The position numbers and the translations under genes are program-made. Below the pieces are notes generated by a model. The model was not told the origin of the DNA, made no database searches, and saw nothing but the letters and a program-made list of their open reading frames with translations. Shown in pieces: positions 1-64,000 of a DNA stretch of 64,000 nt (its first letter is position 1; each line of letters begins with the position of its first letter). The stretch comes from Vitrella brassicaformis CCMP3155 (lineage: Eukaryota; Protista; Chromerida), in contig CDMY01000252.1 in NCBI GenBank assembly GCA_001179505.1, positions 84,044 through 148,043 on the forward strand, written 5' to 3'.

Positions 1-943
1 GAAGGGGCTGCCCGGCGGGGGCTCGATGCCTGGCGGAGGGGGCGCCAGGAACGACGACGCACCTGAAGCGAGATCCGGTCAGATAGGTATATGCAGTGAG
101 TGTTTAGGTGAGTGAGAGCATGGAGATATGCTGTGTCGTGTTGGTACCGGCAGCACTGGCGGCGCCCACGCCCGCCAGCTGCTTGGATCTCTTGCTTGGT
201 CTCGGCTTGGCGCGTTTGTGTGCCGGCCCGTCCACATCGCCCGCCACGCTGCTCCCGCCGCCACCCACACTGCCACCCGCCGCACCAGCCACCAGGGATG
301 CAACCTGACCGAACCATCGACCACACGGACAGATGTGTGAGGGTCTGCACAAAGATCGTGTTCCTGTGTGCCGTGTTGGTCAGGTACTGACCTCGTCTCT
401 CTCCCTCTTGACTCCCTCCAGCGGCAGCATGCCCTCCTCTGGAGGTGCCTGCCGCCACTGCCCCAGCTCACGGTTGATGTTCTTCAACTTGTTTTGGTAG
501 AAGTGCAGCAGACTCGCCATCTTCTCGACCACGCGCAGCTTCTCCTCCTGGTGCGCCCGCTTGGTCATCTGCAACTCAGCGATGCGGCTGAGATCTTCTT
601 GCCGAAACGCTTGCCCCGTCTGATCCAAGTCACGCTTGGCGCGGCTCTTGTCGTCCTTTGTGTAGTCGCGGAGGGCGCTGAGGTACTCGTTCTGGGCCGT
701 TTCCAGCTGGTTGTTGACGATGTTGGCCTTGCGGTCAAGGTCTCTCACAAGCGCCAGGTTGCGCGTGATCCAGCCTGACACACAGCAAGAAGTGAATCCA
801 CAGCACATGTGTGTGTGTGTGTGGGATGGGTCGTCTGGACTGGCACGTGCAGGCACACCCTCACCTGGCAGCGGCGCCAGCTCCTCGATGAAGTTCTCAT
901 AGAGGTCTTGGGCTTCGTTCTGCGTTGCCGGCGACGAATACAT
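1..943 (-). CDS. ING (inhibitor of growth) family protein, N-terminal coiled-coil domain; gene runs off the left edge (PHD finger not in window)
   Basis: Spliced exons about 943-866, 773-391, 306-146, 64-1 give MYSSPATQNEAQDLYENFIEELAPLPGWITRNLALVRDLDRKA...EEKLRVVEKMASLLHFYQNKL. This matches the ING N-terminal pattern (YLE.Y...IE.LP..L.RN..L.RELD ... DEK) and is followed by a basic NLS-like stretch (HKRAKPRPSKRSK). Confidence 0.6.
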
Positions 944-1015
944 CGCTGCAAACTGATGAAACGCTTTAGATATGCAGCGGGGGAAGCGTTGGAAAGGAGA
1001 AGCTCTCTGCAAGCC

Positions 1016-1028
1016 AAGCTCGCAGCTT
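1016..1028 (-). promoter_or_regulatory. TGCGAGCTT motif (within AAGCTCGCAGCTT mini-palindrome) upstream of ING-like gene
   Basis: Exact 9-mer about 73 bp upstream of ATG 943. Confidence 0.6.
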
Positions 1029-1468
1029 GTCGCGAAAAAAACAGGAAAGAGTCCATGGTGATTTGGTGCACTTGTTGCCCCGGTTGCCAGTGTTGCCCTT
1101 TCTCGCCTCATGCAGCAAGCGTCACGAATCGAGTGCGCGATGGTCAGTCGTGTTTGAATGACGAGAGAGGCTCACGCAAAGCAGAGAGGCTACTCAAGTA
1201 CAGTACTCGCATCATGATTGTTCTGTCATCATTCTCCCTTGGCGAAGTCGGGCGGCCTGCTGCATGAACTGAATGAAACAAGTCAGTCAATAAACTGAGA
1301 GATGGATGGATGGTTCCAATCTCGTTCTTCCAGTCATGCGTGTATGCATATGGACCTCAATGGTCACCCCATATTACGTATAGGAGAAATGCACCAACCC
1401 GCCCACGTCACAGAACCGTACAACCCGCCCACCCACCCGCCCGCCCACACAAACAACCATCAAGTCAG

Positions 1469-2195
1469 TCAGCAGGGCTGCGGTGCGACCTCCAGCAGCG
1501 GCACACGCCAAGGAGGACGCACGTCAATGCGTCCTGGGGCCTTGGTGGTGCCTCTGGGTGTGTCCTTGCCCTCCTGAGAGGCTGCGTGTGCGGGTGCTGG
1601 CGCCAGCGTTCTCTGAGACCTTGTGGCAGCTCGTGTGTCCGGCTGAGGGGCGTCAGGGTCGTCATTGGACCTGTCGCCGAGGATACCCAGCGGTACGATG
1701 TCCTCTGGGACTTCAGCCTCCAGCAGCCTGCATTCATGTCATTGACACAACACGCCAGCCACAGCACAGCCATTGAGGGAGGAGGAAGGGACAGTCACCA
1801 CGGTGTTGTGATGCCTGTCTGTGTCTGTGCGTTCTGCGTATGTGCCTGTGAGCCTCTCTGTCCTCTCTCCGTGCTTACTGGGTATTCCACTCGCCAACGG
1901 CCCAAACCATCCACTCTCGGTGGTGGGCGGCTGACCGGTCGGCGTACTCCTTGGCCTTTCTCTTGAAGTCCGCCTTGTGGTCCTCGTGCACTCGGTTGGT
2001 GTCGCCGTCTAGCCAGCCCGCCATCTCCTTTATCTCGTCGTCGCTCAGGCGCTGAATGCTACACACGTACTTTAGCTCCCTCCACCGGTTCAGCCGCGCG
2101 AGGGCTGCACGGACACGGAGGTACTCGTCGTCCGGGTTGTACTCTCTCTCATTGATAAAGAAAGGCCGCGGTTCTGCGCTACACCAATGGCCCAT
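1469..2195 (-). CDS. Hypothetical protein (2 exons), N-terminus MGHWCS
   Basis: Exon 2195-1879, GTAAGC...TGCAG intron, exon 1727-1469 splice in frame (…GEWNTQ/LLEAEVPEDIVPLGILGD…QPC*). No family recognised. Confidence 0.6.
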
Positions 2196-2219
2196 TTCGC
2201 CTGTTCCCGTGTGGAGTCT

Positions 2220-2232
2220 AAGCTCGCAGCTT
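2220..2232. promoter_or_regulatory. TGCGAGCTT motif in 79-bp divergent spacer
   Basis: Identical 13-mer AAGCTCGCAGCTT to 1016-1028, between ATG 2195(-) and ATG 2275(+). Confidence 0.6.
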
Positions 2233-2274
2233 GGACGGATCGCCTCCTAGTGAGAGAGGCAAAACAGGGGAAGA

Positions 2275-3098
2275 ATGAGCTCATCTGCTGTAGATGCTGG
2301 TGCTGCAAATGTGGGTGCAGCTAAACCGGCGCCTCGCAGCTGCTGGCAACGCTTCCTCAAAGGGCGGGAACTGCATGTGAGCGGCGTCCGGGACACCAAG
2401 AGCCTTACCGAGGTGAGCAGGGGAGGGGCTCACAACACACACACCGCTGCATGAAGCACGATCATTCATCTGCGTGTCTGTTTTCTGCTGCTGCAGGATT
2501 TGGCCTCGTTCCTCCGGTCCCATGGGGTGACATCTGTGGTGATGAACGACAGCGGCTTGGCCCCTCTGACATTCATTCTGCGTCAGCTTGCCGGGTGTGA
2601 GGGCTGTGTTGAGAAGCTGAGCATCGACTGCTGGGGCGTGGCGTGGACCCCCACCCTGCAGGTGGCCTTCAAGGAGGCCTGTGACAGCAACCCGCACCTG
2701 ACCACACTCACTGTGCGGCTGCGGCTCAAAGGCCTGGAGATGGTGGAGATGCTCATGTGTGTGCCGGAAAAGGTCGAGGTGCTCGATATTGGCGACAACA
2801 TGTGAGGGGCCAAAAGGCGGCGCCACACAGCATGGTGGTCGAGGGTTCGTGGATTTCTGTGTGCGTGTGAGTGGTTGCAGGATGGACAAGTCGGTGATCC
2901 CCTTGCTGGTGGGGATGATAGGCCGGTGCCACCTGCAGACCCTGCTGATGGACAAGTGCGGCGTGGGCAACAACATCGACTGGCTCAATACGTTCTACCA
3001 GCAGCTTATCGAACTGCCACACATCGCTCTGGAGTGCCTAGAAGGTGCGTCTGTGCGTCCATGCCATTAAGGAGAGGGTGGACCTTCTCTCGTGTCCT

Positions 3099-3132
<34 letters not shown>

Positions 3133-6000
3133 GTCTGGATCTCTCTCTTGTGGCTGACCTTCCGATACCCGTCCGCAAGGCGCTCAAGAACCCCTCACGC
3201 GACAAAGGTGAGATGGCAGACGGCAAATGGATGCCGTCGTCATATTGCCTTTTCCTCCATCCATTGCTTGGTGCAGTTCGGCTGCCTGGTGCGGGTCGGA
3301 CTGACCGTTCTCGTGCCATGTCGATGTGGCCCAACGGCCCCTTCATCGACTACATCCGCAACAGGGCCTTCTCTGACATCGTCAAAGGTAGGGCACCCTG
3401 CACCATCCATCCACCCACACCCACTCATGCCGCTGATGCTGGTCTCGTGTATTTGTGTGGCGCTCAGGCCAGTCTGCACGCGTGTGGTGGCCGCCGACTG
3501 AAGATGAAGTGAGATGACAACACGCCACGATAAATCCATCCACCCACACACGGAGCCGCTGCATTTGTCTTTCTCCTGTCGGCCCTCTTGCGTGTGTCCG
3601 TGTAGGCCAAGACTGATTTTTCTGGTCGCTACTGGCCGGCCAAGGTGCTGCGATGCAACCCGGTGGACCTAGTCTTCACTGTGCAGGTCAGTCAGAACCA
3701 TGACACATCAAACAACACAGCCACCGCCACACATACAAGTGCAGCTCTCTCTCTCTCTGTGTGTGTATGTGTGTTGTCATGATGTGCGCAGTATGACAAC
3801 AGTGAGGTCGAGAACGTGACGGCCCGGGACATCCAGCCGCCCAGCCCCTACCACTACGGCTGCCACACGCCACCGGCGTCACGCATCCCCTTCCCATACG
3901 CCTCAGCCGAGCCAACACCCACACCCACGCCAGGCCCACGTCGCCCTAGCCCCGCCCCCGCCCCCAGCACCCCACGCGACGGGCAGTCGTGCTCGGCCGT
4001 ATGTGGTGCGAAGGCAGAGGCCATACCCATGACGGATGGCGAGAAATCGGCGGCGGCAGATGACGTTGAGATGACCCCTGCCGATGCGGGCCCTGCCAAC
4101 AAGAGAAAGGGCAATGAGGAGCTGCCCCCCCCAAAGGCGGCCAAGAAGCTGGCGAGGGAGGGGAGTGACTGCCCTGGGGCAGACGCGGAGAAGAGCCCCT
4201 CAGCAGCGGCCCCAGGCCCCAGTGAGACCGACACGGCCACACAAGACAGAGACACGCCCACTGCCGGCAAGGGCAGCCGCAGGATCAAGAGAAAGGCTCA
4301 GGGGAAATCCAAAAAGGGCAAACGAGACTCCCAGGCAGCCGACGGAACACCTGTGAGCGCGAGTGTGAGCCCTTCCGCTGCAGCTGCCGCCGGTGGTTGT
4401 GGTGGTGGTGGCTCTCCTGCTGCTGGTGCTGTTGCTAGGGGTGACATCTATGTGACTGACCGGGAGATCTATGGCGATGGCGGTGCTGTGGATGCGGTGG
4501 CGGTGCCGGCTGAGCTGGAGGGGTGCGTGCTGGCTATTGGGGAGTTCTGCGAGTTCAGAGACCCCGAGGAGTCCAGCGACCCTTCGGACTACTTCGGTGA
4601 GTAAACCACCAATGGGGAGCTGACCGTGTTAGTGCGCTCCGTGTGTATCTGTGTGTGTGCACAGGATATGTGGTGGGTATTCAGCGTCACGAGCCCATGT
4701 ACACCGTCCGCTATGTCTACTACGACGACCATGACGTGACCAATCCATCGCACCTCATTCACCGTATGCGTATGACATTTATGATGTGATGGATGACGCT
4801 CCCAGGTGGTCCCCGTCTCGTCGAAGGACATCCGCAGAGCCGCCATCATCCCTTATGTGCAGTGGCGGGACGCTCACCTCGACATAGTCTTCGCAAAGAA
4901 GCGCGGCGACCACCTCCTCGACAATGAGGCCTCATCGTCGCCAGCTGCTGCGGCTGCTGCGGCGGCGCGCCAGTCGACGAATGATCCAGCACCAGAGATG
5001 CCAATGTTCCTTCTGCGGCCTGTGGCCCGGCGTGTGTGCCGCGAGAGCTCTGCGCGCTACGTGCCGCCCAGTGTGCTGGACTTCAAGCACCTCTCGGCCG
5101 AGTGAGGGAGGGACGGGGAGGGAGAAGGGAGAAGGGGCGGCGGGGGAAATGCTCTCTGTGTAACGATGCCATCCATATTGAGGTGTCTGTCTGTCTGTGT
5201 GGGTATCAATCAGGGTGTTTGGTCAGTGGCTGTATCGGCAGAGTCTCCACGAGCATCCGAGGCTCACCGACACCGCACGTAGGACAGACAGAGCGGACGA
5301 ACGGCAAAAACTTCTCTCTCTCTTTTCTGTCTGTCCCTCAAACAGACAGGGCCCGTCTGCATCAGAAGAGCAAAGATGAGCTGGTGGACGAGGTCGAGCG
5401 CCTGCAGAGCCAAGTCGCCATTCTCTCACAGAAGGTACCTACCTGACCTGGCTGGCTGATGACAGATACCACACACCACACACCACACACACCACACACA
5501 CCACACACACTCAGCAAACAAACAGGGGAGGGAGGAGAGTGCCGTGTCCGTCTCTCTGGGTGCTTGGCTTGTGTGGTGTGCTACAAGAACCACAAGCGCG
5601 TGGCGACAGACACGGAGGTGTCGAAGCTGCGTCGGCAAGTGGAGGAGTACCACAGCCAGATACAGACACTGCAGTCGGACCTCCGCTGCATGATCTGCTG
5701 CGAACGGCGCTTCCACTGCGTCCTCAAGCCCTGCTTGCACTTCCAGTTCTGCTCGCAGTAAGTACGCAGCCAGGGGACAGCCACAGCCACTTCACATGCA
5801 CCATGGGGGCAGAGAGTGTGTCTCTGTGTGTTTGTGTGGATGCGTCAATCAGGTGTGCGCAGCAGACCAAGAAGTGTCCGTTGTGTCGCGGGACCATCAC
5901 GGGGGTCATCACGCTGAAGCTGCCCGACGAGGACGCCTGTGACAAGTCCCCAGATGCAGCTGCAGCAGGGGAGGGCAGGGGACATCATCATGACGACTGA
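2275..6000 (+). CDS. Multi-domain protein: LRR/RNI-like N-terminus, two Tudor/Agenet-like domains, coiled coil, C-terminal C3HC4 RING (putative E3 ligase)
   Basis: About 13 exons with canonical splice sites. LRR-like VEKLSIDC/LTTLTVRL/VEVLDIGDN/LQTLLMDKC. Tudor-like GQSARVWWP…YWPAKVLRCNPVDLVFTVQYDNSEVENVTARDI and IGEFCEFRD…YFGYVVGI…YTVRYVYYDD. RING CMICCERRFHCVLKPCLHFQFCSQCAQQTKKCPLCR. Confidence 0.7.
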
Positions 6001-6615
6001 GAGAGTTGCTGAGAGACTGATGGATCGATGGATGGTATCTGACGGTTGAAAGCCTTGTTCACTCAATGCGCATTATCACACACATACACGGAGAGTCTCT
6101 CCCCGGTGCTCTCACTCTCTCTCTCTTTCGAGGCGTCATAATGCTAGTGTGGCATTTCCTGCCTGCCTGTTGCTCCGGCCGTCGCTGAAGAGGCTGCATT
6201 TGGCTTCCCACCGCATCGCCGATGAGCCGTCAAACACAGCCGCACCAGCGCACGTCAGAGCAACACGCAGACCAAAGACCCCTTCCGCGAACACACGTAC
6301 TGTCTGTCTGCAAGGCACCTGGCCTGGCAAACAAGTATATGTGTAGACAGCTATGCAACGCCACCATTGTCTGTCGCGCGGTGGGTGTGCTTCCTCCTCC
6401 CTCTCGAACGTATCCTCTTCTCAAGTGTCTGCTCGTGAAGAAGACACGTTCGAGTGGGAGGACCCAGCCCACACCAACGAACGGGTCGCGAGAAAAAGTG
6501 TCACATGAGGCCAACAAAACTTGCACAAATAGCATCCACACACAGCTCTCTCTTGTCTCCAGCACTAGCAGCTGGCTCACTGACCCACAACAGCACACCA
6601 CAAGCCAAGCGACAC

Positions 6616-7569
6616 TCACACAGCCACCAGCTCGCCCTGTTTCGCTCTCTCCAGCCATGAGGGCTTGACGTCGGCCGCCGCCAGCTCAGCCCGCATCTTG
6701 TCGATGGTCTCCTTGTAGTCGGGAGTGCCGAATATGGCCGACCCCGCCACAAACATGTCTGCCCCCGACTGCGCCACCTCCCGGATGTTGGCAGGACCCA
6801 CACCGCCATCGATCTCCAGCCGGATGGACCGCCCGCTCTTGTCGATGATCTCCCTGGCCTCTCTCAGCTTGTCGAGCGTGTAGCCAATGAACTTCTGTCC
6901 ACCGAAACCGGGGTTGACCGACATGAGCAGCACGATGTCCACCTTGTCGATGGCGTACTTGAGCCAGTCGAGGGGCGTCGCGGGGTTGAACACCAAACCG
7001 GCCTTCAGCCCCGCATCCTTGATGACGCTGAGGGTGCGGTCGGGATGGTGGCTGGCCTCTGGGTGAAAGGTGATGTACGACGCCCCCGCCTTGATGAAGT
7101 CGCCCACAAGCTGGTCCACAGGCGTCACCATCAGGTGCACGTCGATAGGCGCCGTGACGCCGTGCTTGCGCAGCGCGTCGCACACCAGCGGGCCGATCGT
7201 CAGGTTGGGCACATAGTGGTTGTCCATCACGTCGAAGTGCACCGTGTCGGCCCCGGACACAAGCACGTTGTCCACCTCCTCTCCGAGCTTGGCGAAGTTG
7301 GCAGACAGGATCGATGGCGCGATAGTGAAGCCGTCTGTGTGGGGGTAGCCGTCGTCCACCGCCATCCGCAGCTGCGTGTGGTGGGTGCGGCCGCGTCGAA
7401 GGCGGTTTGTCTGCGCCATGCTGCTGGCGGGGCTGCATCGCGTGGGTGCGGTGACGAAGCCTTCGCTCGCCTCGAGGGACGGCACGACGACCAAGAGAGA
7501 AAGGGTGTCGTCATCGGCAGCGGCGATGGCTGCGAGCAGAGCAAGGGAGATGGCGAAGGCCCGAATCAT
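6616..7569 (-). CDS. rpe: Ribulose-phosphate 3-epimerase with bipartite (signal + transit) plastid leader; intronless
   Basis: [58 protein letters not shown] are RPE motifs. N-terminal [18 protein letters not shown] is a signal peptide, followed by ..ASEGFV and an S/T/R-rich transit region. Confidence 0.95.
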
Positions 7570-7683
7570 TGCGGTGCGCGCTGAAAATCAAAGTGCTGCC
7601 TGCTGACGTCCCGAGTGCTTGGGAAGGACAGCAGCCTCGGAAAGCAACCAGATCTGATGCGGGCTGAAAGATCTGCCTTCAGT

Positions 7684-7692
7684 TGCGAGCTT
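7684..7692 (+). promoter_or_regulatory. TGCGAGCTT motif, RPE/AGPS spacer
   Basis: Exact 9-mer about 33 bp upstream of the AGPS ATG. Confidence 0.6.
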
Positions 7693-7724
7693 GGCTTCGA
7701 GGGAGGGCGGCTGCAGAACAGAGA

Positions 7725-10065
7725 ATGGCTACCACACCCAGCACTGCACCACCAGTGCGGTCATCCACTGCGCCGCGAGAGCGCCTGGCCCGCATTTCAT
7801 CGCACGTTGATGGCAAAGCAGCGTCTTCTTCATCGGATTCCGCCAACCGGAGTAGCAGCGGTAGCAGTAGCAGCAGCACTGGCTCTTCCCTCGCCGGGCG
7901 GCGCGCCCTGCAGCATCTCAAGTGGAATGGCTGGGGCTTCAAGGACACCCGGCTGCGGCTGAATGCAGCCTCAGGGCTGATAGAGCTGACTGGCAACCGG
8001 TACCTCTTCTCGGGCCACGTGCTGCCGGACATCCGTAAGTTCGGCGAGGAGGACGGGGGCATGACCTTCGACAGGAGGCTCAACACCGACACGCCAGTGC
8101 AGGTGCCCCAGCCCACCGTCAACAAGCCGTTTGTGGCGGCGATTCGCGAGCAGCTGCCCGCCCTGGCCGTGGACCATGGGAGTAATGATAATGAGAGGAG
8201 AAGCAGTGATGCCGAGGACGCAGCGGTAGCTGAGGCAGAGTCGCCACCCCCGCGGCTGTCATTCGACATCGATGAGCGTCTGTTCCACAGCCATGGCCAT
8301 ACCCTGCAGGAGCTGTGGGTGCTCAAGACGTCCTCCGGCCCTCTACAGCGCACTGTCGACGCCGTCCTGTACCCCTCCTGCCATGCAGACGTCGAGAAGG
8401 CCGTCGCGGCCGCCACCGCCCACAACGTGGCCCTCATCCCATTCGGCGGGGGCACCAGCGTGACGTGCGCCCTCCTCCCGCCCGCAGAGGAGAGCCGCAT
8501 GGTTGTGTCGGTGGACCTGACGACGATGGCACGTGTGCTGTGGGTGGACAGGGAGAACGGCGTGGTGTGTGTGGAGGCGGGGGCGAGGGGCGCGGCGCTA
8601 GAGGAGGAGCTGGGTCGGTATGGCCTGACCCTGGGCCACGAGCCGGACAGCTGGGAGTTCAGCACGGTGGGCGGCTGGGTGGCCACCCGCTGCTCGGGAA
8701 TGAAGAAGAACACCTACGGCAACATCGAGGACCTCCTCGTCGATGTCACATGTGTCACGCCCACCGGCACTTTCACCCTGCGCAACCCTCCCCCCTCCCC
8801 TCCACCCACCGACACACCGGCACCGGCCGCCCCCCTCACAGGCCAGTGGCCGCGCATTTCCTCTGGCCCTGACTGGCGTGAGGTCATCCTAGGGTCGGAG
8901 GGGACGCTCGGGGTCGTCACGCAGGCCGTGCTGCGAGTGCGGCCCAAGCCGCGGGTGCAGCACTTCACCTCGCTGATCTTCCCCGACTTCGACAGCGGCG
9001 TGGGCTGCCTCAAGGAGCTGGCCGACCGGCAGATCTGGCCCACGTCCATCCGCCTGATGGACAACAGGCAGTTCCGGTTCGGCCTCTCGCTCAAGCCGAC
9101 CTCTGGGGGCCTCGCGCGGCAGGCCAAGGAGGCATTGGCCAAGTTCTACCTGCTGAGAGTGCGGGGGTTCGACCCGTATCGGCTGGTGGCGGCGACGGTG
9201 CTGCTGGAGGGAGATGAGGGCCACGTCAAGTACGTCGGCGGGGCGACGAGGGAGATCGCACGGAGGTGGGGCGCAGTGGAGGCGGGGGAGGAGGCCGGCA
9301 GGCTGGGATACTTCCTGTAAGCTTCCTGGGGGGCCTGGGGGAGGGAGGGAGGGAGAACTGACCAGCTCAGCTGCTGATGCGTGGGCTGTATTCGTCCATG
9401 TGTGTGTGTGTGTGTGTTCAGGACGTTCATGATAGCGTACATCCGCGACTTTTGCTTCGAGTACGGCTTCTTCGCAGAGAGCTTCGGTACCTTCCCCCCC
9501 CCCCCCCACACAGACAGAGAGAGAGAGAGAGAGCCAGCCTCTGCGCTTTTGTGTGTGTATGTTGTCTCCTGCTCAGAGACGGCGGTGCCGTGGTCGCGTA
9601 TAAGCGCGTGTCGCGAGGCGGTGGAGGCTCAGATCCGGGCCGACTGCGCCAGGCTGGGTGTGCGCGGCGAGCCGTTCGTGACGTGCCGCATCTCGCAGAT
9701 CTACGACCAGGGCGTCTGCATGTACTTCTACTTCGGATTCAACTTCATCCGGCTGCCGGTACGCCGCACACACACACACACGACCAGCCATCCACCCCTC
9801 CCTCCCACCCCCGTGTGTGGTGTGTCAGGAGGGTGTTGACGCGATGGCGGTGTATTCTGAGGTGGAGGATCGTGCGAGGCAGGCGATTCTGTGGGCGGGG
9901 GGCTCGGTGTCGCACCACCACGGGGTGGGCAAGATAAGGCGGCAGTACCTGGCCCCCACGGTGTCGGGCACTGGGCTGCGGATGCTGCGGGCCGTCAAGA
10001 CGGCCGTCGACCCCAACAACACATTCGCAAATGGGGCGCTAGACCCTGACTCCTCGGCGTCTTAG
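7725..10065 (+). CDS. AGPS: Alkyldihydroxyacetonephosphate synthase (ether lipid synthesis, FAD-linked), with PTS2-like motif
   Basis: LKWNGWG, HGHTLQE, IPFGGGTSV, GHEPDSWEFSTVGGWVATRCSGMKKNTYGNIEDL, PRISSGPD, GSEGTLGV, ESFETAVPW, SHHHGVGK. Four exons (7725-9316, 9422-9487, about 9577-9758, about 9829-10065). Confidence 0.93.
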
Positions 10066-11483
10066 TGTGAAGGAACTGATGTTTTGACCGGTTTTGTCCT
10101 TGTCCCGCCCGTCCTCTTATGTGTAGTTGACGTCAGGAATTCGCCGGCAGTGCGTGACGTGACAGTGTGGCTGTGTGGCTGTACAGCTGGTAGTGTGTGT
10201 GTGTGTGTGTGCCTGTCGGGGGAAGCCGCTGGCGTGTGCAGACGAACATGTGCATGTTTGTACACAGTTGAATGAGTGAGAATTAGCATGTATGTCTGAC
10301 ATCGGGTCTCGTGAAGAAGTGCAAGCCGAGTCCGCACCCACACCCACCCACCCACCCACATCCACAACCCATCCATCCACACCCGCAAACTGTGTGTACG
10401 TGTCCCGCCCAAGCGGTCGAGGCCCTGGTGGTACTGCAGCGTCTGACGTGTAGGCCGACAGACACTGCCGTCGCACCATCGCCCCGAAAGGAGGGAGGAG
10501 ACACAACACAACACAGCACGGCACAAGACAGCAGAGCGCATCCGTCATCACAATTAATGCCCACCTTCCTCTCACAGACAGATAACATCACCCCTCCCTG
10601 TCCGTCGACAGCTGCCTCTCGGTGCTCGCTTCGTCCCTTGCATCTCTACCCGAGTAGGGAACCGTCTGTTTGCGTGAAGACCAAACAGGCGGTGGCCTAC
10701 GCGGCAGCACTCGCAAACAACGAAGCAAGCACCAATCAGCTGCAAAACCAATCAAGTCAGTCAGTTGCCCTCAGTCTCTGCAGCCAGTCGTGACTGAGGC
10801 AGGCAGGCCAGCGGGCTGTTCTCCCTGCCGTGGACAGTCGCCTCACCTGGCGCATCGTCACGAAGTCGCCGTCAGCGCCGTGTAACGTGCCGGCCAACCA
10901 CGTGACGATCTCACCACAGAGACGAATGCCACACCAACAGCAAAAAACCACCCATCATGCTCTCTTTTGTATCTTGCCCACAAGTACCGTACACACATGG
11001 CCAGAGAAAGATCGATCCGCAAGGCACGAAGAAACACGCTTGAGAAAGAGAAAGATCGGGCGGCAGCCTGCAGGGCAGGAAGGGGCCGGCATCAGTCGGT
11101 GTGACGCCATGCCTCCCTTCCCATCATGCCTGTCCATCCCCCCTCCATCCATCCATCCATCAGGCAAACGGCGACTCGGCTATCGAAAAAGAGCCGCACA
11201 CACACATGGTCTCGTCATCGTCAGTCATAGATTCATCAGCTCGTCTCGTCAGTCTCTCTTAGAGGCACGAAAAACTTTGGGTGGCGACACTATCGACACG
11301 CACAGCAGGCACAGCACACGCCATGTAGAGCGACCGAAAAAGGCCTATGGGCACGAGAAGGAGGAGAGCCAAGCCGAGCTGGCTGTCAACCAGGCAGGCG
11401 CGACCCTCTCCCCCACTGCGCACACGCACACACGTACAGGTACAGGTACAGGTACACTGAAGGCTCCCTCCTCCTTCAAGCCT

Positions 11484-12472
11484 TCAATGGATCTCCACTT
11501 TGCGGGCCTTGCCCTGCTCGGGGGCGGTCTTGGCAAAGGTGATAGTCAGCACGCCGTCCTGCACACCACATCAAACACACACAGCGAGAGAAAACGATAT
11601 ATGCAGATGTATGTGTGTGTGTGTGTGTGTGTGTGGCCATCCATCCATCCATCCCTGTGATGGTGCACCCACCTCAAAGGAGGCCTTTGGGTCCTCCGTG
11701 TTCGCGTTGCCGGGCAGGGACAGCTTGCGCTCGAACGTGCCGACGGCCCGTTCGCGCAGGTGGTAGGTGGCCTCCTCCTTGGCGGCCTTTTCGCTGACCT
11801 CCTTGGCGGCCTCCTTGCCCTCGACCTCAGCGGTCTCGGGCACATCGCGCGACCACCTGCGCTCGCCGCTGATGGTGAGCACCTTGCCGCCCTCCTCGTC
11901 TGTGATGGATACCTTCACGTCACCTGCAGGGCACCGAATGGCCGACAATGGGTGGGTGAGGGTCGGTTGCGGTGTCTGGAGTGTGTCTGTGTGTGAGCCG
12001 ACTCGCCTTTTTTGACGCCCGGGCAGTCGACGGTGACGATGTACTCCTTGTGTGTCTCCTGGACGTCAACGCTCCCCACTGCACACACACGTTAAGCACA
12101 CAGACCACACAAAGTCAGCCGTGAGTGAGACACCACCAGCCATCACACCGCCTCGCCCCATCCACTTCACTCACTCATCGGCTTGGGCGGCACCAGCCTG
12201 GTGATAGCGGGATCACTGAACACGCGGGAGAAGAACTCGCCGCCGATGTCCTTGTCGAACCGCTTGATCAGCTGACTCATCTCGTCGCCAAGCATCGCCA
12301 AAGGGTGGTGGACATCCCGGGGATGGTGGAAGGGACGCAGATCCCCGCGGAAGTACCGTGCCTGGCCGCACTGTGCCAGCCCGTTGAGGCGCGACGCGAT
12401 GCTGGACAGCACAGCGGGGTTGTTCAACGCTCCGAGGAGCGACTTGCTGGCAATCTGCACCGTCAGCGACAT
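11484..12472 (-). CDS. HSP20: Small heat-shock protein (HSP20/alpha-crystallin), probably mitochondrial
   Basis: Spliced product contains SVDVQETHKEYIVTVDCPGVKKGDVKVSI…LTISGER…ERAVGTFERKLSLP…ASFEDGVLTITF. The N-terminus lacks acidic residues and ends in an R-3-like QARYF. Confidence 0.88.
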
Positions 12473-12603
12473 GTTGACAGATCTTCGGACGCAGCTCAAG
12501 ATGGCTAATCAGGACGAACCAGAACTGAGAAGACGATAAGACGAGAATGCCGAGAGACAGAGGCAAATCGGACGACAAGACGCGCATCGCGAGCTCAAAT
12601 CAC

Positions 12604-12612
12604 AAGCTCGCA
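12604..12612 (-). promoter_or_regulatory. TGCGAGCTT motif upstream of HSP20
   Basis: Exact 9-mer about 132 bp upstream of ATG 12472. Confidence 0.55.
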
Positions 12613-13202
12613 CCTTCCGAATCTGTGCGGCCTCCCACCTCCCCCCCAGAAAGCACCTGGCATCGCGCACACGACTCTGCGGCCTGTGTGTCGCTCGTCG
12701 TGGAAATGGGCCATCTCCCTCCCTGGGAGCCTCCCGACAGATGACTACGGCGGCATGCGGCACCTGAGTGCGTCCTCGGCCTCTCGGCAAGGCGCCCGAT
12801 ACGAGCAGGTGCGGGCTGAGTAGGGAGTTGTGCGCCTCGGCGGCCACTCTGGCTGTCGAGAGAGGAAGGGGAGCCTTGTCCCTTGTGGCTGCGGTCTCTC
12901 ATTGCTCGGCATGATGCTGCCGGCGACCGGCAAGGTGTCTTCAGCTTGCTATTGCTCGTGTATAGCCCATTCTGCTGCTTGCGAGGACTACTGAGGGGTG
13001 GGTCAAGATTGACTGTGCGCATCCTCGAGTCAAGTCACCATTGCGCGACAAGACAAGACAGCCGAGTTCTGTTGTGGCGGCTTCCTTCCTGTGCTGTTGG
13101 CTGTTGGCGATATGTCTATCTGCTTGGTCAAGAGGAGATTGTCCAAGAGCATGGCTGGCACCGATGCAGCACCGGCAGCTGTAACCCCCGTCCTCCCCCC
13201 CC

Positions 13203-16200
13203 ATGTCGCCCTCTCGTGACGTCACAATCGCTTCGTGTCGTCCCGACGGCCATCCCCNNNNNNNNNNNNNNNNNNNNNNNNNNNNNNNNNNNNNNNNNNN
13301 NNNNNNNNNNNNNNNNNNNNNNNNNNNNNNNNNNNNNNNNNNNNNNNNNNNNNNNNNNNNNNNNNNNNNNNNNNNNNNNNNNNNNNNNNNNNNNNNNNNN
13401 NNNNNNNNNNNNNNNNNNNNNNNNNNNNNNNNNNNNNNNNNNNNNNNNNNNNNNNNNNNNNNNNNNNNNNNNNNNNNNNNNNNNNNNNNNNNNNNNNNNN
13501 NNNNNNNNNNNNNNNNNNNNNNNNNNNNNNNNNNNNNNNNNNNNNNNNNNNNNNNNNCCCGAGACCCCCCGTCGCCCAACCACTGCCACACGCCGGCCAC
13601 GCAGTCGTCGTCGCCTGAGACGCGCTTCGCCGAGGCACGGCGGCTGGAGGGCAAGATTGAGGAGCACCCGGCGTCCCCCACCGTCCCCGCGACGAAGAGC
13701 CCCCCTGACCCAGAGAGCAACCCCCAGACCCACACGACCCATGATGACCACCACTCGGCCAACGGCGCGCTGAGCACCAGCACCAGCGCGACGCACGAGG
13801 AGGAGGCGGGTCCGCCGTTGTCGACTCGGCAGGGCGGGGGCGGCATGACGGCCTGGCGGGTGATGCTGCCCTTCCTGGAGAACTACGTGGACGTCTTTTC
13901 CATGCTGGCGCTGAGGCAGCTGGCATTCCTATTCCTGGCGCACAAATGGAACCCAGTAGCACTCGATTTCTCCGGTAGGGAGCTATGTCGGTCGAAGCGT
14001 AGGCATCTCTGTGTGTCATGGTGTCACGATGTCTGTCTGTCAGGTTTGCGAGGCATCGATAGTCGCGTGGTCGTCGAGTCGATTCTGGCGCTGCTGCAAC
14101 GGTGCCTGCACCCGGCGGCCCAGCGAGAGTGCGCCTACGACTTCGGTCAGTGCACCCTGCTCAAGGACAGCTCGCTCGTCCGGATCGTCGAGAAGGTCGG
14201 GCCCTCAATCCGATCGCTCTCCTTCGACTTCTGCTACCTCATCACCGACAAAGGCAAGTCGAGTCGGCCCATTCAACGCAGAGATGCATTTGTGTGTCTG
14301 TGTGTGGTGGTGGTGGTGGTGCAGGGCTGGAGGCCTTGTTGAGCACGCCGTTGCCCCGTCTGGAGCGTCTGTCGCTGCGTTGTGCCCGCAACAAGGAGCT
14401 GATAGGCGAGCCGATCCTGCGTGAGCTGTCGGCTGAGCGGTGGCCGCGATTCCACCAGTTCAACTGCGCCTTCACGAGCATGTGGCTGGAGCACATCGAG
14501 AACGTGGCCGAGTTCCTCGCTGACAGGGCTGAGAGGCTGAAGAAGGCACCCAAGCTCGATATCAACGGCAGCTGGTGAGTCACTCAGTGAGTGAGCTGTG
14601 GGCATGTGTGATGTGTGATGTGGTGTGTGTTGTGTTTTGTCAGGGCGTCCAAGTGTTTGTTGGAGAAGATAGGATTGCACGACCCCGTCAAGCGGTTCGG
14701 CCAGGCCGTGCACCTGCGCGTCGCCGACGTCTGCGAAAAGATCGCCAAGAAGATGAAACACATGGTCAGTCAGCCCACACCACACCGACACCAGCACCCC
14801 CTCTCTGTCTCTGTCTCTGTGTGTGTGTGTGCTGTCGATCTGTCTGTCAGGTGGTAGAGACAGCCGAGAAGGCCCCGCACGCCCAGTACCGTCTGCTGCA
14901 GATCGTCAAGTACCAGGGGGACCAGCTGCTGGTGAATTCGCCCTGCACGCACCACGTCAAGGCGGCTAAGGCGGCGGTGGAGCACCCCAAGCCCACCCAC
15001 ACCTACGCCAGCGGCAGCCTGAAGGAGCCCAGCGCGGCGCCCGCCGAGGATGTGTACCTCTGGACGCACCCCCTGTCTGTCGCTATCGAGGGCATGGACA
15101 TCAACACGCTCGCCGTGGTGAGTGAGCTCGGGAAGGGAGAGAGGGAGGGGTGAATGGGATGGCATGATGGGATGATGGGTGGACTGTGTGTATTGTCTGT
15201 GATGGTGATGATGTGTAGTTGTTGCGGCACGGAGCGAAGGTCGATGTGTGGGATTACCTCGGCAACTCACCGTTGTTTCTCGCCTGCAAGACGGACCAGG
15301 TAGGTATATATGGGGCCATTTTGGTCCACACACACACTCCACACGGCACGGGCGGCGCGGGGGCCTCACACTCACTCATGTGCCTCATGTGCCTGTGTGT
15401 GGTTCATTCAGGAGGATGTGGTCCACACGTTGATTGAGCACGGCGCGTGTGTCCACCCCTACGACCTTCTCGGCCCCACGCCCCTCAAGATCGCCGTACA
15501 CAACCAGAATATCGACATCCTTCACGTAAATCTGCCACCCCTTCCCCTCTCACCACCACCAGACAGGCACTGTGCTTCTGCTCGTGTGTGTGTGTGTGTG
15601 TGTGTAGATGTTGCTGGACCATGGAGCGAATCTCAACTTCGTGGCGCCAGCGTTGAAGCCTCGAGGATTCAAGTCGCCACTCTTCGTAGCGTGCGAGAGC
15701 AACGCACCCGAGATCATCCAGCTGCTCCTCGACAAGGGGGCCAACCCCAATTGGGTCGACCATTCCAAATACTCACCCACGCTGGTAGGGAGAGAGAGAG
15801 AGAGAGAGAGAGAGAGGGGGNNNNNNNNNNNNNNNNNNNNNNNNNNNNNNNNNNNNNNNNNNNNNNNNNNNNNNNNNNNNNNNNNNNNNNNNNNNNNNNN
15901 NNNNNNNNNNNNNNNNNNNNNNNNNNNNNNNNNNNNNNNNNNNNNNNNNNNNNNNNNNNNNNNNNNNNNNNNNNNNNNNNNNNNNNNNNNNNNNNNNNNN
16001 NNNNNNNNNNNNNNNNNNNNNNNNNNNNNNNNNNNNNNNNNNNNNNNNNNNNNNNNNNNNNNNNNNNNNNNNNNNNNNNNNNNNNNNNNNNNNNNNNNNN
16101 NNNNNNNNNNNNNNNNNNNNTGTGTGCAGCTGGCGTATCAGTTGTCGTCGAGTTGGCTGCCTAAGTTTTTGGACGCGGGGGCGGGGGCGTCGCCGCGGAA

Positions 16201-17556
16201 GCGGTACATCCTCACCGACGTCTTGACGTGCGGCATCCTCAAGGCCGACATGGGCTGTGTCAAGCTGCTCACCTCCAAGTACCCAGACCTGCTCGACCTG
16301 CCCCACCACATGTGGAGCCTCCCACACATCCAAGTAGACACACCCACACCGCCGCATACTGTGCACACAACACACCCCACCTACACACCTCTGCGTGTGC
16401 TGTGTGTCACGATGATATGATCATCAGGCGGCCAAGCTGGGTAAGGTGGACATCCTGCGATATCTCCTGCAGCAGGGCTCCCGCACCAACAGCAAGGGCC
16501 TCGACGGTGCTGCGGCGCTGCACGTGGCGACTGAGGAGGGCTTCATGGACTGCGTGATGGCCCTGCTCAACGCCCACGAGGAGCTGACCACCACCCCCGA
16601 CGGCAAGGCGGTGGCCAAGGCCGACGTCAACATTCAGGATGCGTCAGGGAGGACCCCGCTACTCATCGCATGCCTCGAAAACCGGTATGTGTGTGTGCAG
16701 ACAGGGAGGAAGGCATGCAGAGTGATGGCACGAACTCTGTGTGTGTGTGTGTGTGTGGTTGGTTCAGCCACAGTGTGGCTGAGGTGTTGCTGCGCCGCGG
16801 TGCCGACGTGAACCGTGAGAGCTACGCGACGGGCGAGACGCCGCTGATGGCCTGCATCCGCACTCGCAACGAGCTCATGGCTCTCCTGCTGCTCAAATTC
16901 GGCGTCGACCTCAATTTTGACCAACAGGTGGGGAAAGAAAGTGCACAACAACACAACACCCCTGGATGGACACATAGAAAGGGTTTGTGTTGTGTGTGTG
17001 TGTGGCTTCCTGCATCGCGTCGACCAGGACAAGCGGGGTCGCACGGCGTTGATCTACGCGATTTACTTCGGCCAGTACCTGATAGCTGACAAGCTGCTGG
17101 CGAGGGGGGCAGACGTCACCGCACAAGACGAGACGGGCACCACGCCATACAACGTCATGCTCAACAGGTGCGCACACGCACACACACCCTCATCCACACA
17201 CACGTGTGTGTGGTCACTCACGGTTGTTGATGTGTTTGCGCAGGGTGCGCTCGAACGGTCAGCAGGCCAAGCTGTGCAAGAAGGTCGTGAAGGCTTACCG
17301 CACCGCCACGTCTGCTGCCCACCACCACCACCACCCCAACAAACCCCCCAGCCCTCCCCAGTCCCAGCAGTACCCACCACCACCAGCCTCACCAGGAGCA
17401 TCAGCAGCAGCAGCAGCGGCGGCAGCAGGAGCAGACGGGGAGAATGACGATGACGGCGTGGGCGTAGCGGGCGGCGGTGGGCTGCGGCCGCCCCGAAATG
17501 GGCTGCACCGGCGATCGATGCCTGCATGCTTCTGCGGGGTGGTGGGGGGGCGGTGA
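13203..17556 (+). CDS. LRR (F-box/LRR-like) plus multiple ankyrin-repeat protein; interrupted by two assembly gaps
   Basis: LRR-like IRSLSFDFCYLITDKGLEALL…LERLSLRC. Ankyrin repeats GNSPLFLAC, GPTPLKIAV, KSPLFVAC, GAAALHVA, GRTPLLIAC, GETPLMAC, GRTALIYA. Start uncertain (13151 or 13203). Confidence 0.75.
13258..13557. other. Assembly gap (300 N) inside LRR-ankyrin 5' exon
   Basis: Run of N. Confidence 1.
15821..16120. other. Assembly gap (300 N) inside a (GA)n intron
   Basis: Run of N flanked by GA and GT repeats. Confidence 1.
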
Positions 17557-17559
17557 GGT

Positions 17560-20500
17560 GACAGAGACTCACATGGGCTGACTGTGGCTGAGCTGACTAA
17601 GAGGTGCACCGACTGGGGTGTGGAGATGGATCAATGAATGGATGGAAGGGGTGGCAGCCGACGGACAGACGGCAAATGGCGCGTGTGGTGGCGGGCTGGC
17701 TGGCTGGCTGGCTGGCTGAGAGAGTGAGCTGGTTGTTCGAACGAGGCTGCGAGATTTGTGGGTGGGAGGGATGTGGGGAATACAGCGTGTGTGCGCAGCA
17801 AGTGACGTGCCTTGCCTTGCCTTGCCATGGCCTGTCTGCCTGCGTGGCTGCCTGTGTGGCTGCCTCTGGGTGTGTGTGTATTCTCTACGGCACTCATCCA
17901 CTGCCTCCCTGTGCACTGTGCAGAGTCTGTTGGTTTGGTCGGCTGTGTGCCTGGCATGGCATGGCGTCCACACAGACAGACAGAGAGACATACATTGCGT
18001 ACGGACATTTTTTCAATGAATGAAAGCTGCCTGTCTGCTTGCCTACTGCTGCTGTGCTGACATGACTCGATCCATCGATCGACTGATTGGTGTGGTGTGT
18101 TGTGTGACTGAATGAGATGAGTGATGATATATGGGTCCCTAAAGGCCGACCGATGATGATGTGAGGAGGAGAATCACATATGTTACTTACTGGCGGTGTT
18201 TGGACACGCACAAGCCAGACAGAGAGGGAGGGAGGGAGGGAGGTGACCTGTTGGTTCGTTGGTTGGTTGGGTGGGTGGGTGGGTGTGCGCATGCGTATTG
18301 GCCCGTTTTCTGATTTTATACCGATGCCGTCCGTATGCGCAAGTACCTGCCGACACACACCCATACACGCATACATACATACATGAGGGAGAGAGACCGA
18401 AGCTAAGCTCCTTTCCATCCTACCTACCTACTTGCATCGTTTTTGCAACCGTCCGTGTAAGTGTGGGTGGATGGATGTGTGCGTGGAGCATACTTACACA
18501 CACACACATATATACACACACACAAAGAGGGTCCGATCCTTTTATATGCAGCACTTGTTTGTTTGTGTGTGCGCGCGTGTGCGTGTGTGTGTATGTGTGT
18601 GTGTTGGGATACTTGTAGAGGGAGGGAGGGAGGGGCGGGGCTGGTCGATAGATCGACTGAGGTAGGGCTTCCTTTTGATCCACCCACCCACCCACACACA
18701 CACACCCCCCTCACAAGCACCAGACACACACACACACAACCGACCAAGGCACTGATTTACCGGCAGCCACACACACCACCCACACCCACACGCACTACAC
18801 ACGTGCTGTCTGTTGGTTGGTAAGCATGGCGTGTAAGCAAGAAGGAAGCGATGCAATTCGGCGGGCGGCCGGCCATGCGGCCTGTCCTATCCCCCGAGTG
18901 TCTGTCGAGTGTTGCGTTGTGTGTTGTATAGCTATCCATCCATCCATCCGTTGATTGATTGCTGTGTGTGTCTGTGTGCGTGTGTGTGGGGCACGTGACC
19001 ATGGCCAATCGTACGTAAGGCACATCTACACATCCATCGATCCACTCACTCACTCAGTCATGCAGCGCAGCAAGTCAAGGCAAGATTACCACGCATTTCA
19101 TGATCCATTTGGGAATTCAACAGACAGACAGACAGACAGACAGACAGAGGCGCGCGGGGCACCTTATAAGGCCTGCAGACAGACAGACAGACAGACAGGC
19201 AAAAGGACGGGTGGCTGAATGGATGGGGATTGGTAGAGAGGGGGACGGGGGCACCGTTCCGTTCAGCCAGCCAGCCATATCAGTGACGATTGCACCACAC
19301 ACACACACACACACACACATGCATGTGATGGTTGGTTGGAGATATTTTTGTCGGCTGACTGACATGGATTGCGATGGATGCGTCCGCCCCGTGTTGAGTT
19401 GCCCTCCTGGCTGCCGTGTGTGGTGTGGCTTCACTTGCTTTGCTATGCTGCCCTGTGTGCACGTGTGGATTGGATTGTTTGTCGTGTGGCGAGTGTGTGT
19501 GCGTGTCCGTGTGGGTGTGTGTGGGGGTGTGTGTGTGGATGGCTGGGATGGCTGAATGACATCCGCTTCGCTCGCCCGCCCGTCCGTGGTTCACTTTCAA
19601 GGCCCTTAGCAAGCCCCCCCTCCCCCACACCCTCCCCCTCTTCCCCGCTATCGCAAGAGTGTGAGAATGAACACACACACACACACACATGTTGTGGGTA
19701 CTTGATTGATGACGCACGCAGCCCTGTTGTGTCTCTCGCCTTGCACGTCACCATCCTCAAGGGCATCAGAGAGGGTCCTCTCCCAACAGGAGGTCTCCTG
19801 TGATGCCGCCGAGGTTGGTAACGTCCAGGGAAAGAGTCTGTGACAGGGCGCGACTCGATTGTTCGTCCAGTCCAGATGCACTCGCTCTCTTCCTCTCTCA
19901 CACCATGCCATGCATGCCATGATGCACGCCATCTTATCTCCACCCACACCACACCCCCATTCGATTCGCCCAAGTGCCTGCCTGCCTGCCTGCCTGTCCT
20001 TGGGGTCATTTGTCATGACGATGTTGAATGGAATGGAATGGAATGGATTGATATATGTAATGTGATCGATCTGATGGATGTACGTGGCGACCGACTTCGT
20101 TGCCTTACTTGCCTTGCCTGATGCCTCCCTGCCCTCTCCTCTCTGGCCCGTCTGCCTGCCCTGCCCTGTTGTTCCAATCTAACGCTGCCTGCCAACCTGC
20201 CAACCTGCTAACCTGCCCTGCCTACCTACCGGCCTGTCTGTCTGCCTCAGAGCTGGCCTTGCATGCTCAACCAACCCCGTTTCATTCACACCGACCGTCT
20301 GGCTGATTTCAACGACCATGCCATCCATCCATCCACACACTCATACCTGTAGAGGCACCCCCACCCCCACACACAGAGCCACGTTTTGACTGACTGACTG
20401 ACTCACTGAGTGATTGATTGATTGATTGCCTTTTATATGTCCGACTGACTGGCCGACTTCATCCATCCGTGTGTGAGTGTGTGTGTGTGTGTGTGTTGTG

Positions 20501-20900
20501 CAGCTGTGATTGATTGCTTGGTCTGCAACCAGGGAGTGCCGTCAGTGTCATGCATGCCACGCCGTGATCGTGAGTGAGGAGACTGCGCCGCCGGCCTGCC
20601 TGCCTGCCTGTCTGTCTGGCTGTCTGTCTGGATGTGTGTGTGAGCTACTAAGGCATTGGTGTCATGCACGGCTGCAGCTAGAGACGGACAAACAAACGTA
20701 TTTAAAGTCACCCCATGCACGGCACCATTCGGGAAACAGCCCAGCCAGCCAGAAGGCGTTAGTTAATTCCATTGACTGACAAGAAGGTCCTCTACATCAT
20801 TGCACGTGTGCGTCTTCCTGCGCTGCCGATAGAAGAGAGAGATATGTACAGCTGGGGATAAAGGTGCAAGCAGCGGTGTGCCATTCATTTCGTCTGGCTG
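17560..20900. repeat. Microsatellite-dense convergent intergenic tract
   Basis: Mosaic of (CA)n, (GT)n, (CAGA)n, (TGGC)n, (GGAT)n, (CCTG)n and (GGAAT)n. No credible exon chain. Confidence 0.85.
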
Positions 20901-20921
20901 GCATCGACTTGACTCGACTCG

Positions 20922-22568
20922 TCAGGCCAAGAAAATCACAAAGAACACCACAAAGAAGACCAGGATCAAGAAGATCTGCACGACGCACCCACACGAGAAG
21001 CTAGCTGTAGAGAGTGTGTGCAAGTGACACGTAGGTGCGCTCCGACGTGTGTACCTTGAGGATGAGCCCCCGGTTAGAGGATATCCTGTGGAAGTAGTCG
21101 AGTAGCGCCGTCTGACCCGCACGCACATTCGCCAAGGTCGTGTCCACGTCATCGTCAATCCTGCATCCAACCCAATCAACCGACCAGCCGTCCACCACCA
21201 CCAATCCAACGCACACACACACACACACACACCACCAGCTCTGTCAGGACTGCCCCGCCCGTCCTTGTCTCTCACCTTCTTATCATCTCGTCCTGCTCCT
21301 GCACGAGCCCGGCGACGCGTTGGAATATCTGGGCCAACTCACCTATCACCTTCTGCACGTTCTCCACTGCCTGACCGACAGAGACGACACACACATTAAC
21401 ATCAACACGCACGATGAAATGAATGTCAAACAGTCATGTAAAAGGGAAAGGTTATGCGGTGCTCCGGCCGATTGATTACCTCTGCCCTTGATGTGTGGTA
21501 CGTGGTGCCCCGGTCCAAGAGCTGGGTCTGCTGGCCGCTGGTTTGAGAGAAACCAACCAAGGCACACACGCCATCGAGGGAAGGAAGGAGTAAGTGTTTG
21601 TCATGGCTCCCCCCCCTTACAGCCGCCGTCTGTGGGAGTGGCTGTTGCGTACCCTTCCATGTCGATGTTGGCGGCGGCTTCAGGCGACGTGTGCTGGAAG
21701 GGGTAGGCACTCGACGCTGACGAACCTGCAGGCAGGCAGGCAGGCAACGGTGCGTTGAAGACAGTGACACGTGTGTGTCAGGGTGCTCACTAGCCATGGT
21801 GTCGCCATACATCTTCCGCCTGTTGTCCTGCTTCTTCATTATCTGCAGCCAGCACAGCCCAGCACAGCACAGCACGGAACCCGACACGCACATCAACACC
21901 CATCCATGGGATGCCCAATGCACCCACTCCCACTCCTTTGACGTGCCTCGGTTCTGAGCTGCAGGATGTCCTTGAAGTCCTTGGTGAGCTCAAGCAGCCT
22001 GGTCTTGAGCGCCTCGACGATGCTGGTGGCGTGCTGCCGCTCGTGGCGGTTGTGGCTGAAGCCCTCCCGCGCTGCCCTGTCCAACGTCTCGATCTTGGTG
22101 TTCAGGCCCGTGATGGTCTGGGAGAGCCATGACAGTCCACACGCGCAGAGATAATGGTTGGTAGATGTGCGAGTCCAGCAGTGGCCAGCTGGCTGGCTGA
22201 GTCGTCTGACGCACCGACCTGTTTGATGTCGTATGTGAGCTCTTGTATCTGGGCTGTCTTGTCGTTGAAGATGCCTCGCTGCTTCGCCACTGACACCACA
22301 CACACACACACACACACACACAGAACAGAACCGAATTCGCCCTGTGTGAGCTGCCTGCCGTCTTTTGCCTCTCTGCTGCACACTCACATTTGGCGAGTTC
22401 CTGTAGCTTGAGAGATCCCGTGTGGATCTCCCTGCCGACTTCATCAGCCACGACGTTGAAATGGCTCTCCACGTGCCCCGGCTGCCGTGGCTTGGCCACA
22501 TGAGGGATGTGGGAGCTCAGCTGCTCCGTTATCTCGAAGAACTCGGCCGTGCGGTCCACACACGCCAT
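20922..22568 (-). CDS. STX5: Syntaxin-5/Sed5 (Qa-SNARE, cis-Golgi)
   Basis: N-terminal Sly1-binding DRTAEFF, LAKQRGIFNDKTAQIQELTYDIKQ, SNARE motif SRAEAVENVQKVIGELAQIFQRVAGLVQEQDEMIRRIDDDV, SSNRGLILKIF and a C-terminal TM helix. Confidence 0.93.
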
Positions 22569-22777
22569 GCTCCAACCAAAGGGCAACTCCAGCTTGGCGG
22601 TCAAGGAAGGACCAAAACGATGGAAGATCCTGAAACGACTGTCACTCGCTGCCGAACCACGCGACAAGATCACCAGATTTTTGATTGTGCCTCGGCGATC
22701 GCTTTTATTGTTTTGAGTACGCCCGAACTCCTCGAGAAGAAGCATCCTCGCCGTCCATTTCGCCGCAGATCTGATAG

Positions 22778-24412
22778 ATGGGCATTCCCGGGCTGCTGCC
22801 GTTTGTGCGCCGGCGCTTCCCCGCCGTGATATCGGGCGTGGCGACCCTCCGCCCCTTCGCACACCAGCGGCTCCTAGTCGATGGCACTGGCCTCCTCTAC
22901 CGATTTGCCTACGCCAGCCACGGGGATCTGGACAAATGCTCGCAGAAGTTCGCTACGCAGCTGTCCAAATTCAGAGAGCATCTGATTTCCCCATCGTATT
23001 TTTTCGAGAAGGAGAGCCGCCACGAGGGAGAAGGCGGCGGCAACCTGGACGTGCAGTGCAAGCGGGACCATGCGTGGCGGAAGCGGGAGAAGGACCGGCT
23101 GAGCGCGATGCTGCGTGCGGATGACGCCCAGCGGCAGGCGATGGCCATCATGGGAGAGGGGTCCTATGACAAGACCACGGAGGATACTGTCAAGGATGCG
23201 GTGGTGGACGACAAGAGAATACATCTCAAGAAGGGTAGGAGGGAGGGAGGGGCGCAATGGATTGGGTGTATTGATGGAGGGTGGTTGTGTGTGCAGATGA
23301 TGTGCAGAAGGTGGTAGATACGCTCGGCCAGGAGGGGTGCGATGTCAGATGGACGGACCTCGACGCTGAGAAGGTCGGTCTGCTCAGATACGTCCATCGC
23401 ACCCGAGATGCGCAATACAGGAGTGACTGCCCTTCCTGCAGGAGTGTGTGCGGCAGTGCCGCAGCGACTCGGATGTGGTCGTGTCGGATGACGTCGATGC
23501 ACTCGTATTCGGGTCAGCCACACACCCACACACGTACGCGCCAGTTGACGAATGATGCCTTCGTTGATCCGGTGTGCTCCTTGCAGTGCTCCTGCGGTGC
23601 TTCGTAACGTGCAGTCGCCCTTGGGGTTGATGTACATCAAGCGCGAGGAGCTGCTGGATGCCATGTGTGGGCGAGGGAGGGAGGGAGGGAGGGAGGGAGG
23701 AAAGGCCCATGTCCCATACATAGCCCGTATACAATGGTGTGTGCGTGCGCCAGGTTTTAGCATGGAGGAGTTCATAGACTTTTGCATCCTGTGCGGATGC
23801 GACTACACAGAGAAACTCCCAGGCATAGGTGCGGATGGCAGACGACAGGCAATGTGCCTGCCTGCAATGGGTGTCTCACCATGGCGTCGCCGCAGGTCCC
23901 GTGGCGGCTTACGAGATCATCCAAAAGCACCGATCCATCGAGGTGGCGCGTCCCCACCGCAACGCCCCGTCCATCCCTGTCTCCTTGCCTCCCTTGTGCA
24001 ATGCAGGCCTTCCTCGACTCGGATGACTTCCAGAAGCTCGCGAGCAAGAAGGTGGTGACCAAGGTGCTCCAAAAGGTCAGCTGCAATCGATAGCTACACA
24101 CACACCGCAGACAGAGATCGAAGCAATGAGCATGACTTGGTGTCCTGACCGACCTGGTCAGTCTGGCTGCTCGTCCCCGATAGAGTTCGTCGAGAAGTTT
24201 GTCGACTACAAGTAACCGCAATGCACACACACCACAGCCGACTCATCTCTGTCCCTCTCGGTGCCTGTCTCTCTTGTCTATGCGTTTGTTCGGTTGTGTC
24301 TCACTGATGCAGGGCGGCCCGGCAGGTGTTCATGTGGAACACCGACAGCTCGCCAGACAGCCATCCAGACCGGCCGACGGGCAGCGCCGCTGCCGTAGGG
24401 GCTGCAGCGTGA
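22778..24412 (+). CDS. XPG/Rad2/FEN1-family structure-specific nuclease (short, divergent)
   Basis: MGIPGL N-terminus, [49 protein letters not shown] (H3TH motif). About 8 exons. Confidence 0.85.
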
Positions 24413-24718
24413 CGGCTCGGCTGACTCTATTCGTGTGGACGTTCGTTCCATCAGTGTCGATAGATATCTCCTCTCAGTGGCGATCGATAGCATAGCAGCC
24501 GAGAAAGCGTCTGTCTGTTTATGATGGATGCACTGAGACAAATACACATCGATCGCCTGATTCACACCGCAAGAGCTGACACAACCAAACTACACACATG
24601 CCATGCAGACGCACACAGACGGACCTCCCACAAAGAATGAGACAGATGAGAGACAAGACACACACGCGCTTTGGCATGCACACTGCCCCGGAAACGGACA
24701 CGGACGCGGAAAAACCAA

Positions 24719-25739
24719 TCACTTCGCACTGTCTGCTCTTCCCACGTCCCGCCCTCCCTCACACTTCTCCCCCTCTCCCCCTGCCCCCTGTGCACCGCTG
24801 GCAGACGCCATCTGCTTTTCCGCTCTTGCCGGGTGAGCCTGGTCATCAGAGCCCTTCGTGGCCGCTGTGGTTTCATCCCTGTGGCTGTCGGGTGCCGCGG
24901 GTGGTGGTGGGGAGTCCACAAGTGACGACGCAGGCCTCTCACTGCCGGCAGCCGTCGCCACCTCCCTCTCCCCCGGCCCGCTCTGTGTTAGTGTCTCCTC
25001 CTTCTGCTTCGTCGGTGCCTCGATGCTCACTGTCGGCTCCTCTGCATTGGCAGGCGCCTGGGTCGGCTCGTCGGATTTGGCTGCGGCCAGCCCATCTCTC
25101 TCCTTGACATCATATCTTCTGTACAGCTCGTCAATGTCGACTTTTCTGCTGCTGTTAGTCGGCGCAGTGCCGAATTTGGGGCCGACTGTTGTCGGATACC
25201 GAAGGCGAACCGCCACGTCGCGGACCTTCTCGAGCTGTGTCTCGTAGAACTCTGGCCGCAGCCTCTCGTTGATGACCTTTGTGGGGTGCGGAGGCGGCAG
25301 TGTCTCGAGCATTCGCCTCTCCATTCCGAATCCTGCAGTGCAGACAGGCGGACTGGTTGCTTTGACCCTCTCTGTGGGTGTGGTGGATGGTTCTTGATTG
25401 ACCTGGCAGTGTCAGTCCAGGGCTGCCCTTCCATCTGAGCCGCGGATCAGTCACCAACGAGTACTCCCCCACGCCAGGCAGCCGCGCTGCCTCAATCGGC
25501 CGCCATATCCCTCCAAACTCGTCCCGCACGCCCAGCTTGATGCGGTGCTTGCTGAGGGTGCTCTTCTCGACAGAGGGCAGCTCCTGCAGGACGTCGATGT
25601 ACCTCTTCTCCACGTGTTCTTGATGGGGCAGCAGCCTCCTTTGCCGTGGTGATGGCACCGTTGACTTGGTGCTCCTGCTGAAGGGGTCTGAGAGGTTAGT
25701 GGTCGACATGGGCGAGGGGGCCGTGCGCGACGTTGACAT
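24719..25739 (-). CDS. Hypothetical protein (2 exons), weak resemblance to SHIPPO/STPG-repeat axonemal proteins
   Basis: MSTSRTAPSP…PGVGEYS…LTLP/GFGMERR…KFGTAP…. Intron about 25422-25335 with GTCAAT donor and CTGCAG acceptor. Low-complexity acidic C-tail. Confidence 0.55.
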
Positions 25740-25876
25740 CGTTGTTTGACTTGAAAGAATGGTCGACAAGGAGTGGAGACGCTTCAAAGCTCGCCATACG
25801 AACCCCCACGCCCCCCGTCTCCGACTCAGGGTGGCAGACTCCCGCCGCCCGTCGCAGTGACTGACAATCCCAGAAT

Positions 25877-26281
25877 ATGGCTGGTTTTTTAACCGTTTTC
25901 GTGGCAGCTCTTCTGATCCCTGGCCTGATGGCTCTTCAGCCTCCCAGGAATGGTGACCGAAGAACAACACCAGAGAATGAGCCGAGTGCCGCGGTTTGCA
26001 ATGTGCGCTGTCAGGTACATTTGCAGTCAAGACAGACGACGACAAGTCCCTTGCCACCCCCCTGATCTCTCACCACAACCCGAGATCACTTGGGAGACTT
26101 GTCCGAGACGCTGGCCGAGACGCCCACACGGTACGAGTGCGACGGCTCCTGCAAGAATAAGAAGCCGGGCGACCAATGTGGCTCCTACAATATCGGCGGC
26201 CACATGGCTCCGTGGACGTGCAAGTGCACAGAATACCCCAGGGTCTTGCTCCCCGGAACCATACTCAAGTGCATGGTCTGA
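25877..26281 (+). CDS. Small secreted cysteine-rich protein
   Basis: Signal-peptide-like MAGFLTVFVAALLIPGLMA, then CNVRC, and in the same frame after one TGA (26063-26065) YECDGSCKNKKPGDQCGSYNIGGHMAPWTCKCTEYPRVLLPGTILKCMV*. The joining intron is not unambiguously defined. Confidence 0.5.
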
Positions 26282-26753
26282 CCAACCAGGCCCACTGATT
26301 CAGGTATGTATGTAGCGGTCTGTTCGTTCATCCCCTTTTTGTGTATAGTTTGTGTGTGCGTGTGTGTCATTGCAACACACAGGCAAACAGTGGACAGATG
26401 TCCTACATGAGAGAGAGAGAGAGAGTCTGCCCGTGACAGATTGATTGCGTTTGCGCGGGCACACTTGAAAGTTCAAACCCTGTGAGGAACACACAGCATT
26501 ATCGATCAGACATGCACAGTGTCTGTCAGCATTGAGCAGTCCATCATCCTTCCTTACACGAGCCAGCCGGCAGTCGCACCCCTGGCTGAACTACCGACAA
26601 ATATGCCAACACTCTGCAGGGAAAAAATGGCCGACCGGCACAAACAAGCCGGTGGCACACACACCGGCCCTCCATGACCCCTCAGAGCATGGAAAAAGTT
26701 CCCTCCCCTCCCTCCCTCCCCCGCTGCCCACGTCAGGTCGGTAAGTCTGTGAG

Positions 26754-29480
26754 TCAGTGAGTGGTGCCGAAGATGTGTGGGCAGTGTTTGAAATCGTTGT
26801 GTCGCTTCTTCTCCCAGTAGCTGCCCCTGAAGGCCCACGTGGCCTCCCCCGTGTACTTGTCCCTTGACCGCTGGAACCACAGCGGCGAGTAGTCCTGCTC
26901 CCCACGCGGCCGCTTCTTGGCCGCCTCACGCTGACGGTCCTCCAGTCTCGTCTTCTCACTCGAGGCCTCGTCCAGCCGGCCCTCCTCGTAAGCACGCTGG
27001 TCGGGGCGGAATCGCGAGTCGGTCCGCGGCATGTGGGCACCGGCCTGTCGGTCGTATTCGGGCGTGATCTCGTTGAGCTCCATCGCCATCTGGCTGTAGT
27101 TGAAGTACTGCTCGGCGTGGGCGGGCAGCGGTGTGGGCGACCACAGCACGCGACGAGTGGAGGGGTCTGACTGGATGGACTCCCAGTCGACCTCAGGGAT
27201 GGGCATCGACCCCACGGGCGGCGGATGGTGGTGATATGAGTGCTGGCTCGACGACGACCCCTTGCGGCCCCTCGCCCGCTTGGCGGCGGCTGAGCTGGGG
27301 TCCTGCGTGGCAGAGCCGTCCACCTGGCCGCTGGCCTCAGACATGAGCGAGGATGAAGTCGACCCACGCACATGGTGCTGCAGCAGCGGCTCCTGCTCGG
27401 GAGATGTGTGCTGGGGGTGTGGCGGGGTGGGGGTGGGGCGCGAGTTGCCGTCGCTTGGGATAGGTCCGGGGTCGCACCTCTCGGCCCAGACCTCAGCGCT
27501 CCAGCTGCCCCCGAGCAGCCAGTGTGTGCGGCCGTGCTTGTCCTGGACGACGCCCCGCAGCTGGTGCATCTTCTTGTCGAACCAGCCCTTGCGCAGCAGC
27601 TCGATGATGGCCACGTCGCCCGTGCTGTGGTTGGTCACGAGCACCGTGCCGTACCACTCCACCCACAGACGGCCGAACAGGATGTTGTGCACCACCATGT
27701 GCGGCCGCGCCCACGTGAAGTGGTCGGCCTCGGCCACCCGTGGCAGCACGCAGTGGATGCTGCCCGACGGGATGGCCTCCACCGACTTGCCGATGAAGCG
27801 GTTCTTGAGATGCACGTGGCCCCAGATTACAAAATCGTCACTCTCGGCATGATATGCAGACACCGGCGGGTGGTGACCAACCTGAATGCAGACACCATCA
27901 CAGAACACACACATCCATGCGACCACATCCTGACCTCTCCGCCTCCCTCCCTCCCTCCCTCCCTCGCTGACCTGCTCAGCAATGAATCGGAACCCCCTGT
28001 GTGTGATCTCGTAGGTCTCTCCGAGCAGCGGGTTGAAGGGCTTGACGAACCGCCCCACCGTCGAGGCGAATGGCGTCACCGAGAAGACCGCCATGTACAC
28101 GAGCCGCTCCAGCGGGTCTGTGAGGCTGGCGGCCGTGCGCACCAGTGCCGTGTACTGCAGGTCCTCCGCGAGCCGCTGCAAAAAGCTGGTCGGCTCGTTG
28201 AAGAAGATGGGCATGGAGATGCGGCTGAGGTCCTTGCCGATGAACTCCTTCAGGATGTTCCACAGGCTCACCTTGATCTCCGCGCGTGGCACGGGCAGCC
28301 GTGTGCGCCGCTGGATGCCGCCCGCCGGCTGGGAGCCGTTGCTGACCACCGCTGCAGATGAGCTGACGGTGCCATAGTCGGGCCGATAGACGAGCGGCGA
28401 TGCGCCGGCAGCTGCTGCTGTCGACTCGTCGATAAGCTTTTCGGCAGCGTCGAAGAAGTCCTCATAGTCGTCCCATTCGCCCTCCTCTTCCTCCTCATCA
28501 GCATTAAGCACTCCTCCCTCCTTGGAGCCAAGTCGGGATGCCGCCCGCGCCAGCTGGTGGTTCTCCTTGCCGATGTGCAGGAAGGTGTTCTCCAGGGCCA
28601 TGTGCCGCCGCGTCTCCTTCTTGGCCCACGCCTCGGCCTGCGAGAACTGCTGGTCGCTCAGGGCCTCGATGGTCCACAGGATGCTCTTCATCTGATCGAG
28701 GCACTCGGTGACCTGCTGCTGCGCCGCCTCGTCCTCGAGCTCGCCCACGATCCGTATGGCCATCTCGTGGTGCTTGGCGTAGTCGTGCATCTTGTCGCGC
28801 AGGCGGGTGCGGGTCTCGCCCAGCTGCTCCACAAAAGTCAGCTGCGGCACCGTGCTGTTGTCGTCATCGGTGGCCTCGATCGACGGCGTGGGCGAGTAGT
28901 TGGGCAGCGAGCCGTCGGTGGTCCTTGCGGGCGGCTTGAGGGAGGCATTGTGCAGGCCGCCCTTGGCCTTGGTGAGGGCGTCCAGCCACCGCTCCTTGTC
29001 CTCCTTGCTCGCAGCCTTGAGCGTCACTCTGCCGCGGGGAGTGGCGATCTCGAAGCGATGGGCGTCACCGTGGCAGAGCGACAAGCCGCACTCGCTGAGG
29101 GCGAAGCTGTCCCGCAGCGGCCCGCCCTTCTCGTGTGAGTACTTGAGCACCCCCAGCTCCACAGTGAAGTGCCGGGGCCGCCACGCCTTGACATAGTTGG
29201 TCCACTTCATGAGCTCCCCCTGGTGGAGGACGTAGGGGGTGACGGTGATGTTGCACGTCTCCGAGTGTCTGTCGAGCTCTGACATGTCGAAGTCGCACTC
29301 GCAGACCATGCACTGGATCAGCGGGGTCGCGGGCCTGCGGGACTGAGTGCTGCCCGTGTGTCCTCCGATGGTCGGCGAATGGACACCTGGAGATTGTGCT
29401 GAAGAGGACGCTGAGTGACTGTTGACTGCGCGGGGAAGAATAGGCAAGCCGACCTCTTCACCAGTACCTGGTGAGCGCAT
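26754..29480 (-). CDS. Oxysterol-binding-protein-related protein (Zn-finger, PH, FFAT, ORD)
   Basis: PH domain GELMKWTNYVKAWRPRHF…WLDAL. FFAT EDFFDAAE. ORD SLWNILKEFIGKDLSRISMPIFFNEPTSFLQRL, KPFNPLLGETY, EQVGHHPP, DSRFRPDQRAYEEG. One in-frame intron at about 27973-27884. Confidence 0.93.
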   Translation of the reverse strand: MRSPGTGEEVGLPILPRAVNSHSASSSAQSPGVHSPTIGGHTGSTQSRRPATPLIQCMVCECDFDMSELDRHSETCNITVTPYVLHQGELMKWTNYVKAWRPRHFTVELGVLKYSHEKGGPLRDSFALSECGLSLCHGDAHRFEIATPRGRVTLKAASKEDKERWLDALTKAKGGLHNASLKPPARTTDGSLPNYSPTPSIEATDDDNSTVPQLTFVEQLGETRTRLRDKMHDYAKHHEMAIRIVGELEDEAAQQQVTECLDQMKSILWTIEALSDQQFSQAEAWAKKETRRHMALENTFLHIGKENHQLARAASRLGSKEGGVLNADEEEEEGEWDDYEDFFDAAEKLIDESTAAAAGASPLVYRPDYGTVSSSAAVVSNGSQPAGGIQRRTRLPVPRAEIKVSLWNILKEFIGKDLSRISMPIFFNEPTSFLQRLAEDLQYTALVRTAASLTDPLERLVYMAVFSVTPFASTVGRFVKPFNPLLGETYEITHRGFRFIAEQVSEGGREGGRRRGQDVVAWMCVFCDGVCIQVGHHPPVSAYHAESDDFVIWGHVHLKNRFIGKSVEAIPSGSIHCVLPRVAEADHFTWARPHMVVHNILFGRLWVEWYGTVLVTNHSTGDVAIIELLRKGWFDKKMHQLRGVVQDKHGRTHWLLGGSWSAEVWAERCDPGPIPSDGNSRPTPTPPHPQHTSPEQEPLLQHHVRGSTSSSLMSEASGQVDGSATQDPSSAAAKRARGRKGSSSSQHSYHHHPPPVGSMPIPEVDWESIQSDPSTRRVLWSPTPLPAHAEQYFNYSQMAMELNEITPEYDRQAGAHMPRTDSRFRPDQRAYEEGRLDEASSEKTRLEDRQREAAKKRPRGEQDYSPLWFQRSRDKYTGEATWAFRGSYWEKKRHNDFKHCPHIFGTTH

Positions 29481-29739
29481 AGGGACCTCCCCTTACCACC
29501 AGCAGTCTCGAGATCTCCGGGAGAACGCAAAATGAGGAGAGCGTCTGCAAGCTTAGCTTTGCTGTCCTTCAAGCTTCGGTGGAGAGCGAATGAGGAGAGA
29601 TATCCACGTCCTCGTGTCTTCGATGAGGAAGCTGTGTGTGCAGATCTTCAGAATGCCCCGTTCAAGAAAGCTCACCACCCGTTGCAGGTCATCATTGACC
29701 CTGCCTGGTCCTGATCTCAAGACCTCTGCTGCAGCTCCA

Positions 29740-30425
29740 ATGGGCCAGAACGGCAGCTGTGACGGCTGCTGCGACGACAGCAGCAAGATCAACGTCATCT
29801 TCCGCGTGCAAGCCTCCGACTGCACCGAGAAAGGCGAAACACGTAAGCCACCAAGCGGACCTGCCACACTGCAGAGAAGTATTCTTCGTGTGTGTGTGTG
29901 ACTCAGTCGCCATACTGGGCACCCGTGGCGTGCTTGGCGGGGGAGAGGTTGGCCAAGCGCTTCGGATGGAGGAGAGGAGGGACGGCGAGTGGGCGGCAAT
30001 GGTCCGCCTCGACGCTGGTCCGGTCGAGTATATCTACGTCAATCTTGAGAAGGACGGCTCCGTCAAGTACGAGGCCGGCGGGAAGCCGGTGCGCCACTGC
30101 CGAAGGTTGATGATGGTGCCCGAAGGTCCGGGATTGCTCATCCAAGATGACATCATCGGAGAGGCGGACGGCCCACCGCCTGTGCGAATACAGGTGAGGA
30201 GGGAGGCACATGGAGGTTTTGGTCGTTCGCAGGTCTGGAAAATGGATGGATGTGCGCGTGTGTGGGGGGTTCGTTCAGCCACTCGTTGGCCGCCACAAGC
30301 CGAAAAAGGATCGGGGCACCCAGACGCCCCGGAAGCCACTCGAGTGGCTGATCTACCCGATAATGGAGGATTCGCCCGAGTATGTGACTCTTGTCCACGA
30401 GTTCTGGCCACACATGGGAGAGTAG
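29740..30425 (+). CDS. CBM20-like starch-binding-domain protein with N-terminal myristoylation/palmitoylation-type motif
   Basis: Exons 29740-29842, 29907-30193, 30279-30425 give MGQNGSCDGCC…INVIFRVQASDCTEKGETLAILGTRGVLGG…ALRM…GEWAAMVRL…VEYIYV…KYEAG, which follows the CBM20 spacing. Confidence 0.65.
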
Positions 30426-31273
30426 ACAGTCAGCTGGGCTGGGCGGTCAGGGCGGCTCGGCAGGCTGGCCCGGCCCGCAGCGTCCGTCCCCAGAACACTG
30501 TGCATCAGTGTGTGTGTATTCCATTGCAATCATCGCCTCTGTTGTGCGTCCCTTTGTGCTGTGCTTGTACATATGCTGGTATGCTGGCCTTTTGTAAGTA
30601 ACTGTGTGTCCGTCCGTCGTGGGGTGTGGTGTGGGGGAGTAGGGGGAGGGGGTAGCTCAGATGGTATGTATGGTCGCTTGCTTTAGTCGGTCAGCTAGCT
30701 CACCAGGAGAGGTGTGAGTAGTTTGTCTGGTGTGTGCAGATGGGTTGCTTGCCTGTTGGTTGGTTGGTCTGCCATGACAGACAGACGCAGGGCAGACGGC
30801 CAGCCAGCCAGTAGTGGCTGGATGGGACTGTCTATCTAGAGTGGCTGACCCTTTTTTTTGCTCTGCCCAATCAAGGAAGGATTGACGTGATGTGCTATGC
30901 TGTGCTGTGCAAGTGCGATCAAGCGTCAATCGGCCGACCTCACGTGTGAGTCACTGTGAAGGCGAAACGTAGAACTGTCAGCCCGCCCACTCTCACACCC
31001 ACTCAGTTGTCGTGGATAGGATACCATCACACTCCCTCCCCGTGAGACCTAAAACTTGTGTAGCATGCATGTCACGATCGATGCACACTCACTGCTACGT
31101 ATGTCAGTCACATCAGCCAGCCAGCCAGCGCAGAGAGGGGCAAACAGATCTCCTCGGGCAGGCAGGCAGAGACATGCACGCACACACGACAGACACCCAT
31201 ATGCACCACAAACACATTCGCTTGGTCGGTCGCTCCATATGAATCGCTTGACGCGACGCAATAATATAATCAG

Positions 31274-32947
31274 TCACCTGGTATAGCCCTGTGTGTTGGT
31301 GCCAGCTGTGTCTGGGAAGACCTTGACGCCTCCCTCCCTGTACTCTGGGTTAAACCACCGCCGCTGCTTGCCCTCCTCCTCGCTCAGCTTGCTCAGGCGC
31401 GCCATGTCATCGTCCGACAACTGAAAGCCAAACACCTGACAGACACATGCACAGCATGCCACGGTCACCAACCAAGAGACAGACACGCACACACGTGTGT
31501 GTGAGGGGGCCGGGGCGCCATGGCATGGCGTGTGCGCGATGTGATTATACTCACTTTGGTGTTGTCGATGATGCGTGACGGCGTGACGCTCTTGGGGATG
31601 ACGATGACGCCCCGCTGCAGGTGCCAACGGAGGCAAATCTGCACACACAGAGACAAGAGACGAGCAGAGGGTGGACACACACAGGGGAGCCGAGCCTCCC
31701 TCTGGGATCAGCTCACTCGAGTAGGTACCTGTGCGGGCGACTTGTTGTATTTGTTGCCGAGGTCGACGACGAGGGGGTCGGTGAGGCCCGAGATGTCGTT
31801 GTCGCGCACGTTGCCAAGGGGGCTGTACGCCACCATGTGAATGCCCTCAGACTGACATACCGACCGACCGACACAAATGTAGACTGACTGACAGGTGGTG
31901 CCGCCTGTGTGTGTGTGAAGCAGTCTGTCTGGGGTGGTGTGGTGTGGTTGTGACCTTGAGGAAGTCCTTGAGTTGGTGCTGTGGCCTGAAGGGGTGGCAC
32001 TCCACCTGATCCACCACAGGCGGGATGTCGCAGTTGTCCAAGATCAACTTGGCCTCCTGAGATGACACACACAAATCACACAAACACAGCCATCGCCACC
32101 CAGGCAGGCCCCTTCCTTCTCTGCCGGTCGGTCTCTCTGCCCTCGTCTGACCTCGATGGAGAAGTTGCTCATGCCGAGTGTCTTGACGAGTCCCTCGTCG
32201 ACCAGCTTCTCCATCGCACGCCATGTGTCGGTCAGCCCCACATCGGCCGCGCGGATGACGCCGTTCTCGTCCTTGGGCCAGGGCTCCGTGGCGATGTCGC
32301 TGGGCACCATGGGGCAGGGCCAGTGGGGCAGGTACTGGTCGATGTACTCGAGACCCAGGTCATCCAACGTTTTTTGCAGCCCGGACTTGACATCCTCGGG
32401 GCGAAACTTGGTGCCTGGTGGACACACAGGAGAGAGAGAGCGGGTGATTTGTTGGTCCGTCTGTCTGTCTGCGTGCTTACACCACAGCTTGGAGGTGACC
32501 CAGAGCTTGTCGCGTGTGATCTTGCCGGCAGCGATTGCCTTTGCGATGCCGTCGCCCACCTCGTGCTCGTTGCGATAGATGGCCGCGCAGTCCAGGTGGA
32601 TGTACCCATTGCTCAGGGCACACTGCAGACCAACACAACACAACACAACACAGCGAGCGGCAAATCGACGCACCTCTCCTAGCTCTCTCTATCCCTCCCC
32701 TGTCCCGCTTGTTGATACCTCCACTGCCTGTGCGACTTCGTTGGGCTGTGCCCGCCACGTGCCCAGGCCGAACCGAGGCATCCCGAGCGTCTTGCCAGCG
32801 CGCAAAGGCTGCAACCAGCACACACACGCACACAAGCATCTCTCTCAAGACACGTCGTTGGAGGCTTGGTGCCATTCTCTGGTGCACCACGCGGCTCTCA
32901 AGGTTGCACTCCGCCAGGTCGGCCGCCATGCTCTTCTCGCCTCCCAT
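31274..32947 (-). CDS. Aldo-keto reductase (AKR1-like)
   Basis: MPRFGLGTW, HLDCAAIYRNEHEVG, VTSKLW, LPHWP, GMSNF, QVECHP, AYSPLG, VIPKSVTPSRI. Catalytic D/Y/K/H all present. First exon and start uncertain. Confidence 0.93.
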
Positions 32948-33110
32948 TGTTGTCGCAAGGATGCGGCAAAACTGACAACAGGCAAAACGTTCCTGATTGC
33001 ACCCTCTGGCGCCGTTGGCTTGCCTCGGCCAATCCAACGGCCGCCAACGGGCGATCCTCGCCATTTCTAAGCGCGCAAGAAGGCGTTTGCCCGTGGCCTT
33101 GTCCGAGAAG

Positions 33111-34435
33111 ATGGACCCGCTGAAGTTTCGGATGGACTTCTTCTGTAAGCCAAGCACACGAACGAGACGGAAAAATCCCTCCTCACATCACCTACCTCTT
33201 CGGTGGTTTGTGTGCGTTGTGCAGCCCCCAAGGACAGTGATTCTTCACCATTGAACAGTTCAAACAGGCCGTGTAGGGCAGACACAAAGGAACGAACACA
33301 CAGAGCACCGAGAGAACAGGGCTTATTTGGATGTGTTGTGTGTGTGTTTGTTGCGTGTGTGTTCATGCTCTGACAGGAACGCCAATATCGTGCCTCACGG
33401 CTCCCACTTGGCTGTCAAGATCAACGGGGGCCCGCTGGGAGTGCTCAATGCCTACCACCACGGCCTCGTAGACATCAACGAGAGAGAAGTCATCCACTTC
33501 GCGTGCGTGAGCACAGACGAACGAGGAAGGATGACCATCCATCCACAATTTTCGCTCACCGTTCTGCTGCCAGTGGTGACGGCCGGCAGTCGAAGCGGGT
33601 CGCTCGCATCTGTGTGTGGACGCTGGACAAGTTCCTCACCTCCTACGACACGCAGGGGCTGTACGTCATCCGCTACACGCCCCAGAAATTCACCGGAGAG
33701 GAAGTGGTCACGCGGGCCCGCTCTCAAGTCGGCGGCGGGAGGTACAACGTGGTCATGAACAAGTGCGAGCACTTCTGTACATGGTATGGTCAGCGAACGA
33801 TTGAGCGGAGGGGAAAGAGGCAAGTGAGGATGCTGCCATTATCTGACTGTCTCTCTGTGTGTGTGTGTGTGTTGTGTGCAGGTGCCACACAGACGTGCAG
33901 GGGTCGTGTCAGATCGATGCTGCCCTCGTTGGCTTGTTTGCCTCCCACTTGGTGGGCGCCTTGCCCTACGTTAAGGTCCTACCTGCACCAGCGAGGCACG
34001 CTGTGGGCATGGCCGCAGGTGCGAATCGACAACCAGGGGACATCCATCAATCAGCCAACACAGTACAGCTGGCCATGAATTGAATGAATGGCATTGATTG
34101 TGTGTTCATTTCATTCAGTTGCGGGGATGCGAGCAATGGCCAAGAAGGTGTACAAGAGGGACGTGGTGGACCCCAAGACCACCGACAGAGACAGAGGGGC
34201 CGTCGAGGGTGGGGGGCCAGAGGAGACCATGATACTCGAGGTAGAAGGGCCGACTGAGGATGAGGCATCATCAGCACCACCATCATCAGCGGGGGCTGAC
34301 GAGGGCCCCAAGCGAGATGGGGATGGTCGGATAATCATCACGGAGAGGGAGCTCGTGAGGGGGCTGGAGGGCGAGGTTGTGATAGGCAGGAAAAACAAGG
34401 GCTTCTTGGCCAAGGCGCTGGGCAGGGGAAACTAA
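33111..34435 (+). CDS. LRAT/PLAAT (NlpC/P60, H-box/NC) family acyltransferase/phospholipase-like protein
   Basis: AYHHGLV, EVIHF, VVTRARSQVGGGRYNVVMNKCEHFCTWC (NCEHF motif), followed by a hydrophobic segment and an acidic tail. Confidence 0.8.
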
Positions 34436-35048
34436 CTGATGACTGATGGATGGATGTCATGGGTCGATCGGTGGATGGATACGTACGGGGATGCGACTGA
34501 CTTGCACCGCACCGACGGCTATGTACAGTGAGTGGCTGGCAATGGATTGCTTGTCTATGAAGTGGTCCAGACATAGTGTCTCACAGACATCGCTTTCACA
34601 TCTAGAGAGACGGGTCAACCAACCGGCACAAAGGAAATGCACCAGAGTCCTCGACTCATGGCGAAAGGCAGCTGAATCGCCTCAGAACCCTCAGAACGTC
34701 TAAAGAGCCAGTTTTGCCCCGAGCTCGTCGATGGACCCCACAGTTGTGTCTCGATCCAACGCGCTCTCATGACTGCAATCAACCAAACGATAGATAATGC
34801 ATCGGTCTGGCGCAGGGCCCATCACAACGACACCCACACAGTGTGTCTCACGTGCCAGAAGTCACCAATCTATCTACACACACACACAGGAAGGAGACCT
34901 GTGCTTCAATCCGCCCCTCACCAATCGGCCCGCCAAGCCCCAATCATGACATACACACACATTCTCTCTCACACGCACCACGCCATAAGACACTCCGGAT
35001 CCTGGCAGATTTGCTGGCTCACTCACTACCTGCCAATCACTGCATGAT

Positions 35049-36074
35049 TTAAGATTCCCCCGCCCCGCCGGCGTGTTTGGGTGTTGTTGTCTGTCTGGTC
35101 TCTTTGTCTCCTTTAACGTCGCAGTAGAGCTCGTATGGGTCTGGCTCTTCCTCTTCCTCTGCAAACTCCCAGACGCCCAAGCGGTTGTCCGAGATGGCCT
35201 GCACGCCCAGCTCTTTGGCCATCTCATGCATGGCGTCCAGGTTGGACTCGTCCTCGAGGTCGATCCACAGGGGGTCACCGTAGCACCGCTGGACATGCGC
35301 ATCTGAACACACACACACACGCGCAGAGGATGGATGTACTTGTGTCCGAGTGCGTTCGTTCGCTCGTTGTTCGGCGCTTTGCGTACAGTTTCCGTTGTCA
35401 ATCTCACTCCACATGTCGAGGTAGAACTGTTCGAAGCCCCTGCCAAGAACACATACACACACACATACGGTGAGCATGCGGTCGTCGGTCAGCACCTTCG
35501 GACCTTCCATCTTTGCAGCACTGCTGCCAGATCCGCTCAAGTGCCCTGGCCGAGACCTCGTAGCGACGGAAGGGCCGAGAGGCATAGATCTCTGCAAGCG
35601 CCTTAATTCTCCCGCGCCTGCTATTGGCCCTCGGGAGGCCTGCACACACACACATACCGTCACACACAGGTCAGGAGACCTCTTCTCTGACGTACCAACG
35701 TCTTCCAATGCGCAATTCAGTATCGCCATGAAGGTGCCGCTGGAGTTGAGCTCCCCATTATCTATCGTATTGTTGATGCATTTGCGCGCCCGCCGCTTAT
35801 TCGCGGCATACGCCATCTCTCGCAGCCGGCGGGTTTCGCCAAATGCCGGCAGCTCGATTCCCCGCAAGAAGCGGACCAGCCGATGCGCCCGAGTCGCCTC
35901 AAGCCGCGTCTTGTGCTCACAGCCATCAGCGGCAAAGGGTCGTCCCGTCCGGCTGCGCAGAGCGTCCACGCGCGCCGGGTGGACGAACGAGGGAAGGGAA
36001 GGCGAACAAATCGCGGGGTGAGGTCCAAGTTGGAGCAGCAGGACAAGACAACTAACGCCCAACACACGCTTCAT
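35049..36074 (-). CDS. Hypothetical protein with signal peptide plus transit-like region (putative plastid)
   Basis: MKRVLGVSCLVLLLQLGPHPAICS, then PSLPSFVHP and an R/S/T-rich stretch. Three microsatellite introns. Globular-looking C-part GFEQFYLDMWSEIDN…YGDPLWIDLED…LGVWEF. Confidence 0.6.
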   Translation of the reverse strand: MKRVLGVSCLVLLLQLGPHPAICSPSLPSFVHPARVDALRSRTGRPFAADGCEHKTRLEATRAHRLVRFLRGIELPAFGETRRLREMAYAANKRRARKCINNTIDNGELNSSGTFMAILNCALEDVGTSEKRSPDLCVTVCVCVQASRGPIAGAGELRRLQRSMPLGPSVATRSRPGHLSGSGSSAAKMEGPKVLTDDRMLTVCVCVCVLGRGFEQFYLDMWSEIDNGNCTQSAEQRANERTRTQVHPSSARVCVCSDAHVQRCYGDPLWIDLEDESNLDAMHEMAKELGVQAISDNRLGVWEFAEEEEEPDPYELYCDVKGDKETRQTTTPKHAGGAGES

Positions 36075-36381
36075 GAGTCTCTTGTTTCATCGTCTTGGGC
36101 GAAGACAGAACGGCGCGAGCACGGCTTTCCTGACCAGACGACAGACACAAACAGCGATAGCAAGCAGTGCACCATGGATGTGCATTGTGCTGCTCCGCTG
36201 ACCTCATGGCAGTCAGACGTCAGCGACAGGCGGTGCTTCTCAATCTGCGTAGGAGATCTGCAACAAACAATGAATCAATCAGGTATCAATGGGCGATTTG
36301 TGAGTGCGCTTATCGTCCTGCGCACGTCACGCTGTCGATTTGTCATCCCTTCCCTCCCTGATCCCTTTCCCGGCTTGCAGC

Positions 36382-36390
36382 TGCGAGCTT
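36382..36390 (+). promoter_or_regulatory. TGCGAGCTT motif upstream of seipin
   Basis: Exact 9-mer about 190 bp upstream of ATG 36580. Confidence 0.55.
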
Positions 36391-36579
36391 GGAACGAAGA
36401 ACTTTCTTCTCAGAACGAAGAAAGCAGAACGAGAAGCGGTTGAATAGCATCTGCTGAAAGTGTAAGGAGAGAGCACTGATGAAATGTACACAAAATTCTC
36501 AGAAAGCGCAGACTTTGTGGCTTGTTTGTTCGCTGTCATGCAGGGAATGGATGAGGTCATTGCCACGGTGGTTTGAGAG

Positions 36580-37737
36580 ATGATTAGCCGGGCCATCGGA
36601 GGGGCGGGCGTGGCTGCGGTGGAGGGCTACCTGCTATGCTCGCGGCTGTGCGGGGCCTGCCTGATCGTCCTGCCCCTGGCCCTGATGGCGTCATCCATCG
36701 CCTACTGGAGCGTCGTCGACCGCCTCTTCCCATCGGCATCCCAGCTCTTCCCCATCCACTTCACATACGGCACAGACGACACACAGCTCGACCTCTACCG
36801 GCCGGAGGGATCCACCATGTCGGTCACGGAGGCGCATGTGCCCTTCAGCCACCGGAACTGGGACTTTGAGCCGCCCGCACACACCGAGGTAGTCCTGGGT
36901 GTGGAGCGGCCGGTGTATTACTTGCCGAGGGTGGAGATCAACTCGGGGCCTTACGTGGAGGTGGACCTGTCGGTGCAGTTCCTCCTCCCCAGGCGGCTGC
37001 TGAACTCCTTTGATCTGCCCCTGACCATATCGATGGAGATCATCAGTCGGGACGGCCGGCGGGTGGCACGCTCCACACGATCCCTCCTGCCAGCGAAGCC
37101 CTCTCTCTTCCGGCAGCTCTTCGACTACTTTGTGCAGCGATCCCTGGTTGCCCTGGGCCTGTGGAATGACGTGCGGACCTTCACCGTTCTCCTGATTGAC
37201 CGCTTCCCCTATTCGTCCCCCGACTGGCTCGGCCGCGCCATCATCCGCCTCGCCCCGGCCATCCCTGTCGACCGGGCCTTTCTCCAGATGCGACGCCGTA
37301 TGTGGTTCTACCCCATCAGAGCTTACCTGGGGGCCCATCGGTGGACGGCATACGTGCTGTTCGTCACGGTGGCGTCGATTATGGCGACTGCATGGGCCTG
37401 CTGCCTCGTATCACTGCTGTGGGTCGAGAGGATACTGCGCAAGAGCACATCTCGGGAGGGCTTCATGAACATGGAGCAGCCACCTGTCGCTGGACCACTG
37501 CCGAACGTCCGCATTCCTCGGCCCCCACCCGTCGCACCACTAGAGCCGCCGCCGATGCGTCGCAGCGCCCCCCCGTCCCCCGTCCGTCCCATGCCCCGCA
37601 CCGCCCCACCATCACCGCCATTGCAACCCCTTCGTGTGGAGAGAGGGGAAGCAATGGCGGCACAGCAGAGGTCGCAGACACGGCAGGAAGTCCCGGTATC
37701 CTCTATGCCGCCACCGGCCGACATCGGCCGTGGATCT
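36580..37737 (+). CDS. Seipin (BSCL2-like), piece A, truncated by gap; intronless
   Basis: N-terminal TM, FPIHFTYG, VEVDLSVQFLLP, ARSTRSLL…SLFRQLFDYF, PIRAYLGAHRWTAYVLFV second TM. This is the seipin luminal-domain topology. Confidence 0.75.
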
Positions 37738-38037
37738 NNNNNNNNNNNNNNNNNNNNNNNNNNNNNNNNNNNNNNNNNNNNNNNNNNNNNNNNNNNNNNN
37801 NNNNNNNNNNNNNNNNNNNNNNNNNNNNNNNNNNNNNNNNNNNNNNNNNNNNNNNNNNNNNNNNNNNNNNNNNNNNNNNNNNNNNNNNNNNNNNNNNNNN
37901 NNNNNNNNNNNNNNNNNNNNNNNNNNNNNNNNNNNNNNNNNNNNNNNNNNNNNNNNNNNNNNNNNNNNNNNNNNNNNNNNNNNNNNNNNNNNNNNNNNNN
38001 NNNNNNNNNNNNNNNNNNNNNNNNNNNNNNNNNNNNN
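37738..38037. other. Assembly gap (300 N), seipin locus
   Basis: Run of N. Confidence 1.
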
Positions 38038-38076
38038 CAGGGAATGGATGAGGTCATTGCCACGGTGGTTTGAGAG

Positions 38077-39679
38077 ATGATTAGCCGGGCCATCGGAGGG
38101 GCGGGCGTGGCTGCGGTGGAGGGCTACCTGCTATGCTCGCGGCTGTGCGGGGCCTGCCTGATCGTCCTGCCCCTGGCCCTGATGGCGTCATCCATCGCCT
38201 ACTGGAGCGTCGTCGACCGCCTCTTCCCATCGGCATCACAGCTCTTCCCCATCCACTTCACATACGGCACAGACGACACACAGCTCGACCTCTACCGGCC
38301 GGAGGGATCCACCATGTCGGTCACGGAGGCGCATGTGCCCTTCAGCCACCGCAACTGGGACTTTGAGCCGCCGGCACACACCGAGGTAGTCTTGGGCGTG
38401 GAGCGGCCCGTATATTACTTGCCGAGGGTGGAGATCAACTCGGGGCCTTACGTGGAGGTGGACCTGTCGGTGCAGTTCCTCGTCCCCAGGCGGCTGCTGA
38501 ACTCGTTCGAGCTGCCCCTGACCATATCGATGGAGATAATCAGTCGGGACGGCCGGCGGGTGGCACGCTCCACACGATCCCTCCTGCCAGCGAAGCCCTC
38601 TCTCTTCCGGCAGCTCTTCGACTACTTTGTGCAGCGATCCCTGGTTGCCCTGGGCCTGTGGAATGACGTGCGGACCTTCACCGTTCTCCTGATTGACCGC
38701 TTCCCCTATTCGTCCCCCGACTGGCTCGGCCGCGCCATCATCCGCCTCGCCCCGGCCATCCCTGTCGACCGGGCCTTTCTCGAGATGCGACGCCGTATGT
38801 GGTTCTACCCCATCAGAGCCTACCTGGGGGCCCATCGGTGGACGGCATACGTGCTGTTCGTCACGGTGGCGTCGATTATGGCGACTGCATGGGCCTGCTG
38901 CCTCGTATCACTGCTGTGGGTCGAGAGGATACTGCGCAAGAGCACATCTCGGGAGGGCTTCATGAACATGGAGCAGCCACCTGTCGCTGGACCACTGCCG
39001 AACGTCCGCATTCCTCGGCCCCCACCCGTCGCACCACTAGAGCCGCCGCCAATGCGTCGCAGCGCCCCCCCGTCACCCGTCCGTCCCATGCCCCGCACCG
39101 CCCCACCATCACCGCCATTGCAACCCCTTCGTGTGGAGAGAGGGGAAGCAATGGCGGCACAGCAGAGGTCGCAGACACGGCAGGAGGTCCCGGTGCCCTC
39201 TATGCCGCCACCGGCCGACATCGGCCGTGGATCTGCGGAGGTTTTCTTCGACGCTGAGCCGCTTGGTGCTCTCTCAACATCCCGATCTGTCATGGACGAG
39301 CCCATCCAGACGGTCACAGAAGACCCAGAGCGCGCCAGCCCCTCCCATTCACGCAGCCGAGTGCCCAAGGAGCGTGCGGGGCGCCGACCGTCGCTGCCCA
39401 CGCCCTTCTCAGGCGGAGATGAGGCGTCTGCTGCTGCCGATGGTGGTGACATGTACTTCGATGTGGTGGAGAATGGCGACTGGGACATCCTCGACACGCC
39501 CCGTGAGCCCTCAGCTGCGGCCGTCGCCGACTCAGTGTCGCGAACACGGCCATCCATCACCACCCTGCCCATCCCCGAGGCGACGACAGATGTGGACGAG
39601 GACCACCACGAGGCTTCGGCCCAGGACCGCGGCAGCTCTCGCATCATGCAGGTGCTCCGCGGTGCCCGCTTCTTCCGGG
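38077..39679 (+). CDS. Seipin, piece B (variant of A), truncated by gap
   Basis: Near-identical to A (4 amino-acid differences: L/V, D/E, Q/E, S/P) and extends into a Pro/acidic cytosolic tail with FFAT-like motifs. Confidence 0.75.
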
Positions 39680-39979
39680 NNNNNNNNNNNNNNNNNNNNN
39701 NNNNNNNNNNNNNNNNNNNNNNNNNNNNNNNNNNNNNNNNNNNNNNNNNNNNNNNNNNNNNNNNNNNNNNNNNNNNNNNNNNNNNNNNNNNNNNNNNNNN
39801 NNNNNNNNNNNNNNNNNNNNNNNNNNNNNNNNNNNNNNNNNNNNNNNNNNNNNNNNNNNNNNNNNNNNNNNNNNNNNNNNNNNNNNNNNNNNNNNNNNNN
39901 NNNNNNNNNNNNNNNNNNNNNNNNNNNNNNNNNNNNNNNNNNNNNNNNNNNNNNNNNNNNNNNNNNNNNNNNNNNNNNN
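39680..39979. other. Assembly gap (300 N), seipin locus
   Basis: Run of N. Confidence 1.
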
Positions 39980-41150
39980 TGCATGGGCCTGCTGCCTCGT
40001 ATCACTGCTGTGGGTCGAGAGGATACTGCGCAAGAGCACATCTCGGGAGGGCTTCATGAACATGGAGCAGCCACCTGTCGCTGGACCACTGCCGAACGTC
40101 CGCATTCCTCGGCCCCCACCCGTCGCACCACTAGAGCCGCCGCCGATGCGTCGCAGCGCCCCCCCGTCCCCCGTCCGTCCCATGCCCCGCACCGCCCCAC
40201 CATCACCGCCATTGCAACCCCTTCGTGTGGAGAGAGGGGAAGCAATGGCGGCACAGCAGAGGTCGCAGACACGGCAGGAAGTCCCGGTATCCTCTATGCC
40301 GCCACCGGCCGACATCGGCCGTGGATCTACGGAGGTTTTCTTCGACGCTGAGCCGCTTGGTGCTCTCTCAACACCCCGATCTGTCATGGACGAGCCCATC
40401 CAGACGGTCACAGAAGACCCAGAGCGCGCCAGCCCCTCCCATTCACGCAGCCGAGTGCCCAAGGAGCGTGCGGGGCGCCGACCGTCGCTGCCCACGCCCT
40501 TCTCAGGCGGAGATGAGGCGTCTGCTGCTGCCGATGGTGGTGACATGTACTTCGATGTGGTGGAGAATGGCGACTGGGACATCCTCGACACGCCCCGTGA
40601 GCCCTCAGCTGCGGCCGTCGCCGACTCAGTCTCGCGAACACGACCATCCATCACCACCCTGCCCATCCCCGAGGCGACGACAGATGTGGACGAGGACCAC
40701 CACGAGGCTTCGGCCCAGGACCGCGGCAGCTCTCGCATCATGCAGGTGCTCCGCGGTGCCCGCTTCTTCCGGGGCCAGGACACGCCGTCCAACACTTCTC
40801 CCACGTCGGGGTCGTGGCTGCGGGCGGGCATCAGCTCATATGGCCTGTCGCCCAGGCGGCCGCTTCCTGCTGACGTGCCGGAGAGCATGATGCCGGCAGC
40901 GGCAGCAGCAGCAGCAGCAGCAGCAGCGTCAGCAGGAGAGCGGAATGGTGAGGCGTGGGTGGTGGAGCCATTAGATAGTGGGGAGGTGGTGGGTGGACGG
41001 CCAGCGAGGAGGGGCGGCGGGCAGGCGGGCAGGACGGGGGATCTAGGGGAGGGCGGCGGGGACGACTGTGGTGATGACGAGCTAGAGCCAGTGGGTGGTG
41101 GGTCTGATAGTGCGGAGAGAGACGGTTCAGACAGAAAGAAGGATCAGTGA
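39980..41150 (+). CDS. Seipin, piece C: C-terminal part to stop codon
   Basis: Starts in TM2 (…AWACCLV) after a gap, carries A-type alleles and ends …DGSDRKKDQ*. Confidence 0.65.
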
Positions 41151-41174
41151 GGGTGACAGACACGTCGGGTGAGG

Positions 41175-41474
41175 NNNNNNNNNNNNNNNNNNNNNNNNNN
41201 NNNNNNNNNNNNNNNNNNNNNNNNNNNNNNNNNNNNNNNNNNNNNNNNNNNNNNNNNNNNNNNNNNNNNNNNNNNNNNNNNNNNNNNNNNNNNNNNNNNN
41301 NNNNNNNNNNNNNNNNNNNNNNNNNNNNNNNNNNNNNNNNNNNNNNNNNNNNNNNNNNNNNNNNNNNNNNNNNNNNNNNNNNNNNNNNNNNNNNNNNNNN
41401 NNNNNNNNNNNNNNNNNNNNNNNNNNNNNNNNNNNNNNNNNNNNNNNNNNNNNNNNNNNNNNNNNNNNNNNNNN
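41175..41474. other. Assembly gap (300 N), seipin locus
   Basis: Run of N. Confidence 1.
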
Positions 41475-42172
41475 CACCCCGATCTGTCATGGACGAGCCC
41501 ATCCAGACGGTCACAGAAGACCCAGAGCGCGCCAGCCCCTCCCATTCACGCAGCCGAGTGCCCAAGGAGCGTGCGGGGCGCCGACCGTCGCTGCCCACGC
41601 CCTTCTCAGGCGGAGATGAGGCGTCTGCTGCTGCCGATGGTGGTGACATGTACTTCGATGTGGTGGAGAATGGCGACTGGGACATCCTCGACACGCCCCG
41701 TGAGCCCTCAGCTGCGGCCGTCGCCGACTCAGTCTCGCGAACACGACCATCCATCACCACCCTGCCCATCCCCGAGGCGACGACAGATGTGGACGAGGAC
41801 CACCACGAGGCTTCGGCCCAGGACCGCGGCAGCTCTCGCATCATGCAGGTGCTCCGCGGTGCCCGCTTCTTCCGGGGCCAGGACACGCCGTCCAACACTT
41901 CTCCCACGTCGGGGTCGTGGCTGCGGGCGGGCATCAGCTCATATGGCCTGTCGCCCAGGCGGCCGCTTCCTGCTGACGTGCCGGAGAGCATGATGCCGGC
42001 AGCAGCAGCAGCAGCGTCAGCAGGAGAGCGGAATGGTGAGGCGTGGGTGGTGGAGCCATTAGATAGTGGGGAGGTGGTGGGTGGACGGCCAGCGAGGAGG
42101 GGCGGCGGGCAGGCGGGCAGGACGGGGGATCTAGGGGAGGCCGACGGTTCAGACAGAAAGAAGGATCAGTGA
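41475..42172 (+). CDS. Seipin, piece D: C-terminal variant with shorter poly-Ala and an in-frame deletion
   Basis: Same tail as C but with a shorter Ala run and missing the GGGDDCGDDELEPVGGGSDSAER segment. Same 3' flank as C. Confidence 0.6.
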
Positions 42173-42640
42173 GGGTGACAGACACGTCGGGTGAGGGCTC
42201 CAGTTTTGTTTTGAGTAGTCATGATTGACTAGCCAACACGAGTGGGAGGACACTTGCACTGTCGTTTTTCTGTGAACATGGCTCCGCAGCCTCGGCTCCT
42301 ATCAACGCTGCGAGACGTATTTGCATGGTCATTGCTCACTTCGCGCTGGTTTCCTCGATATGACAAACGCTTTCATGGACACAGCATCTGCCCTCAGGGG
42401 CCGGGACTCGGTGTCCGCTAACGAACGAACGAGACAAAGCGAGCTTAAAGGCTTGCGTCGCTTTGTCGAAGGAAAAGGAGTTTTATCGCTTTGTCGACCC
42501 ATCTTCATGCTCTGAGGTCAGCCCTGCCACCGAAAAAGCTGACTATGCAATGCATTCGTGTCCTCATCCCTCACTCTCGTGCACACACGCGATGCTGCAT
42601 CCTTTCCCACGGTTCTGTTCTGCAATGGCTGCAGAGGTCG

Positions 42641-45078
42641 ATGGCTACTGGTAGTAAGCGTGAGGTTGAGGCCCTCAAGAGGGCATGCGGCGCGCTGCAC
42701 CGGGAGGGCGACGAACCAGGAGGGCCTGCAGTAGTGGCGCGCGAGCAAGAAATGGACACGCTGGAACAATTCCTTAAAGGGTATGGAGCACAAAGAGGGC
42801 AGCACATCCCTTCTTGCCCTTCTTGCCCATCTGTTTGTTGCTAATTGGTTTGTTGATCAGGGCGTATCATCAGGATGGCCACGGCTGCCTGTATGTGTGG
42901 GGGCCGCCCGGCAGCGGCAAGACCCTCTGTGTGACGCGTGCGGTGGAGGGCGTGACGGGCAGCAAGCCCCGCCTCATCAACGCCATGGACGACGGAGCCT
43001 TCACCGCCATACTCGCGCAGCTGGCAGACAAGGTCGACCTGAACCCCAAGGCCAAGCAGCAGCTCAAGGCCGCCAAGAACCAGAGCGCCATGTACGAGAT
43101 ACTCAAGCAGCGCATCCACGCCAAACGCAAGACATGGTACGTGGTGGGATGTGGCTGGGATGTGGGTGGGGCGATAAAGGTAGGTAGCTTTGTCCGTGTG
43201 CTTCTCCGCGTTGCATATGTGTGTGCAGTGTAGTGGTACTGGACGAGTTTGATCGGATCGCGACACAGGAGGTGATGCGTTCCGGCACGGTGCAACACAA
43301 CCTCCACGCACAGCTCTTCCGCCTCGCCACGGAACCCAAGTCCAAACTCATCCTCATCGGTACGCCACACGCATCGCAGATGCTATCAACGCACACAAAC
43401 CAGCGAGACAATAGCGCACCTTCCTCCTTTCCTCTCTGTCTGCGGATGGATGGATGCAGGCATTTCGAATGCCCCCCTGGGATCGCTCAAGGGGAAACTG
43501 GAACCACACCGTAACCATCACATCCACACATACAATACAGCAAATGACACAAATTCAGACACATCCTCTCCTTTCTCCCCTTTGTCTCCCCTCCCTCCCT
43601 CCCTCCCTCCCTCCTTCCCCCAGTGCACCCGCAGGTTCTCGAGTTCAAGGAGTACACATCCGCCCAGCTGCAGCAGATCGTAGAGAGCCGCATCGACAAA
43701 CAGGCCCCGCCCCCGCCCCCGCCCCCACCCGACCCCACCGACACACACATGGCGTCCCCCGACGACCCACCCGTCCGAGCCGGCCGCAGAAACAAGCGCA
43801 AGAACAGCCGCATCTCCACCAGTGCGCGTGAGGGCGACCAGGACGGCCCCAAGCGGCTCAAGGATGAGGCGGGGGTGGGGAGGGCCGTAAAGGCGACACA
43901 CACACACAACAAGGGGGAGGGGGAGGGAGAGGCGGACGAGGAGGGGAAGGAGTTTGAGGAACGGACGGGGGGCGGTCGTGGTGGGGTTCGCATGACTGCC
44001 ACGTCGCGGAATGCTGTGGCGTTGATGTGTAAGAAGGCGGCCATCCAGCACAAGGGCGACGCTCGCAAGACACTGGGCATGGCCAGGTTCGTCACACAGC
44101 ACAGCACAGCAACGAGCGACACGAGGCACACAAGAGAGACGAGTGCATGCCGCCCATCCACTCTGATTCCTCTCTGTGTGTGTCTATCTCTGCGTGTGTC
44201 AGGACCGCCCTGGGTGCGCGCATCGAGAACTTGAGCCAGGAGTTGCAACAGCCCAATCCCCGCTCGTCGTCGGTGGCCCTCGCCTCACCCTCTCGTCGGT
44301 CATCGCGCCGCCGCGGCTCACCCGGACCCGCTGCACCGGCTGCCGCGGCTGGTGCCAGTGCCGATGGTGGTGGTGCGGGTGCCACCGTGCAGATCGGGAT
44401 GGCTGAGGTGGCGGCAGCGGCGCGGGCGGGTCGTGAGAGCCGTGTGTCCATCCCCAGCCTGGACCGGAGCATGCACATCTTGCTGCTCGCCGCACTGCAG
44501 CTCTCCAAGAAGAGCACCACGGGCACATTCACCGGACAGCAGTTCATGGTCAGTCAGTCGGTACACACCACGCATGCATGACGTGACAGGAGGGAGGGAG
44601 CGATCCCCAGGAGAGGAGTGGGGCGAGCGCATGGCGTCTGTGTGTGTGTGTGTGTTGTTCAGGATGAGCACAGGAGGGTGTTGCGTTGGTGCTTCATGGA
44701 CGAGTACGGCGGGGCGGCCAACTTCTGGGATACGGTGCAGAACACACAGGGATACGGACTCATCGGAGTGCACGGTGAGGATCCTTCACACACATCCAAT
44801 CCACGACCCGTCTGTGCGCATTGCATTTGTATGTCTCCTCCGTGTGATTGTGTGCGTGTGTCTCTCTCTTACCATCCATCCATCCATCCATGCATCCATC
44901 CATCGATGTATCAGGCCCGCGGAAGACCAAGACGGCACACTGTTACGGCCCCGGCGCTATCAAGAACCGATACAGCGTGCAGGACATCCCCGGGGGCGAA
45001 GTGGATTCCACCATTGCCCTGCTCAAGCAACTCATCTTCCCGACAGACACACAGATGACCGACAGCCAGCAATCGTGA
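42641..45078 (+). CDS. CDC6: Cdc6/ORC1-family AAA+ replication initiator
   Basis: VVAREQEMDTL, LYVWGPPGSGKT (Walker A), VVVLDEFD (Walker B), LILIGISN, FKEYTSAQLQQIVESRI, GDARKTL (sensor 2), and a winged-helix-like C-terminus. Confidence 0.85.
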
Positions 45079-45079
45079 A

Positions 45080-47220
45080 CCAATCACCACTGACAACTGA
45101 TAAGCGAGGGGGAGGGAGGGAGGGTGAATGGTGGGAGGGGGGAGCGTATGGGTCTCTTCCTTTGCATGGATGGATCCGTGACGTGACGTGACGTGGCCTG
45201 GCGTGGGCTGTCTTGTGTTGTGTTGTGTTCTACGTTGTGCAAATGTCGTCTGTAGTCATGACCCGCCCCGCCGGCACATTGATGGACACCCCGCCTACGA
45301 ACGGACGGCTGGCTGGCTGTGAACAGGGTGTTCGTTGACGATGGTTGGGCATGGTTGCGCAGATGAGTGACTCAGAGTGAGCACGGAATGGATGGAATGG
45401 GTGGGGATATTTTTTATTTGGCTGGCTGTGCAATTCACCCGCAAACCACACCACACCACACCACACCACTTCTGCCAGCACTAGTTGCCCCATTGCCGCT
45501 CTGACCTTTGGCCGCTCTTTGACTGAGCTTGAGGACAGGGGCATTGATGGGACAACTAGTGCTGGGAGGGGGAGGGGTGGTGTGTGTGGCCTGGGATGTG
45601 TGTGAGTGGACGGACTAACCGACAAGACAGACAGACAGACAGAGACAACGGCTCGACTGACTCGCTCAAGTGAACGGACGGGTAGATGGCCCCGCCCTGC
45701 CCTGCCCTGCCCACCAGCCCACCCACCCCTGTTTGCCGACAGACAGACCACCAGCTAGTGACGAATGACGAATTCGCAAACTCTCTGTAATGATAGTCGA
45801 GCCCTCTTTTTCCTCATGTGCATGGAGGGGCATGATCGCTCTGCCCACCCCGCCACGTCCAGGCAGAAGGACAGTTGGGTGACGAATTCGCAGCAATGCT
45901 CTCGAATGGTAGTTGGGCGGGCTCTCTGTGTGGGAGGGGCCATGGCGGCTGCTGTATGCTATGGCGTGGTATGGTGTCATGGTGGATTGGGCTGATTGTG
46001 GGGGCGTGGCGTGGCATGGCATGGCATGGCTGCCTGGCAGGGTGTATTGCGGATGGGATGAGCCTCGTGTGTGTGCGTGTGTGAGTGTGGATTGGCCAGG
46101 GCAGGCGAGAGAGACACTTTTCCTTTCTGTGCTTTAAAACACGAAAAAGGGTCAGTCATACATCGATCCATCCATCCATCTATCCCATACACACACACAC
46201 ACACACCAGACAGACGACATCCATCCAATGCCTCTCGAGCGGCTGCCTGGCTGGGTGCGGTGCATGGTGTGGGGTGGGGTGGGATACGTGCGTGTGGACG
46301 TCTGTCTGTATGATAGCTACAATGAGACGGCACCCCTCGTTCGTCTGTCTGTCTGGCTGGCTGCCTGTCTGTGTCACGGACTTAATCGACTGGCATGTTT
46401 TGCACTCAACAGACGCGGGCGTAGGCGAGAGAGGTAGAGGGAGGGGGGGAGAGAGCCCTACCCGCAGCTACAAAGACACTCAAGTACACCACTCCATCCA
46501 TCCATCCCATCCACACGCACACAGACACACCACTCCCCCACCAACACGCAAACACACAGACAGACAGAGAGACCCGTTCGTTCGTTTCAACATATATATT
46601 CAATCAATAGTGGCACTCACCCTCTACTGATACTGACTGACTGGCCGGCAAATAACACATACACACACACACACACACCGACACCCACGGGCAGGCCAAC
46701 ACACCACCCAGGCAGGCAGGCCAACAGGTCGGTAAGCGAGGAGGATGGGATGCCGGCACCGGAAGGATGCAGCAAATAGCCACGCCACGAGCCACAGTCA
46801 GGCAGGCAAAGGTAGGTGGGGGACGCAAAACACGCAAAACAGGCGGGCGATGCGGGCAAGGAGCCAGGCAGGCACTGACTAGGCAACAAAGGGAAAGATT
46901 GCATATCTATCTAGCCATCCCCCGGCCCGCAAACACAGCCTAGCCTGCCTCCACGCGACAGACAAATCAATCCATGTCAACGCAACTCGTCTCGTCTCGT
47001 CTGGTGTGTCGAATTCGCCCTCACGCGTCGATCTCGATTGGTGCAGCAACCAACACAGGCAGGCAGGCAGGAAGATAGGCAGGAAGATAGGCAGGAAGAT
47101 AGGCAGGAAGATAGGCAGCTAGCAGCATTACAACGGTAAATACACATGGCATGCCAGAGGGGGGCAGCGGCAGGGGCGAGGGGGTGGGGTGGGGTGGGGT
47201 GGGGTGGGGGCGTGTCTGTG
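45080..47220. repeat. Microsatellite-dense convergent intergenic tract
   Basis: (GTGAC)n, (CACCA)n, (CAGA)n, (CCCTG)n, (GGGGT)n and similar, between the Cdc6 and CDPK 3' ends. Confidence 0.8.
47065..47118. repeat. 12-bp tandem repeat (AGGCAGGAAGAT) x4.5
   Basis: Four perfect units at 47065, 47077, 47089 and 47101 plus a partial unit, just 3' of the CDPK stop. Confidence 0.9.
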
Positions 47221-47225
47221 TGTGT

Positions 47226-50795
<3,570 letters not shown>

Positions 50796-51335
50796 CGCTC
50801 AGCACAGGGCCCGCTTCATTCGGCAACCGAATGAAGGCCCGACAAAAGAGCCAATCAACACAGGCAACACCGACCGACACACCGACTCTTGCCGAGTAAG
50901 AGAGGCCAAAGAGCACCGAAGGTCAATCGGTCGTCACACTGTTGTTGGAGCCGATGAAACACACACAGCCCCTCACTGACCGCTCAACTCACTCACTCAG
51001 CTCCCTGGCTGCAGGCTTGCAAGACTCTGAAGGGCGGTTTGAGAAAGCGAGGCTTGCAACTCTTCCACTGAGAAGCAACTGATGCGACTGATCGGTTGAG
51101 CTGCCCTGGGAAGAGGCCCGTGTGTGACGCCCCTCTGCACGCTTAGCTCGCAGACCCCCGAGCTCGCAGAAAGATGCGGAGGACAACGCGCTCTCAGGAG
51201 CCTTCCAGGTGGGTACAGGCATGTATCTGATCGATGTTATCCATCATAGATATGTCTGCAGGGTCACTTCGATGAGCACATCTGTCAAAGAATCTCCACA
51301 AGCAGCAGCTGCAGCTCTGCAGTGAGCCATTGTGT

Positions 51336-52651
51336 ATGCGGCCGAGGCATACAATGCTGCAGCAGGAGAGTGCGGCCAATGGCGGGGCGGTCTATCAGCC
51401 GCTCACGAGACCTGACGCAGTGGACCACCCCACTGCAGCAGAGGAGGGGAGGGCGGCATCGTCCACTGGCAGCAGCATCATGACCAATGTGGCAAGGGTG
51501 GCCGTCGTGTGTCTGCTGCTGAGTGTGCTGCTGTTCGGTGAGTGAGTGACCGGAAAGAGGGCCTCTGCATCATGCATTGCATTGCTGATCTGTCTGTCTG
51601 GTGCTCTTTGGTATATGTCAGTGCTTATCGACAGCTTTGCTTATCGACAGCTGGAGCATCTGTTAGTGGAGTTCGTGTCCTGGGTGCGGGGCAGCGGGGC
51701 CAAAGGGGTGGGCCTTTTTGTCGGTGTGTACGCCCTGGCTGTCGTCTTGTTCATCCCCGCCAGTGTGCTCACCCTGGGGGCGGGCTTTGCCTTTGTGTCT
51801 GCCTATGGTCTCGCAGAGGGTACGGTAGGCGGAGCGGAGGAGATACAGACAGACAGAGGTCAACCAGAGAGAGATGCACAGCACGTGTGGCGTGTGGCGT
51901 TGGTATATATGTCAGGTTTGGCCATCGCCATCTCTGCCGTATTTGTGGGTGCATCGATTGGGGCGGTCCTTGCATTCGGCCTCGCTCGGTACGTCTTTCG
52001 GGGGTGTGTCCGTCGGCTGTCTGAGTCCAATCGCCTCCTGGCGGCCGTCGACAAGGCCGTGGAGCAAGGCGGCCTGTACATAAATGTTCTCATGCGACTC
52101 TCGCCAATGATACCGTTCACACGTATGTTATGTGTGCAAGGAAACCACCACACCCACACATATAACATCCAAAAGCCGCTCTGTCTGTCTGTCCATCTTG
52201 TGTGTGCAGTGTTCAACTACGTCATGGGTTCTAGCCGGTGTCGATTCGTCGACTACCTCGTCGGGCTGGGTGGCATTCTCCCCGGCACCATTGCGTACGT
52301 CTACATCGGTGCGCTGCCCGCATCGGCCGCATCGGGCAGCCAAGGGGTGTCGGGGCATGAGTCGGCCCTGGCACACGCCACCGAGAGCTCGACGGCAGTG
52401 GTGATCCGGCATGTCTTCCTGGTGTTGGGGCTGATTGCGATGGTTGGTGCGCTGGTTGTCATCAGCCGACTGGCGAGAAGAGCTCTCACGGTGAGGATGG
52501 ATTCGAGAGCACACGAAAGGGCGAAGGATTGTGGGTGTGCGCGCGAGTGTGTGTGCAGGATGCGCTGAGCGAAGACAGCCAGCATGAGCCACTGAGGCGA
52601 GATGAGGTGGAAGGGTCGGAGGAGCAAGACACTGACAAACGGACTACTTGA
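51336..52651 (+). CDS. TVP38/TMEM64-family (VTT/DedA, SNARE-associated) membrane protein
   Basis: LFIPASVLTLGAGF…G…VFVGASIGAVLAFGLARY…LMRLSPMIPFTVFNYVMG…PGTIAYVYIG are the VTT-domain hallmark motifs. Confidence 0.88.
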
Positions 52652-52659
52652 TGCGTGTC

Positions 52660-55240
52660 AGTCAGTGAATTGCTGCATTTGCGCGACATGGTTGTCGGTG
52701 ATGGTGTCCAGACGGAGACCTGGTGCGTTGCCTTGTGCCCTGTTAGTGTTGAATGTGAGGTCAAAAATCCCACCCTGTGGTCCCGCCACACCACACACAC
52801 ACATCCACGTGTGTATTGGCGTCACCTCTCCAGTGTGGTGGTGTTGACATGCACACACGCAGCTAGCTGCTATCCAGCTGGTGCATCTGCTTTGGTCACA
52901 AACTGATCGGGGAGCATCTGCCGCTTCCTATGTTGAAAAGCGGCTGCACACCGAGCGGTCCGTGGCAAAAGCAGACACCACCACATCAGGAAAGCAGTAG
53001 CCCCACCACCACACACACACATTCCGTGCAGCAAAGCAAAGGGGCAAGGGGGTGGAAGACATGCGATGACAGCCCGTCATTCCCCTTCCTGCCAGTAGTA
53101 CCTGTTTATCGACCCATCTGTCTGTCTGGCTGGCTGGCTATCTGGCTGGCTGGCTGGACCTTACTGCGTTCACACGACAGCAATTGCTCAAGAGCAGACC
53201 AGACTGTTGCTCTCTGCTCGTGTCGCTGTGGTATGGTGCAGGCAGCCCAGAGGCAAATCCGTCCGAGAGGAGACGAAAATGCTTCTCAGCCGCCCACATC
53301 ATACGACACCGACCCGACAGCAAAGCCATGGCACTCACCAGGCAAGCCCTCCAGTGGTAAATGAGTCCGCGCGTGTGCGTCGTCAAAAATGCTCTCTTGC
53401 TTTGACCGATCCATGTCCGTAGCGTATGCTCTCAGACGACGCACCCACTCATCTCTCACACACTGCAGGCAGGATGGGATGGCGTATCAGTCGGGGCCAG
53501 CCAACAAGACGGCACGTATCAGTCAGTCGGGCTATCTGGTCAATCATAAGGCACTGTCTGTCTGTCTGTCTGTCTGTAGACCCATGTAAATAAAGAAAAC
53601 AATAAACACATTGAGAGTGAGAGTTTCTCGATCGACCGTGGCTGTGCCTCCTAAATCAAGACACCCCAGCTGGCCATTCATCCATCCATTCATTCATTCC
53701 GGCACAAGGGAGGGACACTCTCGCTGACTGCATGAGTGCCTCTCTCGGCGGATGGCATGGCGTGTCGTGTCGTGTTGTGGCATGGGCGAAATCTCCCGTG
53801 CGTTGAGTTCTCACTGCATTCACTGTCCGTCTGATGGCATTAAAAAAAAACAAATGTGGGGTTTTGACGACAAATGTGTGCAGGCAAGGGTCTGAGGAAG
53901 CAAGGAAGATATAGGCATGGCATGGCTAGCATGGTAGGGCATAGAATGTGTGTAAAGCAAAATCGCCAGTCAGTCAGCCTGTCTGGCGCGGCTTGGCATG
54001 GCACGGCATACGGCATATGGCATGGAGGGCAACGTAAAACCGAGGAGGAAAGCGCATTTCACGCAGACAGGACACTTCACTGCATAGAGAGACAGACAGA
54101 CAGACAGACGGGCAGACGGGGAAACGGTCAGGCAGCAGCAGGTTTAATTCTCGTCTCAAGAGCAACAGCTTAGCATCCCCTCCTCTCGTCCGCTCTGTAC
54201 ACAAACAATCGCCCCATACACAATCTGATACACACCCACGTCGGCCCTCTCGCTCTCGCTCTCTATCCCCCTCTCTCTCCCCTCTTCTCTTCTCTTCTCT
54301 TCTCTTTGTTTCTCCCCTGCTCCCGAGAGCTTCACTCACTTCAACAGCAGCGGGACAGCCACGCACTCACACACCACACCACACCACACCATCCCGTCCC
54401 ATCCCATCCCATCATCGATCACACCCATCCCATCTCATGGAAGCACGTCAACTCAGCGGTGCAGCCGACAGCTGCAGGAGGCGGTAGCCCGTACGTGCAG
54501 ACACAGATAGATACAGAACCCACAACCAGCCGACCAGTCAGACATCCACACGACAGACAGACACGCACATGCGCACACACATCAACACACTTGCAGGCAG
54601 CCACCACACACATCACATCGAGGGTAGTAGGTAGAAGAAATGGAGTGTAGGTCTTACTGCTCCCGGCCGTCCAGCATCAGCCCCTGGGCGTGCACCAGCT
54701 TGCTGAACGAGTATGATGGTCCCGTTCAGCAAAGAGGTGCACCGCAGAGACGTAAACCAAAAGTCCAAGACCCCACACACATGTCGGCACGTGTGGGGAG
54801 ACGTGCAGGCAGGCAGACAGGCGATGAAGATGAGCGATAGGGTCATGACAAGGAGCACCTCATGAACCAATCAACGAGTGAATGAATCAATGAATCAATG
54901 AATCATGAAGCAGTCATTGTACGTATGGAGTCATTCATGTAGTCTGTCTGGAGTGAGTCATCGACGGACGTGCAAAAGGGTTGGTTTGGGCCGGCCGGCC
55001 GGCCGGCTACAGTGAGTAGTGAGTGGGGATGTGTGGGTCGGCAAGTGGCCCAAGGAACCCCTCACAGATACACAGACAGAACAGTGAGACAGTGAGACAG
55101 ACAGACAGACAGACAGGAAGGCATTGGCATGGACGTCAAAATTGTAACACAACACGTAACACTCAGCAGACAGACAGACAGGCAGGTTGACAGGTAGACT
55201 AGGCAGGTAGGCAGTAGTAGTGAGTGAGCGGCTGGCTCGG
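52660..55240. repeat. Microsatellite-dense convergent intergenic tract
   Basis: (CAGA)n, (CTCTT)n, (CCCAT)n, (TGAA)n and (GGCC)n between TMEM64-like and desaturase 3' ends. Confidence 0.75.
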
Positions 55241-57033
55241 TCATTTGGCTTTCTTACTGCCGTCCATCTCCCTCTCCACGGCGTACTCGGCCACGTTCTT
55301 GAGGTTGCCCAGCGTCGCCTTCACGGCCTGATGTAGGTAGGGACACGTTCACAAACCAAGCCACATCCATCTCTACTGTCCTCTCTCTCTCTCTCTCTCT
55401 GCGTGTGTCCGTTAGTTACCGTGATGTAGTCGAGGCTCTGGTAGGTGAGGCCATGGTCCTCGCAAAACTGACGAATCCTGAAACACACAGACAGGTGCTA
55501 GTGAGGGACTATGGTGGTGGGGTGTGTGTGTTTGTTCGCCGTCCATCGAGATCTCACTGCAGTGACTGACCTGGGCACGAGTTGGGGCTGTCTGTACTGC
55601 GGCATGGAGGGGAACAGGTGGTGCTCAACCTGGCAGTTCAGGTAGCCCATCCACCAGTTGACTGAATATATGACACAGACACACATCGATCCACACACAT
55701 CTCTCCTCCCTCCCGACAGGCTGGCTCCCTCCCTCCCTCGCTCACCGAAGGGGTTAGGGTCGACGTTGATGGTGTAGTCGATGCCGTATTCGACCCAGTT
55801 CTTGTGCTCGTCGGCCCGTGTGGTCGGCAGGTGGGTGTGGTTCAGGCTGAAGTTGCCGAACAGGTACACGCCGCTCACAAACATGGTCATGTAGAAGGTC
55901 GACAGACACATCAAAATCGACCAGTCCGACGGGCACGAGTAAAAGTGCGCCACGTAGCGCAGGATCACAAACAGCAAAGTCACCGGGTCACGCCGCCCCT
56001 TCCTGCAATGCAGAACGCGCACACACAACCATGGCCGGATGGATGGATGGTCGCTGCCCGAGTCAACGCGCCGCGCCCGTGTGTGTGTGTGTGTATGTGT
56101 GTGTACCTCAGGATGTATTCCTTGGGGTGGAGGTAGAAGTGCCAGAAGAAGACGTTGAGCACCGACGTCAGCGGCAGGAAGGTCAGGTGCTGGTAGCGGA
56201 TCCACCAAGTCGGCGTCATGGCAGCACGACGACCGCGCTCCAACGCCTAAACACAGCACCACACACACAAGTGTGAAGAGACCCACGCCGCACTCTCTGC
56301 CCGTCCCTCTCTCCCTCACTCCTCCCTCTTTCCCTGTGTGCCCGTCGCTTACATCCTTGTAGAAGGCGACGAAGGGCAGCGTGTCGACGTCGAGGTCGTG
56401 GTCCTCCTTCTGTGGAGTGGCATGGTGTTTGTTGTGCATGTGGTTCCACTTCCAGCCGTATGTGATGAGGCCGAAGGAGATGAAGATGGTCTGGATGGCC
56501 TTGTCCACCGGGATGATGCCCGTCAGGGAGTGGTGGCCGCCCTCGTGCTGGATCCACCCCGACCGGCCGCCAGCCAGGCCCCCGATGAACATGGACAGCA
56601 GCACCGACCACCAGGTGCCCGCCTTGAGCAGCACGAAGCTCACCACGAACATCGAGATGATCTCCACTATCCTGAAGGCCACGTGCGCCAGGTCGGGCTT
56701 GAACCAGCCCTCCGCCACCAGGTCGCTCCGCAGCTTTCGGTAGTCGGCCAGCATCTGCTGCGCTCGCTCACTCTTTTCCATGGGCTTGTCGGCGGGCCTG
56801 GAGGGCAGCGACTTGAGGATCTTGTCGGCCCGAGGACTGCGCTGGTGGAAAGCGACGTAGGCATCGGTGGCGTCCTGGTTGGCGTAGTAGGCGATGACGG
56901 AGCCGCCGGGGTGCCGCTTGACAAAGTCGGTGATGTCGTATATGCGGTCACGCACCTGGATCTCGACGCGGCCGGACGCCGGGGGAGCCTTCCGTGATGC
57001 AGGGAGGAGACGAGGCGACGCCTGCTTGCACAT
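55241..57033 (-). CDS. Front-end fatty acid desaturase (cytochrome b5 fusion; delta-5/6/8 type), ER
   Basis: HPGG haem motif, His boxes HEGGH, HNKHH and QVEHHLFP, and a C-terminal KKAK* (KKXX ER-retrieval). Confidence 0.93.
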
Positions 57034-57084
57034 GGTGACGGGACGGGACTGGGGTTGCCGCTGCAAGAAAAGGACTGCACTGGC

Positions 57085-57169
57085 AAGCTCGCAGATCCGG
57101 CTGCGAGCTTAGCCGAACGATCCCTGGCCGCGGCCAGGTTTTCTCCGCCAGGTTTTGCTGAAGCTCGCA
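57085..57169. promoter_or_regulatory. Three TGCGAGCTT motifs upstream of desaturase (two form an inverted repeat)
   Basis: AAGCTCGCA at 57085 and 57161, TGCGAGCTT at 57102. Confidence 0.65.
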
Positions 57170-57874
57170 ACATGAATCTGGGCAGTCAGCATTCATTCTC
57201 AGCAGGAGAACACCTTCGACCAGGACGCACAAGCGATGGCGGCCGAGAACGGCAACATGGATTGGGACGCTGGGCCAGGGCGAGGACCGATACCAAACCA
57301 GAACCGGCAGGAGGAGGGGAGAGGGCGGCACGAGGGTAACAGCAAGTTCAACAGTGAGTGCCTATGATAGATAGAGACTGAAAAAATTCCGTTGTCAGTT
57401 GCCGAGTCTGCCACCTACCCCATCTGTCCGTACGAACGAGTTGACTACAGCGTTATCCGTCAGGCTGTCAGGCATCATGCTTTTCATCCCATCATATCGC
57501 ATCTCATCGCATCGCATAAAGGGGCTGGCTGCGGAAAAATAAGGTGTAGTGCAGCTGCGCAGCCAGCCAGCCAGCCAGCCGGACATGACCAACGTACCAA
57601 CACACGATCGAAGGAAAACTGCCTGCCTCGGCAAACGAACGAGACCACTCTCGGTAGGTAGCTAGTCGCTGCATTGCCAGACCACCCCACGCAGACAGAC
57701 GCACAGCCAGTGCTGCCTCTCGCATGCCGTCACTCACAGAGACCGAAAAACGAACGAGGCAGAGCACTCTCTCCACCGTACGTTGCTGTCATATAAAGCA
57801 TAGCGGTGTGCCTGTGGCACACACGGCACGGCTGCCTTTGTTTCTTCTTTCCGACATTGCCTGCATCGCATCCA

Positions 57875-59661
57875 TCAGACGGCATACGATGGGCTCTCTG
57901 ACTTGCCGGTCTTCTGCAGTTTGTCTATGCCCTCAACCACCCGTGCCGACACGATGGTGTCCCCCACTCGGATGTCGCGCAGGAAGTCCGCACCAGACAC
58001 CGTGTAGCCAAAACACGCGTACCTGAGTGAGGCACACACACACACGTGTGGTGTGGGGTGGGGTGGTTGGTCGGGCTGGGTGTCATTCTGGTGGCTTGGC
58101 GAGCGTGTCTGTCTGAGCGTACCTTCCGTCCATGAAGTTTTTGCCGGCCGGTGTGAGGTCCGAGTCGAAGAGCAGCCAGAAGAACTGTGAGGAGCCGCTG
58201 TTGTTGTCGAACTCTGAGCGAGCCATCCCAAGCGCACCGTACGCCTGTGGAGGATAGACACGCAAGAAACGACGATCATGTTATGGCCCACAGGCCGATG
58301 CTTTAGCATGTGGTAATTTCGGCTGACCTGGAACGGGAGCGTTGTGGCCGCGAATCCCCGGCCATCCTCCTCTGTTGTCTCGCCGTACATGGGCGCATTG
58401 TCGCCCTGTCCACACACACATCACACACCAACACACAAGTGTCACCCATAGGCCTTTCCTTGTCTTCTCCATGCCTCCCTCACCTTGACGAATATCTCAA
58501 GTGGGACCCTCCTCGGCTCCTTTGCCCCAGTCGGCACATATCCCTCCGGTCCGCTGTCAGGCTTCCCCGTCTGCACCACGAAGCCGTCAGAGCGGCTGAT
58601 CTTCATCGAGTCGTAGAAGCCCTTGGACACCAGGTCGACGAAGTTGCCGGCCGTCACTGGGGCGTTCCAGCCGTCAACCACCATCACGAGCTTGGCCTCG
58701 TCGTATAGACGGCCTTCCAAATCGAACTTGCTGCCGTCGGCCTTCTTGACCACCATCTCCACCTGACTCACACACGGCACGGCACACAGACACATACACA
58801 CACGTCCTCACTCACACATGCAGAAAAGACAGACAGGCAGATGCTCTCTCTTTGTGTGCCATGTGTCACCTTTGCTCGCCCCTGCAGTTGCGGCAGGCTG
58901 GCGAATTCTTGTGGCACAGGGACCTTGTAGTTCTCCGGCACCATGAGGGCCATCAGGGCGGTCATTTTGTCGGCTATGCCGCCCTGCAGCTCCAGGCACT
59001 TGTCCAGCTTGGCGGCCTCCTGAGGCGAGCCACGTGACGCCGGCTCGCGGATGGCCTCTATCAATGGGTCAACCGACGCACCGATCGACGCCAGCAGCTC
59101 CTTGGCCTTGTCCTCCGACTTGGGTCGGATGGCCTTGAGCAGGGACGCCTCCTTGTCCCTGATGAGCACTCTGGCCTTGTTAAGGTGGTTGACGGCCGAG
59201 TCGAAGCGCTTGACGGGGATGTCGCCCTTGACCGCTTCTAACTCCACTTGCAGAGCCGTCACGTCCTTGTCCTGGATCGGCAGGCCGTAGCGCAGCAGAC
59301 TGTCGGCGTCCTTGTTGACACGTGAGCCCGCTGCCGATGGAGCGTTGAGCCCGCCCTGCCACGACTTGGCCGCATTCGACGGGAAAGAGGGCAGCAGAGG
59401 CGAGAGTGCCGCGATGCCGACAGCTGCACGTGCCGCCTCTTCTGCATAGCCTCTTCGTGATGTGCATTCGGCGTTTTCAGAGGCTGCTGGGCCCGTCGAT
59501 TGTTGCTCGGGGAGGGAAGGGCGTCTCAAGGACGGGGTACGGGTCAGGCGAGTTGCATCACTGAATGAATGCTGCACTCTGAACGTCCAGGCAACCTCAG
59601 AAAGGCCCAGGAGCGCGGCCGCGCAGATGGCGACTGAAGATCTTCTGACGCCCATGCCCAT
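57875..59661 (-). CDS. CYP38: Thylakoid-lumen cyclophilin CYP38/TLP40 with tripartite leader
   Basis: [87 protein letters not shown]. Leader is a signal peptide (…VAWT/FRV), a transit region, then SRR…hydrophobic…SNA. Confidence 0.88.
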
Positions 59662-59720
59662 GCCGGCGTTCTCTTCTTCCCCTTCTCCTTCTCCTTTCCT
59701 CACGGTCCTCCCGCAGAGTC

Positions 59721-59729
59721 TGCGAGCTT
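59721..59729 (+). promoter_or_regulatory. TGCGAGCTT motif, CYP38/kinase spacer
   Basis: Exact 9-mer between ATG 59661(-) and ATG 59828(+). Confidence 0.6.
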
Positions 59730-59827
59730 AGCTGTTTTGGAAGCGGAAAGGACTCCCATCGGCACCATAATCTCGGTGATCCAAGTGAAGATCTGATCGA
59801 TTCAACCATCAACCCATCGACGCACTC

Positions 59828-62328
59828 ATGCTGACCTTGGCGTCCGCCATGGGGGTTCTCGCAACCGATGCCATCAGCACTGGCCGCCTGGAGCCTTTCC
59901 ACTCAACGACGATTCACAACGAACTGCCCATCTCCCCCGCTCGTGGCCGCAAGACCGTGAGGCTGCCGACATTTGCAACGCGAAGATCACACCCGACAGA
60001 AGATCAGCAATGGAGGACCAGTAAAGAGCCCGCCGTGGCTGAAAAGTCCGCTTTCATTCATCCCTTGTCGGCGCCGACGAGTGGCAGGCTGTCCCGGAAG
60101 CGTCCCATGCAGAGGCCGCATTTGGTGATGGCAGCGGGCGATGCGACGACACAGAAGGGCAGGCAGGACCAGGCGAGTGAGCTGGCTTTCCAGCCGGGGT
60201 GGGACGGAGCGTTCCGTGAGGGCCAGCGGGTCGGCAAGTACTCTGTGAAGAGAGTATTGGGAAGAGGAGCCGCGGGTGAGCCATCCATCGAGCACACAGA
60301 CGACGGATCCGATCCGCACATGCGCATCAGGGCGACTGCATGTACTGTACGTGTGTTTGTTGTTTCAGGCATCACATACGAGGCGGAGGCATCACCTGAC
60401 CACCCAACCATCCCTCGACAGACGTAAGAAAGGCAGACAGACAGACGTGCGCCAGTCCAGCACGACAGGGGCACCATCTCCTTCTTTTTCTGTCCGTCCG
60501 CGTGTGTCCAGTGTCGCCCTCAAGTGTGTGTCGCTGCGGAACATGAGGACTTGGAAGGCCATGGATCTGATAGAGAGAGAGGCCCGTGTGCTGCAGTCGC
60601 TCAGCCACCCCGCCATCCCGGCTTACGTCGAGTACTTCCAGCTCGACGATGCTGGTGGCGACGGCTCGACCATCTTCTGCCTGGCTCAGAAGCTCGCGAA
60701 AGGACAGACGCTCGAGGTAATGTCAGAAAGACACCGATGCGTAGACAAAGACACACACACTGCCATGTGGGACGTGACGCAGGCGCTGGTGAAGGAGCGG
60801 TGGAGTGTGGACGATTCGGTCATATGCGCCATCGCCATCCGGTTGCTCGAGGTGCTGTCTTACCTCCACTCCCAGCGGCCGCCCATCATCCACAGGGACA
60901 TCAAGCCGGCAAACATAGTGGTAGACCGGCAGCCGGACGAGGGCAATGGGGAGCAGGTGGATCTGTCGCTGGTGGACTTCGGGGGTGTCACGTCGGCCGT
61001 GTCGTCACAGTCGTTCGGCAGCACTCTTGTCGGCACCTTCGGATACATGGCACCAGAACAGGTAGCTAGGTACACGCAAGAGGGAAATGGTACGGCTGTG
61101 TGCTGCACACGGCTGCTCTGTGTGCGGTTGCATGGCTGCAGTTTCGCGGAGTGTCGTCAGTTCAGAGTGACCTCTACTCGGTCGGCGCCACACTGCTCTA
61201 CCTCATTACTGGCCAGGAGCCATCAACCTTCCCTGAAGACAGGCTGCGGATCGACTTTTCCTCCGCCCTGCCCAAGCAGCTGTCGCCCAGCATGAAGACC
61301 CTGGTTGCCGTCACCCAGCGGCTGGTGGAGCCGGCACCGCAGGACAGGTATGCGTCGGCTGACGATGCGCTGAGGGATCTTCAGCAGAGGCTGAAGCGGC
61401 CGGAGATCACCCAGCAGATCAGACGACAGGTGCGCATGCAATACAATGAGAGGCTCTGGGATATCGGCAGCGAGAGTGTCGTGTTGCTTGTTCCCTTCAG
61501 ATTGATAATTTGGTGGTATTGCGGCGGCCAAAGGGCACCAAGGTGGACGTCAAGATCGACTCGGAGGGGCGGCTGCGCATTCACCTCCCACCCGTCGGCA
61601 TCACTCCCGACATGATACCGCAAGTGAGTGACCAATCGCTGCTCACGACCAACCCAATGCACACCAAGAAAGCGGCCATGTGTGTGCAGGCGCTCTTCGG
61701 CGCGGCGTGGAACGGCATCATCGGTTCATGGACCTTCACCGCTCTGCGTGCCGGCGCGGGCATCGGAGGTGCGCTGTTTTCTCTGCCCTTCTGGGCAGCG
61801 GGCTTCTTCCTCGCCAAAGGGCCCCTCGTCGATGCGGCCGAGTCGACGGACCTCACCATCGGCCCGGACGTCTTTGACATCAAAAAGTACCTATATGGCG
61901 TGCAGCGCAAACGGGAGACGGGCACAACGGCCGGTGAGATCGATGGCCGACATGTACACAATGGGCTGGGCTGCTGAGCTGCACACGGGTGTTCACGGTC
62001 TGACATCGTATCGATCAGAGTTGGTGCGTTCGGCTGTGGTGATTGCTGGTGCAGATCTGACGGTGTCGCGTGTGGTGGTGGAGGTTGTCGTCAACGGCGT
62101 CCCGCAGACAGCCATCGAAATACAAGAGGGAGTCAAGTAAGGAAACCGCACACACACAGAGACACAAACACACACGCACTCCCGCAGACACACACACACG
62201 GAAGGGTGCTGGTGGGTGTGTGCAGCAAGTATAGGTTCGGTCGTGGACTGACGACAACGGAGCAGCACTGGATTTCCTCCCAGATCAACGCATACATTCT
62301 CGAGGCACAGCGGAGCCCACAGCCGTGA
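59828..62328 (+). CDS. Cyanobacterial Pkn2/Spk-type Ser/Thr kinase with C-terminal membrane domain
   Basis: LGRGAAGITYEA, VALKCVSL…WKAMDLIEREARVLQSLSHPAIP, HRDIKPAN, LVDFGG, GTFGYMAPEQFRG, SDLYSVGATLLYLITG, DRLRIDF. C-terminal RPKGTKV…LRIHLPPVG…FGAAWNG…LFSLPFWAAG. Confidence 0.85.
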
Positions 62329-63497
62329 TGGACGAATGCCTAAGGGACACTAGCATGAGTGCATGCGTCTGTGCTGCCTTTATCCGCCTAGCAGTGACGG
62401 ATCTGATGTGATGTGCGCATTTATGGAGGTGCGTGTTTGTGTGGCCAGTGAGCAACCGAGTGAGTGTACATAATGGCCTAGTTGTCGTCCTAGCTACCTG
62501 TGTGGTCGGCGTGAAGATGCATGCAGAGAAAGGGGCTGTCTATCGAAAGATTCGCGTGGGGCTCACACACCCCAGCCCCACGGCATGACGACATGTGTCA
62601 CGTACCTATAGCAGGACAGCGAGTGTGAACGAAGCCATCTGTGTGTAAGGAGTACTTGTCGGCTGCTGTCTGCTGCCTGCCTACTACATGCAATGAATGA
62701 ATGAGTGAATGAATGCGCCTGTCTGTCCCACGGGCACGCAGGCGCCAATTAGACCCGAGCAGAGCTCAGCTCTACACAGGCGCTCGCTCGTGAAGTATCA
62801 GGTCAGTCATGTCTCCCTGCACGTGTGTGTGTTTGTGTGACAGTGCAGTCAAAACGGGTTGGTCCCCTCTTCTCTCTCCTTGCATACACACAAACGTAGC
62901 AACCAACGGACGAATGGATGGAAGGAGGGATGGATGGATGGAATGCACACAACGTCGCTTGTCATTCACGTCGATATCTGATGCAGACGTGAGGTAAGTA
63001 TGTAGGTGAGGCACCAAACACGCATCCATCCGTGAGGTGAGCGGAACAATGAATGACGCGGAACAATGGATGCACTTCTGTTCTCACCGTGGCATCTCTT
63101 CGAAGCCTTTCCAGTCTCAAAGCGGCTGTTTTGCTCCCACGAACAGATGGCGCAAGCATGATCTCTCTCGGCGAGAATTGGAGACGGGACGAGAATTCGA
63201 AAATTCGGAGACGGGAAATAAACTATTCCTCCCACTTTTCATAGTTTTCGTCCACACTCCGCTTCTCAGCCTTCTTTCGGCCACAGATGCTCCGTTTCTT
63301 TTTGTTTTCATCTGCTTTTCGGCTCGTGTGGTTCGCCTCATCCCCTCCAGCCCCTCCCAACTCGTCCGGATGAAAAGTGAACCTTCCTTCCTCTCCGCCA
63401 TGCCACGAGCGAGGCCTCCGCCGGAGGCGCCCTGCCGTCTGCTGAACAGCTGCCGACTCCTGACACCTAACTGGCGTCAACCGAGTGCGCCGACGCC

Positions 63498-63958
63498 ATG
63501 TTTTGTCTTCAGAACATCCTCTCAGGTGAGTACACCTTTCGTTTCTTCGGTTGGCTGCGGTGACGGTATGGTGTGTGGATGATGTTCAAGGATGACTGCA
63601 TAGTCCGTTTCAATGGCATTACTGTGGTGGTCTCATGTGCCCTGTTGGCATGCTTGTCTGCAGATGATGAAATTTTGGTTCTTTCTCCTGATGGCCGTCT
63701 CTTGCGGACGAAGTCCTCAACAGGTGAATGAAGTATTCTGACTATGGGGGGGAAACTGTCATTAACCGTAACACTCGTCTGTGTGTCCGTGATACTCATA
63801 CAAATACAGTCCCATCAGCACGCAGACTCAAACAGGCTCAAGGGGAGGAGGGATCAATCCCCGCCCCATCAGCACACCCCAGTCCCGCAAACCCTCCCCT
63901 CCCTCCCCCACGCAGACAGAAGCTAGTCGCACGCGCGAGGGCGATAGACAAGCGATAG
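63498..63958 (+). CDS. Possible small 3-exon gene
   Basis: gccATG at 63498, GTGAGT donor near 63527, CTGCAG acceptor near 63663, and a further intron give MFCLQNILSDDEILVLSPDGRLLRTKSSTARRLKQ…DKR*. No family recognised. Confidence 0.25.
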
Positions 63959-64000
63959 CGAATCCATCCAGACACATGACTGAACCCCCGACCCTTCCAC

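Follow-up and report, generated by a model that had tools for sequence, protein, structure and literature searches.

The 9-mer TGCGAGCTT is probably a DNA-level promoter element of nuclear Vitrella brassicaformis genes, located close to the transcription start and predicted to be bound by a factor. Its over-representation goes beyond base composition. The window, the 64-kb stretch of DNA that was analysed, contains nine exact copies where 0.45 +/- 0.64 are expected, close to the ~0.5 estimated in the original prediction, and none of 100 dinucleotide shuffles reached nine; the coordinates and strands first read from the sequence by eye were all correct. A count over the whole genome had been proposed as a check, and in the 72,700,666 bp (1,064 scaffolds) of V. 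brassicaformis CCMP3155 there are 3,799 copies of TGCGAGCTT versus 339 of the reversed word that served as a control. Sequence context was analysed in a 264-kb sample, the window plus 200 kb of scaffold C22, together with fifteen 3-kb loci. The 264 kb contain 19 copies, with 1.23 expected under an order-3 Markov model, and TGCGAGCTT ranks by this model among the top non-repetitive 9- and 10-mers. Maximal-order Markov statistics are uninformative because sub-words of the motif are themselves enriched, and the order-3 model was therefore used instead.

The 7-mer core GCGAGCT occurs 16,942 times in the genome versus 11,150 for its control, an excess of only ~5,800, most of which is the exact 9-mer, and the consensus extends slightly, to Y-TGCGAGCTT-R-G-C, and no further. 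Words with one mismatch are barely enriched as a class (22 versus 14.7 expected in the window); the near matches noted originally are present, and several one-mismatch words, at 7282, 22936, 24034, 44059 and 60690, fall within coding sequence and are probably due to chance. Some individual variants are better placed. TGCGAGCTA and TGCGAGCTC, 16 nt apart on the minus strand at 51144..51168, occupy a non-coding gap with outward-pointing coding sequence on both sides and are probably sites; TGCGAGCTC is the commonest variant, and all eight copies in the sample are non-coding. TGCAAGCTT, at 29546..29554 (plus strand), is non-coding, 66 nt from the minus-strand ATG (29480) of an oxysterol-binding-protein gene, and is probably a weak site. 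GGCGAGCTT, at 25787..25795 (minus strand), also in a non-coding gap, from which coding sequence points outward to either side, is possibly a site. The word CCGTGAAAC, the core of a 25-bp word, is absent from the 64-kb window. Undetermined bases (1.5 kb of N) could conceal further copies of TGCGAGCTT in the window, and the copies that were found are all at least 600 nt away from the assembly gaps.

The copies are concentrated in non-coding DNA at the 5'-ends of genes. Gene models were based on a codon-bias track, Pfam matches and RNA contigs, and not on the official annotation, and gene identities refer to single exons or to the reading frames of RNA contigs. Rather than being equally common in coding sequence, the result that would have spoken against a promoter element, all 19 exact copies in the 264 kb are non-coding, with coding sequence pointing outward from them. 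The outward-minus-inward coding potential at these copies is 0.54, versus -0.004 +/- 0.065 at random non-coding sites, and none of 2,000 random control sets reached this value. The majority of the copies in this sample are between head-to-head genes. The start-codon-proximal position proposed for the window copies was borne out, all nine being non-coding and 24-189 nt from an ATG supported by Pfam, RNA or coding score. TATAAA is absent up to 150 nt from each of the 19 copies. Not all genes carry the element: in the 200-kb sample only about one-fifth of the promoter gaps contain an exact copy, and in the window no copy is present within 300 nt for 4 of the 15 putative gene starts. The genes next to the copies in the window (ING-like, RING finger, ribulose-phosphate epimerase, FAD oxidase, seipin, cytochrome-b5 desaturase and CYP38-like) are unrelated in function, and with thousands of copies in the genome this agrees with the earlier suggestion of a general element rather than a regulon site.

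Transcripts assembled from RNA reads could be compared with the positions of several copies. Contig ends only approximate the 5'-ends of RNAs and are not start sites at nucleotide resolution, but seven assembled RNA 5'-ends from four genes are 0-17 nt from a copy of the word, in either orientation, and in every gene open to examination an assembled 5'-end adjoins a copy. The copy at 2220..2228 (minus strand) lies between a minus-strand frame (ATG 2195, 24 nt away) and a plus-strand RING-finger (zf-C3HC4) gene (ATG 2275), to which it is antisense; spliced RNA contigs of this gene, from two runs, start at 2241 (L021/L026) and 2246 (L163), 12 and 17 nt past the motif edge at 2228. At 7684..7692 (plus strand), a copy is positioned in the 155-bp ATG-to-ATG gap that separates the genes for ribulose-phosphate 3-epimerase (ATG 7569, minus strand) and a FAD-linked oxidase (ATG 7725, plus strand), and epimerase contigs begin at 7677 (L024) and 7671 (L025), leaving 6 and 12 nt between them and the motif. 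The cytochrome-b5/fatty-acid desaturase gene (ATG 57033) has two copies in its own sense, at 57085..57093 and, 127 nt from the ATG, at 57161..57169 (both minus strand). One RNA contig (X1) of this gene ends at 57072, 12 nt past the nearer copy. A third copy there, at 57102..57110 (plus strand), is the inverted partner of 57085, as first described, with strands opposite and an 8-nt gap. It faces no plus-strand gene, because the next gene is on the minus strand and ends near 57374, and it is located in a stretch, 57073-57269, over which RNA depth is ~0. The copy at 59721..59729 (plus strand) is between a CYP38-like gene (ATG 59661, minus strand) and an unnamed plus-strand gene (ATG 59828), for which an RNA contig (run X6) begins exactly at 59721, where the motif itself starts.

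The remaining exact copies in the window were placed from gene models. That at 1016..1024 (minus strand) lies 72 nt ahead of the ATG (943) of a same-strand, ING-like reading frame, for which the Pfam match to the ING N-terminal region is weak (E=0.0013); the promoter here is one-sided, because the upstream gene runs in the same direction. The copy at 12604..12612 (minus strand), 131 nt upstream of the putative ATG (12472) of a putative gene without a Pfam match, has beside it an inverted copy with two mismatches, CGCGAGCTC, at 12588-12596 (plus strand). The copy at 36382..36390 (plus strand) is 189 nt upstream of the ATG (36580) of a seipin gene (Seipin, E=5e-9), the reading frame of which runs into an assembly gap at 37738; a divergent reading frame on the opposite side starts at 36074. 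Exact-protein look-ups with three versions of the FAD oxidase gave no match for two and, for the third, only a contig that bridges this gene and the epimerase gene, and look-ups for the oxysterol-binding protein and a 106-residue reading frame returned only RNA contigs colinear with the genome. The bridging contig, from a deep run (L021), and a second deep contig (X7) that joins the CYP38-like gene to its neighbour mean that transcripts may overlap the motif rather than start beside it. A scan of metagenomes and transcriptomes for the 12-bp tandem form of the word found only chance matches and 12-nt coding repeats in unrelated organisms, which have no bearing on transcription of the motif or on relatives.

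Copies of TGCGAGCTT also cluster. There are 221 pairs within 30 nt, versus ~6 expected, of which 152 are on the same strand (tandem) and 69 are inverted, the latter about equally convergent (39) and divergent (30). A gap of 3 nt, and so a period of 12 bp, separates 27 of the first 100 tandem pairs, and local duplication, rather than selection, could account for part of the tandem bias.

The enrichment, the location at gene 5'-ends, the proximity of assembled RNA 5'-ends, the clustering and the occurrence in both orientations were observed directly; from these we infer binding by a protein, a causal part in initiation and the precise positions of the starts. Most likely, a sequence-specific DNA-binding protein binds TGCGAGCTT in the short gaps that precede single genes or separate head-to-head ones. 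In these gaps, which have no TATA box, the bound protein would help to place the transcription machinery, and RNA synthesis is predicted to begin ~0-20 nt from the element, to one side or in both directions. Occupancy would be raised by multiple copies, which often follow one another in phase, with a period of 12 bp. A more specific form of this proposal, which we put forward only tentatively, is that the single 9-bp element sets start sites in two directions, one factor fixing the starts of two head-to-head genes no more than a few tens of bases apart. The starts would then lie ~6-17 nt outside the word, on either side of it, with the two core promoters interleaved instead of adjacent, and cooperative binding in phase would explain the preferred tandem spacing of 12 bp. 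Divergent start pairs in yeast, animals and Toxoplasma are 100-200 bp apart, unlike this arrangement, and if the starts of a pair are truly grouped around one copy, a few tens of bases from each other, the result would be an unusual and very compact bidirectional promoter.

The features that point to a promoter element are partly shared by a chromatin or architectural site, of a nucleosome-excluding or insulator type, that would occupy the promoter gap with no direct role at the start site. BEAF-32 and DREF sites at Drosophila housekeeping promoters provide the comparison, and the enrichment of TGCGAGCTT between head-to-head genes, its use in either orientation, the clusters of like copies and the housekeeping-type, functionally unrelated neighbours would all fit. 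From a site central to a nucleosome-free region, however, the RNA 5'-ends are expected to be ~50-100 nt away, and the distance of 0-17 nt argues against this explanation rather than refuting it; we regard it as rather unlikely.

The word was originally described as oriented, reading in the sense of an adjacent gene at nearly every locus, and a fixed orientation was not borne out. With most copies between head-to-head genes, being sense to one neighbour is almost automatic, and the sense-side gene is the nearer one for 13 of the 19 copies (p=0.17). Genome-wide ATGG and CCAT counts downstream in the two orientations (443/352 versus 397/365) give a sense excess that is not significant (chi-square ~2); within 10-40 nt both tetramers are below the sample background on both sides of the motif, which is no proof of symmetry. 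A strict orientation of the copies with the direction of transcription was not observed. In a strict directional initiator, as in the metazoan Inr or TCT, the start would be inside the motif and only the sense orientation would be active. The RNA contig of the unnamed plus-strand gene conforms, since its first base coincides with that of a sense copy, as do the one-sided promoters, which carry sense copies (1016, 12604, 57085, 57161 and C22:38074), and the excess of tandem over inverted pairs. The epimerase and RING-finger genes, however, have only an antisense copy beside their RNA 5'-ends, copy 57102 has no gene before it, and convergent inverted pairs are about as common as divergent ones. 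With these and the two non-significant orientation tests above, the directional reading is unlikely.

An element of the RNA 5'-leader, with a role in translation, stability or localisation, would be read in the sense strand of the mRNA only. Start codons do follow the sense copies at a distance of 24-189 nt, and the motif is included at the 5'-end of at least one RNA contig, but the assembled RNAs of the epimerase and RING-finger genes end before reaching their antisense-only copies, those of the desaturase gene do not extend to the motif, copy 57102 is within an RNA-free stretch, and inverted pairs are convergent as often as divergent; taken together, this makes a leader element very unlikely. 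Rfam covariance models had no match at the gathering threshold anywhere in the window, and a structured-RNA family was rejected on this result. A fragment of a dispersed repeat or transposon end, or a dinoflagellate-type relict spliced leader from reinserted mRNA copies, is scarcely credible: the thousands of copies, the tandem copies at a fixed short period and the flanks shared among small contigs (C4, C24, C94 and C107 have one, C9 and C91 another) would be in keeping with such an origin, but flank identity is at the random level (25.6%), the mean exact extension past the 9-mer is 0.5-0.6 nt and a repeat search found nothing longer than the word, so that a repeat was rejected for its unrelated flanks and lack of extended similarity, and a spliced leader was rejected as RNA contigs are colinear with the genome from their first base, with no non-encoded leader, copies are not confined to the sense orientation, and none of the loose contig ends listed is at the motif.

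Short words with some of these properties are established in other eukaryotes. In the oomycetes (Inr/FPR), Trichomonas (Inr and M3/M5) and Giardia (an AT-rich initiator), core elements that are short, abundant and lineage-restricted replace the canonical ones at TATA-less promoters; they are directional and overlap the start site. TGCGAGCTT resembles them as a short, abundant word near the start sites of TATA-less promoters and differs in its occurrence in both orientations beside RNA starts. Among animal motifs, Drosophila DRE/BEAF-32 and Ohler motif 1 and the human bidirectional-promoter motifs are similar in their association with head-to-head and broadly expressed genes, in clustering and in working in either orientation. 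Their sequences and factors are unrelated, and the animal motifs are tens of bases upstream of starts that are 100-200 bp apart, whereas the starts of a Vitrella pair appear to be <50 bp apart around one copy.

Chromerids carry ApiAP2 genes, and this family, the dominant transcription factors of the wider lineage, binds words of 6-10 bp. As the original prediction held, TGCGAGCTT differs from the apicomplexan motifs with which it was compared: it matches none of the Plasmodium ApiAP2 motifs named in PMC7854901 and PMC11417369, for example TGCATGCA, GTGCAC and CACACA, and the gCATGCa of Toxoplasma gondii is also different. The gCATGCa motif was found by enrichment around mapped start sites, is present at 44% of T. 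gondii promoters regardless of gene function, and has its peak ~82 nt before the start site, where the nucleosome-free region is centred (Markus et al. 2021, PMC7854901); the factor that binds it is unknown, and bidirectional promoters are common in Toxoplasma (PMC7854901). It is thus a close parallel, a short, function-independent word enriched at start sites in a close relative of Vitrella, with another sequence and a position ~82 nt upstream, versus 0-17 nt from assembled RNA ends for the Vitrella word. GCATGC is not enriched near the Vitrella motif, with one copy in 5 kb versus 0.44 per kb in other non-coding DNA. A full-text literature search for TGCGAGCTT and its 8-mers returned only primers and unrelated sequences; with no published description found, the word is most likely an undescribed promoter element.

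Chromerids are free-living photosynthetic relatives of the malaria and Toxoplasma parasites, and we found no description of their promoter architecture in the literature. A dominant word at thousands of gene starts would provide a handle for start-site prediction and hence for better gene models, and comparison with the Toxoplasma gCATGCa could reveal how promoter signals changed toward parasitism. TGCGAGCTT can also be used as bait for its cognate protein, including whether this is an ApiAP2 factor, and as an aid in the design of expression constructs; transfection of Chromera now exists, with promoter choice there being empirical (PMC12407925).

Rechecking the window places nine exact copies of TGCGAGCTT at the positions and on the strands of the original prediction, where 0.45 ± 0.64 are expected from 100 dinucleotide-preserving shuffles, none of which reached nine. 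Counted genome-wide, as was proposed with that prediction, the motif has 3,799 copies, both strands included, in the 72,700,666 bases (1,064 contigs) of the Vitrella brassicaformis CCMP3155 assembly, and the same letters written backwards have 339. A 264-kb sample, the window plus 200 kb of contig C22 (C22:1-200000), has 19 copies where an order-3 Markov model predicts 1.23. By this model TGCGAGCTTA and GCGAGCTTAG, in which the motif is lengthened to a 10-mer, rank with the most strongly enriched words that are not repetitive. The near matches originally listed are present in the window, where one-mismatch words as a class are scarcely enriched (22 versus 14.7) and several fall inside coding sequence, so that the signal lies almost wholly in the exact 9-mer, together with a small number of tolerated variants. 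Genome-wide, the 7-mer core GCGAGCT is found 16,942 times versus 11,150 for the control, and this excess of ~5,800 comes mostly from complete copies of the motif, so that the T on either side of the core matters. All exact copies are more than 600 nt away from each of the five assembly gaps in the window; such gaps cut the seipin reading frame downstream of the copy at 36382 and could conceal further copies.

As had been claimed, the genes adjacent to the motif are functionally unrelated. Pfam matches of reading frames beside the window copies identify an ING-like protein (weak match), a RING-finger protein, ribulose-phosphate 3-epimerase, a FAD-linked oxidase, seipin (beside 36382), a cytochrome-b5/fatty-acid desaturase and a CYP38-like thylakoid protein, with an oxysterol-binding protein located beside a near match rather than an exact copy. 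A codon-bias coding track, trained on long high-GC3 reading frames, places every one of the 19 exact copies of the 264-kb sample outside coding sequence. With the motif oriented, 0.34 of the positions downstream are coding on the sense strand and 0.06 on the antisense strand, and of those upstream 0.30 on the antisense and 0.04 on the sense strand. The orientation-free difference, outward minus inward coding, is 0.54 at the 19 copies versus -0.004 ± 0.065 at random non-coding sites, with 0.54 reached in none of 2,000 sets. Most copies in this sample are within head-to-head gene gaps, and few (1016, 12604, the desaturase promoter and C22:38074) are upstream of a single gene. The ATG-to-ATG gap between the epimerase and FAD-linked oxidase genes (7569-7725) is only 155 bp. 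Eleven of the window's 15 putative gene starts have an exact copy within 300 nt, and one more has a near match. At most about one-fifth of the promoter gaps in the 200-kb C22 sample carry an exact copy, and the window is therefore richer in the motif than average.

Transcript data place the motif close to RNA 5′-ends, as approximated by the ends of assembled contigs. Public-run contigs mapped on 55300-61200 are from three runs with canonical spliced joints, which identify these runs as RNA, and one run of DNA. The first exon of the minus-strand desaturase gene is 56352-57072, and one of its RNA contigs terminates at 57072, leaving 12 nt between this end and the sense copy at 57085-57093. Over 57073-57269 the RNA depth is close to zero and the inverted copy at 57102 therefore drives no stable plus-strand RNA. 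The RNA contig of an unnamed plus-strand gene has its first base at 59721, precisely where a sense copy also begins. Two epimerase transcript contigs, identified by exact-protein look-up, begin at 7677 and 7671, adjacent to an antisense copy (7684-7692), and spliced contigs of the RING-finger gene, from two other runs, begin at 2241 and 2246, also adjacent to an antisense copy (2220-2228). This gene has its true start codon at ATG 2275, which shares the reading frame of the GTG at 2377 chosen by the gene caller and extends the protein from 818 to 852 residues, and an 852-residue product is recorded for the L163 RNA run. For four genes, a total of seven contig 5′-ends fall 0-17 nt from a motif copy; the ends of the CYP38-like gene are masked by the repeat filter. 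Two deep contigs, L021 and record 8 of sequencing run X7, bridge gene pairs, and divergent transcripts may therefore overlap. The spliced 6.7-kb RNA contig L021/L026 extends from 10333 to 2241 through three genes on alternating strands, which suggests that transcripts overlap at, or read through, head-to-head promoters.

We consider TGCGAGCTT to be, on balance, a DNA-level promoter element near the start site, putatively bound by an abundant sequence-specific factor. The element could serve one direction or both. A purely architectural or chromatin role within the promoter gap seems rather unlikely.

The motif was originally described as reading in the sense direction of an adjacent gene. Descriptively, this is so for eight of the nine copies; between head-to-head genes it is almost a given. 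The gene on the sense side is the closer one for 13 of the 19 copies (p=0.17). Genome-wide, ATGG is present 10-40 nt downstream 443 times after the sense word and 397 times after the antisense word, and CCAT 352 and 365 times, respectively, a sense excess in the expected direction that does not reach significance (chi-square about 2). The sample-estimated background rate of about 650 exceeds each of these four counts, and this test therefore has little power. Given also that the only motif copy at the RNA start is antisense for two genes, epimerase and RING-finger, a fixed gene-relative orientation is not established. A strictly directional initiator would account for the sense copies at the desaturase and 59721 starts, but fits less well because of the antisense-only cases, and we regard it as improbable. 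Within clusters, orientation is non-random. Motif pairs separated by 0-30 nt number 152 tandem, 30 divergent and 39 convergent genome-wide, with about 6 expected if scattered randomly (tandem versus inverted, p=2e-8). Among the first 100 tandem pairs, the gap is exactly 3 nt (12-bp period) in 27 and ≤12 nt in 85; divergent pairs have preferred gaps of 4-10 nt.

An RNA-level leader element, even with one contig beginning at the first base of the motif, is a poor fit and very unlikely. All seven assembled 5′-ends are colinear with the genome from base one and none of the loose contig ends listed is at the motif; there is thus no sign of a spliced leader. The consensus, from 100 listed genomic copies with 13-nt flanks and from 47 sampled copies, is only slightly longer than the 9-mer, with Y at -1 and R, G, C after the word, TGCGAGCTTAGC being a frequent form. 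Dispersed-repeat and relict-leader origins are essentially refuted, as between-copy flank identity beyond the consensus is 25.6%, copies go on matching exactly for a mean of 0.5-0.6 nt outside the 9-mer, the repeat search detected nothing longer than the motif, and an Rfam search of the whole window gave no match.

Full-text literature searches with the word, its complement and 7-/8-mers, with or without chromerid names, returned only primers and unrelated sequences, and no description of chromerid promoters or motifs was found. The chromerid genome paper has no promoter analysis (PMC4501334), and a Chromera transfection preprint picked promoters empirically (PMC12407925). The nearest analogue is the Toxoplasma gCATGCa, a motif of 44% of promoters that lies ~82 nt before the start site and whose factor is unknown (PMC7854901). 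The Vitrella motif has another sequence and seems to be located far nearer to the start. We class TGCGAGCTT as a lineage-specific promoter motif, a known kind of element, for which we found no published description.

In the 264-kb sample, GCATGC is not enriched near the motif and none of the 19 copies has a TATAAA within 150 nt. AGATCT is ~9-fold enriched within 150 nt of the motif (10 copies in 5 kb versus 0.22 per kb of other non-coding DNA). AAGATCTG, which has this core, occurs five times in the window versus 1.65 expected, with four (7668-7675, 12478-12485, 29641-29648, 59788-59795) of the five (also 20971-20978) in motif-bearing promoter gaps, and is probably a second promoter element. 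GCAGATCTGC-like palindromes recur in the flanks of genomic TGCGAGCTT copies. A longer conserved word with CCGTGAAAC(C/T)G, absent from the window, is beside or between motif copies at C33:172162-172207, C358:42031-42078, C260:126967-127012 and C252:64378-64429.

In each of two groups of loci (C98:86624-86665, C101:1451-1493, C217:19465-19508, C253:56717-56759 and C246:106668-106711; and C7:84316-84351, C40:85495-85526, C61:76642-76672 and C251:80210-80240), ~40 nt are shared between the motif and an opposite-strand start codon. One group ends in ...GGCTTTYTCCCAT and the other in ...CCTAGGGTGCTCCAT; these have the look of gene families with many copies, or of duplicated gene-start modules, bearing the motif. 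Identical 35-nt contexts that recur on several very small contigs (C4:4490-4524, C24:3822-3856, C94:63-97 and C107:2038-2072; and also C9:227-261, C91:6098-6132 and C91:7576-7610) are probably repeated-unit copies or uncollapsed assembly fragments. Telomere-repeat-like AAACCCTAA runs just downstream of some copies (C7:4653-4698, C22:137313-137347, C256:73351-73400) are reminiscent of the plant telo-box, which occurs in promoters and leaders. AAACCCT is present at 0.40 per kb near the motif, a figure from only two copies, versus 0.10 elsewhere in the 264-kb sample. The palindrome TGATCGATCA occurs 16 times in this sample (both strands counted) versus 0.33 expected, always in non-coding DNA and never near TGCGAGCTT, and may represent either a microsatellite-like (GATC)n unit or some other signal.
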